DNA of 64,000 nt, taken from assembly GCA_964016885.1 (NCBI GenBank), contig OZ024740.1, positions 341,806,001 through 341,870,000 of the forward strand, written 5' to 3'. Below, piece by piece: positions 1 to 64,000 of the stretch. The stretch comes from Eledone cirrhosa (Eukaryota). The first letter of the stretch is position 1. Every line of letters starts with the position of its first letter. Below the pieces are notes generated by a model. It was not told the origin of the DNA, made no database searches, and was given only the letters and a program-made list of their open reading frames with translations. The translations under genes and the position numbers were made by a program.

Positions 1-77
1 TGAACCCACAAATCACATCCAGTTCTAGAAATTATTCTTATAGATTTCTTTCTGTTCCTTATTTTTTATTCCCCTAG

Positions 78-201
78 TGGTCACACCTAGAGTGGTACAT
101 AGTAGTACTGTGTTCTATGTTCTACTGGCTATTTTTATTCTGGTCATTGTTGCTGTTGGAGTCTGGATTTACTTCAGAAAGTGTCGTCGCAGGGAACAAC
201 C
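78..201 (+). CDS. Exon encoding the transmembrane helix of a single-pass type I membrane protein (gene 1; upstream exons lie outside the window)
   Basis: Polypyrimidine tract + TAG acceptor at 75-77 and GTGAGT donor at 202; phase 1 to phase 2 translation VTPRVVHSSTVFYVLLAIFILVIVAVGVWIYFRKCRRREQP is a hydrophobic helix followed by a basic stop-transfer cluster. Confidence 0.85.
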
Positions 202-633
202 GTGAGTTGGCAGCAATTTATTTTGGTTTTTTTTTTCTACTACTAAATTATTGACAGCTCTAAGTTTAGCTTTATCATCATCATTATTAGTAAACTAGAC
301 ATTAGTATAGCTTCAACTAAGCGGTTAAGCTATACTGATACCAGTTTAGCCAGGTCAGTTAGCTAACAGACTCCTGGACTACAGGTATCCAATGTGGCCT
401 CACCAGTGATCTAATGGTCAGTTAAGTAAGAGGGGATCTTAATGATATAGTGGTCACCTGAGATAGAAGTAACCAAATTGAATAGAAAGGTTCAGTCTTA
501 TTTTAAATTGAGAATATCTTCATCTATGAAGTTAGTGTTACTCAGCAGAAAAATGGAGGATTGAACCAGTTAGTCATTTCACTGATTAATCAGATAGATC
601 AATGACTTCCACACAACTTTTAATACAAACTTC

Positions 634-674
634 ATGATCATCATCATCATCAGCCTCATCATCCTCATCACCAC

Positions 675-723
<49 letters not shown>

Positions 724-888
724 GTCATCATCATCATCATCATCATCATCGTCATCTTCATCATCATCCTCATCACCACCACCGTCATGATGATGATGAT
801 GATGATCAAGATGATCATGATCTCCATCATCATCATCATCATCATCACCACCACCATCATCATCCTCATGATCGATCATCACCACCAC

Positions 889-945
<57 letters not shown>

Positions 946-1120
946 CATCACGACCACTGCCACCACCACCCTCATCATCCTCATCACGACCACTGCCACC
1001 ACCACCCTCATCATCCTCATCACCACCACTGTCACCATCATCATTATTGTAATCAACCTTAAGATCCTCCTTGTCATCATCATCACTACCACCACCACCA
1101 TCACCACCACCACAACCAGC
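634..1120. repeat. (CAT)n/(CAC)n compound trinucleotide microsatellite
   Basis: Directly visible; produces the poly-His/Ile/Met/Asp ORFs. Confidence 0.97.
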
Positions 1121-1525
1121 ACTGACATTTGGACATTATCCTATGTACTATACATGCACCTTTGACGAGTTGTAGTGCACCTGAGCACTGTGCACAATAA
1201 TTTCATCATTATTATTATTATTACCACCTCCAACATCATCATCATTAGCAACATATTCATCATCATTATAAACCCTCAATTATTTTATACATTAAATCTA
1301 AATTCAGTACACAAGACAATAGGATTCGACATATTCTAGAATAACTGTGGATATTTTATAAGGAATTAATATATTTAGTTGTGTTTGAAGAGTGTATGTA
1401 CTTGTAGGGGCAATTTAAATGTGTGTATGTATGTGTGACTGTAGTTGTATGTGTGCTTTGCATGTGTATGTGAGTATCTGAAAAGCATTTTATTTAACTC
1501 TAACTATAACTTTAATTTCTTTCAG

Positions 1526-1632
1526 AACTATAAACTCTGCACAGAGTAACTGGAATGAAATGCAGCACACAACAAACCCTGCATACAGTCCAACAATCAA
1601 CCGAAGACCTCCTCCACCCATTCCACTTGAAG
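1526..1632 (+). CDS. Gene 1 juxtamembrane cytoplasmic exon (NPAY motif, Pro-rich)
   Basis: TTTCTTTCAG acceptor, G|GTAGGG donor; phase 2 in and phase 1 out match both neighbours; TINSAQSNWNEMQHTTNPAYSPTINRRPPPPIPLE. Confidence 0.8.
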
Positions 1633-1668
1633 GTAGGGTCTTTTCACCATTATCATCATTATCACCAT

Positions 1669-1839
1669 TTAACCCTTTAGTATTTACATTACTCTATATA
1701 TACTATTATATTTTCATGGTAAAAGCTTTACTGCGCATTATTATCTCACATATCGAATCTATGAGATTGTGATATTATTTATTTTGGGAAGTGAGAGAAT
1801 TCTGACCGGATATGGCCGGTTTAAATGCTAAGGGGTTAA
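1669..1839. mobile_element. piggyBac-type MITE, family copy 1
   Basis: TTAA-CCCTTTAG(C/T)ATTTA ... TAAATGCTAAGGGG-TTAA termini; same interior as seven other copies in the window. Confidence 0.8.
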
Positions 1840-2339
1840 TGTCTGTTTTCCATGCCTGCATGGGTTAGACAGGTTGTCACATGTTTTAGGTCAGACCAGT
1901 CAGGTGATAACATCCTGCTTCTATGCTCCATTTTGGCTTGGTTTTTATGGCTGGATGCCCTCCTTAATGCCAATCACCTTACAAAATGTACTGGGACCAT
2001 GGTTTTTATGGCTGGGTGACATTCCTAATACCAACTACTTTACAGTGTTTATGGGAAACACTTTATTGTGACTCCAGCACTACCTCCATATGGATGCTTT
2101 CATAAGCCATAATTCCTTTGTTTAATTTTCAAGCCCATTTTTTCCTTGCTGGCATGACTGTAGGGTTAGGAATGGTAAGCAGTTTGCTTTGCAATCTCAT
2201 GGTTTTCGGTTCAGCTCCACTGCACAGCACCATAGGCAAGTGTCATCTACTATAATCTAAGGTTGGCCGATACTCAGTGAAATTTAGTTGTTGGAACTTG
2301 CAGAAGCTCAACATATATACATATGTATGTATGTATGTT

Positions 2340-2946
2340 AGGTCACCAGTTGGTGCTATGGTAACATACATGTATCCCAGTACAACCTGTCTCATGGTCG
2401 GGTCGTTGGCGACTAAACTGGCAACCCCACCAAGGTTTCTTGGTGAGGAGGGTGACTTTGGACATCCTGCAGGACTAAAAACAAAACCTGTCAAAAGGCA
2501 AAGGAGCTCTTAAGAGTCAATGGCTATCCAAAATCACCGGGAGAGATGACCCCTTAGCCTTTGTCAAGGCAGAATTCTAGAAGGAAAACTCTGATATAAC
2601 ACCTGCAACCCTGATGGTATCCAATGATGTTGACTTATTCTTCTTTTTGGTAAATATCATCTTGGTTAAGAGAGTGGGACTGGCTTTGTGCAGTGCCTTT
2701 GCTCACTATAAAAGCTTCACGGCACAGGCATTGCTTTATATCTGGAGATCTCTCTGCACTTGTCGTCACATGGTACCATGGGCCCAGCACTATGTGTCAA
2801 TAATTGTCACAAGTGTAGTGTTTGTACCAGAGTTTTTAAGTCGCTGGCTGGACTAAAAAGTCACACTCGTTCAGCGCATCGGTAGGGGTTCACCTACATG
2901 GATATAAAGTAGTGGCCATACTCGAAAACGAGTTGGCAGCCACCAT
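2340..2946 (+). mobile_element. Non-autonomous RTE-BovB-derived element / SINE with C2H2 zinc-finger tail
   Basis: 2805-2885 translates CHKCSVCTRVFKSLAGLKSHTRSAHR*, a C2H2 finger like the RTE-BovB ORF C-terminus, followed by a short 3' UTR-like CCATACTCGAAAACGAG; upstream part is non-coding. Boundaries approximate. Confidence 0.5.
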
Positions 2947-2953
2947 GTATGTA

Positions 2954-4414
2954 TCATCATCATCATCATCATCATCGTTTAAAGTCCATGTTCCACGCTT
3001 GCATGGGTTTGGACGGGAGTTTTCCCACTTGAGGCAAGAGTGGTTGTCTTGCTCGCATAGGACTGTCTGGCGGGTTTTCTACAGCTGGATGCCCTTCCTA
3101 ACACCAACCACATTTACAGTGTGGGACTGGGAGGTTTTTACCGTGTTGCCTACACGGCCACATTACAGCGTGGACTGTGTGTTTTTTTGTCGTGACACCT
3201 ACACGATCTCATTTGTTTCGGCCTGGATGTTGTGGCACCAACATAACTTTACATTGAAAGGGGCGGTGTGGATAAGGTGGGGGTGGTGGGACAGGGGGTG
3301 TATTTTGTTAGAGATGCCTACTGATTGTAGTAGGTTTTACTTTGTATTTAGGTAAGGCTTGTCTTCTCTATTACTGAGTGCCGCCAAAGATCTCGGTCCA
3401 GTGACATTGTCTTGGAGAGGTGTAAGTGTGTGAGGTCGGAGTTTATCAAGTCGTCCCAGGTTTTTCTGGGTCTGGCTACTTCGTGGCTACCGTCTATTTT
3501 TATTGCCCTGCACTTTTTTATACAGCTGTCGTCTTTCATGCGCATTACGTGACCATACCAACGTAGCCTTCTCTCGAGTAAACAACATCTGATCCCTCTT
3601 ATTTCTAATTTTTCCCTTAGTTCGTTTATGCTTTGCCGTTCGCGTATATTACTATTACACATCCAGCGGAGCATGCAAGCTTCGTTCCTCTCTAGTCTGC
3701 GTATATCCTCTGCACACAATGCCCAGGTCTCACTGCCATGCAACATTGCTGTTCGTATGCAGGCATCATACAGCCTGCCTTTCATTTTTAGGGAGAACCC
3801 TTTAGCGGCTAATAGTGGTATAAGCTCTCTGAACTTTTTCCATCCAGTTCTGACTCTAGCTACTGTACTTTCAGAGCACCTTCCCCCACTGCTGATTTTG
3901 TCACCCAGGTAACGGAAGCTGTCCACTATTTCTATAGAACCCTCTGCGCAATTGAAAGAGCTACTTATTGCACCAGAGCACCGGCCACATGTAAAATCTA
4001 TGTTCTTAGTTAGCTTACCTATGATCCCACTACATCTTTTATGCACCCATACTTTGCATTTGGGACATAAAATGGAGTTTCTACCTATGCCTTTCCTACA
4101 CACTGAGCATGGCCATTTCCCGGAAGGGACCGGCACCTTATTTTCCCTCCTACAAACTAGAACTTTAGTCTTAGCCAGGTTAATTTTAAGGCCTTTTGAT
4201 TCTAGGCCGTGCTTCCATGTTTGGAATTTCTTCTCTAGCTCGGCCATTGATTCAGCTATGAGCGTTAGATCATCTGCGTATAGGAGTTCCCATGGGCAGC
4301 CGGTCTTGAACTCCACTGTTATAGCCTGAAGGGCAATAATAAATAGTAGGGGGCTAAGAACAGAGCCCTGATGAACACCAGCTTTTACGCTAAACTCTTC
4401 ACTATATTCGTTGT
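2954..4414 (-). mobile_element. 5'-truncated RTE-clade LINE (RT C-half with PHD finger, 3' UTR, (ATG)n tail)
   Basis: ORF 3348-4526 has GVHQGSVLSP, LYADDL and FRYLG; 3' UTR matches the other copies; (CAT)n at 2954-2976; truncation at a (TA)n tract. Confidence 0.93.
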
Positions 4415-4443
4415 ATATATAAATATATATACATAGGTGTGCA

Positions 4444-4478
<35 letters not shown>

Positions 4479-4480
<2 letters not shown>

Positions 4481-6640
4481 GAGGAGAATAAATGGAAAAA
4501 AGATAGTCTGCCCCCAAAAGATCCAATAGAAGGCCCAGCGGTGCAAGTTAAAGGTAGTATAATAAGTAAGGCAATCAAAGATATGAAGACAGGCAAGGCA
4601 GCTGGGCCTTCGGAGATAGTTGCTGAGATGTTGAAAGCATCTGGAATGGTGGGACATACTATGGTCACCTGGATAGTAAACCAAGTAATACAGAATGGGG
4701 TCATACCAAATGACTGGCGTAGCATCATCATCATTAACTGCTACAAGGGTAAAAGAGATGTTCTAGATAGGGGAAACTATAGAGGCATTAAGTTAGTTGA
4801 TCAGGTCATGAAGGTCACAGAAAGAGTTATAGCACAACTAATCAGAAAGCGAATTGATCTATATGAAATGTAGTTTGGGTTTGTGTCAGGTAAAAGTACC
4901 ACAGAAGCTCTTTTCCTTGTACGACAACTGCAGGAGAAGTACCTAGCTAAAAGTAAACTCCTCTACTTAGCTTTTGTAGACCTGGAGAAAGCCTTTGACA
5001 GAGTCCCCTGCTCCATTATCTGGTGGGCTCTTAGAAAACTAGGTGTAGATGAATGGCTTGTGAGAGCTATACAAACCATGTATAGAGAAACAGTCAGCAA
5101 GGTTAGAATTAACAATGAATATAGTGAAGAATTTAGTGTAAAAGTTGGTGTTCATCAAGGCTCTGTCCTTAGCTCCCTACTATTTATTATTGCCCTTCAG
5201 GCTATAACAGACGAGTTTAAGACCGGCTGCCTATGGGAACTTCTATACACAGATGATCTAACTCTCATAGCTGAATCAATGGCTGAACTAGAGAAGAAAT
5301 TCCAAACATTGAAACATGGCCTAGAATCAAAAGGCCTTAAAGTTAACTTGTCTAAGACTAAAGTTCTAGTTTGTAGAAAGGAAAATAGGGCACAGGTGCG
5401 CTCTGGGAAATGGCCATGCTCAGTGTGTAGGAAAGGAGTAGGTAGAAATTCCATTTTATGTCCCAAATGCAAAGTATGGGTACATAAAAGATGTAGTGGG
5501 ATCACAGGTAAGCTATCTAAGAATGTAGATTTTATATGTAGCCAATGCTCAGGTGCAATAAGTAGCAAGTGGCCACAGGATACTAGTTTCTTCTATTGCC
5601 CAAATGGTTCTATAGAAATAGTGGACACTTTCTGTTATCTGGGTGACAAAATCAGCAGTGGTGGAGGGTGCTCTGAAAGTACAGTAGCCAGAGTCAGAAC
5701 GGGATGGAAAAGGTTCAGAGAGCTTATACCGCAGTTGGCCACAAAAGGTTTCTCTCTAAAAATGAAAAGCAGAATGTATGATGCCTGTATACGAACAGTA
5801 ATGTTACATGGCAGTGAGACATGTACATGGTGTGCAGAGGACCTGCGCAGACTGGAAAGGAATGAACCATGCATGCTCCGTTGGATGTGTAATAGTAATT
5901 TACTCGAACGACAAAACGTGAATGAACTAAGTGAGAAATTAGGAATAAGAGGGATCAGATGCTGTTTACTTGAGAGAAGACTATGTTGGTATGGCCACGT
6001 GATGCGCATGAAAGATGACAGCTATATAAAAAAGTGCAGGGCGATCAAAATTGACGGAAGCTACGGAGTCGGTAGACCCAGAAAAACCTGGGACGATTTG
6101 ATAAATTCCGACCTTACACACTTGCACCTCTCTAAGACAATGTCAAGATCTTTGGACCAAGATCAATGGACCGAGATCTTTGGCGCCACGCAGTAATACA
6201 GAATACCCGCCTTGCCTATGTACAAAGCGAAACCTACAGTCAGTAGGCACCTCTTAACCAAATATACACCCCAATCCACTACCCCTACTCCATCCCCTCA
6301 CTCCCACCAACACCACCCTTTCTCTATAAAGTTGGTACCACAACATCCAGTTCAAATAAATGAGATAATGAGATTGAGATCGTGTAGGTGTCACAACAAA
6401 AAAACACACAGTCCACACTATAATGTGGCCGTGTAGGTAACATAGTAAAAAGTTCTCAGTTCCACGCTGTAAATGTGATTGGTGTTAGGAAGGGCATCTA
6501 GCCGTAGAAAACCTGCGAGATAGTCCTTTACGAGTGAGACACGGTCACCCGACCAATCTTGCCTCAAATTGGGACAACTCCCGTCTAACCCATGCTAGCG
6601 TGGAAGATGGATGTTAAACAATGATGATGATGATGATGAT
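4479..6640 (+). mobile_element. 5'-truncated, inactivated RTE-clade LINE
   Basis: ORFs 4439-4873 and 4883-6196 are separated by an in-frame TAG; YRGIKL, FVDLEKAFD, QGSVLS, YTDD; (ATG)n tail at 6621-6640. Confidence 0.95.
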
Positions 6641-7209
6641 ATATAAGCATTCAATTAGAAATCATATAAAATAAACATATGAAACAATCGCAGGGGATAA
6701 TTTGTTTCATATGTTTATTTTATATATATATATCAATTGATTTCTAATTGAATGCTTATAAATGCTTGGATCTATCCATTAGAATTTTTGAGCATGTTCT
6801 ATAGAGGTTATGGCGCATGTTTCTCAGACATGACATCCTTATTTTAATTTTGGTTATATATATATCAACATCATCATCATCATCATTTTACGTCCACTTT
6901 TCCCTGCTTGCAAGGGTGGGACGGGAACTGATTCTGGCTTGATTTCTACAGCTGGATGCCCTTCCTAACACCAACCTCTTTACAGTGAGTGCTGGGTGCT
7001 TTTTTGCCGTGGCACCTCCACGACCACTTTACAGTGGAATGATAGGGACCCCAGTCCCTATCATCTCATTTCTACAGCTGAGTAAACTGGAGCAATGTGA
7101 AATAAAGTGTCTTGCTCAAGGAAACAACACATCACCCGGTCTGAGAATTGAACTCACAACCTTTCGATTGCAAGGCCAATGCTCTAACCACTAAGCCATG
7201 TATATATAT

Positions 7210-7350
7210 GTTAGGAGGGGCATCCAGCCGTAGAAAACCTGCCAGACAGTCCTATACGAGCAAGACAACTAATCTTGCCTCAAGTGGGACAATTCCCGTC
7301 TAAACCCATGCTAGCGTGGAAGATAGATGTTAAACGATGATGATGATGAT
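7210..7350 (+). mobile_element. RTE LINE 3'-end fragment
   Basis: Matches the last ~140 bp of the 4479-6640 copy including the (ATG)n tail; sits in (TA)n. Confidence 0.85.
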
Positions 7351-7850
7351 ACATATATACACATAGGTGTATATATATATTGTTATACTGCCAATGAAAA
7401 CACGCGCACCTTTTGGTTTTCACTTCAATTTATTATAAATTGAAGTGAAAACCAACATGTATGTGTGTTTTTATTGACAGCATGACCTTCAAAAAGTATA
7501 ACAATATCTGTTTCAACACACGTTTTCACATAAGAAATCTTGCAAAACAAATTCAAAAACAAACTATATATATATATAAATAACTGTTTTAAATACCAGT
7601 GTAATCATATCATTGAAACATTAACTGAATGAGCACTCAATATATGTGAACGAGTGTAAGAGTTATTTTCTTAAGAGAAAGTTAACAGCGACTTTGAAGT
7701 TTCAGCTATTGCTTCATCTGGCAATAACCGAAACTTCTAAGTCACTGTCATCTTTCTCTTCAGAACATGTGCGTGTGTGTCTATGCGTGTTTGTGTCTCA
7801 TAACATAGGGGTTTGATAAAAAAAGATTGATAAAATAAGTACCAGACAGA

Positions 7851-10800
7851 TTGAGATACTATTTACTAGTACAGGCTGACTGAGGTACTATTTACTAGTA
7901 CAGGCTGACTGAGGTACTATTTACTAGTACAGGCTAACTGAGATACTATTTACTAGTACAGGCTGACTGAGATACTATTTACTAGTACAGGCTAACTGAG
8001 ATACTATTTACTAGTACAGGCTAACTGAGATACTATTTACTAGTACAGGCTGACTGAGATACTATTTACTAGTACAGGCTGACTGAGATACTATTTACTA
8101 GTACAGGCTGACTGAGATACTATTTACTAGTACAGGCTGACTGAGGTACTATTTACTAGTACAGGCTAACTGAGATACTATTTACTAGTACAGGCTGACT
8201 GAGATACTATTTACTAGTACAGGCTGACTGAGATACTATTTACTAGTACAGGCTGACTGAGATACTATTTACTAGTACAGGCTGACTGAGATACTATTTA
8301 CTAGTACATGCTAACTGAGATACTATTTACTAGTACAGGCTGACTGAGATACTATTTACTAGTACAGGCTGACTGAGATACTATTTACTAGTACAGGCTG
8401 ACTGAGATACTATTTACTAGTACAGGCTGACTGAGATACTATTTACTAGTACAGGCTGACTGAGATACTATTTACTAGTACAGGCTGACTGAGATACTAT
8501 TTACTAGTACAGGCTGACTGAGATACTATTTACTAGTACAGGCTGACTGAGGTACTATTTACTAGTACAGGCTAACTGAGATACTATTTACTAGTACAGG
8601 CTGACTGAGATACTATTTACTAGTACAGGCTGACTGAGATACTATTTACTAGTACAGGCTGACTGAGATACTATTTACTAGTACAGGCTGACTGAGATGC
8701 TATTTACTAGTACAGGCTGACTGAGATACTATTTACTAGTACAGGCTGACTGAGATACTATTTACTAGTACAGGCTGACTGAGGTACTATTTACTAGTAC
8801 AGGCTAACTGAGATACTATTTACTAGTACAGGCTGACTGAGATACTATTTACTAGTACAGGCTGACTGAGATACTATTTACTAGTACAGGCTGACTGAGA
8901 TACTATTTACTAGTACAGGCTGACTGAGATACTATTTACTAGTACAGGCTGACTAAGGTACTATTTACTAGTACAGGCTAACTGAGATACTATTTACTAG
9001 TACAGGCTGACTGAGATACTATTTACTAGTACAGGCTGACTGAGATACTATTTACTAGTACAGGCTGACTGAGATACTATTTACTAGTAGTACAGGCTGA
9101 CTGAGATACTATTTACTAGTACAGGCTGACTGAGATACTATTTACTAGTACAGGCTGACTGAGGTACTATTTACTAGTACAGGCTGACTAAGGTACTATT
9201 TACTAGTACAGGCTAACTGAGATACTATTTACTAGTACAGGCTGACTAAGGTACTATTTACTAGTACAGGCTGACTGAGATACTATTTACTAGTACAGGC
9301 TGGCTGAGGTACTATTTACTAGTACAGGCTGGCTGAGGTACTATTTACTAGTACAGGCTGACTGAGGTACTATTTACTAGTACAGGCTGACTAAGGTACT
9401 ATTTACTAGTACAGGCTGACTGAGGTACTATTTACTAGTACAGGCTGACGGAGGTACTATTTACTAGTACAGGATGACTGAGATACTATTTACTAGTACA
9501 GGCTGACTAAGGTACTATTTACTAGTACAGGCTGACTGAGATACTATTTACTAGTACAGGCTGGCTGAGGTACTATTTACTAGTACAGGCTGACTGAGGT
9601 ACTATTTACTAGTACAGGCTGACTGAGATACTATTTACTAGTACAGGCTGACTGAGGTACTATTTACTAGTACAAGCTGACTGAGGTACTATTTACTAGT
9701 ACAGGCTAACTGAGGTACTATTTACTAGTACAGGCTGACTGAGATACTATTTACTAGTACAGGCTGGCTGAGGTACTATTTACTAGTACAGGCTGACTGA
9801 GGTACTATTTACTAGTACAGGCTGACTGAGATACTATTTACTAGTACAGGCTGACTAAGGTACTATTTACTAGTACAGGCTGACTGAGATACTATTTACT
9901 AGTACAGGCTGACTGAGGTACTATTTACTAGTACAGGCTGACTGAGGTACTATTTACTAGTACAGGCTGGCTGAGGTACTATTTACTAGTACAGGCTGAC
10001 TGAGGTACTATTTACTAGTACAGGCTGACTGAGGTACTATTTACTAGTACAGGCTAACTGAGGTACTATTTACTAGTACAGGCTAACTGAGATACTATTT
10101 ACTAGTACAGGCTAACTGAGATACTATTTACTAGTACAGGCTGACTGAGGTACTATTTACTAGTACAGGCTGACTAAGGTACTATTTACTAGTACAGGCT
10201 GACTGAGGTACTATTTACTAGTACAGGCTGACGGAGGTACTATTTACTAGTACAGGATGACTGAGATACTATTTACTAGTACAGGCTGACTAAGGTACTA
10301 TTTACTAGTACAGGCTGACTGAGATACTATTTACTAGTACAGGCTGGCTGAGGTACTATTTACTAGTACAGGCTGACTGAGGTACTATTTACTAGTACAG
10401 GCTGACTGAGATACTATTTACTAGTACAGGCTGACTAAGGTACTATTTACTAGTACAGGCTGACTGAGATACTATTTACTAGTACAGGCTGACTGAGGTA
10501 CTATTTACTAGTACAGGCTGACTGAGGTACTATTTACTAGTACAGGCTGACTGAGATACTATTTACTAGTACAGGCTGACTGAGGTACTATTTACTAGTA
10601 CAAGCTGACCGAGGTACTATTTACTAGTACAGGCTAACTGAGGTACTATTTACTAGTACAGGCTGACTGAGATACTATTTACTAGTACAGGCTGACTGAG
10701 ATACTATTTACTAGTACAGGCTAACTGAGGTACTATTTACTAGTACAGGCTGACTGAGATACTATTTACTAGTACAGGCTGGCTGAGGTACTATTTACTA

Positions 10801-12880
10801 GTACAGGCTGACTGAGGTACTATTTACTAGTACAGGCTGACTGAGATACTATTTACTAGTACAGGCTGACTGAGGTACTATTTACTAGTACAGGCTGACT
10901 GAGGTACTATTTACTAGTACAGGCTGACTGAGGTACTATTTACTAGTACAGGCTGACTGAGGTACTATTTACTAGTACAGGCTAACTGAGGTACTATTTA
11001 CTAGTACAGGCTAACTGAGATACTATTTACTAGTACAGGCTAACTGAGATACTATTTACTAGTACAGGCTAACTGAGGTACTATTTACTAGTACAGGCTG
11101 ACTGAGATACTATTTACTAGTACAGGCTGACTGAGATACTATTTACTAGTACAGGCTGACTGAGATACTATTTACTAGTACAGGCTGACTGAGATACTAT
11201 TTACTAGTACAGGCTGACTGAGGTACTATTTACTAGTACAGGCTGACTGAGGTACTATTTACTAGTACAGGCTGGCTGAGGTACTATTTACTAGTACAGG
11301 CTAACTGAGATACTATTTACTAGTACAGGCTGACTGAGATACTATTTACTAGTACAGGCTGGCTGAGGTACTATTTACTAGTACAGGCTGACTGAGATAC
11401 TATTTACTAGTACAGGCTGACTGAGGTACTATTTACTAGTACAGGCTGACTGAGGTACTATTTACTAGTACAGGCTAACTGAGATACTATTTACTAGTAC
11501 AGGCTGACTGAGATACTATTTACTAGTACAGGCTAACTGAAGTACTATTTACTAGTACAGGCTGGCTGAGGTACTATTTACTAGTACAGGCTGACTGAGA
11601 TACTATTTACTAGTACAGGCTAACTGAGGTACTATTTACTAGTACAGGCTGGCTGAGGTACTATTTACTAGTACAGGCTGACTGAGATACTATTTACTAG
11701 TACAGGCTGACTGAGGTACTATTTACTAGTACAGGCTGACTGAGGTACTATTTACTAGTACAGGCTAACTGAGATACTATTTACTAGTACAGGCTGACTG
11801 AGATACTATTTACTAGTACAGGCTGACTGAGGTACTATTTACTAGTACAGGCTGACTGAGGTACTATTTACTAGTACAGGCTGACTGAGATACTATTTAC
11901 TAGTACAGGCTGACTGAGATACTATTTACTAGTACAGGCTAACTGAGGTACTATTTACTAGTACAGGCTGACTGAGGTACTATTTACTAGTACAGGCTGA
12001 CTGAGGTACTATTTACTAGTACAGGCTGACTGAGGTACTATTTACTAGTACAGGCTGACTGAGATACTATTTACTAGTACAGGCTGACTGAGATACTATT
12101 TACTAGTACAGGCTGACTGAGATACTATTTACTAGTACAGGCTAACTGAGGTACTATTTACTAGTACAGGCTGACTGAGGTACTATTTACTAGTACAGGC
12201 TGACTGAGGTACTATTTACTAGTACAGGCTGACTGAGGTACTATTTACTAGTACAGGCTGACTGAGATACTATTTACTAGTACAGGCTGACTGAGATACT
12301 ATTTACTAGTACAGGCTAACTGAGATACTATTTACTAGTACAGGCTGACTGAGATACTATTTACTAGTACAGGCTGACTGAGATACTATTTACTAGTACA
12401 GGCTGACTGAGATACTATTTACTAGTACAGGCTGACTGAGGTACTATTTACTAGTACAGGCTGACTGAGGTACTATTTACTAGTACAGGCTGACTAAGGT
12501 ACTATTTACTAGTACAGGCTAACTGAGGTACTATTTACTAGTACAGGCTGACTGAGGTACTATTTACTAGTACAGGCTGACTGAGATACTATTTACTAGT
12601 ACAGGCTGACTGAGGTACTATTTACTAGTACAGGCTGACTGAGATACTATTTACTAGTACAGGCTGACTGAGGTACTATTTACTAGTACAAGCTGACTGA
12701 GGTACTATTTACTAGTACAGGCTGACTGAGGTACTATTTACTAGTACAGGCTAACTGAGGTACTATTTACTAGTACAGGCTGACTAAGGTACTATTTACT
12801 AGTACAGGCTGACTAAGGTACTATTTACTAGTACAGGCTGACTGAGGTACTATTTACTAGTACAGGCTGACTAAGATACA
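7851..12880. repeat. 29-bp tandem satellite, about 173 units, consensus GAG(A/G)TACTATTTACTAGTACAGGCT(G/A)ACT
   Basis: Directly visible head-to-tail array with no unique spacers; lies in the last intron of gene 1. Confidence 0.98.
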
Positions 12881-12884
12881 AGCA

Positions 12885-13056
12885 GTGGATTGGCAATATT
12901 GTTGGAGTGCTTTGCAGCATAGAGTTCATCCTTTTACGTTCTGAATTCAAATTTGTTTTTCATCGATAAAATAAAGTACCAGTAACACACTGGGGTCGAT
13001 TTAATCGACTTTCCCTTCCCACAAAATTGTTGGCCTTGTGCCTAAATCAGAAACCA
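12885..13056 (+). mobile_element. tRNA-derived Nin-domain SINE, degenerate
   Basis: Matches the family consensus GATAAAATAAAGTACCAG...GGCCTTGTGCC...AGAAAC seen at 56635-56815. Confidence 0.75.
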
Positions 13057-13059
13057 TCA

Positions 13060-13330
13060 GCACAGGCTGACTAAGGTATTACTTATTAATACAGGTAAAG
13101 TGAGATAATATTTGTTAATAAAATTAAACTGAGGTACTATTTACTAGTCCAGACAGACAGGTAATATTTGTAAGTATTGACAGATTAAGGAGCTTATTAC
13201 AAGTAAAGGCTGACTGAAGTAGTATTTATTAATGCAGACAGTGGGGTACTGTTTATTAGTACAGACATACTGGAGTACAATTTGTTAATATAGGTTAACT
13301 AGTGTACTATTTGGTATGTTTACCTAGAAC
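13060..13330. repeat. Degenerate units of the 29-bp satellite
   Basis: CAGGCTGACTAAGGTATTACTTATTAATACAGG, CTGAGGTACTATTTACTAGTCCAGAC and similar units at ~29-bp period. Confidence 0.8.
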
Positions 13331-13448
13331 AGATATTTACAAGTTCAAATACTACAAGTTGTTTTCTATTTTTCTGTTTGATACCAAAACTGCTTTCTAA
13401 CATTTTTTCTCAAGCATCTCATGTCAATCTTTGTTTTTCTTTTGTCAG

Positions 13449-14059
13449 ACAATCATTATGCAGAACTTTCAGATGTGGTACCAAATTACATGAAAAATTC
13501 CCCCAAAGCAGCAAATTTTGAAAAAGTAGAAGACAAAACAATTGATGATGATCCACCTGATTCTCTTGCTAAAATCAGTCCTCTTACCAAACGTTGGTCA
13601 TGGTTTAATGATGAGCCTGAGAAAGATAGTAAAAATACAACACAATTTAAGTTCCAAGACGGTGTCTCTAATAGAGCTTATGATGCTGGTGATTATATGG
13701 TGCCTGTCAGTGAATGGTCTGGAGATGAGAAAGAAGCAGATGAGAAAGAAGTTGATGAGAAAGAAGTTGATGAAGAGGAAGACGTTGACTATGTGTATGA
13801 GAGCCAGCCACAGTATCTTGAACTTGATGATGCAGGCAACAGGACAAAGGTCCCAACTGAAATAAAGCCAACACTTCCCAAATTAGATGATGACATGCCA
13901 CCAGCATCACCACCTGCTCTACCACCGCCACCCCCACATGAACTCAGACCCCTTCAACCATCACCTGTAGCCCGGCCAAGATCAAGATCACCAGCCCAAT
14001 CTGCAATGTTATCACAAAGAAAACTTCCTCCTCTGCCAACACGACGTAAACGTCATTGA
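13449..14059 (+). CDS. Gene 1 terminal exon: acidic, Tyr-motif- and Pro-rich cytoplasmic tail
   Basis: TTTTTCTTTTGTCAG acceptor at 13447-13448; phase 1 joins G+AC=Asp in the frame of ORF 13421-14059; ends [14 protein letters not shown]; includes 15-bp coding repeat [20 protein letters not shown] at 13724-13783. Confidence 0.85.
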
Positions 14060-14089
14060 TACTAATCTGTCTCTGTTTAGTTATATAAT

Positions 14090-14430
<341 letters not shown>

Positions 14431-14693
14431 GACAAAACACAATGGAGTTGACAAATGACAATTGATTAGAATCCTTACAATTGTTTCTGTGCATAAAATC
14501 CCTGTGTATTTTTATATTCAGGAAACCTCCTTAGAGATCTTGTATATTTTACCACTTTGGAGATTTCCTGTAGAATATTCCTACAACAAACATAAACAGC
14601 TTGTTTTACATCCATGCACTGAGTGGATTCATATACACTTCATCAAAAGAAAAATTTCTCACAAATTCATCTATTCATGGCAAATACCTTTGG

Positions 14694-14759
<66 letters not shown>

Positions 14760-14766
14760 CGTACGC

Positions 14767-14803
<37 letters not shown>

Positions 14804-15364
14804 CATTTATGTTTAGTGGTTCACCACTGGATAGAACTGGTCATTCCGTTTGGTTAACCATGAAGTAATATTATGAAAAGCTCTCTACGTTATGCAACTC
14901 ATCCCTCATTGATGTTGAATACTGTGGTTGGTGCAAGAACAAAGTTAAATATTGAATTGATTAAAATAAGAGGAGGCTGGACTGGTGATATTCCTTTAAA
15001 GTTTTATTGTTGCAAAAACACTATATACATTTCAATGGCCTGGTTATGTAAGATTCTGGCGATGTCATCAGGTGCCGATTGAATAATTAGTAGATCAATA
15101 AAGGAAATACAGCATACATAAACAGAGAAAATATAGAAAAAATATTTGATTCGGAGATGGCCTGTGGCCTAGGTATTATTGTTGCCGCAGACCATCCCTG
15201 AATTTTAATCAAACATATATATATATATATATATATATTTGTAGTAAGGTTGCTTGGATGTGTCCATAGGCGGTATGCTGGTTGAGCACTCTATGCTGCT
15301 TCGGAGCAGAGTATAATAATATGGAAAACGAAGAAGCAGTGATGCATCGGAACACAAATTTATT

Positions 15365-15457
15365 ACGTATTACAATTGTTTCTCCGGCGAACAGCTCGAG
15401 GTGCGATCTGTTTGTGGATCGAACCTGACTCTGGATTCGCAAGTTCCTCAGATACGT
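15365..15457 (-). ncRNA. Type I hammerhead ribozyme motif (Penelope/retrozyme style)
   Basis: Minus strand: ACGTAT-CTGAGGA-[long stem II with GCGAA/TTCGC, AGGT/ACCT, CGATC/GATCG]-GAAA-CAATTG-TA-ATACGT; 6-bp stem I, canonical core, palindromic stem III. Confidence 0.75.
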
Positions 15458-15484
15458 CTAGTGATTTCGAAGCAAATCCTCTTT

Positions 15485-15575
<91 letters not shown>

Positions 15576-15608
15576 CATACATTACATACATTACATACAT
15601 ACATATAT

Positions 15609-15661
<53 letters not shown>

Positions 15662-16037
15662 TTCATACACACACACATATATATATATATACACACACAT
15701 ACATATAAGCTGCATACATCAACGAGAAGACAAAGAAAATACAACTACAATGTACCACACATGAATCAACTGCAAAATTATTTACTTACTTGCTTTAAAT
15801 TTCTAGAGATTTTTTTCTCCAGAAATATCTTTAAATTAAAAATAATATATGTATCTATTTACCTTAATATGAATAACAATTTAAATATTTTAAAAATATA
15901 TATGAAGTGTGATACAAATGTATTGTGAAACCTGTTGTGTGAAAAAGAAAAGGTGGGATGGAAACTGTATTATAACTATATATTGGCGTGTGTGCATATA
16001 TATATGTATATATATATATATATGTATGTATTATTAC

Positions 16038-16097
<60 letters not shown>

Positions 16098-16313
16098 CCC
16101 AAGTAAAAAAATGTTGGTTGATCAATTAATCGACAAACAGACGTAAGCATGCCATGATATAGGTACCTTAAGGTATTACCTATAAGGTATCATAAAGAAG
16201 AGGGACAGTTTTATAATCTTGTTATACACACCTCAAAGACACAATAATCATTTGATGTGTTGTTATGAGACAGGTATTAAGGTGTAAAAAAATATTAGAT
16301 ATACACCTTAATA

Positions 16314-16384
16314 CCTGTCTGATGACAAAATATCAAATGATTATTATGCAATCGCTTTGATGTCTTCGAAATGTGCATAACAGG
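16314..16384 (+). ncRNA. Type I hammerhead ribozyme motif inside a fold-back repeat
   Basis: CCTGT-CTGATGA-[imperfect stem II ATCAAA..GATT/AATC..TTTGAT]-GAAA-TGTGCA-TA-ACAGG; 5-bp stem I, near-palindromic stem III. Confidence 0.7.
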
Positions 16385-16430
16385 ATTATATAATAAACAG
16401 AGGATGCATACATAAAACTATCTCTCTTCT

Positions 16431-16489
<59 letters not shown>

Positions 16490-19381
16490 ATGTATGTGTA
16501 TGTGTGTGTTCATTTGTATGCATATATATATACATGCGCACACACTCACATACACATGTATACACACTTACATACATACACAGACAGATACATGCACACA
16601 CGCACACACATTTTTGACTTTAAGAAAAATTCTTGTAACTTTGTAAATGATGTTATTCTACGATTTATGAATCCAGTAACATATAATGATATACCTGTGT
16701 AAACATTTGATTTGTTAAATGAGAATATGCATACATATTTTTTATACATCTTGTCTATGTATATATGTACTATATATGCTTGGAAGAATTACTTTGGCAA
16801 ATGTACAATTAGAATGTAATATTTTGTATATTTTTCAGTTAAGTATGAAGGAACTATTGAAATATTTGACATATAGCTACTAGTTGCAGAACGTAGATTG
16901 TTTAGTTAAGTCTGTTCGCTTGTTTTAGTAAGTACTACTAGTAGCACTAATATATGATAAGCATATGTGTAAGCAGGGTTGGACTTAAGCTAATTAGACC
17001 CAAAGGCACCTAATGCTGGAGTTATCTACACTTGGCTCATCAAGTACACACAACAATACATTACAATATATATGTATTAATCAATAGGATTCCTCAACTC
17101 CTAAGTCCAGCCCTGCAATAGTAGATATTGTACTCATCATTGCAATCAAGGTAGTGGTATACTTAGTTCAGAATATTTTAAACTCTATATGTCAAATCTG
17201 AAGTGTAAATATTAACTGAAGCTTGAGATAAATCACATTTTAACAAGTAATTAAAGGTTCACTGTTATTAACCTGGACTTGATTAAAATGTTGAGATACT
17301 GACAATATAATGCTATATAAAGATCCTTAATGAATATATATATTTCTACATCTGTTGCATCAAATAGGGAATCAGGCAGGTCTTCGGTCTAGTTATGTAA
17401 AATTAAGATAGTAGCTATTCTTATAGAAAATCATTGAATTTGTGCATGATGTTTAGTTTGGAATATTTTCTCATATCACATATTACATAGGGCCATGGTA
17501 AACTGTTGATATCAGTCCTCCAAAAATAAACATATTTGAAATAAAACTGTTGTTGGTAATTTTTTAATATATGTAAATGTGGTTGGCATTAAGAAGGGCA
17601 TGCAACAGTAGAAACCAAGCCAGAAACAGTATGAGTATCACATGGTCACCTGATCTGATTTGTCTCACAATGGGACAACTCTTCTAACCCATGCTAGTAT
17701 GGAAAGTGGACGTTAAACAGTGATGATGATGATTGCAATAGTAATGAAGACATGTTTGATAAAAATGTACTGGATATCAAACTCTATAGATTTAACATAT
17801 TGACTTGCACTTGTCTATGAAATACAAGATATATAAATAAATGGACCCATAACCGTAATGATGTAGTGTTGCTGTGAAATCAGGTATCTGAGAGCCTTAT
17901 TGATAACTTGGAAGATGGATCAAACCAATGGGTTTTCGTTGTTATTTAACAATTCACCAAGATTAACTTCCTCCCAAACTGTTGAAGATGGGAGTGGAAA
18001 GCTACTTATTAATATACAAACATGTGTGTACCACACCATTGTAGTGTATTGGCTTATAAAACCAATTGTGACATCAGGCCAGTGTGCTATATAGACTATA
18101 GCTGGGGTAGGTCATTTTTTGCGACTGGCCTGGTTCTGTTTGACCATTTGAAATTGTGAAACATTTCAGGTAGCCCAAAGGAGCTTGAAAGAACTGAAGA
18201 AATGATATCTTCTTATGTATTTAGGAAATGAGGTAAGCCTGTACATATTTTCAATTACAAGCACTAACTCATTTGTATAATGGTACAATGTTGGTGGCAT
18301 GTAAACACAGATTGCGTAGGACTTACCTCGCCCTCAAACCCCATAATGACCCGGGGGGGGGGGGGGGGGGGGTAGACTAGGGCTATAACACCCCACTTGT
18401 CGATTTTGTAATGGGTAACCCCTGCTTGCAAAGGTAGACGTAAGATCTTCTTTTATATCTTTTTATCGCTTCCTCTATATTTCCTTCCTCCCCCATCCCT
18501 CCCTAGTCCTTCCACCCCAATCCTCTTTGTTTGTCGTCGTCCTTTTCACTTTCTCGCCCACCCGAGGCAGCCCCTCGGTCCTTTGTAGCCTCAGTACCCC
18601 CACCCCCTTCCACTATTCTATGATAGAAATGGCCGACTCCGCTTTTTATAGCAGATGTGTTAGACGCCGGATACTTGCCTTCTTATCCGATGGCTGCCTC
18701 TTTTCCGTGCTTTCTATATTTCTTAGTGGTATCTTTGCTTTAATTTCTGGAGGGGGGGGGGGATTCTGAATTAATTTTCCGTATCAAATTTCTCACATAC
18801 TTCGTACGAGCATTTATGTAGTTTGCACTAGAATTTTTGTATCGTGGCGGCACCCTTAGAGATAGTATTAGTATTCCTTTTCGGGATTCTGAATTATTAT
18901 TTCGTATTAGTTTTTTTTTTGCACTGGGTGGTTGCTAGCCTTGTGCCTGGGGTAGAAACCTTTATTTCGTACTGGTCTCGGGACTCTGAATTATTATTTT
19001 GTGGTAGTTTCTTTAGTATTTTGTCCCCCCACTTGTTGACCCGTCACCGTAAGATATACTCGGTTGATTACTTATACCTCTTAAAAGGGTCTCATTATAA
19101 TTCCGTCCCACCTAGTAAACCTTTCTTTAGTCTAGCAGTACCAGTGAGAGACTTGATAGCTGTCCTTAGGTTATAGTAACCAGAAATTGTTTTTTCTTTT
19201 TACATTTAATTGTTTTTTAACATTCTCGCACGACTGGGTTTCCTCCACCCCCTCTCCCTCTTTCTTCTACTGGCAGGTTCAGCTGCCCCTCCCTCCACAA
19301 ATTGCCATGATAGAATTATGTGTCTCAACAACAAACTTTTGACCAATCCTTGTGACAATCACTTTTACCATATATGGAATT

Positions 19382-19479
19382 ACCCCCTGAGAAGCTCGGC
19401 TATTCATATATACCAGGATAAAAATTTTCATTTAGTCCAGAATTAGCTGTCGAAACGGCTTGAGCTCAGCCGTCGGGGT
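19382..19479 (+). ncRNA. Degenerate type I hammerhead motif
   Basis: ACCCC-CTGAGAA-[GGCTA.../...TAGCT]-GAA-ACGGCT-TGAGCTC-AGCCGT-C-GGGGT; perfect stems I and III and GUC site, but the core deviates from CUGANGA. Confidence 0.6.
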
Positions 19480-19491
19480 CCTACTCGTTCC

Positions 19492-19522
<31 letters not shown>

Positions 19523-19532
19523 TTATATATCT

Positions 19533-22500
19533 ATCATCATCATCGTTTAACGTCCACCTTCCACACTTGCATGGGTTTGGACGGGAGTTTTCCCACTTGA
19601 GGCAAGAGTGGTTGTCTTGCTCGCATAGGACTGTCTGGCAGGTTTTCTACGGCTGGATGCCCTTCCTAACACCAACCACGTTTACAGTGTGGACTGGGAG
19701 GTTTTTACCGTGTTACCTACACGGCCACATTACAGCATGGACTGTGTGTTTTTTTGTCGTGACAACTACACGATCTCATTTGCTTCGGACTGGATGTTGT
19801 GGTACCATCATAACTTTACATTGAAAGGGGTGGTGTGGATGGAGTGGGGGTAGTGGGAAGGGGGTGTATTTTATTAGAAGTGCCTACTAAGTAGGTTTCA
19901 CTTTGTATTTAGGTAAGGCAGGTCTTCTGTATTACTGTGTAGTGCCAAAGATCTTGGTCCAGTGACATTGTCTTGGAGAGGTGTAAGTGTGTGAGGTCGG
20001 AATTTATCAAGTCGTCCCAGGTTTTTCTGAGTCTGCCTACTCCGTGGCTACCGTCTATTTGTATTGCCCTGCACTTTTTTATGCAGCTGTTGTCTTTCTT
20101 GCGCATCACGTGACCATACCAACGTAGTCTTCTCTCGAGTAAACAACATCTGATCCCTCTTATTTCTAATTTTTCACTTAGTTCGTTAATGCTTTGCCGT
20201 TCACGTATATTACTATTACACATCCAGCGGAGCATGCAAGCTTCGTTCCTCTCCAGTCTGCGTATATCCTCTGCACACAATGCCCAGGTCTCACTGCTAT
20301 GTAACATTGCTGTTCGTATGCAGGCATCATACAGCCTGCTTTTCATTTTTAGGGAGAACCCTTTAGTGGCTAATAGTGGTATAAGCTCTCTGAACTTTTT
20401 CCATCCAGTTCTGACTCTAGCTACTGTACTTTCAGAGCACCCTCCACCACTGCTGATTTTGTTACCCAGGTAACGGAAGCTGTCCACTATTTCTATAGAA
20501 CCATCTGTGCAATGGAATGAGCTAGTATTCTGTGAGCACTTGCTGCTACTTATTGCACCAGAGCACCGGCCACATATAAAATCTATGTTCTTAGTTAGCT
20601 TACCTGTGATCCCACTACATCTTTTATGCACCCATACTTTGTATTTGGGACATAAAATGGAGTTTCTACCTACTCCTTTCCTACACACTGAGCATGGCCA
20701 TTTCCAGGATGGGACCGGTGCCCTATTTTCCTTCCTACAAACTAGAACTTTAGTCTTAGACAGGTTAATTTTAAGGCCTTTTGATTCTAGGCCATGCTTC
20801 CATGTTTGGAATTTCCTCTCTAGTTCGGCCATTGATTCAGCTGTGAGCGTTAGATCATCTGCGTATAGGAGTTCCCATGGGCAGCCAGTCTTGAACTCCA
20901 CTGTTATAGCCTGAAGGGCAATAATAAATAGTAGGGGGCTAAGAACGGAGCTCTGATGAACACCAACTTTTACGCTAAACTCTTCACTATATTCGTTGTT
21001 AATTCTAACCTTGCTGACTGTTTCTTTATACATGGCTTGTATAGCTCTCACAAGCCATTCATCAACACCTAGTTTTCTAAGAGCCCACCAGATAATGGAA
21101 CGGGGGACTCTCACGAAGGCTTTCTCCAAGTCGACAAAAGCTAAGTATAGGGGTTTACTTTTAGCTAGGTACTTCTCCTGTAGTTGTCGTACAATGAAAA
21201 GAGCGTCTGTGGTACTTTTACCTGACACAAACCCGAACTGCATTTCATCTAGATCAATTCTCTCTCTAATTAGTTGCGCTATTACTTTTTCTGTGACCTT
21301 CATGACCTAGTCGATTAATTTAATGTCTCTATAGTTACTCCTATCTAGGGCATCTCCTTTACCCTTGTAGCAGTTAATGATGATGCTGCTACGCCAGTCC
21401 TTTGGAACAACCCCATTCTGTATGACTTGGTTTACTATCCGGGTGACCATGGTGTGTCCCACCGTTCCAGAAGCTTTCAGCATTTCAGCAACTATTTCCG
21501 AAGGCCCAGTCGCCTTACCCGTCTTCATATCTTTGATTGCCTTACTTATTATACTACCTTCGACTAACACTGCTGGTCCCTCTATTGGATCGATGTCTTT
21601 CTCCCATTTATTCCCCTCATTTAGTAGTCTTTCGTAGTGACACTTCCAAGCTACCTGCTTATCAGTGTCAGTGATGGCAAGTACACCATCATCATTAAGG
21701 ACACTCTTCTCCCCGACAATTTCACGGTTTTCCTTGACACATTGCCTAGCAATCCTGAACACCTCACGTTTTTGGTCCTCGCGTTGTAGAACATGCTTGA
21801 ACTTTCTTTCCTCTGCTTCCCTTCTTGCGAAGTACACTTGTCTCCTAGCTTCCCTCCTGGCCACTTGATAGTCTTCTCTATTTCCCCCATCCCGCCATAC
21901 TTTCCAAGCCTGCTTTTTGGCCTTAATTGACTCCTCCACCACATTACTCTCCTCCTGCCTATAGGCCTGCTCCAGCCACAGACTTCGTCTGCCGCCATCA
22001 GGAGGTTTGCTTTCAGAAATTCCCACTGTTCCTCTATATTGTACGACTCTAAATGCTCTTCCTTACTGTCAAAAGCATCAAGTAATATGCTTTTAAATTT
22101 ATTACTGGCTGTGGGGTCCTTCAGCTTCCATATTTTTCTCCTGAGGATAGTCCTCTTCTGTTGTCGAGTACGTCTCGTCCTGACTATGAGGTCGCTAATT
22201 ATCAGTCTTTGTTGGGAGGTGCATTCTTCATGGGGAAGGGATTTAGTGTTTACAACAGACACTCTGTCACGTCTTCTGGTAAGGATATAATCTACCTGGC
22301 TGGTATGTTCCCCTGATCTGTAGGTGATCAAGTGATTGTCTCGTTTTTTGAAGTTAGTGTTACAGATAGTTAGGTTATTTGCATCACAGAATTCCAGGAT
22401 TCTGGAGCCTTCCTCATTTCTAGTACCAAACCCATAGCCTCCGTGGATTCCGTCATAGGCGTCACAATGTTGTCCAACGTGATCATTTAGGTCGCCAGCA

Positions 22501-22862
22501 ATAATTATATAGTCACTGCCGGTTATTTGGGAGGTAGTGAGCATCAGTGTCTCATAGAATCTGTCTTTTATAGCGCCAGGCAGTCTGGATTGGGGTGCGT
22601 AAGCAGATATTACTGTCACAGTAGTTCTATTTAGAACAAGTCTTATTTTAATTATTCTGTCATTCACTCTATTTACGTCTATTATCTTATCCACCCATTT
22701 TTCTGCTAACATGATTCCTACCCCACCCAGCCCATTGTCATTTCCCACCCAGAAAAGCTTATAGCATCGTTTTTTACCCACAATGAATCTAGCAGACCCG
22801 CCCCTCCACCTGGTCTCTTGGATACAGCAAACATTAACCTCCTTACGTTCAAGCATTTCTAA
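19533..22862 (-). mobile_element. Near-full-length RTE-clade LINE (APE endonuclease + RT + PHD finger), inactivated
   Basis: ORF 21651-22937 has CIQETRW, SAYAPQ, AGDLN and QVDYIL endonuclease motifs; 21307-22026 is the linker; 19909-21303 is RT with YADD; one frameshift and one TAG stop; (ATG)n tail beside (TA)n. Confidence 0.96.
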
Positions 22863-23389
22863 TAACAGACATAAATTGAAGTTGTAGCTGCAGTGTAGCA
22901 GATACCAATCTAATTGTTTGAGGCAGTCACAAAGCACTCGATGGTGTGAAAAGTTAATATGTTTTCATCCAGAGTAAACACAAAAAGTTAATTAAGTGTG
23001 AGACCAATAATACCACAAAATATATATAGTTCATAGAAATATATATATATATAATTCATAGAAAATATAGATCATACATAGTTAATAAAAAATATAGACC
23101 ATATGTCACAGACAATGTAGTAGATAATTGCAATTTGTAAGATAGCGCTGAATTATTTCCATTAGAACATTAAGACCATCATTCCATACTTAATAGCTTC
23201 AAATTGAATAAAGAGATCAAATTTCTTTTTGCAGATTGACAGCAATGAGCTTATCAATGCAGAACTAATATTGCAGAGATTATTTTAACAATTTATTGTT
23301 TGTACATACAGTCAGGATAAAAGATAAAATAACTGAAAAAGCTGAAAGAGTAATTTTTCGAAGGGTTTTATCATATTTGGCTAACATCA

Positions 23390-23495
23390 TTAAAGTGACA
23401 GGATGATCCAATTGGATGAAATCACTAAGATAAGAAGTAGGAGAGATATTTCTACATGTGATCCAGCTGCTATACGGCACTGTAAAAGATCTAAT
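23390..23495 (-). CDS. Gene 2 terminal exon: GPI-signal-like hydrophobic C-terminus
   Basis: TTTTTATTTCAG acceptor, phase 2; RLDLLQCRIAAGSHVEISLLLLILVISSNWIILSL-TAA (a different frame from listed ORF 23280-23510). The eight exons sum to 2463 nt = 820 aa + stop. Confidence 0.85.
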
Positions 23496-23613
23496 CTGAA
23501 ATAAAAACAATAATTTTGACTATTTATATCCATACTGAAGTTTTACAAAACATTAAAAGGGGAAGTTTACATACATTTCATTCACAATTTTAAACACTGT
23601 CTATATAGGAATG

Positions 23614-23877
23614 TAACCCTTTAGCATTTAAACTGGCCATATCCAGTCAGAATTCTCTCACCTCTCTGTTCAAACCAGCTACAACTGACTGCTTATACTG
23701 ATATTAAGGTATTGTTCTAACCCATGCTAGCGTGGAAGATAGACGTTAAACAATGATGATGATGATGATGTTCTCAAAATAAACAATATAAAAATCTCAT
23801 AGATTCGGAATTATGTAAGCCTTTATCATGAAAATATAATAGTAAATATAGAGTAATGTAAATGCTAAAGGGCTAAA
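23614..23877. mobile_element. piggyBac-type MITE interrupted by a ~50-bp RTE 3' end
   Basis: CCCTTTAGCATTTA...TAAATGCTAAAGGG termini; insert 23719-23770 flanked by a TGTTCT duplication. Confidence 0.8.
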
Positions 23878-24765
23878 TTCAACATGATTCTTTGTACTTT
23901 AATATTATCATAATAATTAACAAATATCAGTCTAAAATATGATAAGGTTGCAAAGTTATAAAACTGTTTAATTAACTATGACTCAATCAATCCCAGTTCT
24001 CAGGCCTTTATGTAGTTCTCTGGGCCATACCAGAGTTTATGACAGACAAAGATTTTCCAAATATAGAAGCAAGGTCTAGAACCCTGAGGTCTAAAAGTAA
24101 ACCTAGTAGAGTCAGTAAGAAAGACTTATAAAACTCTACTGTAATCTGGAAAATGGCAGAGGCTCAATATACATACAAATTATTGGTGTGGACTTTACAC
24201 TTTGTACCCAATGTAAACTATGAGTACCTTAAGAAGGTGCATGTGTGTGTGTGGGGTGGGGGTCACAGTCAAGCTGGCAAAGAAGAAAGACTATGTAGCA
24301 GATACTCAAATGTATTTAGTAATAAGAGCAACAACAACTGCAACAGCAACAACAGCAATAGAACCCATCAATAGTTGTCTGGAATATTACTTTGGTTATC
24401 AATGTATGTATGTCTAACAACATAGAAGCATTAATTTACCACTTACTACATATTGACAGCAAATTAACAGTGTTGTTTGACTGTAATATAAAATATCTTG
24501 CAGTATTTGTTCTGGCTATCTGTGCTTCAAGCTCAAATCCTGCTGAGGTCAACATTGCCTTTCATCCAAAGTAGTATTCCTAATCTGTCAATTAGTTTAA
24601 CATCACAGGTTAGCTCTTGGGCACTTTTAGCAGACTCTACTCTGTTGCAAGCATTTATACCAGGTCTCCAGTTTGAGGATACCTCATTCTTTTCCACCAG
24701 TCTCAAAGGCTCTGACTAAATAGTTAAAAAGAAAAATCATGCAAGATATTTTATTTATAACTTAC

Positions 24766-24920
24766 CTGTTAGGTTCACCTTGCTTTTTCTTTAACCATTC
24801 TAATTCCAGACTGACACCTTCAAACCAAGATTGTTCATCTTCAAAGGGATATTCATAACCTTGTTTACACTTACAGGCATAATTACCAAGACTGAACCCA
24901 AACCCTCTCAGTGGGGAACA
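24766..24920 (-). CDS. Gene 2 exon 7 (EGF-like domain 2); not in the ORF track
   Basis: CCCCTTACAG acceptor, AG|GTAAGT donor, phase 0 to 2; CSPLRGFGFSLGNYACKCKQGYEYPFEDEQSWFEGVSLELEWLKKKQGEPN. Confidence 0.9.
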
Positions 24921-25067
24921 CTGTAAGGGGAAGAAATATTACAAGCATTTCTTATCTAATGACAGTCAACTATAACACTTATCTCATAATGTCAGACATT
25001 GTACAACATATTTTGGTGTATATGTGGTAGTGTGCATTAAGAAATCTAATTAGCAGATACAGTAAGG

Positions 25068-25220
25068 CAGTGATTCCCAACATGGGGTCTGTGGACTTTC
25101 GCAGGGTCTGCAAAAGGAAGTATTGAGAATCAGTTAGCTTCCTGAGTTGACAGACCTTTCATGGGAAAATCCACTTAAATAAACAGTGTCCTTGGTTGTG
25201 AAAAAGTTGAGAATCATTGC
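25068..25220. mobile_element. hAT-Charlie-like MITE
   Basis: CAGTGATTCCCAAC...GTTGAGAATCATTG inverted termini. Confidence 0.6.
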
Positions 25221-25778
25221 ATTAAAGCATCAGATAAAATGTCTTGTGGTCTTTATACTCTTACATTCCAAGCTCAAACCTTGCCAAAGTCAATTTTAGT
25301 TTTCATCCTTCCAGAGACAATAAATATAGGAACAGTTTGTAGCGGTGGAGTAATGGAATCATTAGTACATTGAACAGGGTTTTTTGTGGCATTTTGTCTG
25401 GCTCATTGTATCCTGAGTTCAAATACTGTTGGGTTCTATTTGAGTAGTAAACTTAATTTTTCAGCAAGTTTACCACCAATACATGGCTCTTGGGTGCTTT
25501 TAGGGGAGTCCTCTTGGCTGCAAACATTTGGGTCAGATCTCCAGTTTGAAGATACCTTCCCCCTCCTCCTCTCTCTCCCACTAGTCATAAAAGCCCTGCA
25601 AAGGATCATAGGTGCTGCTCTTCCTCTTGACTCAGCAATGCTCATGTCTAAATATATAGTACATAAAGTTAATAGATGTTTAAAATAACCACTTTCTATG
25701 TAATGGCCATTTTACTTACATATTCTTTGTTTGGAATTAAGATCTGTTTAAGAAATATGTTGGCTTCTTTTAGTTAAT

Positions 25779-26632
25779 ACCAGCAGAATGGCCTGGCGTT
25801 GCTCAGGATTCTAAACATAGATTGGCATGTTTATCCTTCCTTTCTGAAACAGTACAGAAGAGAAGTACGGAATACCTCGGCCTGGGGATGGTGCTTATAA
25901 AAGATATTTGTCGTAGATTACCAGGGGTTTAACTTAATTGGGTGCCTGAGAGTAAAATATTCAACCCACGAAAGTCAAGACGATAGGGTTAAGTAAAAAG
26001 GCATTCGCCAAACCGAACATGTATTTGTTATGCTATGGTACAATGAAAGCAATAGTTACAGAGCAGTAAGGATGTGGGACTGAAGTGGTGGAGAGCATGA
26101 AGGAATTTAGTTGGATACTTTTAAGGTTACAGGCCCTAATGCAACCAAAATGCTAAACAGTGCGGTCCCCGGGCCAAAATTTGAAATCTTTTTCAAGAAA
26201 ATTTGTGAAACATAAGTAATGCATATGCAAAGTTTTTAAAAAATCGGTTGGGTACTTCTCGAGTTACAGGCCCTAATGCAACCAAAATGCTTTAAAAAAT
26301 CGTTTTTTCGCCTAATGCTGTCCCTGGGGCAAAAAATGAGAAAATCTTTTTTGCTCAAGACACTTTAAACGACATAAGTAATGCAAAATTTGGAGAAATC
26401 ACCTGGATATTGTTCCGTTATGCCTAAAAAAAAGCCTTTAAAGCCTAAAATATGTGGTTTTTTCGCCTAATGCGGTCCCTAGGGCATAGAAAATTTGAAA
26501 TATTTTTTTGCTCAAAACACTCACACGACCATTAGTATTACATGTGTAAAGTTTGAAAAAAATCGGTTGGGTGGTTCTTGAGTTTTAGGGAAACAGACAG
26601 ACAGACATTCTCTGTTTTAGATATATCGATGT
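25779..26632 (+). mobile_element. Helitron/Helentron-like non-autonomous element
   Basis: Start ACCAGCAGAATGGCCTGGCGTTGCTC, internal direct repeats (GTTACAGGCCCTAATGCAACCAAAATGCT twice; AAAGTTT..AAAAATCGGTTGGGT twice), subterminal (CAGA)n, resembling Lep1/DINE-type elements. Confidence 0.5.
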
Positions 26633-27794
26633 ATAAAATTACTTTCACTAGATCCCAATCATTACCTTTTGAAATTCTCATTGTGCCAACACTAATTCTC
26701 CCCCTCCTACATATTTTGAGAAAAACCTTGATTCTCTCTCTTGGCTACTACCCAATCTTAGAAGTCCCCTCTCTAGCTTTATAAAGTTCACAAATATGTG
26801 TTTATGTATGTGTTTGTATGCATATGAACGTTTATTTTATATCAAATATATATATTTTCTGTATGTGCATGAGTGAGTATGTATACATGTACCTGTTTAT
26901 ATTAGTTGGCATATGCATATATGGTATGGGCCTGCATTCTGCACTTGAGTAAGTACATATCCTTACAAATGTTTGATGTTTGGCTGTGTCTTCATACTTG
27001 TGTATACATGTATATATATATATATATATATAAATATATATAATATAAAAAACTGCCTGCCAGTACAACCCTTGTAACACAAAAAGTAAATGTAGTGAGT
27101 GACTGGAAGCTACCGCAGGGGTGACCAAATGGAGACAGTAAATGGTTTAAGAGCTCCCGTCAATCTGGGTGAACATGTAGCAACCTCTCTAGTGTTTGTG
27201 CAATGATAAATTTCACCCAGTACACCTTATAATGTGGCAGTGCATGAAAAACGTACCTATGACTTATCATCCACCCTACCCTACATCATATCCACCACAT
27301 CATAAGGTAGAAAGGGCCCTTCACTTGAATTTGACCTACATACTCCCTAGTGCTAGTACCACAATAAAACATACCTAGTACGCTGTGTAAGATAGCTGGT
27401 GATAGGAAGAACACCCAGTTGAAGAAACCATGTCAAACAAAGAGTAGAGAGGACTTTTCAGTTGTGTCAAGAGTATGATGACCTCTCTAGTGCTAGTGCC
27501 ATGATAAAATGCACAATGCACTCTGTAGAGTGCTAGCATATATGAAAACGAGCTGAGGTCCTGGCCCATCTGAGAGATGAGTTGCTCTGATTAAGTACTG
27601 ACTTGGTCTTTGATGACCTCACCCATCCTTTGCTAGTATAATGATATCTTAAAGGCTTAAAGCATTTAGCTAAATAGTAGCAATCTTTAGAATAAATTGT
27701 ACAGTGTATTGTTTATAATAGACAAAAGAGTAAAGTAAACAACCTAAAGTCTGTAAAATGTATAGCTGTATAATTTTCTTTGTAGAAGACTTAC

Positions 27795-27909
27795 CTTTGT
27801 AGAAGCTGGACATAAAGCTGTGTTCTTAAAAGCATTGGCAGTGTAGAATGGCTTTTGGCATTGATTAATGTCCAAGAACTTCAGATCAATATCAACTAGA
27901 ACAAGACCT
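27795..27909 (-). CDS. Gene 2 exon 6 (end of Cache 2, start of EGF-like 2)
   Basis: TTTCTAG acceptor, AAG|GTAAGT donor, phase 2 to 0; GLVLVDIDLKFLDINQCQKPFYTANAFKNTALCPASTK. Confidence 0.9.
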
Positions 27910-29671
27910 CTAGAAATACAAGAAAGAATGAATAAGATGTGCCTATCATTATGACTGTAAATAACATAACGTGTCATGATATTGTTGTTTTTATGTCTGT
28001 TTTTTTCATGATAACATGTAAAGTGGTTGTGTAGATATCACAACAAAAAGGACCCAGTACACACTGTAAATTGGGTTGGCGTTATGAAGGGCACCCTACC
28101 ATAGAAACAAAGCCCAAATCAGTTTTGTATGAGCAAAACATGGTCATCTGATCTGGCATGTTTCACAATGGGACAACTTGTCTAACCCATACTAGCATGG
28201 AAAAATGGATGTAAAACGATAGAAAGAAGATATATATTGTGTGGGTACACACATGATGGGCTTCGTGCAGTTTCTGTATACCAATTTACTCAAGGACATT
28301 TGCTCAAGGTATCATGCAACGGGATAGATCCTGAAGCTATGGTGCTGTGAAGATATAATATATTTGGGAAAATGGATCTATTGATTGTGCCTGGTTCTTT
28401 AACCAACTACCAACTTTGGCTATAACATTGCTGGATTATGGCAGAGTTAGGGATACACAACAACTCCAAATAACCATTTCTCAATTCTTCTTTTCTGCTT
28501 GTCTAATTGTGTCCTCATTACCTTCTTTCTTCCTTCCTTCTCCCACTTCTGATTCTTTCTCCCACTTCAGATTCATTTTACTCTTCCTTCTCCTCCCATT
28601 ATTCTGTTTAGTGACCTTCAACACTCCTACATCCTCTGTGTCAGGCCACCTAAACTGCCCTATATTCTCTGTTAAGTTTACAGTTTTCTTATTCAGATCT
28701 GCCCCCCTCCTCCCCATAAAAATAATACTGTCTTAGTTTCTAAGATTTATTTCAATATTTCTATATTGTTAAGGAATTATTCATACAGTTTGGAAACTCT
28801 TTCTATTGTTAACTACTTAGCTATGTAGTGAGAGTGGAGCCTGCTGCCAATCAAACAGACTGGAACAGGCAGAGTTATGTATGTATGGTCCCATAACTCC
28901 TGATACAGTCATAGAGGCACCGTATATACATACAGGATTTCTCAGGCATTTTAAGCCCCTGCTGGAGCCCATCCGTCTCCAGGCCTGAGTACAGCAGATT
29001 TCTTCCAGGGAAAGATAGAAAGTGAGAGAGAGGAAATGAGAAATAGATATAGAGGAAGAATCCACCCCAGTACTAGACTGGTACTTTTTTTATCGACCTC
29101 AACAGGATGAAAGGCAAAGTTGACCTCGGCTGGATTTGAACTCAGAGAGCAGAGAGCTGGAATGAATACCATAAAGCATTCTATCCAACTTTCTAATGAC
29201 TCTACCAATTCTCCGCTTCTAAGCAGAGTTATATGTTTTGTCAGAGGTCTAGCATAATAGGTGTATTGCTGGCAATGAAAGGTTTCTTTCTCTGATTGAA
29301 TACTGTGAATATGCAAAGGTTTCGAAAAAATGAAGTGAGTATGCTCCACTAGATGTGTGCATAAAAGAAAAGACACATTTGAGCTGAGGGGGAAAACTAG
29401 GCATAAAATAAATCAAATGTAGAGTGCCAGAGAGGAGAATGCATTGGGACAGACATGTGATGCATGTGGATGATGATCATTGGGTAAAAAAATGGAAGAA
29501 AGATATGGTAGAGATAGGCCAAGGGAGACTTTGGGTGAAGTGGTGAATGTAGATTTCAGGATGCTGTATTTCACAAAGAAGATGGCAAAGAAAAGAAGAA
29601 ACAATTGGAGAGATGCTGTGCTGGAAAGAATTTGTCTAACTCATGTAAACATGATAACATATATTTAGAAA

Positions 29672-29977
29672 TAATGATGGCGAGGATGAAGATTATGATG
29701 ATGGTGATGGTGGTGGTGGTGATGATGATGATGGTGGTGGTGGTGGTGGTAATGATGATGGTGGTGGTGGTGGTGGTGGTGGTGGTGGTAATGATGATGG
29801 TGGTGGTAGTGATGATGATGATGACGACGATGACGACGATGATGAAGATGATGATGATTATGATGATGGTGGTGGTGGTGATGATGATAATGTTGATGAT
29901 GACGACAACAATGACGACAATGACGATGACGATGACAATGACGAAGATGATGATGATGGTGGTGATTATGATGATGG

Positions 29978-30011
<34 letters not shown>

Positions 30012-30145
30012 GGTGATGATAATGTTGATGATGACGGCGACAACGATGACAATGATGACAATGATGATGATGATGATGACGATGACGAAGATGATGATGA
30101 TGCTAAGGCTGTTGATGATGATGGTGATTATGATGATGATGATGA
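29672..30145. repeat. (ATG)n/(GTG)n compound microsatellite
   Basis: Directly visible. Confidence 0.97.
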
Positions 30146-30294
30146 AGTGTTGAACACATTACAATGGTCATGAGAGGTTTTAAAATGTGTCGGATGAATG
30201 TAAATTATTGTTGATGTTAAGAATATCAGGACTAAAGAAATACAAATAGATAAATCTGAAGAAAAAACAAGAAAAAAAACAAATGCTGACTTAC

Positions 30295-31129
30295 ATAAAC
30301 TTTACAGTGAGGGAGGAATCATGACTAAAAAATGGAACAGTATAGGTAATGACCCATTTGTCAATTCTTCCATCACAACGGTAAGTTGGTCCACTCCATC
30401 GACCAGACTTGAAAGTAGGTGCCTTGTATGGCATATCACTGTATTTAAAACGTGTTCTTCCTGTTCCATTAATATTAGACCGTACAAATGCTTTAATATG
30501 GAATTTTTTCAATGCCTTTGTGTTTGATTTAAAACGTTCTTTTTCTGCCATGAACCATGGTGTATGTAAATAACTTTCTTTCAATCCTGCAGCATCTATT
30601 GCCCACCAACCATCATCCTTTCTGTAAGCCCAAGGTCCAAACAATGACTTTTGTTTCCCATTAGCTCCAATAAATTGGTAACTGTCAAAAAACACTGCAG
30701 AAGAAAGTATTTTGTGATCTGACATAACGTTAGCTAAAACCTCAGCAAATACATGGTCTTCCTGAAGTTGCTGTCCTCCATTCATGGTTCCAAAATTTAC
30801 ACCAACTTCATTGTTTTGTAAAAAACTGCTAAGAAAATGTGCCAGACGCAGAGCTGTTCTGGCTTGTGGTTCAAATTGTGATTCAGCTCCATATATCACA
30901 GATCCAGATAATGACAGGCCTGATGGAGGTTCTTTATGACAGTTTGTTTTGTTCATATCACCAATTTGTTTCATAAGAGTTGTCACCTTAATAGCAAGCT
31001 TCTCATCATAAGCATTTCGACGCTGGCGAGATGTCCTATGTTTAATATTTCTTTTGATGTTTAATGTTCTCTGATGTTGCATATATAATGTTAGACTTCT
31101 ATGTTTCTCCAATTGTTGTACTTTACGAT
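30295..31129 (-). CDS. Gene 2 exon 5 (basic linker with RQRR + Cache module 2)
   Basis: TATTTCAG acceptor, AT|GTAAGT donor, phase 1 to 2; in frame with ORF 30291-31112; ARTALRLAHFLSSFLQ and WSGPTYRCDGRIDKWVITYTVPFF motifs. Confidence 0.9.
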
Positions 31130-31381
31130 CTGAAATATAAAATGTTAAGCACAGTTTTGTAAATAAATATATTATCTCTACATACAGCTTACATTAGCTG
31201 ACAATGTGAAAATGTTCTGGATGTATGGCTATTAAATAGAGAACTAGCTCTTTGACATCCATAACCAATATGAACTGGATTACACAATTTGAGTGTTGAA
31301 GACACCAAACAGTGTCTCAAACACTCTAATTTGTTATTCTTTTACAGGTTTTAGTCATTGGATTGCAACCATGGTCTATGT

Positions 31382-31783
31382 CAGAGGTTCTCAAACTATC
31401 GGGGCCACTACCCCCCCTCAACGCCACGTAATACCCTCAGTGCCCCCACCCCTATTTCTAGAGAGACCTGCCTACATGGAAATTATAAATAACATATAAT
31501 AAATAAAATTGTTATCATCATCATCATCGTTTAACGTCTACTTTCCACACTATCATAAGTTAGACGAGTTTGCCGCTAATAAATAATATAATATATAATA
31601 TGTATAAATAGATATTATACATTTTTTATTTTACTATATTTATATATAATATGTATCATTTGATATACTATTATGTCATCTGTACCACAACCCCATCACC
31701 TGCTTAGGCCATTGCACCCCACCCCCCTGGACCTTCTCGACGCACCCCCCCAGGGGTGGTGGCGCCCACTTTGAGAACCTCTG
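31382..31783. mobile_element. hAT-Charlie MITE with 8-bp target duplication
   Basis: CAGAGGTTCTCAAA...TTTGAGAACCTCTG TIRs; flanks GTCTATGT / GTCTAGGT (Charlie-type NTCTAGAN); contains a small RTE 3'-end insert near 31515-31570. Confidence 0.85.
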
Positions 31784-32412
31784 GTCTAGGTTTATATAGA
31801 GTAAAATTAGGGTTAAGCAATAACATCATCAGCATTTAGGCAATTCATTTAAAGGTCCCTGTGATGCTAATGAAGTTACATGCTACATTTGAATGATGTA
31901 GAGGCACTCTATATCCCATAATACCACAAACAACATCATCCTTATCTCATGTTAACTTATGAGAAACATCACCTCTATTTTTTATATCATGCATTTTGTA
32001 AACAATAGTATCATTAGTTATAGGTTTTCAAAGGCTCAATGACTTTTAAAAAGTCTTTCTCAAGCCATGAGACTTATCAGGCTGGATCCCAGTTCCATGA
32101 GGTGTTAAGCAACTGAAAATACAAGACACCCACTGGGATGGGATGTCAATTGATTGCAAGAGTCAATCACTGGTTCACTGCATTTACAATGGTGAGAGTC
32201 TCAAGGGAGTGTCTTGGATAAGATAAATACCTTAAGGTATTTTTATTCAGCACACTATTTTTCTTGCTGGTGTGAATAGCTTTTTACAACACACACACAG
32301 ACTCTCTCACATTCACACACTCACACACAGACACACACACATGCTCACTCACACACATGTGCACTCACACACAAACACACAACACACTCACCTACACATA
32401 AGTACTACTTAC

Positions 32413-32578
32413 GTTGAATGGGAGTACATGTGAAACCATTCTTATATTCCTCCTCAGTAGCTTGTTCTATATTAGTTCCATGGAATGGTGGTTTAATATA
32501 GGATGGATATTTATAGCCTCGATTGCAGACACACTTGTAACCTCCTCGCTTAAACCCGAAGCCTGGTACATGTTTACA
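32413..32578 (-). CDS. Gene 2 exon 4 (EGF-like domain 1); not in the ORF track
   Basis: TTTTTCAG acceptor, C|GTAAGT donor, phase 0 to 1; CKHVPGFGFKRGGYKCVCNRGYKYPSYIKPPFHGTNIEQATEEEYKNGFTCTPIQ matches the GPR158-type CxPxxGxGFxxGxYxCxCxxG(F/Y) motif. Confidence 0.9.
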
Positions 32579-33317
32579 CTGAAAAATTAGAATATTTAAT
32601 AGCTGTTAGGATATACACAACTGCATTGGCTGTCAGCTGTTGAGACACTGCATCCTACAAAACTTCCATGCTTCCCGAAATTCGTCAACACTACACCTGA
32701 TATTGCCCCTCCATACACATGTACACATGTGTGTGTGTCTGTGTGTATATCATGACTCATACGCTGTTCACTTTCCTGACATTTGTACATTATTCTATGT
32801 ACTATATATGTACCTTTGATGAGTTGTAGTGCACCTGAGCATTGTACACAATAATTTTCTTTATTATTATTATATATATAACCTGCTGAGGTTAACTTTG
32901 ACTTTCATCCTTACGGGGTAGATAAAATAAAGCACCAGTAATACACTGGTATAATTGCTGGCATTGTGCCAAAAGTAGAAACAATTATTATTATACCTAA
33001 CAGGTATCTTTACAGTTTCCATCAACTAAATTCACTTGCAAAGCACTGATCACTTCAAGGGTAGGTATAGAAAAATACATTTGCCCAAGGTGTCGTGAAG
33101 TGGGACTGAACCTGAAATCACAGGATTCTGAAATAAATATCTTAACTACACAACCATGCCTGTAACCATGCCTATATAAAACCATATTTAAAAAGATAGC
33201 GTGTTAGTTTTTTGACATGGGAAGACTGGTGTATTTAGGTAGAGTAGTGAGATTTGAGATATAATTTAGTCATGTAAACCCTCATTATATGATATGCCCT
33301 GAACATAGTAGTGTATT

Positions 33318-33537
33318 TTAACCCTTTAGCATTTACATTACTCTATATTTACTGTTATATTTTCACGGTAAAGGCTTTATTTCACATAATATCAAATCTA
33401 TGAGATTTTGATATTATTTATTTATTTTGAGAACAATACATTAACATCAGTATGAGTGGCCGGTTACAGTCAGTTTGAGCAGAAAGAGGTGAAAGAATTC
33501 TGGCCGGATACAGCGGATTTGAATGTTAAAGGGTTAA
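33318..33537. mobile_element. piggyBac-type MITE
   Basis: TTAA-CCCTTTAGCATTTA ... AAAGGG-TTAA. Confidence 0.85.
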
Positions 33538-33542
33538 ATACA

Positions 33543-33741
33543 TGAGGGTCAGCTGAAAAGTTCATAGGCTGACTATAAAGGAGTGATACTAGGGCTGTGA
33601 AATCTTGCAAGCATTAATTTCAACTTTACTTATTAATAACTGCATTGTTTCTTTCCAGGGACTATGTTGAATAATAAACCTCATTTGGTCATTCGATGAG
33701 AGTATCTTGGTCAGCCTATGAACTTTTCAGCCAACCCTCAT
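33543..33741. mobile_element. mariner-like MITE
   Basis: ~30-bp TIRs TGAGGGTCAGCTGAAAAGTTCATAGGCTGAC / GTCAGCCTATGAACTTTTCAGCCAACCCTCA. Confidence 0.8.
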
Positions 33742-33955
33742 TATGTGTAATGAAAATCATGAAGACACATGGTTTTGGGGTTAGTGTGTTTGGCTCACAA
33801 TTGTAAGGATGTAAGTTCAATTTCTAATAGCATTCAGTGTCTTTTAGCAAGACACTTTATTTCATGTTGCTCCAGTTCACTCAGCTGGAAAAAATAAATT
33901 GTACCTGTAATTCAAAGGGGCAGATATATCACATTGAATCTTCTAGAGAATTACG

Positions 33956-34163
33956 TTAACCCTTTAGCATTTAAAACAGCCGTATCTGGCTAGAATTCTC
34001 TCACCTTTTTCTGTTCAAACTAACCATAACCGGCCACTCATACTGATGTTAAGGTATTGTTCCCAAAATAAATAATATCAAAATTTCGTAGATTCGATAT
34101 TATGAGATAATTCTATGAAAATGCAATAGTAAATATAGAGTACTGTAAATGCTAAAGGGTTAA
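33956..34163. mobile_element. piggyBac-type MITE, opposite orientation to 33318-33537; further copies at 37441-37662, 45185-45402, 59561-59789, 62713-62925
   Basis: TTAA-CCCTTTAGCATTTA ... TAAATGCTAAAGGG-TTAA with shared interior. Confidence 0.85.
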
Positions 34164-34285
34164 GAGTACATGTGTCTGTAGAATGCTCAGTCACTTGCAC
34201 GTTAATTTCCTGAGTTAGGCTGTTCTACAGAACATTCATCATGAGAGCCAACAGAAAGATCCAACACATCACACCGTGCTCTTAC

Positions 34286-34412
34286 CTTTGTGGTTGGTTT
34301 ACACCTGTCAATTCCGGCAAGATAATTGGGAGGTGGATTTCCAATGCTTAAAGGACAGGCATTAAAGTCAATTTTCCGGAAATAGGTATCCATGGTAATC
34401 AATGCAACTATT
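34286..34412 (-). CDS. Gene 2 exon 3 (end of Cache 1, start of EGF-like 1)
   Basis: TTTTTTTCCCCTAG acceptor, AAG|GTAAGA donor, phase 2 to 0; IVALITMDTYFRKIDFNACPLSIGNPPPNYLAGIDRCKPTTK. Confidence 0.88.
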
Positions 34413-34492
34413 CTAGGGGAAAAAAATGACATAATTGTAATTCTAGTTAGAGTTGATGCAAAGGGTTGATTTCTGGTTGTGTCATTTTAGCT

Positions 34493-34876
34493 ACACTCGG
34501 GTCCCAAATATTGGGGGGGGGGGGTTAAGTGGGCAGTGAAATAAGTAGGTGCAGGGTTGGAAAATCAGTAATTTTTATAGGTTGCATCCGTTGATTTTTT
34601 TTAAAAACCAGAATTAGTTATTTATTTTACATATTGAAACCCCAACTCAGCTCATCCTATTTATTTTATAATGTATGGGACTTCTAGTAATGTACTTTTT
34701 TTTATCATGTATAATGTTTTTTAATGTATAAAGAAAATTAACAGTCGCAAGAATGCTACCACTTAAAATTTTACCAGAGATAGATTAGCAAAATTGAATA
34801 AGCGGTGTGGGGGGGGGGTAAGAGCAGGGGAGTGGAAAAAGTCGGAGGGGGGCGATTATTTGAGACCCGAGAGTAT
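34493..34876. mobile_element. Tc1/mariner-pogo-like MITE
   Basis: TACACTCGGGTCCCAAATA ... TATTTGAGACCCGAGAGTA inverted termini bounded by TA. Confidence 0.65.
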
Positions 34877-35401
34877 GTAAAAACAAATGAGGAAAAGGAA
34901 AAGAAATAAACAAAAATAAATGTAAAGTGAATTTAGCAGTTTGATATTTGTAATTGATTTTAGCGGTATGCCCAGCTAACTATTGCAGTATTTAGACAAA
35001 TGCAATAATTTAGGCATACATAACAATTGTTTCTACTTTTGGCACAAGGCCAGCAATTATCCCGGTACATTACTGGTAAATTTATTTTATCGACTCCCAT
35101 AAGGATGAAAGGCAAAGTTAACCTTGGTGGGATTTGAACTCAGACCGTAAAGGGTCGTAACTCTATGCTGCAAAGCATGGCGTCCAACCTTCAACTGATA
35201 CTGCCAATCCACAACAATGCCGACCAAACTAGTTTCTCTGAATCCCAATTATAGGTGTAGATACACAGTTATTATCACAATGATCTCTAACAGGCACAAA
35301 GCTACATATCACCACCATCATCATTTTCCATGCAGGCATGGATTAGATGAAATTTTTTGAGGCAATTTTTCTATGGTCAGATGCCTTTCATAACACCAAC
35401 A

Positions 35402-35482
35402 TACAGGATGTCCCCAAAAGATGTATACGCATTTCAACAGCATTCTAATAAATATGTGTATACATATTTGGGACACCCTGTA
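35402..35482. mobile_element. Very short Tc1-like MITE
   Basis: TA-CAGGATGTCCCCAAA ... TTTGGGACACCCTG-TA. Confidence 0.7.
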
Positions 35483-35569
35483 TACGTTATTTCTAACTAT
35501 ATGGTATATATATTGGACAAAGATGCAAGGACTCCTCCTCTTTATTTCGGCCGCGGATGGCCAACATAA

Positions 35570-35992
35570 CCCCATCTCCCTCACCCCTCCCTGCGCCCCA
35601 CCGTTCCCACCCACCAAACGCAATCCCAAACTTACCAAAATACACCCCCGTCCCACTACCCCCACCCCATCCACACCACCCCCTTCTGATGTAAAGTTAT
35701 GTTGGTACCACAACATCCAGTCCTAAATAAATGAGGTCGTGTAGGTGTCACAACAAAAAAACCACACTGTCCACACTGTAATGTGGCCGTGTAGGTAACA
35801 CAGTAAAAACCTCCCAGTCCACACTGTAAACGTGGTTGGTGTTAGGAAGGGCATCCAGCCGTAGAAAATCCATCAGACAGTCCTATACGAGCAAGACAAC
35901 CAATCTTGCCCCAAGTGGGAACATTCCCGTCCAAACCCATGCCAGCGTGGAAGATGGACGTTAAACGATGATGATGATGATGATGATGATGA
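35570..35992 (+). mobile_element. RTE LINE 3' UTR fragment with (ATG)n tail
   Basis: Reverse complement of the 19533-19900 3' UTR. Confidence 0.88.
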
Positions 35993-36728
35993 TTGCTAAT
36001 TTTTTTTGTTGAGTCATATTATTTATGCAGGATTTACACACTTTATTTTAATGTTATTGATATGAAGATAAATAGTAAGCTGACATAAAAGGATGATGAT
36101 ATGACAGACTTTGTACAATTTCCATTCAATTTCATCCCCAAAGCATTGCTCAGCCTGAGGCTAGAGTAGAAGACGCTTGCTCCATATGTTACACATCATC
36201 ATCATCATTAAACGTCCATTTTTCCATGCTAGTATAGGTTAGACAAGTTGTCCTGTTGTGAGACGAGTTAGATCAGATGACAATGTCTTTCTCATACAGA
36301 ACTGATTTTGGCTTGGTTTCTACAGCTGGATGCCCTTCCTAATGCCAGCCACATTTACAGTGTACATTGGGTGCTTTTTATTGTGACACCTATATGATCA
36401 ATTTACAGTGGACTGGGTGTTCTTTGTCATTACACCTATATGACCATTTTACAGTGTTGACTGGCCACTTTTTGTTGTGACACCTATATGATCACTTTAT
36501 AGAGTGGGCTGGGTGCTTTTTGTTGTGTCACCAATTCAACCACTTTACAGCAAAACCAAAAACCATGTAATTGTAAAGCAAACTTCTTAACTACAGTCAT
36601 ATCTGCACCCAATATTTATAATATAATAATAGAATATGAATGGAATAGAAATATGATATGAAAACAGTATAAAACATCCAAAACTTTTACAAAATTTTTC
36701 AAGTCAAAAATATTTATCCTTCTTTTAC

Positions 36729-37074
36729 CTTGGTCTTCTCATATGGGTGAATCGCAAGTATCTCGGCATGAAATCTATCACAGGTGAGACTGCAGAAACT
36801 ATCCATTCATTTGACTTTTTACAGTCAAAATATGGCCGAGTAAATCTAACCGGAAGTTCTTCATCCAAAGAATGCTGACCAGGAAGAGCAGGTCCAAAGA
36901 AAACCGAAATATTAAAATGATCACTGATGAACTGTCCTGGTCTGTTTGAATATTTTATGCCCACTGAATACTTATATTTCGTCAAAGAGTCCTTACTCTT
37001 ATACACATCAGGCATATTCCATAAAGAATACCAAATATTTGTTTTACTCCATCTGCTTGTGTAATTGTCATAAC
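36729..37074 (-). CDS. Gene 2 exon 2 (Cache module 1)
   Basis: ATTTAG acceptor, AG|GTAAAA donor, phase 1 to 2; FTRPYFDCKKSNEWIVSAVSPV resembles the WxxPYxxC...W(L/I)V motif of GPR158-type Cache domains. Confidence 0.88.
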
Positions 37075-39221
37075 CTAAATAAAAAATAGAAACCACAGTG
37101 TAGTATATCAATGAGAAGAATAATACTCGTCCGAAACTATTATTATTGTAGATTGGTAATATCGGTAGAGAGTTGGATGCCATGCTTTGCAGCAAAGAGT
37201 TACAGTCCCTTATGGTCCGAGTTCAAATCCCGCCGAAGTTAAATTTGCCTTTCATCTTTATGGGGTTGATAAAATAAAGCACCAGTAATGCACTGGAGTA
37301 ATTGCTGGCCTTGTGCCAAAAGTAGAAACAATTATTGTAATTGTTATAAAATGTCCTTTTTATAAAGATTAACTCTGTCAGTACCAAAATACCAACTAAT
37401 ATATTGTTTATCTCCCACCATTTTTAAATGCCAAAAATATACCCCTTTAGTATTTAAACCGACCATATCCAGCCAGAATTCTCTCGCCTCTTTCTTTTCA
37501 AATCAGCTATAACTGGCTGCTCATACTTATGTTAAGATATTGTTCTCAAAATAAATAATCTCAAAATCTTGTAGATTTGATATTATGTGAAATAATTATG
37601 TGAAATAAAGTGTTTACCATGAAAATATAATAGTAAATATAGAGTAATGTAAATGCTAAAGGAGTACTGGTGTGTTTTACTTTAGTTTGTGAAGTGCATG
37701 CCAAGATAAAGTAAATAAAGAAAATTTGAAATATCTATTTTATTTTACTTTTTGCAATGCTTTGAAAAATGCAGATATTAACATGTAGTAACTGTTTGGG
37801 GCAGTAGAGTACAAAAAAACCAGCACTGGCATTCAAAGAGTTAAAGGTGAGATACAGTTCTTTATTCTACATAGATAATTTCATTGACATTTATTTGCTC
37901 ATTTTCTTTTGCATTTCTCATTGAATAAATTAGAAGGTATGTAGAGTAGATTACCAAATGTAAATATAATAATTCACGCTACCAAATTAACAATGTACTC
38001 ACTTCCAAGTTGGTGTCAGAAAGATTATTTATAAATCATTTGCTCTATCTTTGAGGCAAAGTATCTAAATTTGTAGTATATATCAAATGCTGGTGAAAGG
38101 AAATGGATGTGGAAAGAAAGGAATCTAATTGAAATAAATTACACATATTAGCACAAAATTAGTATTGATGTATACATGTATATTTGTAGGGGTGTGAAAT
38201 GCTGCATGTGATTTAACTACAGAACTTTCCCTGGGCTTGTAATTTGCAGCACACCCTAAAACTCACACACACACACACATATATATATATATGCATAGAC
38301 ACACATGCACAAATACACACATATGCATATACATGCACACAGACAGAAAGAGCAGCACATGATTAAGTATATAGGGCAGGTTGGTCTTTAAAGCTAACTG
38401 GTGAAATCAATTAATGTTTTGTTTACTCATTACTTGAATAATTTTAGTAGGCTGAATATTTTCAGCTCTCTATGTGACATATGTGAGACCCTACTGTAGA
38501 GATGTATGCATATATATTATATAAGGAGGAGAAGGCGCAAAACAAAAATACAATATATTGAAACAGGTTTGAAATTTGTACCAAAAATTAAATAAACAAG
38601 AGCAACCTACCAGCAGCGCCTATGAGAGGGGGGGGGGGGGGGGGGGTCCAGCCAATACTTTGTTCTGGGGTCCAAAAGCTAAGAAGGTCCCACAACAACC
38701 ATTTTGAGAAAAATCTTTGTCGGCTTCAGGCCCCAAATGGGTCTTGTACCACCTTGCAAAATTTCTCTTGGAGGCCCTGCCTACCAGTACACAAGTGAGA
38801 AACTGCCACCTAAGTAAGAATAGGGTGCTCCATGAGCCTGACCCCTTCTCACACAGATCACATTCTGCAAACTGGGTCCTCTGTAATTACCAGAGAATTT
38901 TTTGACCTTAGCCAGGCTGAGCAGTGATACCTTAGCTGTCGATAGATTGCTGATGGGATCTCTAACCGCCATCTATCCTTTCAGGGATCAGGGTATACCC
39001 TATCACATCCTCAGTAAATATAGTATGTAGCTTTTCCTCTTTTAGTTTTATCACCAAATCAAATAATCTGTGGGTACGCCTTCAGATTACTCCAAAATTT
39101 AGGTACCCCATTAGAAGTGGGCGTCTTTTAGGGAGCAACTTCCAGTCTCTTAATTGTCTTTTACCTGAGATTTTAATTACTGTTTCCTATGGGTTACCTC
39201 ACCTTTCTCCAGTCTCTGTCT

Positions 39222-39675
39222 AAGGGTTCTCAAACTCAAGGACTCAAAAGAGCCATTACATCCTAGGGGAGAAGCACAGCAGGCCAAAAGTAAGCTGAAG
39301 GGTGCTAATCTGATCTGCAATACAGCTGATTGACTGGTATTTATTTTTTTTTTATCAAAATGAATACACATATGATAATAAGTGGAATATATGATTAGCA
39401 TAAAATGTTAGGGTACAAATTATCCATTTCAAAATTTCCTTAATTCCGTTTTTGATTTTGGTAAATTCCTTTTTTTTCGATTTTCATTTTTGATAAATTT
39501 TGTTTTATTTTTTCCCATTTTATTATATTTCATGGGTAAATTTCAATAAATTGTGCTATAGATATTATCAAAAGAGGAAGAAATTACCAAGTTTTAAAAA
39601 TAAATATTAGTCATGAAAATTGTTTTGCTGTGGGCCATACAAAAGTAGTTGGTGGGCTGTGAGTTTGAGACCCTG
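39222..39675. mobile_element. hAT-like MITE
   Basis: AGGGTTCTCAAACTC ... GAGTTTGAGACCCTG inverted termini. Confidence 0.5.
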
Positions 39676-40490
39676 GCTCTATTGCCAATTTATCGCCTTG
39701 TAATGATGAATCGATGAAAGGAGACTGCTGCTTAGAGTATCTGGTGGGGCCTGTGTTGGAGAAGGAAACTATTGCTGCAAGGAGTATCTGGTATGGCCTG
39801 TTAATAGCATTAACAGCAGCAATAACAATAGCAACAAAAACCATGGACTTCACCTTAGGGCTTTGCTGTTGCTGCCTCTGCTACTCTTTGTCCTTACCTT
39901 TAACCTTTTTTGCCTCCTTTCTCCCTCAAGTGGTTCCTACACCCACAAACATAGCAAATTGATCTTCTGCTCTGCACAGCCAATCTGATTGACTGTCTCT
40001 CCACTCCCTTAATGTGGTATAACTCCAGAATAGTCTTGTTGGCTTCAGGGTCATCAGAACTTATATGTCCATGCAGACTGCCACTAAATCACATGTGGGT
40101 TTTTTTTTTTATTATTTTTGTTTTTATTGTGCTTCCCAAATTATAACTGTTTATGTTTATTTGACATTTAGCAAGAGGGGGATCTTTTTTTGCAAACTAT
40201 CTTTGTATCTGAAAGTATTTTTCACACTGAGGATGAAGACATTTTAATTGTTTCCAATCTGGCCAATGCCAACACTTGTGAGAAGTGGTGCTTAGGAAGC
40301 AACAATTGTAGTAACCTATGTTTTCACCATGGGATCTACTATTATTATTGCTTCTGCCTCTACAGCATCCTGAAAATGGCCTTACTAAGCACTGCACACA
40401 TATTACAAAGCATATTCTCAATACAATAGAAATAACAACACTGCACATAACCAAGGCACACAGAGCTGTGCTCAGTAATGCAGTAACCAG

Positions 40491-40549
<59 letters not shown>

Positions 40550-41349
40550 TTCTTTATTGGCCACAAGGGCTGACATCAAGAAAAACATTACAAACGGCAC
40601 AGGATGGTACAGGACGGTACGATGTGGGTTTTGTGCGTGTAAATATTTTTATTATTTATATAAGAAAAGAAAAAAAAAAGACATAGAAACATATATATAA
40701 ACAATAAAAATGAAAATTGAAACAATGAAAAATTCCCCAATAGGGGGGGAAACCTCCGAGGGTTACTCGTGGCGAAAACCACACAAAAGACCACGGCCAC
40801 CCTGACCACCAGGGCAAGCGCCCTCTCTCAATTTTTCCATTTCTCAAACTATAGGCGTATATTCAGAGCGGTCCAGTTCACTCGGACCATTCTCGCTACA
40901 TTCACCCACCTTTCAACAAACTTGCTAGAGGGCAGCATTTGCCTCTCCACCCTGATTTTCCTCTTCAAGTGAAACTTGAAAAAGTTAATTAGGGATTTGC
41001 CGAAGAGGAAAGTGTCTGTCTTTAACCCTTTCCACCTTGTCCACCACACAATCTCTTTCGCCATGGCCACCAGGCAAATGAAAACCGCCTGCCCTTCCTC
41101 CTCGAAGGAAGACGGCGAGACCATCTGCACAATGGACTCAGTCGATAACCGGATCAGTCCTACACGCGACAGCAACTGTTCGACATAGCTCCACAAGTCA
41201 GCAATGCTCGGGCACTGAACGAGTGCGTGCACGACGGTTTCGTCGCTCTGCGCGCATCTCGGACAGGCTCGGCTGACGGCACTTCCGTGCCTGTAGAGCT
41301 TATCTCGAACCGGCAGCGCTCCCCGGTAGCACTGCCAGGCCAGGGATTT
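40491..41349 (-). mobile_element. Tx1/L1-like LINE 3' fragment (copy A) with AATAAA and (ATT)n tail
   Basis: Encodes the CPRCAQSDETVVHALVQC zinc knuckle (zf-RVT type) and C-terminus; tail at 40491-40549. Confidence 0.88.
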
Positions 41350-41350
41350 T

Positions 41351-43794
41351 TAATAATAATAATAATGCTTTCTTTATTAACCACAAGGGTTTACACAAAG
41401 TAGACATTAAGGACAGTACAGGACAATACAGGTACAAATGGGCATTTCTGCAAATAAAAAAAACAAAAAAACAGAGGATGTAATAATGAAAAATTCCCCA
41501 ATAGGGGGGAGACTTCCGAGGGCCATCGAGGAGAAAACCCATTAAAAAAAGCCACGGTGACCCTGACCACCAGGGCAATTGTCCTCTCCCAGTTTTCCAC
41601 CTTCAATTTACAGGCATATACTCAGAGTAGGTCCATTCACTTGAGCCATACTTGCCTCTCTCACCCATCTGTCAACAAAAAGCTGGGAAGAGAGCACCTC
41701 CCTCTCTACTCTGATTTTCCTTTTCAAATAAAATTGGAAAAAGTTAATCAGGGCATCACCGAAGAGGTAAGTGCTCATCTTCAGCCCTTTCAGACGCGTC
41801 CGCCATACTATCTCTTTCGCCATGGCCACCAGACAGATAAAAACTGCATGCCCTTCCCGGTTAAAGGAAGAGGGCAGGGAAATCCTCACGATGGACTCAG
41901 CTGATAGTCGGATCCGTTCTACACGTGACAGCAGGTGTTTGACATAAACCCACAAGTCAGCAATGCTCGGACACTGGACGAGTGCATGCAGGACGGTTTC
42001 GTCGCCCTGCGCGCATCTCAGACATGCCCGGCTGACGGCACCTCCATGCCTGTAGAGTTGTTTATCCCAAACTGGCAAAGCTCCTCGGTAGCACTGCCAG
42101 GCCAGGGATTTCTGGAAGTTGTCCATAGGCCTTGGCATGAAAGTTCTTCCAAAGAGATTGGCTAGTTGATTTTCGTCGATGCCTAGTTTCCCCAAGTATG
42201 TCGTCGCTCTTCCCCTCCACTAATCCTCTATAGAATGCCAAGGTGGAATTTTCACCAATCACATTGCCCAATTGGTCGAGGGCTGTGAGCACCTGAAGAC
42301 ATTCCAGTCTCCAAGCGCTCCCTCTCGGTCTTCACTTGATCCAGGACTGCAGCTCCGTCAGGGAGATGAGCTGGGGAAAGACGCATCTAGCAAATGCCGA
42401 CCACACCTGATCACCGTCGAGGAAGAGGTGGAGATGTCGTAGCCTGAGCGCGTGTCTGCGCATCATAAGCCACAGCATGCCCAGCCCTCCATGTAGCGGG
42501 TGTTGACAGCAGATGGACCGCCTGACCACCGGAGCGCATCCCTTCCACAAAAAGCGGAAGAGCAAACACTCCAGCGCAGTCAGGTGAGGCTTAGGACAAG
42601 GCACGACGGTCAGGCGGTAGTAGATGACGGACGCGATGTACGCGTTAACCACCTCCGCTTGACCTTTCAGGGATAGCTTACTCTCCGCCCATTTCTGGGT
42701 GAGAGAAGCCACCCTGCTCATCACCTCGTCCCAGTTTTTGTCCGTCTGGAGGCCCGGACCGAACCAGACCCCTAGCAATTTAACCGGTCCATCCGTCCAG
42801 CGCCTGACGACGCCATTGGATGGCATGGACATGCTTCTCCAGGTGCCGAGCTGCAGGCCCACCGACTTTTCCTGATTGATCATTGCTCCTGTCACAGCGT
42901 TGTATTCTCTTAGTGTAGTGCCAATCGCCTCGATGTGTTTGGCGTTCGACACCACTACGGTGACATCGTCCGCATATTCTGACATGGATCTTCCGCATCC
43001 TAGTTCACACGCGCCCCCCCCCCCCCCCTCAACGTCTCCAGTTTGTGCAGTAATGGCTCGAGAGTCAATACGTACAAGAGGGACGAGAGGGGACATCCTT
43101 GGCGGACCGAGCGCATGATGTTGAATGGTTCCGAAAGGTGACCGTTCACTCTCACCACAGAGCAGATGTCGCTGTGCATAGCAGAGATCCAGCTTCTGAA
43201 GACGGGCCCAAAGCCAGACGCCAGATAACGATGGTCGACCCTATCAAAAGCTTTCGACTGATCTAAATTGATCAAGGACCCACCCGTGCCAGGTTCCCTA
43301 GCTACCCGCTCCACAATGTATCGCATGAGGTGGAGGTTGTCGTGGATGGATCTGTCGGGAATGGCGCATGTCTGCGCCTCTCCTACCAGACCACCAACGA
43401 CAAGCGCCAACCTCTTTGCTAGCACCTTGACCAAAATCTTGAACTCTGTGTTTAGAAGAGTTATGGGCCTGAAATTATCTATGTTATCCCCCTTGTTCGG
43501 ATCCTTTTTCAGCAGCACCACCGTTTCTCGGCTCACAGAGCTGGGAATTCTCCCGTTCTGTTGCCAGTTGCAGTAGACGTCCGCCAAGAGGCCTCCGAAC
43601 AAGTCTGGCATCTGTACGTAAAGTTCATAGGGCAGACCATCCGATTTACCCTTTGTGCAGCCAGTCATTGCCTCCCATACTTCAGCTGCTGTTATCGGCT
43701 TTTCGCAACACTTCGCCTCAGTGGCCGAGAGCCGCGGCAGTCCGTCAAGGTAGACACTAAAGTCCATCCCTCGATCCGGCCCACCGCTGCCCCC
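41351..43794 (-). mobile_element. Tx1/L1-like LINE (copy B), RT to 3' end, frameshifted
   Basis: NFRPITLLN, LDQSKAFDRV, VRQGCPLS, YADD and KLLGV motifs across ORFs 43000-43848, 42332-43096 and 41608-42195; own AATAAA + (ATT)n tail. Confidence 0.92.
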
Positions 43795-44541
43795 CGATAA
43801 CTGGATCCGTCCTACATGCGACAGCAACTGTTCGACATAGCTCCACAAGTCCGCAATCTTCGGACACTGAATGAGTGTGTGCAGGACAGTTTTGTCACCC
43901 TGCGCGCATCTCGGACAGGTTCAGCTGACAGCACTTCCATACCTGTAGAGCTTATCTTGAACTGGCAACGCTCCGCGGTAGCAATGCCAGGCCGGAGATT
44001 TCTGGACGTTGTCCATAGGCCCCGGGCTGAAAGTTCTCTTGAAGATAGCGAATAGCTGATCATCTTCGATGCCCATGGTCTCACTCAAAACGTCATCGCT
44101 CTTCCCCTCCATTAGTCCTCTATAGAACGCTAAGTTGTAGTTCCACCGATGCTAGTGCCCAGCTGGTAGAAGGCTATGAGCGCTTGGAGACATTCCAGTT
44201 TCCAAGCGCTATCCCTCTGTCTTTTCCTGATCCAGGACTGCAGCTCCGTTAATGAGACGAGCTGGGGAAAACACGTCTGGCAAACGGCGACCACACCTGT
44301 TCACCATCAAGGAAGCCCCAGAGATGTCGCAGCCTCAGTGCATGTTTGCGTATCATCAGCCACAGTCCTCTGTGCAACGGGTGCTGACAGCAGATGGATC
44401 GTCTGACCATGGGAGCACGTCCCTTCTATAAAAAGCAGAAGGGGAGGCGCTCCATTTTTGTCAGAGTTGGGCTGTGGCAAAGCACAACGGTTAGGCAGTA
44501 AAGATGACAGATGCAATGAACGCATTCGCCACCTCTGCCCT
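43795..44541 (-). mobile_element. Tx1/L1-like LINE internal fragment (copy C), truncated at both ends
   Basis: Paralogous to about 41905-42665 of copy B (AEVANAFIASVI ... LWSYVEQLLSHVGRIQLS). Confidence 0.85.
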
Positions 44542-44564
44542 AACAACAGTAATAATAGTATAAT

Positions 44565-46122
44565 AATAATTGTTTCTACTTTTGGCACAAGGCCAGCAAT
44601 TACCCAGTGCATTACTGGTACTTTATTTTATCGACCCCCGTAAGGATGAAAGGCAAAGTTAACCTCGACAGGATTTGAACTCAGAATAGCAAGGGCCGTA
44701 ACTCTATGCGTCAAAGCATGGCATCCGACCCTCTACCAATACTGCCAATCCACCGCCATAATAGTATAATAATAATTGTTTCTACTTTTGGCACATGGCC
44801 AGCAATTACCCAGTACATTACTGGTACTTTATTTTATCGACCCCGTAAGCATGAAAGGTAAAGTTAACCTCGGCGGGATTTGAACTCAGAATAGCAAGGG
44901 CCGTAACTCTATGCGGCAAAGCATGGCGTCCGACCCTCTACCGATACTGCCAATCCAGGCACAAGGTTAGCAGTTTGAGTGGAGGGAAAGCGAATTAAAT
45001 TGACCCCAGTACATAACTGCTACTTTATACTATTGACCCACAGTTAATCTCAGAATTTAAAGAGTCAGAACAAATACAAGTCGATAGGGTTTCTAATTTA
45101 AGCATAAGGCCAGCAACTACATGTAATAATAATGGTTTCTGATTAAAGCACAAGGCCAAAGGTTTTGGGGGAGGGAAAGTTGATTAAGCCTTAAGCATTT
45201 AAACCTGCCATATCCATCCAGAATTCTCTCACCTCTTTCCATTCAAAGCGGCTGTGACCGGCCACTCATACTGATGTTAAGGTATTGTTCTCAAAATAAA
45301 TATCAAAATCTCATAGATTCGATATGAGATATTATGTGAGATAAAGCCTTTACCATAAAATATAATAGTAAATATAGAGTAACGTAAATGCTAAAGGGTT
45401 AAATCAATCCCAGGACATTACTGGTTCTTTACTTTATCGAGCCCATAAGGATGAAAGGCAAAGTTGAACACAGAATGTAAAGGGATGTAGCTCTATGCTG
45501 CAAAGCTCTACCAATCCACTGCCTTGCATTTTCTTGAATTACCATAACAATGGTTTCTGCACAAGGCCAACAATTTTTGGGAGGAGAAATCGATTAAATC
45601 AACCCCAGTTCATTACTTGTGTTTTATTTTATTGTCCCTATAAGGATGAAAGGCAAAGCTAACCATGGCGGGATTTGAACCCTGAATGTAAAGGGTCGTA
45701 ACTATATGCCACAAAGCATGTTGTCCGACGCTCTACCGATACTGCCAATCCATAACAATATTAAAAAGTAAAGACCCTTTTCTGTTGTGAATGATCATGG
45801 ATTTTGCACCTAGAAAGTTTCCCTCCAAGACATAAGCCTAGGTAAGATGTTTTTGTGGACCAGCAGCAGTCTGGGTGTCGAACTCACAACCTCACGATTG
45901 TGAATCCAACTCTCTAACCTTGGTAACTCTTGAGGGAGTCGTAGTGGCAGTGTATTGACATATGGCATAATATACAACAGTACTAAAACAACAACAACAA
46001 TAATAATGGTTTCTGAGTTAGGCACAAGGCCAGCAATTTTGGAGGAGGGGAAAGTTGATTAAATCGACCCCAGTGTATTACTGGCACTTTATTTTATCGA
46101 CCCCGTAAGGATGAAAGGCAAA
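44565..46122 (-). mobile_element. Cluster of tRNA-derived Nin-domain SINE copies and fragments (plus one MITE)
   Basis: Repeated B-box GAGTTCAAATCC, GCCTTTCATCCTTACGGGGTCGATAAAATAAAGTACCAG core and GGCCTTGTGCC...AGAAAC(AAT)n tail; near-identical tandem pair 44565-44760 / 44775-44956. Confidence 0.88.
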
Positions 46123-46200
46123 GCTAAATAATGTTAATAATGTTGGTCAGTGTAATGAGAAAAAAATAAATATAATAAACAAAAAAAAGCTTATGTTTAC

Positions 46201-46813
46201 CTGTTCCCATGTCAGAAACTTTTGTCGATGTCAATGTTGGTTCATGTAAGAAATTTTCTGAATCTCTTGTGTCATCGTATCTCCAAGCTGATGGTGCAAA
46301 CAATGGTAGAGTCCTGTTAAATGGGTAAATCCCTATCCAATTTGGATAATGACAGTTGTTGTCAAAATATATGGAACTTCCATTGACAAGGTTAGGGTTA
46401 GAGTTAACATTAGCAGTAACACTCATATAAAGATACAACCATCCAGGTAGATTGGGGAAATCCTTTGACTGATTAAACTTTTGTAGAATAAAACTGTGAA
46501 AGTAGGCTCTATTTAGTGCTAAGTTGTGTAAATGAAGCAATCCAGTTCTGTTGCGATAAAAAACTTTGCTCAAGAGATTATTGTATTTTGGTATCTGTGA
46601 AACAGTTCCAGGCCTCAGGAGAATATCAGACATCGATTTTGAACGACAGTTTTCTGCATTGACATTTTTCATAAAACTATCAATGTAATCAAATTTGTCT
46701 TTCTTCTGCCATTCCCACAGTGAACATTGACTAAGTCTTAGTATTCCTATGATGAAAACTAAACTGTACAGAGTCATAGGTGCTGAACCAGAGAATTTAT
46801 ATTTGATCAACAT
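46201..46813 (-). CDS. Gene 2 coding exon 1: signal peptide + start of first GPR158/GPR179-like Cache module
   Basis: ATG at 46813 (second ATG at 46777 gives MTLYSLVFIIGILRLSQC signal-like peptide); G|GTAAAC donor at 46200; NRTGLLHLHNLALNRAYFHSFIL motif; phase 1. Confidence 0.85.
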
Positions 46814-47679
46814 ATTTTAGGTAAAATACTCAACACCCTTGTTGGAGAATATCTACAAAAGATCTGTGCTAGTGTGCAAAAAATTTTCTTTCTTGAAAGA
46901 TCTGGAAGTGTGTAAAATAACTGCTGCCTAAAAGCAAAATGAGGTTATTTTAATCCTTGTATAGATTAGTAAATATCAAAATTAATCACCATCCTTGCTA
47001 TAAAACCTTTATTACTAATTGGAGGTTTCATTTTTTTTGTACTGAAAATACTAATTAGAAATAATTAGTGAATATCCTTTTAGTGGCAGTTTAGTCATGG
47101 TTTCATACTCAACGGAACATATTTCTGGTACTTATCAATTCCATTTGTTTTAACTGCTTGTGATTGAGTAGTACACTATCCCAATGGATAGTTATTTCTT
47201 GTGTAGATTTCTAATAAAAAGTATGTTAAACGCCAACATTTTTTGAAACTTTAATAAACTTTAGAAAGGAAATGAGAATAGAAGAATTGATAATATCAAC
47301 TAGATTGGGTAAAGGGGAAAGGGTAACTATATACATCACATTTATCTTACAGCAGGTTATGATGACATCTAATACCCCTAATCTATTTTAAAAGAATAAC
47401 TAAAGCCATTCTAGACCTCTAACAACAAATTGGACAATATTAATCCCGCCGAGGTTAACTTTGCCTTTCATCCTTACAGGGGTTGATAAAATAAAGTACC
47501 AGTAATACACTGGGATAATTACTGGCCTTGTGCCAATAGTAGAAACAATCTTTTATCTATGGATTGTAAGAGAAAAGACCATAATGTATTAAGTTAGTTT
47601 ATAACTCTGAAACCAGCAACTCAGATGTCAATACCAAAGAGAAAGAGCTAAGTCATAACTTTTATAGACAGCTTATATG

Positions 47680-47725
<46 letters not shown>

Positions 47726-47798
47726 GACTTTAATGGGGGTAACCACAGTAAGTAAGGTACTCAATACATAGCAGAGTATAAATATTTAATATAGAAAT

Positions 47799-47850
47799 GG
47801 CTTCTACAGGACTAGAACTGTTTCATTTGAAGGAAATCATCAGGAAAGCC
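47799..47850 (-). ncRNA. Minimal type I hammerhead motif in the left arm of a 400-bp fold-back; mirror copy at 48111-48161 (+)
   Basis: GGCTTTC-CTGATGA-TTTCCTTCAAAT-GAAA-CAG-TTCTAGTC-CTG-TA-GAAGCC; canonical core, weak stem II. Confidence 0.65.
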
Positions 47851-49029
47851 GACTGTCAATGTGTTATGGTGGTATTTATAGATTTTCTGGTGGTAGGGGA
47901 AAGTGGTGATTGGGATGGGTGGAGGTCATTGGCTGATGGATTTCAAGAATGGGGGTTATTTGAAAAAAACTATACTTAGAGAAAAATACATAGTGAAGGT
48001 TCATCTAAGTATAGTTTTTTCCATCAGCCAATAACCTACACCCATCCCAATCACCACCTTCCCCTACCACCAGAAAATGTATAAATACTACCATAACACA
48101 TTGACAGTCAGCTTTCCTGATGATTTCCTTTGAATGAAATAATTCTAGTCCTGTAGAAGCCATCTCTATATTAAATATATATATGTGTTGTCATCATCAT
48201 CCTCACCATCATTTTACGTCCGCTCTTCCCTGCTTGTTTATTTATTTATTTTATAAAACAATTGGTGAACAACAGTGGCATTGATTAGACTTTTCCAATG
48301 AATAAATCACTGTATCACTGCCTTTCTAATGGTGCGAATAACAGATGGTGTCTGTAATCATCAATATCCTTTTATGTCCACTTTCCATACTGATATAAAT
48401 TGGGCAGTCATTACAGTATGAGTCTTCCTAGATATGTTCAATTTTTGGCATGACACCAACCACTTTACAGAGTGAACTGGATATCTTTTATCATAGCACC
48501 AGCACTAGAGAAGTTGTCATGTCCTTGATATAACTAGTGAGTCCTCTCAGCTCTTTCTTGGTAGGGTTTCTACAGTAGGATATCCTTCCTACCACCTACC
48601 ACCTTACAGTGTGTAGTGGGTGCCTTTTTCATGGCACCAGCACTAAAGAGGTTGTCTGTCATTGACTACTCTTTCTACCTTACAGGGGATATAGGTTGGG
48701 GGGTTTGCAAGAAGGATGGTGAGTATGATGTCATGGATGTATAGGGGTCTGACAGAGTAATGTGCAATAAAGGAGAGGATGGTTTCTGATAGTAGTTACT
48801 AAGAAGTTGTGTGTCAAGATTTTAAGGGGGGGGGGGGGGCTGATCCTGGATAGAGCGTGGGTATTATGACTTAAGAGGGGTGGAGGTGATCCTCAATATA
48901 GATGGGGTGGGGACCGTCCTGTGAAGGTGAGAGTAGCTACTAAGGAGTGATAGTGAAAGTGGGGATATTTGGGGAGGTCAGGTCAGGTCATATTTTATGC
49001 TGGTTTCGGATAGTCTCCAGTATAGCATG

Positions 49030-50470
49030 TCATCAATTCCCACAGTCTTTTGTCATTTCCATTGTGAGGTTCAGCTTCATAAGGTCAGTTATCACAACCT
49101 CATCCTATGTCTTCCTAGGTTTGCCTCTTCCACAAGTCCTAACCATGAAATTTCTCCACGCAGCTGTAATTTTCTATATGCATCACATGTCAATACCAAA
49201 GCAGTCTTCTCTCCTGTATACTACTTCTAATTTCCTTATGTCAAGTTTTTCTTTCAGCTCATTTATGATATGTTCTTCATGTATACTAACATTATACATC
49301 CATTGGAGTATATTCACTTAATTTCTTTCTAGCAGTTTCATGTCATCTGCAGTCAGGGCGTATATCTTACTGTTATAGAGCTTTGCAGTTTGCCTGCAGC
49401 TATCATACAGTCTACCTTTCATTCTAAGAGATAAACCCTTTATTGCCTGCAGCAATAACAGTTCCCTGAATTTCTTCGACATGCCCTCACTCTGACTATA
49501 ATATATTTGGTTCATCCACCTCCACTACTAATAAGATCTTGATAGCAAAAGCTTTCTACCCCTTCCAGTGAACCTTCTGAATATTTGAGAGAATATCTTG
49601 AGTCTCTTGGTTATCCTTACTGTTCACTATTACTACACATCTACCACACATGAAGTCTACCCTTCCTGTTAGTCTATCTGTGATTCTACTACATCTTTTG
49701 CCTGCCCAGTCCACATTGAGATACCATATAGAATTCCTCCCTCTCTTTTTCTACACATTGAGCATGGTCATTTCCCTGACAGTAGCAGGATATTATCCAT
49801 TTTCTTACTTATTAAACTTTAGTCTTTAATAGGTTCTCTTTAAGGCCCTTTGATTTCAGATTTTGCTTCCATGTCTGGTACTTCTCTACTTCTTTGACCA
49901 TTTCAGCTATGAGGACTAGATCATCAGTATACAAGATCTTCCACAGACATCCAGTATAGAATACTCTGTTATGACATGGTGGTCGGTAATAAACATGAGG
50001 GCGCTGATGACTGAGCGTTCGTGAACCTCCACCTGCTCATTAAACTTTTCGCCAACTCTTACTATGTTAGTTATGCCTCTGTATATGGCTTGTACATACT
50101 TCACAGACCATTCCTCTATCCCCAACTTCCTAAGTGACCACCAAATTACAGACCATGAGATTCTGTCAAAAGTCTTTTCCAGATTGACAAATGCTAGTTA
50201 TAGGGGTTTATTCTTAGCTTAATCCTTTCTCTTGCAGCTATCTAACCAGGAAGATGGCATCCATAGTGGTTCTCCTGGGGATAAAGCTGAACTATATCTC
50301 ATTAAGATTAATTCTGTCCCTAATTAGTTGTACAACAAGTGTGCCTGTGACCTCCATGACCTGATCCAACAGTTTAATGCCTCAATAATTTCCTCTCTCT
50401 TGTGCATCACCTTTGCCTTTGTAGCAGTAGACAATGATGTTACTATGCCAATCATTGGGTATGACACCTT
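49030..50470 (-). mobile_element. Old degenerate RTE LINE (RT region)
   Basis: Fragments KKFRELL...GLSLRMKGRLYDSC and GIEEWSVKYVQAIY are homologous to the younger RTE copies; many stops. Confidence 0.85.
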
Positions 50471-51845
50471 CCTACACTACCTCATTATTTATGCTTTTTC
50501 TACCAAAGAGGCAACTAAAAGGGGTGGTATCAGGAAGGGATTCCAGCTATAAAACAATATCTCAAACCATCCTGTCCAACTTATACCAGCATTGAAGAAT
50601 GGACATTAAAACAATAATGATGATGATGATGATACGTGTGTGTATGTACACTAAGGTTAGTATTCTCTGGGATTAAGGTTTGCATTCAGATTCGTTAGAG
50701 TGAGGTTTCCTCGTTGGCTCTCAGATGTGCACATGTGTGTATATATATACATGGTTAGAGAAACTTTTGTTCATTCTCTTGGTCACACATCTTCATGTAC
50801 AATAAATCCAGTGAATCCATCAAGGTATTTTCATTTTCTTATTGTGAATTGTAAATGTAAGGATATCTAAAAATAGTATTGATCTTAATTACATTGAAAA
50901 AACAAGTATTTCAAACAATTAGTTTACAAAATGCAATTTTAAATGATAATATTAGCATCAATTTCTACATCAGCTTCAGGCTCTTTAACCTTTTCATGCA
51001 ATATTTCTAATGTAAGATACTGCCAATAATTTTCAAATAATTTTGAAAATTTGGAGGAATTTAGTAATATAACTCTCTTTTTATCAAATTAATGTTTGGA
51101 ACATAACTTAACCATTTTTAAAAATAACATTACAAATTGTTCACAATTTTCTCAGAATGAAAATATAAACTCAAATATAAACACCAATATAAACTCTCAC
51201 TCTGATCGTATATTTTGGTGCGTTATATATTTGTGAGGTTCCTAGCAATAGTTAATTGTATTTATTATATGTGTTTATATTTTCATTCTGGAAGAATTAT
51301 GAACAATTTGTAATGTTATTTATACAACTGTAAATAAAACTTATCCATTTTGTAATAATATTTCAAATGAAATACATTCTATTTCATTTAATTAAAGAAG
51401 AATTTTCAAGAATTTACTAGAATTATTAATTATTTTGAAATCTAAGATAGTAATTTAACATGTTTCTTATACTCTGATTTAAATAGTAACTATTTAAAAT
51501 GGGTGGTTTTGTTTCATAGAATCAGAGCTGGTTTTGGCAGGGTTGATGTTAAAATGGTTAACAAAGGTTCTTACATAAAATTATGATGGAGTGTTTTTAG
51601 ATAAATATAAACATTTTATAATAAACAGTTTTATATCATTGAATCAGAGATGGTTTCAGGCAGTTAATCAAAGAAAAAATGCATTTTCTAAATGATATTT
51701 TATAGAATGTAAAAATTAACTTTTAAATAACAAAGTCACAGATTCTATAACTGAATATGCTAAGGACTATGATTTAACATGAAATACTGCACAAGAATGT
51801 TTAAAATGATAACCACGTACTGAAGTTTAGTTACAAGGAACTTAC

Positions 51846-51990
51846 CTCATCTCAGTATTGATTTGTGGCAAAATCTTTGTTAAAATTCCAGTCAGTTTTT
51901 AAACTTCCCCAATAACACACACACCATAAAGATATTTGATGCCAAAATTATGCAAAATACCTTATTCAACGACAAATAGGCCAATCATAT
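51846..51990 (-). promoter_or_regulatory. Candidate non-coding first exon / promoter region of gene 2
   Basis: GAG|GTAAGT donor at 51845 and a TTTTGCTTTTAG acceptor at 46928-46929 upstream of the ATG; CCAAT motif near 51981. Upstream boundary is a guess. Confidence 0.3.
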
Positions 51991-52142
51991 AAAAGATACT
52001 TGCTTAAATATGTTAACTAAATGTGTACTTTTGATTTTTAAATTTAATTGCATTGGGAGAGAACAATCTATTTCTCTGTTTTCTTTTAAATAATGGAACC
52101 ACCTGAATGACTACAGTTTTATAATGTTTATGTCTGTCTGCT

Positions 52143-52174
<32 letters not shown>

Positions 52175-52729
52175 TATATATCTGTCTCTATCTATCTACC
52201 TATCTCTCTCTCTATCTATATTTATCTATCTATCTCCTCCTCTCTCTCCATCTCAGTCTATCTGTGTTATCCTCTCAACTCCACCAAGCCTACTGCTAAT
52301 GATTACAACTGTCTTTTACTTAAACTCTGAGTTAATCCATGTTTTGTCTAAGTATGGAAGTTGCTCTGTCTCTGAACGTCCTGTCACGTACAGGATGTGT
52401 AGACAATGAGAATGGCCAGGTCAACCATTGTCAGGAGACATTTGTATAACTTATTTGGTATTTACACAGACCCATGTTTATATGAGATTATGTATATATA
52501 TATATATATGTGTGTGTGTGTGCTAGTGTGGAAAAATGGACATTAAACGATGATGATGATGTAGCCATAATCGAAGCTATAATCGAAATCTAATGGAACA
52601 AGTTTAAGTGTTGTTTACAAACCTGAGCTACAGAACAATACTGAAAACAATCACAATCTTTAACATAATGAAACAATGTTATGAAGATCTGCAAAAATGT
52701 AGGCATTAAAGTAGAAGTAATGGTTTATA

Positions 52730-53165
52730 ATAATAATAATAATGAAATTATTGTGTACAGTGCTCAGGTGCACTACAACTCATCAAAGGTGCATGTATAG
52801 TACATAGAATAATGTACAAATGTCAGGAAAATGAACAGTGTATGAGTCATGATATAATAATAACAACAATAATGAAATATTGTGTACAGTGCCCAGGTAC
52901 ACCACAACTCATCAAAAAAAGTGCATGTACAGTACATAGGGCAATGTACAAACATCAGTAAAATGAACAGTGCACGAGTCATGATACACACGTGTGCATG
53001 TGTATGGAAGGGGTACATCAGGTGTAGTTTTGGCGTATTTCGGGAAGCATGAGTGTCTTAAAGGATGCAGTGTCTCGGCAGCTAACAACTGATGCAGGCA
53101 GTTTGTTCCATGCTTCAGCAACTCTGAGCGTGAAAAAATGTCTATGAAAGTCATGGGAGCTGTGC
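52730..53165 (-). mobile_element. CR1-clade LINE 3' end with duplicated 3' UTR; related ends at 1120-1225 and 32625-32872 (+)
   Basis: Minus frame FFTLRVAEAWNKLPASVVSCRDTASFK; 3' UTR ...GTGCACCTGAGCACTGTACACAATAATTTC(ATT)n. Confidence 0.8.
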
Positions 53166-53399
53166 TTAATTTATAATACATGACCAGCAATTTGGGGGGA
53201 GGGGGAAGTCAATTAAATCGACCTCAGTGCATTACTGGTACTTTGATTTATCGACCCTGTAAGGATGAAAGGCAAAGCTAACCTCTGTTGGATTTGAACT
53301 CAGAACATAAAGGGGTGTAACTACGTCGTGAAGCATGGTGTCTGACGTTCTACTAATCCATGAAATAATGATTTCTAATTTAGGCAAAAGGCCAACAAT

Positions 53400-53940
53400 T
53401 GTATGGGTTGGACAGGTCCATTTTCAGCACAGCATCTCTCCACTCACCATGTTTCTTCATCATCTTCTCTGTGAGTCTCAGTGATTTGAGATCAGCTCTC
53501 AACAACTCTGCCCAGGTCTTCTTTGGTCTACTTCTACTGCAGCTTACCATTGGGATTTTCTGGCATTTCTTCATCCGTGTGCATCACATGTCCAAACCAA
53601 CACAATCTTCTCTCTTGCACACCACTTCTGATTCCTTTTAAACCCAGTTTATCCCTCAATTCATCCAAGCTCTGCCATTCTCTTACATATACATTGCACA
53701 TCCTATGAAGCATGGTTGCTTAATTTCTCTCCAGCCTATGCATGTCCTCTGCAGTCACAGCCCATGTTTCACTACCAGCATTGCACTTTGCACGCAGGCA
53801 TCATACAGTCATTCTTTTTTATGCAAGGAAAAACCTTTTGTTGTTATTCTAACTATTATGCTCTCAGAGCACCCTCCTCTGCTGATAATTGGGTCACCGA
53901 GATAGCAGAAGCTATCAACCACTTTTATGGATTTTTCATG
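53400..53940 (-). mobile_element. Degenerate RTE LINE C-terminal fragment
   Basis: FCYLGD...GGCS and RPKKTWAELLRADL remnants. Confidence 0.8.
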
Positions 53941-56355
53941 TGATTGAAAGAGGTTTATATCACTGATGCCCTTATTGTTTTTATTTCTATTATCTCTTAA
54001 CTGCCCAGAATTGATGTAAACATCTATCTATACCCTTAACTACCTTGAATTCCTTTCCCTTTTCACTGGTCTATGAACATTGTTTCTAAGGAGCAAGATC
54101 TACTAAAAATCTGATTTCCCACATGTTACATGTCAAGGGTCTTTTAACCTTGATAACCTCAGTGAAAGCAATATTTACTACACATCCAAGTACAAACCAG
54201 GCTCAGTTTGCTTGACTTCAGTGAAAGAATGAGAACTGCTGTTTACAATGATATAGCCATAAACATGCCAACATGACAAGCAGACGTGAAATGATGATGA
54301 TGACCCAAATAATGTTTCATATTTTTAGGCTATGTAATGTCTCTCTACACAATGAAATTTTATTGCGCTATTTCTTCAAGACATAGCCTAAAAATATTAA
54401 ACATTATTTGGGTCATCATCATCATTTCACTGGTTAGGTGACCATGTCTTGTCCATATATTCCATTTGGGGCTTGGCTAAATGCCTTTCCTAATGCCAAC
54501 CACTTTGCAGTCTTGACTGGGAGCATTTTTCAGGGCACCAGCACTACCAATTTACAGGATGGACTGGGTGCTTTTTGGCAAGGCAGCAGCACAATCACCT
54601 TAAATAAGGTGAAAAAACCTTTTAATGTTAATAAATGCTGTCAGCTTGGTGAACAAAATTATTTTTTAACATTCCTCTATTTTATTTCATTTTTCTTCTA
54701 GATTTATATCTTTAAAAAAACTTATCTTTGACTTAAGTTCACTGTGATATAAAGATACTGAAATCTGTGTCTACAGATATTAGGAAAAATATTTAAACTT
54801 TAATCTATGCTTTAAGTTGAAGGTTAATACAGATTGAAAAAGTATATATTTTCATAAATACAATACATAATACTAAACAATATTCATCTTATATGTTTAA
54901 TTATGAAAATATACTGAACAAAAATGATTGATAACATTCTTTTCTAAATATAAAATTGTTTCAACTAATCGGCAGGCTTGGTTACACTATATGATGTTGA
55001 ATTCTAATACACTGAAGCATGTCCATAGTTAACCTTTGTTGACAAACAAAGATCCTCAAAACATACAAGTAAAGTATGAACAATTAATTTACAGAAATAA
55101 TCTGCCCATCCTATTTTCTGGGAGTTGTTAACAACTGCCGCTAAATTTTTATTTTATTTCTCCAAAATAAAAGGAAATTTTCAGTTAAGAACTTTTTGCA
55201 TACAGCATTCAAGTACAATCACCTTTTAACTTATGAGGTAAATTAATTACTTTAATTCTGAAAAGATAAAAACAGTAAACAGTTCTATTAGACAAAAACA
55301 GTAAACAATTACATTAAACAAAAATGGTAAAATCAAGAAAATGATATGTCATTGGAATGATACAGAAAAAATAATGCTATATTACTAACATAATGATGAT
55401 GATGGTGGTGATGGTGTTGACGACAATAACGATGATGATGAAACCATTACTCAGGGATTAAAAGTACAAACACATTCACTTCCATTTCTGCTTAAAAGCA
55501 GCATATGGCTATTGGTTAGTGGTGGCTACATAGCACAGTAATTTTACAACACATCCGATACAGGCTTCATCTTAACCAAACTAAACTTTATGAGTTTGAA
55601 TGAACTTCTCTGGTAAAAAAAAACATTTGTTGCTTAGTTTCTCATTAACAAATCAAAGTTAATAAGAAAGCATAAGGCTTCAAATTTTGATTGGAATGTA
55701 TTTGATCATGAGTCAGCTGGATCATAGCTGACTTGAAGGTAAACAATATATGTTAATATTTCTTTTTAGAGGTGCTAATGATAGATATATTGGTGATAGA
55801 TGTATACATATTGATAATAAATGTATATATATATTGGTGGCAGGGATAGGTATTTTGGTGATAAGAATGGATATATTATTTACAAGAGTAGATATTTTTG
55901 GTGAAAGGAATAGATATAAAGAATAGAGTTGTATCTGTTTTCAGCATTAAACCAGTTTTTTCTTTTCGTGGTGGCATGAGCTGGGTGAGCATTTTACTAG
56001 CACCAGTTTTTCTATAAGAAGAGTTAACCTCTACATTTCTGGAAAAAGGGATGCTGCGAGTGATCTCCCATGACACTTCTCACAGCTCAACATGGCCAAC
56101 TCAGAGAGAGAGAGACTTGACATGTTCTTTATGTACTTTATTTATTAACCGCAAATGAGTGCAATGCAAAGTTGACCTCAGTGGCATTTCCCCCCAGAAC
56201 ATGGAAAATCAGAACAAATGCAGCAAGGCATTCTATTCAACAACCTAATGATTCTGCTAATTTGCCACCTTTGTATTTAGATATAAAATAAAAGACAGAA
56301 GAGATTTACTTACTCTCTTCAAGGTAAACCTGAATCCCTTTTTTTAAAAAGTGTT

Positions 56356-56452
56356 TTATTTACACTTGTCAAACTGAATCGCTTTTAGTCTTGCATTCAA
56401 TTTTGTCCGAATATAATTCCTTCCTCCATGTAACCTTTGTTCAAGCATCAAA
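56356..56452 (-). CDS. Gene 3 probable last coding exon
   Basis: TCCTTTCAG acceptor; only the phase-2 frame is open, matching the previous exon: ILMLEQRLHGGRNYIRTKLNARLKAIQFDKCK-TAA; GTAAGT donor at 56313. Confidence 0.5.
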
Positions 56453-56634
56453 CTGAAAGGATATCACAAAATACATTCATAAAGAAACATAAATTTAGGA
56501 AATAGTTTTGAATATTTGAGTATACAAGTTGGATATCTTACCATGGTCTGATATATTTTGAGCCTCCCTTGTACTATCAGTTCTGGTTTTAGACTTTATA
56601 TCATATTAAACATTAAAAACCTTATTTGGAAGCA

Positions 56635-56817
56635 CTGGCAGTATCGGTAGAGAGTTGGACACTATGCTTTGCAGCATAGAGTTACAGTCCTTTATCGTCT
56701 GAGTTCAAATCCCGCCGAGGTTAACTTTGCCTTTCATCCTTACGGGGTCGATAAAATAAAGTACAAGTAATGCACTTGGTAATTGCTGGCCTTGTGCCAA
56801 AAGTAGAAACAATTATT
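56635..56817 (+). mobile_element. tRNA-derived Nin-domain SINE, well preserved; other copies near 29060-29215(-), 32880-32990(+), 35025-35212(-), 37150-37335(+), 47440-47550(+), 53190-53360(-)
   Basis: A-box-like TGGCAGTATCGG, B-box GAGTTCAAATCC, GCCTTTCATCC..GGGGTCGATAAA core, AT-rich tail. Confidence 0.88.
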
Positions 56818-57439
56818 AATTGTCTTATTTACTGCTTTAAGCTTTGTTCTACATTTAATAAGACATCAATATATATGTAGAACAAGATGGTAAGACTGTT
56901 TTCATATTTGTTTATGGTTGGGCAATGGCCAAGTCTCAAGGTTGCTGAATTTAAAAGACCCAACCTGCAATAACATTTTATCTTTTGATTTATTACAAGA
57001 ATATATTAGAATATGTGGTTAGGATTGTTTTGAAAAAGCCAGTACAATACATGTTAGGAACAAAGAAGTGAAAACTACAGTACAGTAAGACAAACAAAAC
57101 AAGTTTACACTGTTATCTTATATTTCATGATATTTCAGGGTTAGGATGTTTTTTTCTGCAGGAAAGCTTTGGTCATAATCTCCATCACACTCTATTTCCA
57201 TTCTTTTGAAAAAGGAATCATAACTCTGAAATATCATGCAATATAAGGTAAAAGTGTAAACTGCAATTTTGTTTTGTTTATTATATTTTACTCAATTTTT
57301 CACTCATGTGGTGTACTGGCTTTCTCAAAATAATCCTAAATTAAAATGCAAATGTTATTGTATTGAAGTTGCTCAAAATATTCAAGATATAACATATATT
57401 ACATGACCAATTTCCTGGCACCATTAATCTGCTGCATTA

Positions 57440-58110
57440 ATCGTTTTGTTGGACTAACAGTTTTGCAATAATTAGGGATAAATGTAAGCAAAGTAGGCTA
57501 GGAGTTTTCCCAAATCACTGGTAATAACTTTGAAGGTTCTTGTTATGTGTTATTCATAACTAGAGAGGGTGGTGCACGGAACTGCTCGCTTGTTATGTCT
57601 AGTGATTGTGTTTTTGTACTAGTGAAAGAGACTAAGTTGTCATGTGCTCCATGTCGTGTGAGGTATTTAAGTTGTTTGTGGATGACACTTATCTTCAGAA
57701 GGTTAAAGAAAAGTAAAGGAGCATGTGTTGTGATAGAAAACAGCAGATAGGTCATTAATGTACAAAAGGGAGGATGAGGGATAGAACCAAACAATGTAGG
57801 TGGGAGAGCTCTGTCAGTACATGCTGTGATGGTGCAATCTAACAAGAAACTTCTGATAGTATATTTTACTAGATGGTTCTCATACCAGACATGGTCAAAT
57901 GCTTTGTTGATACAACAGTGTTTTCATTGAGGTTATTAAGAGTGAAGAACTATTGGTGATTGACATAGAAAAACAAGTTCCCAGTAGATTTGACTCAAAA
58001 CAAGCTACACTGGAAGTTGTTGAGGATGGAGAGAGATACTATGTCGAAGTTTACAACTTTTTTCCTTTACCCTTGAGACGTTGAATGTTTGTTAATTAGC
58101 AGGGTCAGAG
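57440..58110 (-). mobile_element. Highly degenerate CR1/L2-like RT fragment
   Basis: Minus strand AAAGCATTTGACCATGTCTGG = KAFDHVW; the rest is frame-broken. Confidence 0.5.
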
Positions 58111-58864
58111 AAGTTGACTCATTAAAAGAAAATTGTTCATGGCTGAGATCAATTCCTTGGGTGGTGGACTTAATGTAGGTGGTAGAATTAATCCATTGCC
58201 AAGTTTAACACCCCCACTTGACTCTTGGCTACCTTTAGCAGAGTCCAGTCTGTTGCAAGTATTCATACCAGGTCTTTCTGAGGATGCCTTCATTCCTCCA
58301 ACTCATCTTGGAGGCTCTGAAAACTGTCATGGGTCTTTTTTTTTCTTGACTAAACAGTAAAAAATATATAAATTCTAAAGCCAAACTACATACCACTAAG
58401 CTAATGGATACCAGCCTACTTATTTAAGTCCTCCTTATCACATCTGCTTTTCCCATACTTGCATAGACCAGACATGCATAGGCTGAGTGCCACTAACAAA
58501 GTATATATAACCTCACAGTAACTTACTAAAGAGATAGTGAATATCTCACCAAGTGGTTAAGAGGTTTGCTGCACAACTACATGGTTGTAGGTTTGATACA
58601 ACTTACTGGATTGTCTTCAGCAAAACATAGCTTCACAGTAACTTAGTAAAGAGAGAGTGAATGTATCACTTAGTAAGTATTCAAGAATATAATATATAAC
58701 ATGTAGAAAATTGAATTGGTGCAAATCATCTAATTTCTAAACAATTCCATTTTACTTTGTCAAAAGTTATATATTTCTGCATATTTACATAGTGTGTGTG
58801 TACGCGAGTGTGTGTAAGTGTGCAGGTTTGTGTGAAAGTGTTGGGAATAAAGAAGGAAACTTAC

Positions 58865-58992
58865 ATGCTCCAAACTTTATAAACTGCTGGAAAGATGTCA
58901 ATCGTTATATTATGAAATAATCCACTTGAAATACCTTCCCTCTTAAACTTCATTAATGTTTCTGTCAGTAAAGTTGATGAGATGTTTAACTG
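58865..58992 (-). CDS. Gene 3 exon: C-terminal part of RGS-like domain
   Basis: TATTTTCCAG|CAG tandem acceptor, AT|GTAAGT donor, phase 0 to 2; QLNISSTLLTETLMKFKREGISSGLFHNITIDIFPAVYKVWS fits RGS (Q)LNI...LF...IF...W. Confidence 0.72.
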
Positions 58993-60059
58993 CTGGAAAA
59001 TATAGAAAGAACATTTAGGTTCATTAGAAACCATCGTGGTATATAATTACCACAACGACTTCTTGGTGGCATCCACCATAATATGATCACTACTACATCA
59101 AGCACAGACACTTATTAATAGGTAATAGCCACAGTTATAGATACCACTTATACAACCACTATCACCAGATTCAGCACTTGGGTATTTAGTGCCCTTGGCT
59201 AGCTTTATAATGTGTACCCCTTTCTCCCAAATAAAAGTATTTTAACTTGCAATTTGATAAGCTGACAAACCTAGTTTTTGACACTTCTTGATCTGACCAC
59301 ACTAAGAAAATTATTAAACCTGCATTTTCCACTACACGGTCCATACCAAATCATGTTACAGACCATAACACCATACAATCATCCTCTTCACTGCTTTGGA
59401 TATTTCTACAACATTGCTATGTGGCAATGATGTTAGTGATTTATTTACTGATGGCAGGAAAATATTATATATCTAATTTAATTACACAGATTTGTATAAA
59501 ACTGTCATCTTGTAATGCACCTCTGTGAGGTCTGCACACCAGGTGGCTGCCTAGTTAGCCTTAACGCTTTAGTATTTAAACCAGCTGTATCTGGCCAGAA
59601 TTCTCTCACCTCTTTCTGTTCAAACCAGTTGTAACTGGCTGCTCATACCAATGTTAAGGTATTATTCTCAAAATCAATAATATCAAAATCTCATAGATTC
59701 GATATTATGTGAAATAATTATGTGAGATAAAGCCTTTTCTGTGAAAATATAATAGTAAATATAGAGTAATCAAAATGCTAAAGGGTTAATGATAGTGCTG
59801 GCCCTGACTATCCCCACTACCTCAATCACAACTACAATATAACTACTACCACATTTTATTTATCCATGTTTCCAACTATCCACCTTACCAGTTATGCCAT
59901 CTTGGGAAGGGATCGGATGCAACTGCATGTGTTCATGGATGAGGTTTTCTCATGGATGACAAAATGTATAACTAAACCAAACATGGTGTCTGTTAAAGAA
60001 AATCAATTTGTTTGACAGGGTTTTGAGTTTGACACAAAATCCAAAATTTACTCATAGCA

Positions 60060-60785
60060 GAATTAGAGAATAAATTCCAGACATGGAAGCAAAACTTGAA
60101 ATCAAAAGGTCTTAAAGTCAACTTGGCAAAGACAAAAGTCCTAGTAAGTACAAAGGAAAACATGGCCCTGACCCCTTAAGGGAAATGACCTTGCTCAGTG
60201 TGCAGGAAAGGTGTGGGTAGAAATTCCATTCTATGTTCCAAATGCAAATTATGGGTAGACAAGAAATACATCAGGACTTCAGGCAGGTTAGAAAAGAACA
60301 TTGGCTTTATACATGGTTGATGCATAAGAGCAGTAAGCAGCAAGAGCTCACATGAAACAAGCTCTATCAAATATTCTGAGAACTCAGTAGAAGTATTTGA
60401 CAGCTTCTGTGACCTGGGTGACCTAATTAGCAGTGGGGGTGGGTATTCCTGAAAGTACAGTAGCCAGAGTGAGAAGAGCATGGAGAAAATGCAGGGAGCT
60501 ACTACTGCTGCTAGCTACAAAAGTTTTTTTCCTCAAAATGAAAGGTAGGTTGTATGATGCTTGTGGACGAACAGTAATACTGCATGGAAGTGAGACCTGA
60601 GTGCTAAGTGCAGAGGACCTATGAAGAGTGGAAAGAAATGAAGCTTGCATGCTCTGATAGATGTGTAATAGTTAGCGTACATGATGAATGTACACTAATG
60701 GTTAGGGATCAGATGCAGTATGCAGAAGAGATTGCAGTGGTATGGACATGTGATGCATATGGAGGATAACAGCTGCATAAAAGTA
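60060..60785 (+). mobile_element. Degenerate RTE LINE RT/PHD fragment
   Basis: LESKGLKVNLAKTKVLV...PCSVCRKGVGRNSILCSKC...MKGRLYDAC remnants with stops. Confidence 0.88.
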
Positions 60786-61633
60786 GAAGACACTTTCCCA
60801 AGTTGCTGCATATTGCAATGAAACCTGGAAGTATGTTGCAAAGTAAATTTCTTAACCACAGTGTCATGCCTGTATGTATGTATGTATATATATATATAAT
60901 AATAATACTATTTATAGTTATGTATATAGTATAAACAACTATAAACAGGCAGGTCAGTAATTTCTTACTACCTTATTACCAGTAAGAGAAATAGCTCAAT
61001 GTAAGAACATCAGTTGTTTTACAGAGCAGGAAAATACTGTTGGAAAACCTACCTGTTGAACAACTATAGTCCATGAATATGAATACAATAAGACTAATTT
61101 ACAATCCATTGCTTTAACTAACTTAAACATTCAATATAAACATTAACTAAAATATAATTCAACATATGTAATGAAAGAGACTGCAGTAACTTTATTCTCC
61201 TCAACACACACAAATTCAAACACTATCAACATACTATGTCCTTAGATTTTAATACATTACATTTTTGCTTAAAATACAGTATTTATTTATCTATATATGC
61301 ATAATAACTTTGCTTATTTCCTTCTCATATATATGACTAACGCATGTGCACTTTCTACATGCTTGTATATGTATTACTAATGAACTCTTTCTTTCTCAAA
61401 GCTCCTTTCACAATGGCTCTTTAATTATTAGACTATTCTCATGTATTATCTGTTGCATGTATTCCACTCTGCTTTTAATTTGAATTTGAATTTTTGTACA
61501 ATTCTCGTAAAATATATGTCACATCCATTCCACCCTGTAAATACGAAACTGTTGCTCACAACATCAATATATATGTATCTATATTACTGTTCAGTTGAAT
61601 AGGAGGTTAATTACATGTACAAACATTGATAAT

Positions 61634-61678
61634 GCTCCGATGACTCCAAATGAGAGTTTGGAAGAAACGATTGTCAGC
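61634..61678 (+). ncRNA. Degenerate minimal hammerhead motif
   Basis: GCT-CCGATGA-CTCCAAA-TGAGAG-TTTGGAA-GAAA-CGATTG-TC-AGC; one core substitution (U4C), good stem II, near-palindromic stem III. Confidence 0.6.
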
Positions 61679-63710
61679 TATTAAATGATTTGAACACAAC
61701 TTTGATAATTGTCTAATTTATTTATTATGTATATATATATATATTATCATCATTTAATGCACATTTTTCCATGCTAGCAAGGATTGGACACAGACACACA
61801 TACCATACATACATATAAAATTATATTTTGTTCCAGTAGATAATTTTAAGAAGTCTAAGAATAGATTCCCACTATATTAATATAGCAATTAAATTCCAGG
61901 CATGGCTGAATATTTTAATGGTTGGTTTAGAGTGGAGTTAATTCATTTGATACCAGATTGCCTGAAACTTCCTTTAGTACTATGACACAAAGCAGCTCAT
62001 TTTTAAAGTGTACATACTTATTTTCAAACTTTCCATCATAATTAAAGTTAGTTATAATACTAAATTCTTCCAAATTTCCGGATATTTTAAAAACTAATTT
62101 GAATCCAATTGGCAGTGTATTTCGTTAAAAATGTAATAACAAAAGGGTTAAATAAGGTATTTTGAACAGCAATAAGTTAACAGATGCAAGAAAAATATAA
62201 GCAGTCTGAAAATAGATTAACTTTTTTGATACTAACCCACCAAAAATGGCTTTGTTTCTAAAAAACAAAACCAACCATTTTGAAGGATTCCTACTTATAT
62301 TAAAACCTTACAACATAATTTTAGAACCATTTGTTAAGTTGCATTACAAATACAATCTTAATTATTAATATTTTTAGTAAATCCCTCAAAATTCTTCAGT
62401 AATTAATTCAAATATAATGATGTATTTTATTAGAAATATGATCATAAAAGGGTTAATATTCTATAAAAAAAAACCCCACTAAACTAAACATAGCTGTTTC
62501 TCAGAGCTGGCTGATCTTAAGTCACCTCCAAACTCAGTCATCTCTCCTCTTGTTACAGATATCCCCTACTCACAAGTCTGCAATAACTTCTTTTACACCT
62601 CTTCCTTCCAAGAATGCCCACCCCATAAAATTATCTCCCTACCACAGCCAGTTAAGATCAACTAGGCAGCCACAGAGGATGCAAACCTCATAGAGAAGCA
62701 AGCAACTCAATCTTAACCCTTTAGCATTTACATTACTCTATATTTACTATTATATTTTCACAGTAAAGGCTTTATTTCACATGATATTGAATCTATGAGA
62801 TTTTGATATTTATTTTGAGAACAATACCTTAACATTAGTATGAGTGGCCAGTTACATCCAGTTTGAACAGAAAGAGATGAGAGAATTCTGGCCACATATG
62901 CCCGGTTTAAACACTAAAGTGTTAAAGGATCAGTTTTATACAAATTTTTATAATTAAACTAAAATATATAATAATTTCCTGTAATCAATAAATAAATTAC
63001 TAAACATTTTTGCCATGTAGTAACATTAGGGAAATATCCAAAGAAGTGGACAGGGTCATATGGTGTTTTGACTTGCCACATGATATGATATGGTTGAGCG
63101 TGGACTGTGTAGTCGAAAATGCAAAGTTTAGTCATTTTCTCAGAGTGGTCAAAAACTAGGTTCATCAGCTTACCAAACTGTAAGTTGAAATTATTTTATT
63201 TGGGAAAATAGGACATATAACTGGAAGAATGGGGTGCCAGCTTTGCTTCCTGCTTATATTTTTCCTACACCTGTTAAATTACAGCCATTCAATCGCAATT
63301 GCTCAACCAGTCTCAGTACTTTAACCTTTTTAATACTAAACCCATTCCCTGGTTCCATGATACAAAGCTGTTTACTTTAAAGAGTTTTTATTTATCTAAA
63401 AACCTTCCATCAAATGTTTATGTAAGAACATTTGTTAGGTTATGTTCCAATCAGCTTGATAATGAAAAAGTTAGTTACTTTCCTAAATCCTTCCAAATTC
63501 TTGATTATTTTGAAAATCATTTGAAAACCATAGGCAATATCTTTTATTAGAAATATAGTATTGAAACAGTTAATGAAGCTTGTTGCTTTCTCCCTCTTAT
63601 TCTAATATAGTTTCAAGATGAATATGAGTGATGTTTATGTTTCATATTTAGAGGATGGTCCCTACAAATATGTTGCAACCAATATTAACAAGAAATTAAA
63701 AGATAGATAC

Positions 63711-63840
63711 CGATGAACTCGGAGAATTTTTCTCTGTCTGGAGGTACTCCATAATTATATATCGGGCTTTCCTCTTAAGTAACTGCTTTTCCTTATGTAA
63801 CCGACCAGACACTTTGAACATTTGAAACAGCTCTTTATAT
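63711..63840 (-). CDS. Gene 3 exon: probable RGS domain (RGS22/RGSL-like), central helices
   Basis: CCTTCACAG acceptor, TCG|GTATCT donor, phase 2 to 0; YKELFQMFKVSGRLHKEKQLLKRKARYIIMEYLQTEKNSPSSS fits the RGS pattern YK...KAxxIxxxYL...SP. Confidence 0.7.
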
Positions 63841-64000
63841 CTGTGAAGGCAATATTGTAAAGATTTTTTTTTTTCAATATGCGATAGTTAAACAAAATTA
63901 AGTACCACTTCCCCTGCCAAACATCATATAATACTTGCAACATGCAACTAAAGAAATTAGTTAAAATCTGCCCTAAGCCCAGAGGCTCATTTAGGAAGAG

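What the first reader, a model, noticed from the sequence alone, without database searches (positions are those of the whole stretch)
23390..46813. Headless GPCR: GPI-anchored tandem GPR158-type Cache/EGF ectodomain protein with no 7TM domain
Seen: eight exons with canonical, phase-compatible splice sites give 820 aa: signal peptide, Cache+EGF module, basic linker, second Cache+EGF module, then IAAGS-HVE-hydrophobic tail-stop with no cytoplasmic residues. Known: this module is the ectodomain of the class C receptors GPR158/GPR179; GPR158 binds glycine through its Cache domain. Inference: a GPI-linked small-molecule sensor, co-receptor or decoy that must signal through a partner. The layout (multiple Cache domains, internal cleavage, GPI anchor) parallels calcium-channel alpha2delta subunits. 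I recall similar uncharacterised invertebrate proteins, so the family may be known by sequence but not by function.
Basis: partly seen in the sequence, partly recalled or inferred. Interest (0 to 1): 0.8.

Follow-up and report, generated by a model that had tools for sequence, protein, structure and literature searches.

The report
Lipid-anchored fused GPR158 ectodomain dimer
This octopus gene is spliced into a message for a protein made of two copies of the outer sensor part of the GPR158 brain receptor with no membrane-spanning receptor body; the copies are predicted to clasp each other like the receptor's normal dimer, and the protein is likely held on the cell surface by a lipid anchor, where it would bind a small amine or amino acid for a partner protein.

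Summary
Confirmed. Eight minus-strand GT-AG exons give 820 aa. A spliced contig joins exons 5-8 exactly and ends just before an AATAAA; no 7TM exon lies in the window. The protein is a signal peptide, two GPR158-type Cache+EGF modules and a GPI-like tail. It belongs to a protostome family (molluscs, annelids, flatworms, arthropods, Drosophila) named only automatically; nine literature searches found no functional study. This scan noted the same architecture before in another genome (e1-7832283).

Added here: (1) the two modules are predicted to pack through the helices that form the GPR158 homodimer (score 0.86, best control 0.00; possibly from memory of solved dimers), so it is likely a single-chain pseudo-heterodimer. 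(2) Module 1 keeps a near-invariant W-Y / Y-x-D / D-E pocket without the carboxylate-binding Arg; module 2's pocket varies. (3) The furin-type linker is spiralian (67 of 69 rows) and absent from 110 further arthropod proteins. (4) Each module holds one Cache domain, not dCache; the alpha2delta parallel is analogy only. It is not a GPCR. Ligand, partner and GPI anchoring are untested; matrix or synaptic adhesion is a close rival.

The parts
46201..46813 (-). Exon 1 coding part, aa 1-204: signal peptide, N-terminal helices and first half of Cache module 1
   Evidence: Open frame from ATG, GT donor; collinear with octopus orthologs
46724..46813 (-). Predicted signal peptide, aa 1-30
   Evidence: Hydrophobic stretch; N-terminal hydrophobic segment in 93 of 95 complete rows; cleavage site inferred by eye, SignalP not available
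36729..37074 (-). Exon 2, aa 205-320: second half of Cache module 1 with pocket residues W219, Y220, Y286, D288
34286..34412 (-). Exon 3, aa 320-362: last Cache strand (D328) and start of EGF-like domain 1
   Evidence: homologous to exon 6, same phases 2 to 0
32413..32578 (-). Exon 4, aa 363-418: EGF-like domain 1
   Evidence: PF22572 E 7e-4 and weak EGF hits
30295..31129 (-). Exon 5, aa 418-696: basic linker, N-terminal helices and Cache module 2
   Evidence: Spliced contig; PF22673 E 1e-4; fold matches
31017..31037 (-). Furin-type motif in the linker, aa 449-455 (R-x-x-R-x-R-R); cleavage predicted
   Evidence: R-x-K/R-R in 67 of 69 rows of the spiralian group and 0 of 110 further arthropod proteins
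27795..27909 (-). Exon 6, aa 696-734: last Cache strand and start of EGF-like domain 2
   Evidence: Spliced contig; PF22572 E 1e-5
24766..24920 (-). Exon 7, aa 735-786: EGF-like domain 2
   Evidence: Spliced contig joins it to exon 8; PF22572 E 2e-4
23390..23495 (-). Exon 8 coding part, aa 786-820: last Cys (C792), predicted GPI signal (omega candidates A795 or A796, hydrophobic 804-820), stop TAA
23292..23389 (-). 3' UTR with AATAAA at 23297-23292
   Evidence: Contig runs to 23302; hexamer scan

Best explanation
The gene encodes a signal peptide, two GPR158-type Cache+EGF modules and a hydrophobic tail with no 7TM domain; the modules are predicted to fold against each other as a single-chain copy of the GPR158 ectodomain dimer that is likely GPI-anchored and likely binds a small amine or amino-acid-like ligand in module 1 on behalf of a transmembrane partner. 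Shown: gene structure, splicing of exons 5-8, domain content, absence of a 7TM, family-wide conservation. Predicted: the module 1-module 2 interface on the GPR158 dimer helices. Inferred: GPI addition near A795/A796; furin cleavage of the linker in spiralians, after which unanchored module 1 would stay held on anchored module 2 by that interface; module 1 as the ligand site and module 2 as the structural, membrane-proximal half; signalling by a change of shape passed sideways to an unknown receptor or channel. My odds by step: architecture 0.97, GPI anchor 0.8, pseudo-dimer 0.8, small-molecule site in module 1 about 0.55, signalling through a partner about 0.4 overall.
For: Architecture. AlphaFold2 of the 79%-identical ortholog P0001 on 107 sequences: pLDDT 90.7, pTM 0.88, so the modules have a defined relative position. 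Module 1 against module 2 as separate chains: score 0.86, best of 3 controls 0.00, runs agree in at least 86% of contacts, partner pLDDT at least 74; that mark was reached by 51 of 78 solved complexes and 2 of 108 mismatched pairs (eukaryotes: 71 of 105 and 2 of 126). Best contacts pair F516/F520 with Y128, M131, S132, A135 (P0001 numbers), which I map by hand to GPR158 F135/M139 and W156/L160, the published dimer core (PMC8611064 passages). GPI-like tail in 90 of 108 rows against 11 of 5400 control 28-mers, 0 of 108 with an internal TM-like segment; 95 of 110 further arthropod proteins. Module-1 pocket in 107 homologs: W 92, Y 104, D 106, D/E 99; in the 110 further proteins W 109, Y 110, D 110, E 110. 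Module-2 equivalents: Y 56, D 50, D 56 of 107, and T/R/D in this protein. These are the positions shared by the bacterial amino-acid and amine motifs, while the carboxylate-binding Arg is Asn (87 of 107), as amine sensors lose it (PMC8915833, PMC10589655 passages).
Against: No ligand, partner, localisation or anchoring experiment exists. The complex score may come from memory of solved GPR158/GPR179 dimers, and the alignment was not used. Interface residues are no more conserved than the rest (0.60 vs 0.59 and 0.56 vs 0.57). Pocket equivalences rest on sequence alignments, not on a superposition of coordinates; module 1 is modelled from homologs, and Foldseek found no match at E<=0.001 for it alone. 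The Asn at the Ser172 position lies in an invariant N-x-S sequon (107 of 107), so it may carry a glycan rather than bind a ligand. Conserved W/Y/D residues could be structural. GPR179 has a similar Cache domain, does not respond to glycine and binds pikachurin (PMC11437087 passages). The GPI call is my own rule, not NetGPI; 18 of 108 rows failed it (11 short tails, 4 lacking the last Cys column, 3 other).
Confidence: 0.42

Rival explanations
1. It works as a GPI-anchored adhesion or synapse-organising protein: the fused Cache dimer binds heparan-sulfate proteoglycans or a matrix protein, with no small-molecule sensing.
For: GPR158 binds glypican 4 and GPR179 binds pikachurin through their ectodomains (PMC9027133 and PMC11437087 passages); this job needs no 7TM. 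The fused dimer would present the same top surface. High conservation across insects (65-91% identity) fits a fixed protein partner.
Against: Does not explain why the inner pocket of module 1 is near-invariant while that of module 2 drifts. The pikachurin-binding loops were not compared.
Confidence: 0.3
2. It works as a ligand buffer or carrier: surface-bound or shed by anchor or furin cleavage, it holds a small ligand and shapes its local concentration without signalling.
For: No intracellular residues; conserved pocket; cleavage motif in spiralians. A fruit-fly accessory-gland secretion proteome lists an 802-aa protein labelled CG31195 (PMC4652233 passage); that this gene is the fly ortholog is my recollection and was not verified.
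Against: A buffer needs no conserved asymmetric dimer; arthropods lack the furin motif (0 of 110); abundance is unknown.
Confidence: 0.15
3. It works as a decoy or accessory subunit that heterodimerises with 7TM GPR158-type receptors through its Cache helices.
For: Module 2 stays closer to 7TM receptor ectodomains (profile scores 144-167 bits for 17 of 18 receptors, against 73-105 for module 1). Cleavage could free its dimer surface in spiralians.
Against: That surface is predicted to be occupied by module 1 with about 230 contacts; arthropod forms have a short linker without the motif.
Confidence: 0.07
4. The model is a truncated GPCR gene, or the tail is an ordinary single transmembrane helix rather than a GPI signal.
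For: Contigs drop rare isoforms. One 7TM protein, P0233, shows two PF22572 stretches. Two of 107 homologs have long extensions after the hydrophobic stretch.
Against: Spliced exon 7-8 junction, stop and AATAAA; no 7TM match in the window; nearest 7tm_3 matches on this contig 26 and 108 Mb away among 44 candidates scored; 0 of 120 listed proteins carry 7tm_3, and the 4 of 120 that do cover at most 46% of the query; the repeat in P0233 is a near-exact partial duplication that looks like an artefact. Median 3 residues follow the hydrophobic stretch.
Confidence: 0.06

Closest known systems
GPR158 (mGlyR) and GPR179, class C receptors; invertebrate CG31760-type receptors
   Same: N-terminal helices + single Cache + EGF-like domain (PF22572; HHalign 100% over 303 columns for module 2, 96.9% for module 1's Cache; Foldseek best hits 8irj, 8d1b, 7ewl); same predicted dimer helices.
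   Different: Two modules in one chain; chain ends after the first Cys of the pre-TM1 Cys-rich loop; no 7TM, no RGS7-binding tail; Ser172/Arg173 replaced (N144/G145, L559/S560). Modules 1, 2 and 7TM ectodomains form three separate groups in a tree of 50 rows.
Uncharacterised 'GPR158/179 extracellular domain-containing' proteins of protostomes (O. sinensis LOC115216171, D. simulans GD20036, Anopheles AGAP001418, Aedes AAEL002869)
   Same: Whole architecture; 79% identity to the octopus ortholog, 35% to the fly protein over the full length; ESM Atlas cluster of 1026 members, PF22572 100%, no 7tm_3 listed.
   Different: This copy has a more divergent module-2 pocket (T666, R668) and the spiralian furin linker. 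The family carries automatic names only; some entries are labelled 'GPR158' though they lack a 7TM.
Bacterial dCache_1 amino-acid and amine sensors (PctA, PctD, PacA, McpX, histidine kinases 3lic/3li8)
   Same: Cache fold (module 2: 3lic Z 15.1, rmsd 2.6, 147 aligned; module 1: Z 10.8, rmsd 3.5, 138 aligned); module 1 keeps the W-Y, Y and terminal acidic positions.
   Different: One Cache domain per module, matching the distal half only; no Y-x4-R part of the amino-acid motif; no transmembrane helix to a signalling domain.
Calcium-channel alpha2delta subunits and CACHD1
   Same: Extracellular, several Cache domains, membrane anchor at the C-terminus; internal cleavage and GPI anchor of alpha2delta are recalled.
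   Different: No VWA domain, no nested dCache pair (PMC8915833 passages); weak fold matches only (8x90_B Z 5.1, rmsd 5.2, 143 aligned; 8s7c_A Z 4.6); EGF domains present; cleavage motif absent in arthropods.

Membership tests
GPR158/GPR179-type class C GPCRs | Cache ectodomain | tested here: met
GPR158/GPR179-type class C GPCRs | EGF-like cysteine-rich domain after the Cache domain | tested here: met
   PF22572 two stretches, E 6e-42 in P0001; six Cys per module
GPR158/GPR179-type class C GPCRs | 7TM domain (PF00003) and cytoplasmic tail | tested here: not met
   Spliced contig ends in exon 8; no 7TM match in the window; 0 of 108 rows with an internal TM-like segment
GPR158/GPR179-type class C GPCRs | Ectodomain dimer through two Cache helices | tested here: met
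   By prediction only, between the two modules: 0.86 vs best control 0.00; may reflect memory of solved dimers
GPR158 (mGlyR) glycine receptors | Pocket Ser172/Arg173 and glycine binding | tested here: not met
   Aligned positions N144/G145 and L559/S560. Ser172 from PMC11437087; Arg173's role is recalled. Binding itself not testable
dCache_1 amino-acid sensors (AA motif) | N-terminal half Y-x4-R-x-W-Y | tested here: not met
   W-Y kept, Arg position is Asn in 87 of 107 (module 1) and variable in module 2
dCache_1 amino-acid sensors (AA motif) | C-terminal half Y...D | tested here: met
   Module 1 only: Y 104, D/E 99 of 107, spacing 41 rather than 27-34; alignment-based
dCache_1 amine sensors (AM motif) | Full AM motif as drawn in PMC10589655 | tested here: inconclusive
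   Positions shared with the AA motif are kept and the Arg is lost; the figure defining the full motif was not seen
alpha2delta / CACHD1 | VWA domain inserted in nested dCache domains | tested here: not met
   No VWA hit in 17 homologs at E<=0.01; the mature chain is accounted for by two Cache+EGF modules
GPI-anchored proteins | Signal peptide plus C-terminal omega site, spacer, hydrophobic tail, no cytoplasmic domain | tested here: met
   Own rule: 90 of 108 rows, control 11 of 5400; not NetGPI
GPI-anchored proteins | Release by PI-PLC / GPI on the omega residue | not testable with these tools
   Needs experiment
Protostome tandem GPR158-ectodomain family | Two modules each grouping with the family's own module 1 and module 2 | tested here: met
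   Tree: module 1 group support 100, module 2 group 96; full-length identity

The most novel reading that the evidence does not exclude
Protostomes have an unrecognised class of receptor: a lipid-anchored, single-chain asymmetric dimer of the GPR158 ectodomain whose first module is a biogenic-amine or neurotransmitter sensor, reached by the same loss of the carboxylate-binding Arg that made bacterial amine sensors, and which controls a channel or receptor from outside; spiralians cut it into two chains, arthropods do not.
Probability: 0.25. Interest if true: 0.82.

Novelty: new variant of a known kind. Interest (0 to 1): 0.56.

Why it matters
GPR158 was only recently tied to glycine and GPR179 is still an orphan; how their Cache dimer senses and what it binds are open questions, and no glycine-bound structure exists (PMC12834959 passage). 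This family offers a soluble-ready, self-contained dimer with one conserved and one drifting pocket, easy to express and screen. It is kept at 65-91% identity across insect orders, is present in Drosophila, mosquitoes and schistosomes, and is absent from the vertebrate hits seen, so it can be tested by genetics at once. If it only glues cells to matrix, it is still a conserved, unstudied surface protein often mislabelled as a GPCR.

Tried and rejected
Exon-wise phmmer against PDB sequences found nothing useful; only a family profile did. Run search: no RNA holder listed; the spliced contig was seen only on laying. Reads were laid over exons 5-8 only, so junctions 1-4 have no direct read support. 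Foldseek with the module-1 model gave no match at E<=0.001; the wide aligner did. Interface conservation did not exceed background. No deuterostome, cnidarian or nematode name appeared among the tandem hits, but lists were capped (120 of 126, 150 of 1377, 120 of 292), so absence is not shown. The Science paper on mGlyR (PMC10751545) is not held; GPR158 pocket residues other than Ser172 are recalled. Literature searches found no study of this architecture; subscription journals and bioRxiv supplements were not searched, and supplements were not read. The name CG31195 for the D. melanogaster ortholog is recalled and unverified; three passages gave no function. Scan notes by sequence and place gave nothing. 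The neighbouring + strand frame at 13382-14056 stayed unidentified. Rejected: dCache label, alpha2delta membership, truncated GPCR, glycine as a default ligand.
Full report
Gene. The finding lies on the minus strand. Eight exons with GT-AG introns give one open frame of 2463 nt and 820 aa. Run X1, whose kind is not on record, holds a 2543-nt contig that lies on exons 5, 6, 7 and 8 at the modelled junctions with no other letters and continues 88 nt past the stop, while X2-X4 read through introns; an AATAAA follows 5 nt later. All four runs come from one study.

No 7TM. Ten 7TM-bearing relatives and their profile match only the ectodomain exons in the window (all 1884 stop-to-stop frames of 20 aa or more scanned). 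In the genome, 17 7tm_3 matches were found among 44 candidates; the nearest on this contig are 26 and 108 Mb away (a lower bound).

Domains. Pfam gives PF22572 in 17 of 17 first homologs, twice in P0001. The family profile hits only GPR158 and GPR179 chains in PDB (E 1e-15, one stretch). AlphaFold2 on the ortholog P0001 gave pLDDT 90.7, pTM 0.88; Foldseek's best hits are GPR179, a histidine-kinase Cache domain and GPR158, and the second aligner covers module 2 (3lic Z 15.1, rmsd 2.6, 147 aligned; 7ewp Z 12.2, rmsd 4.4, 221 aligned). Module 1 was folded from a partial homolog (P0201, pLDDT 83.8): Foldseek found nothing at E<=0.001, but the wide search ranks Cache sensors first (3lic Z 10.8, rmsd 3.5, 138 aligned, chain range 53-192; GPR158 7she Z 6.7). 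The match is to one Cache unit, so 'dCache' is wrong. The modules are 23% identical over 344 columns and share two intron positions and phases, which points to an internal duplication.

Family. Searches returned 17, 126 (120 listed), 1377 (150 listed) and 292 (120 listed) proteins. Named tandem members come from cephalopods, gastropods, bivalves, annelids, flatworms, an orthonectid, a rotifer, a nematomorph, a tardigrade, chelicerates, a myriapod, crustaceans and insects, including Drosophila species and mosquitoes. For counts I aligned 107 of the first 125 ids, dropping 18 partial, fused or 7TM-bearing ones. In a tree of 18 module-1, 18 module-2 and 14 7TM ectodomains each set is one group (support 100, 96, 99), and both module groups hold arthropods and spiralians, so the duplication is older than their split; the tree has no outside root. 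This genome has two further paralogs and a fragment; the C9 paralog ends in the same kind of tail.

Anchor. After the last conserved Cys the family reads C-R-aliphatic-small-small-small, a short spacer, a hydrophobic run and the end. My rule passes 90 of 108 rows (tail 24-36 aa, median 3 residues after the run) against 11 of 5400 control segments; 15 of the 18 misses have short or missing tails, several ending at the exon-7 boundary, which suggests incomplete models. 95 of 110 further arthropod proteins pass. In 7TM receptors this Cys begins a Cys-rich loop before TM1, so the tail replaces that loop and the 7TM. GPI addition is inferred, not shown.

Linker. R-x-K/R-R occurs at 1.24 per 100 aa in the linker and 0.014 outside: in 67 of 69 rows of the first, spiralian group, 6 of 38 of the mostly arthropod group and 0 of 110 further arthropod proteins. 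Cleavage is therefore optional for the family.

Pseudo-dimer. GPR158 dimerises by packing helix 4 on helix 5' and 5 on 4', around F135, M139, W156 and L160 (PMC8611064, passages). Folding residues 33-420 with 456-797 of P0001 as two chains gave 0.86 against a best control of 0.00, runs agreeing in at least 86% of contacts and partner pLDDT at least 74; the mark was reached by 51 of 78 solved and 2 of 108 mismatched pairs. The surest contacts join F516/F520 to Y128-A135 and A550 to N102-F106, which I map by hand to the same GPR158 helices and residues. Because like dimers are solved, the pass may show likeness rather than binding, and the interface as a whole is not more conserved than the rest, though core residues are (Y128 0.99, A135 0.98, R512 0.99, F516 0.94, E547 1.0).

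Pocket. The bacterial amino-acid motif is Y-x4-R-x-W-Y then Y...D; amine sensors keep W, Y, Y and D and lose the first Y and the Arg (PMC8915833, PMC10589655, passages). Module 1 shows that pattern almost invariantly (W219, Y220, Y286, D288, D/E328; Asn217 for Arg), module 2 does not. Neither keeps GPR158 Ser172/Arg173; module 2 often has a bulky residue at the Ser172 position (W in 102 of 110 arthropod proteins), as GPR179 has Tyr145 (PMC11437087, passages). Amine-binding chemoreceptors rank high in the fold lists, but their Z values are close to other Cache domains and a fold shows no ligand.

Mechanism and rivals. Most likely (0.42): a surface, lipid-anchored fused dimer that binds a small amine or amino-acid-like ligand in module 1 and acts through a partner. 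Rivals: adhesion to proteoglycans or matrix, a known role of GPR158/179 ectodomains (PMC9027133, passages) (0.30); ligand buffer (0.15); decoy for 7TM receptors (0.07); truncated GPCR or plain TM tail (0.06).

Novelty. The parts are known and the proteins are in databases under automatic names; nine searches of the held library found no description of the architecture or function. A survey of class C architectures describes Cache/EGF only as a metazoan receptor module in the passages I saw (PMC12716839). Verdict: real; new variant of a known kind; not a GPCR; interest 0.56.

Noticed in passing
G000:C1:342569320-342629319 (L001-L006): A second copy of the whole region lies 761 kb away in the same orientation, 97-99.8% identical; six exons are identical, exons 1 and 5 differ by one base each (by hand E186K, Q437E). 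Its variants appear in run X4. Either an uncollapsed haplotype or a recent duplication.
   Followed up: partly
L007-L008 (C1:320.35-320.37 Mb), L010 (C9:44.01 Mb), L012 (C26:12.72 Mb): Two paralogs of the same family with shared intron positions, and a fragment of the C9 paralog with an in-frame stop.
   Followed up: partly
window 13382-14056, + strand: Open frame of 225 codons, acidic then proline-rich, ending in a stop; looks like the last exon of a convergent neighbouring gene. No convincing Pfam or Atlas match.
   Followed up: partly
window 41611-43920, - strand (intron 1): Broken non-LTR retrotransposon pieces: RVT_1 and zf-RVT hits.
   Followed up: partly
window 19912-22964 (-), 3351-4547 (-), 4874-6193 (+): Interrupted LINE-like copies with endonuclease, reverse transcriptase and a PHD-like insert; one begins about 430 bases past the gene's stop.
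   Followed up: partly
window 46376-46384, - strand (aa 144-146): An N-x-S sequon invariant in 107 of 107 and 110 of 110 homologs sits at the position of GPR158 pocket residue Ser172.
   Followed up: partly
proteins P0202, P0232, P0236: Shorter spiralian relatives with two Cache units that lack one or both EGF domains and the hydrophobic tail: possibly secreted forms or incomplete models.
   Followed up: no
window 29658-30170: A long GAT/GGT trinucleotide repeat lies in intron 5, about 125 bases from exon 5.
   Followed up: no
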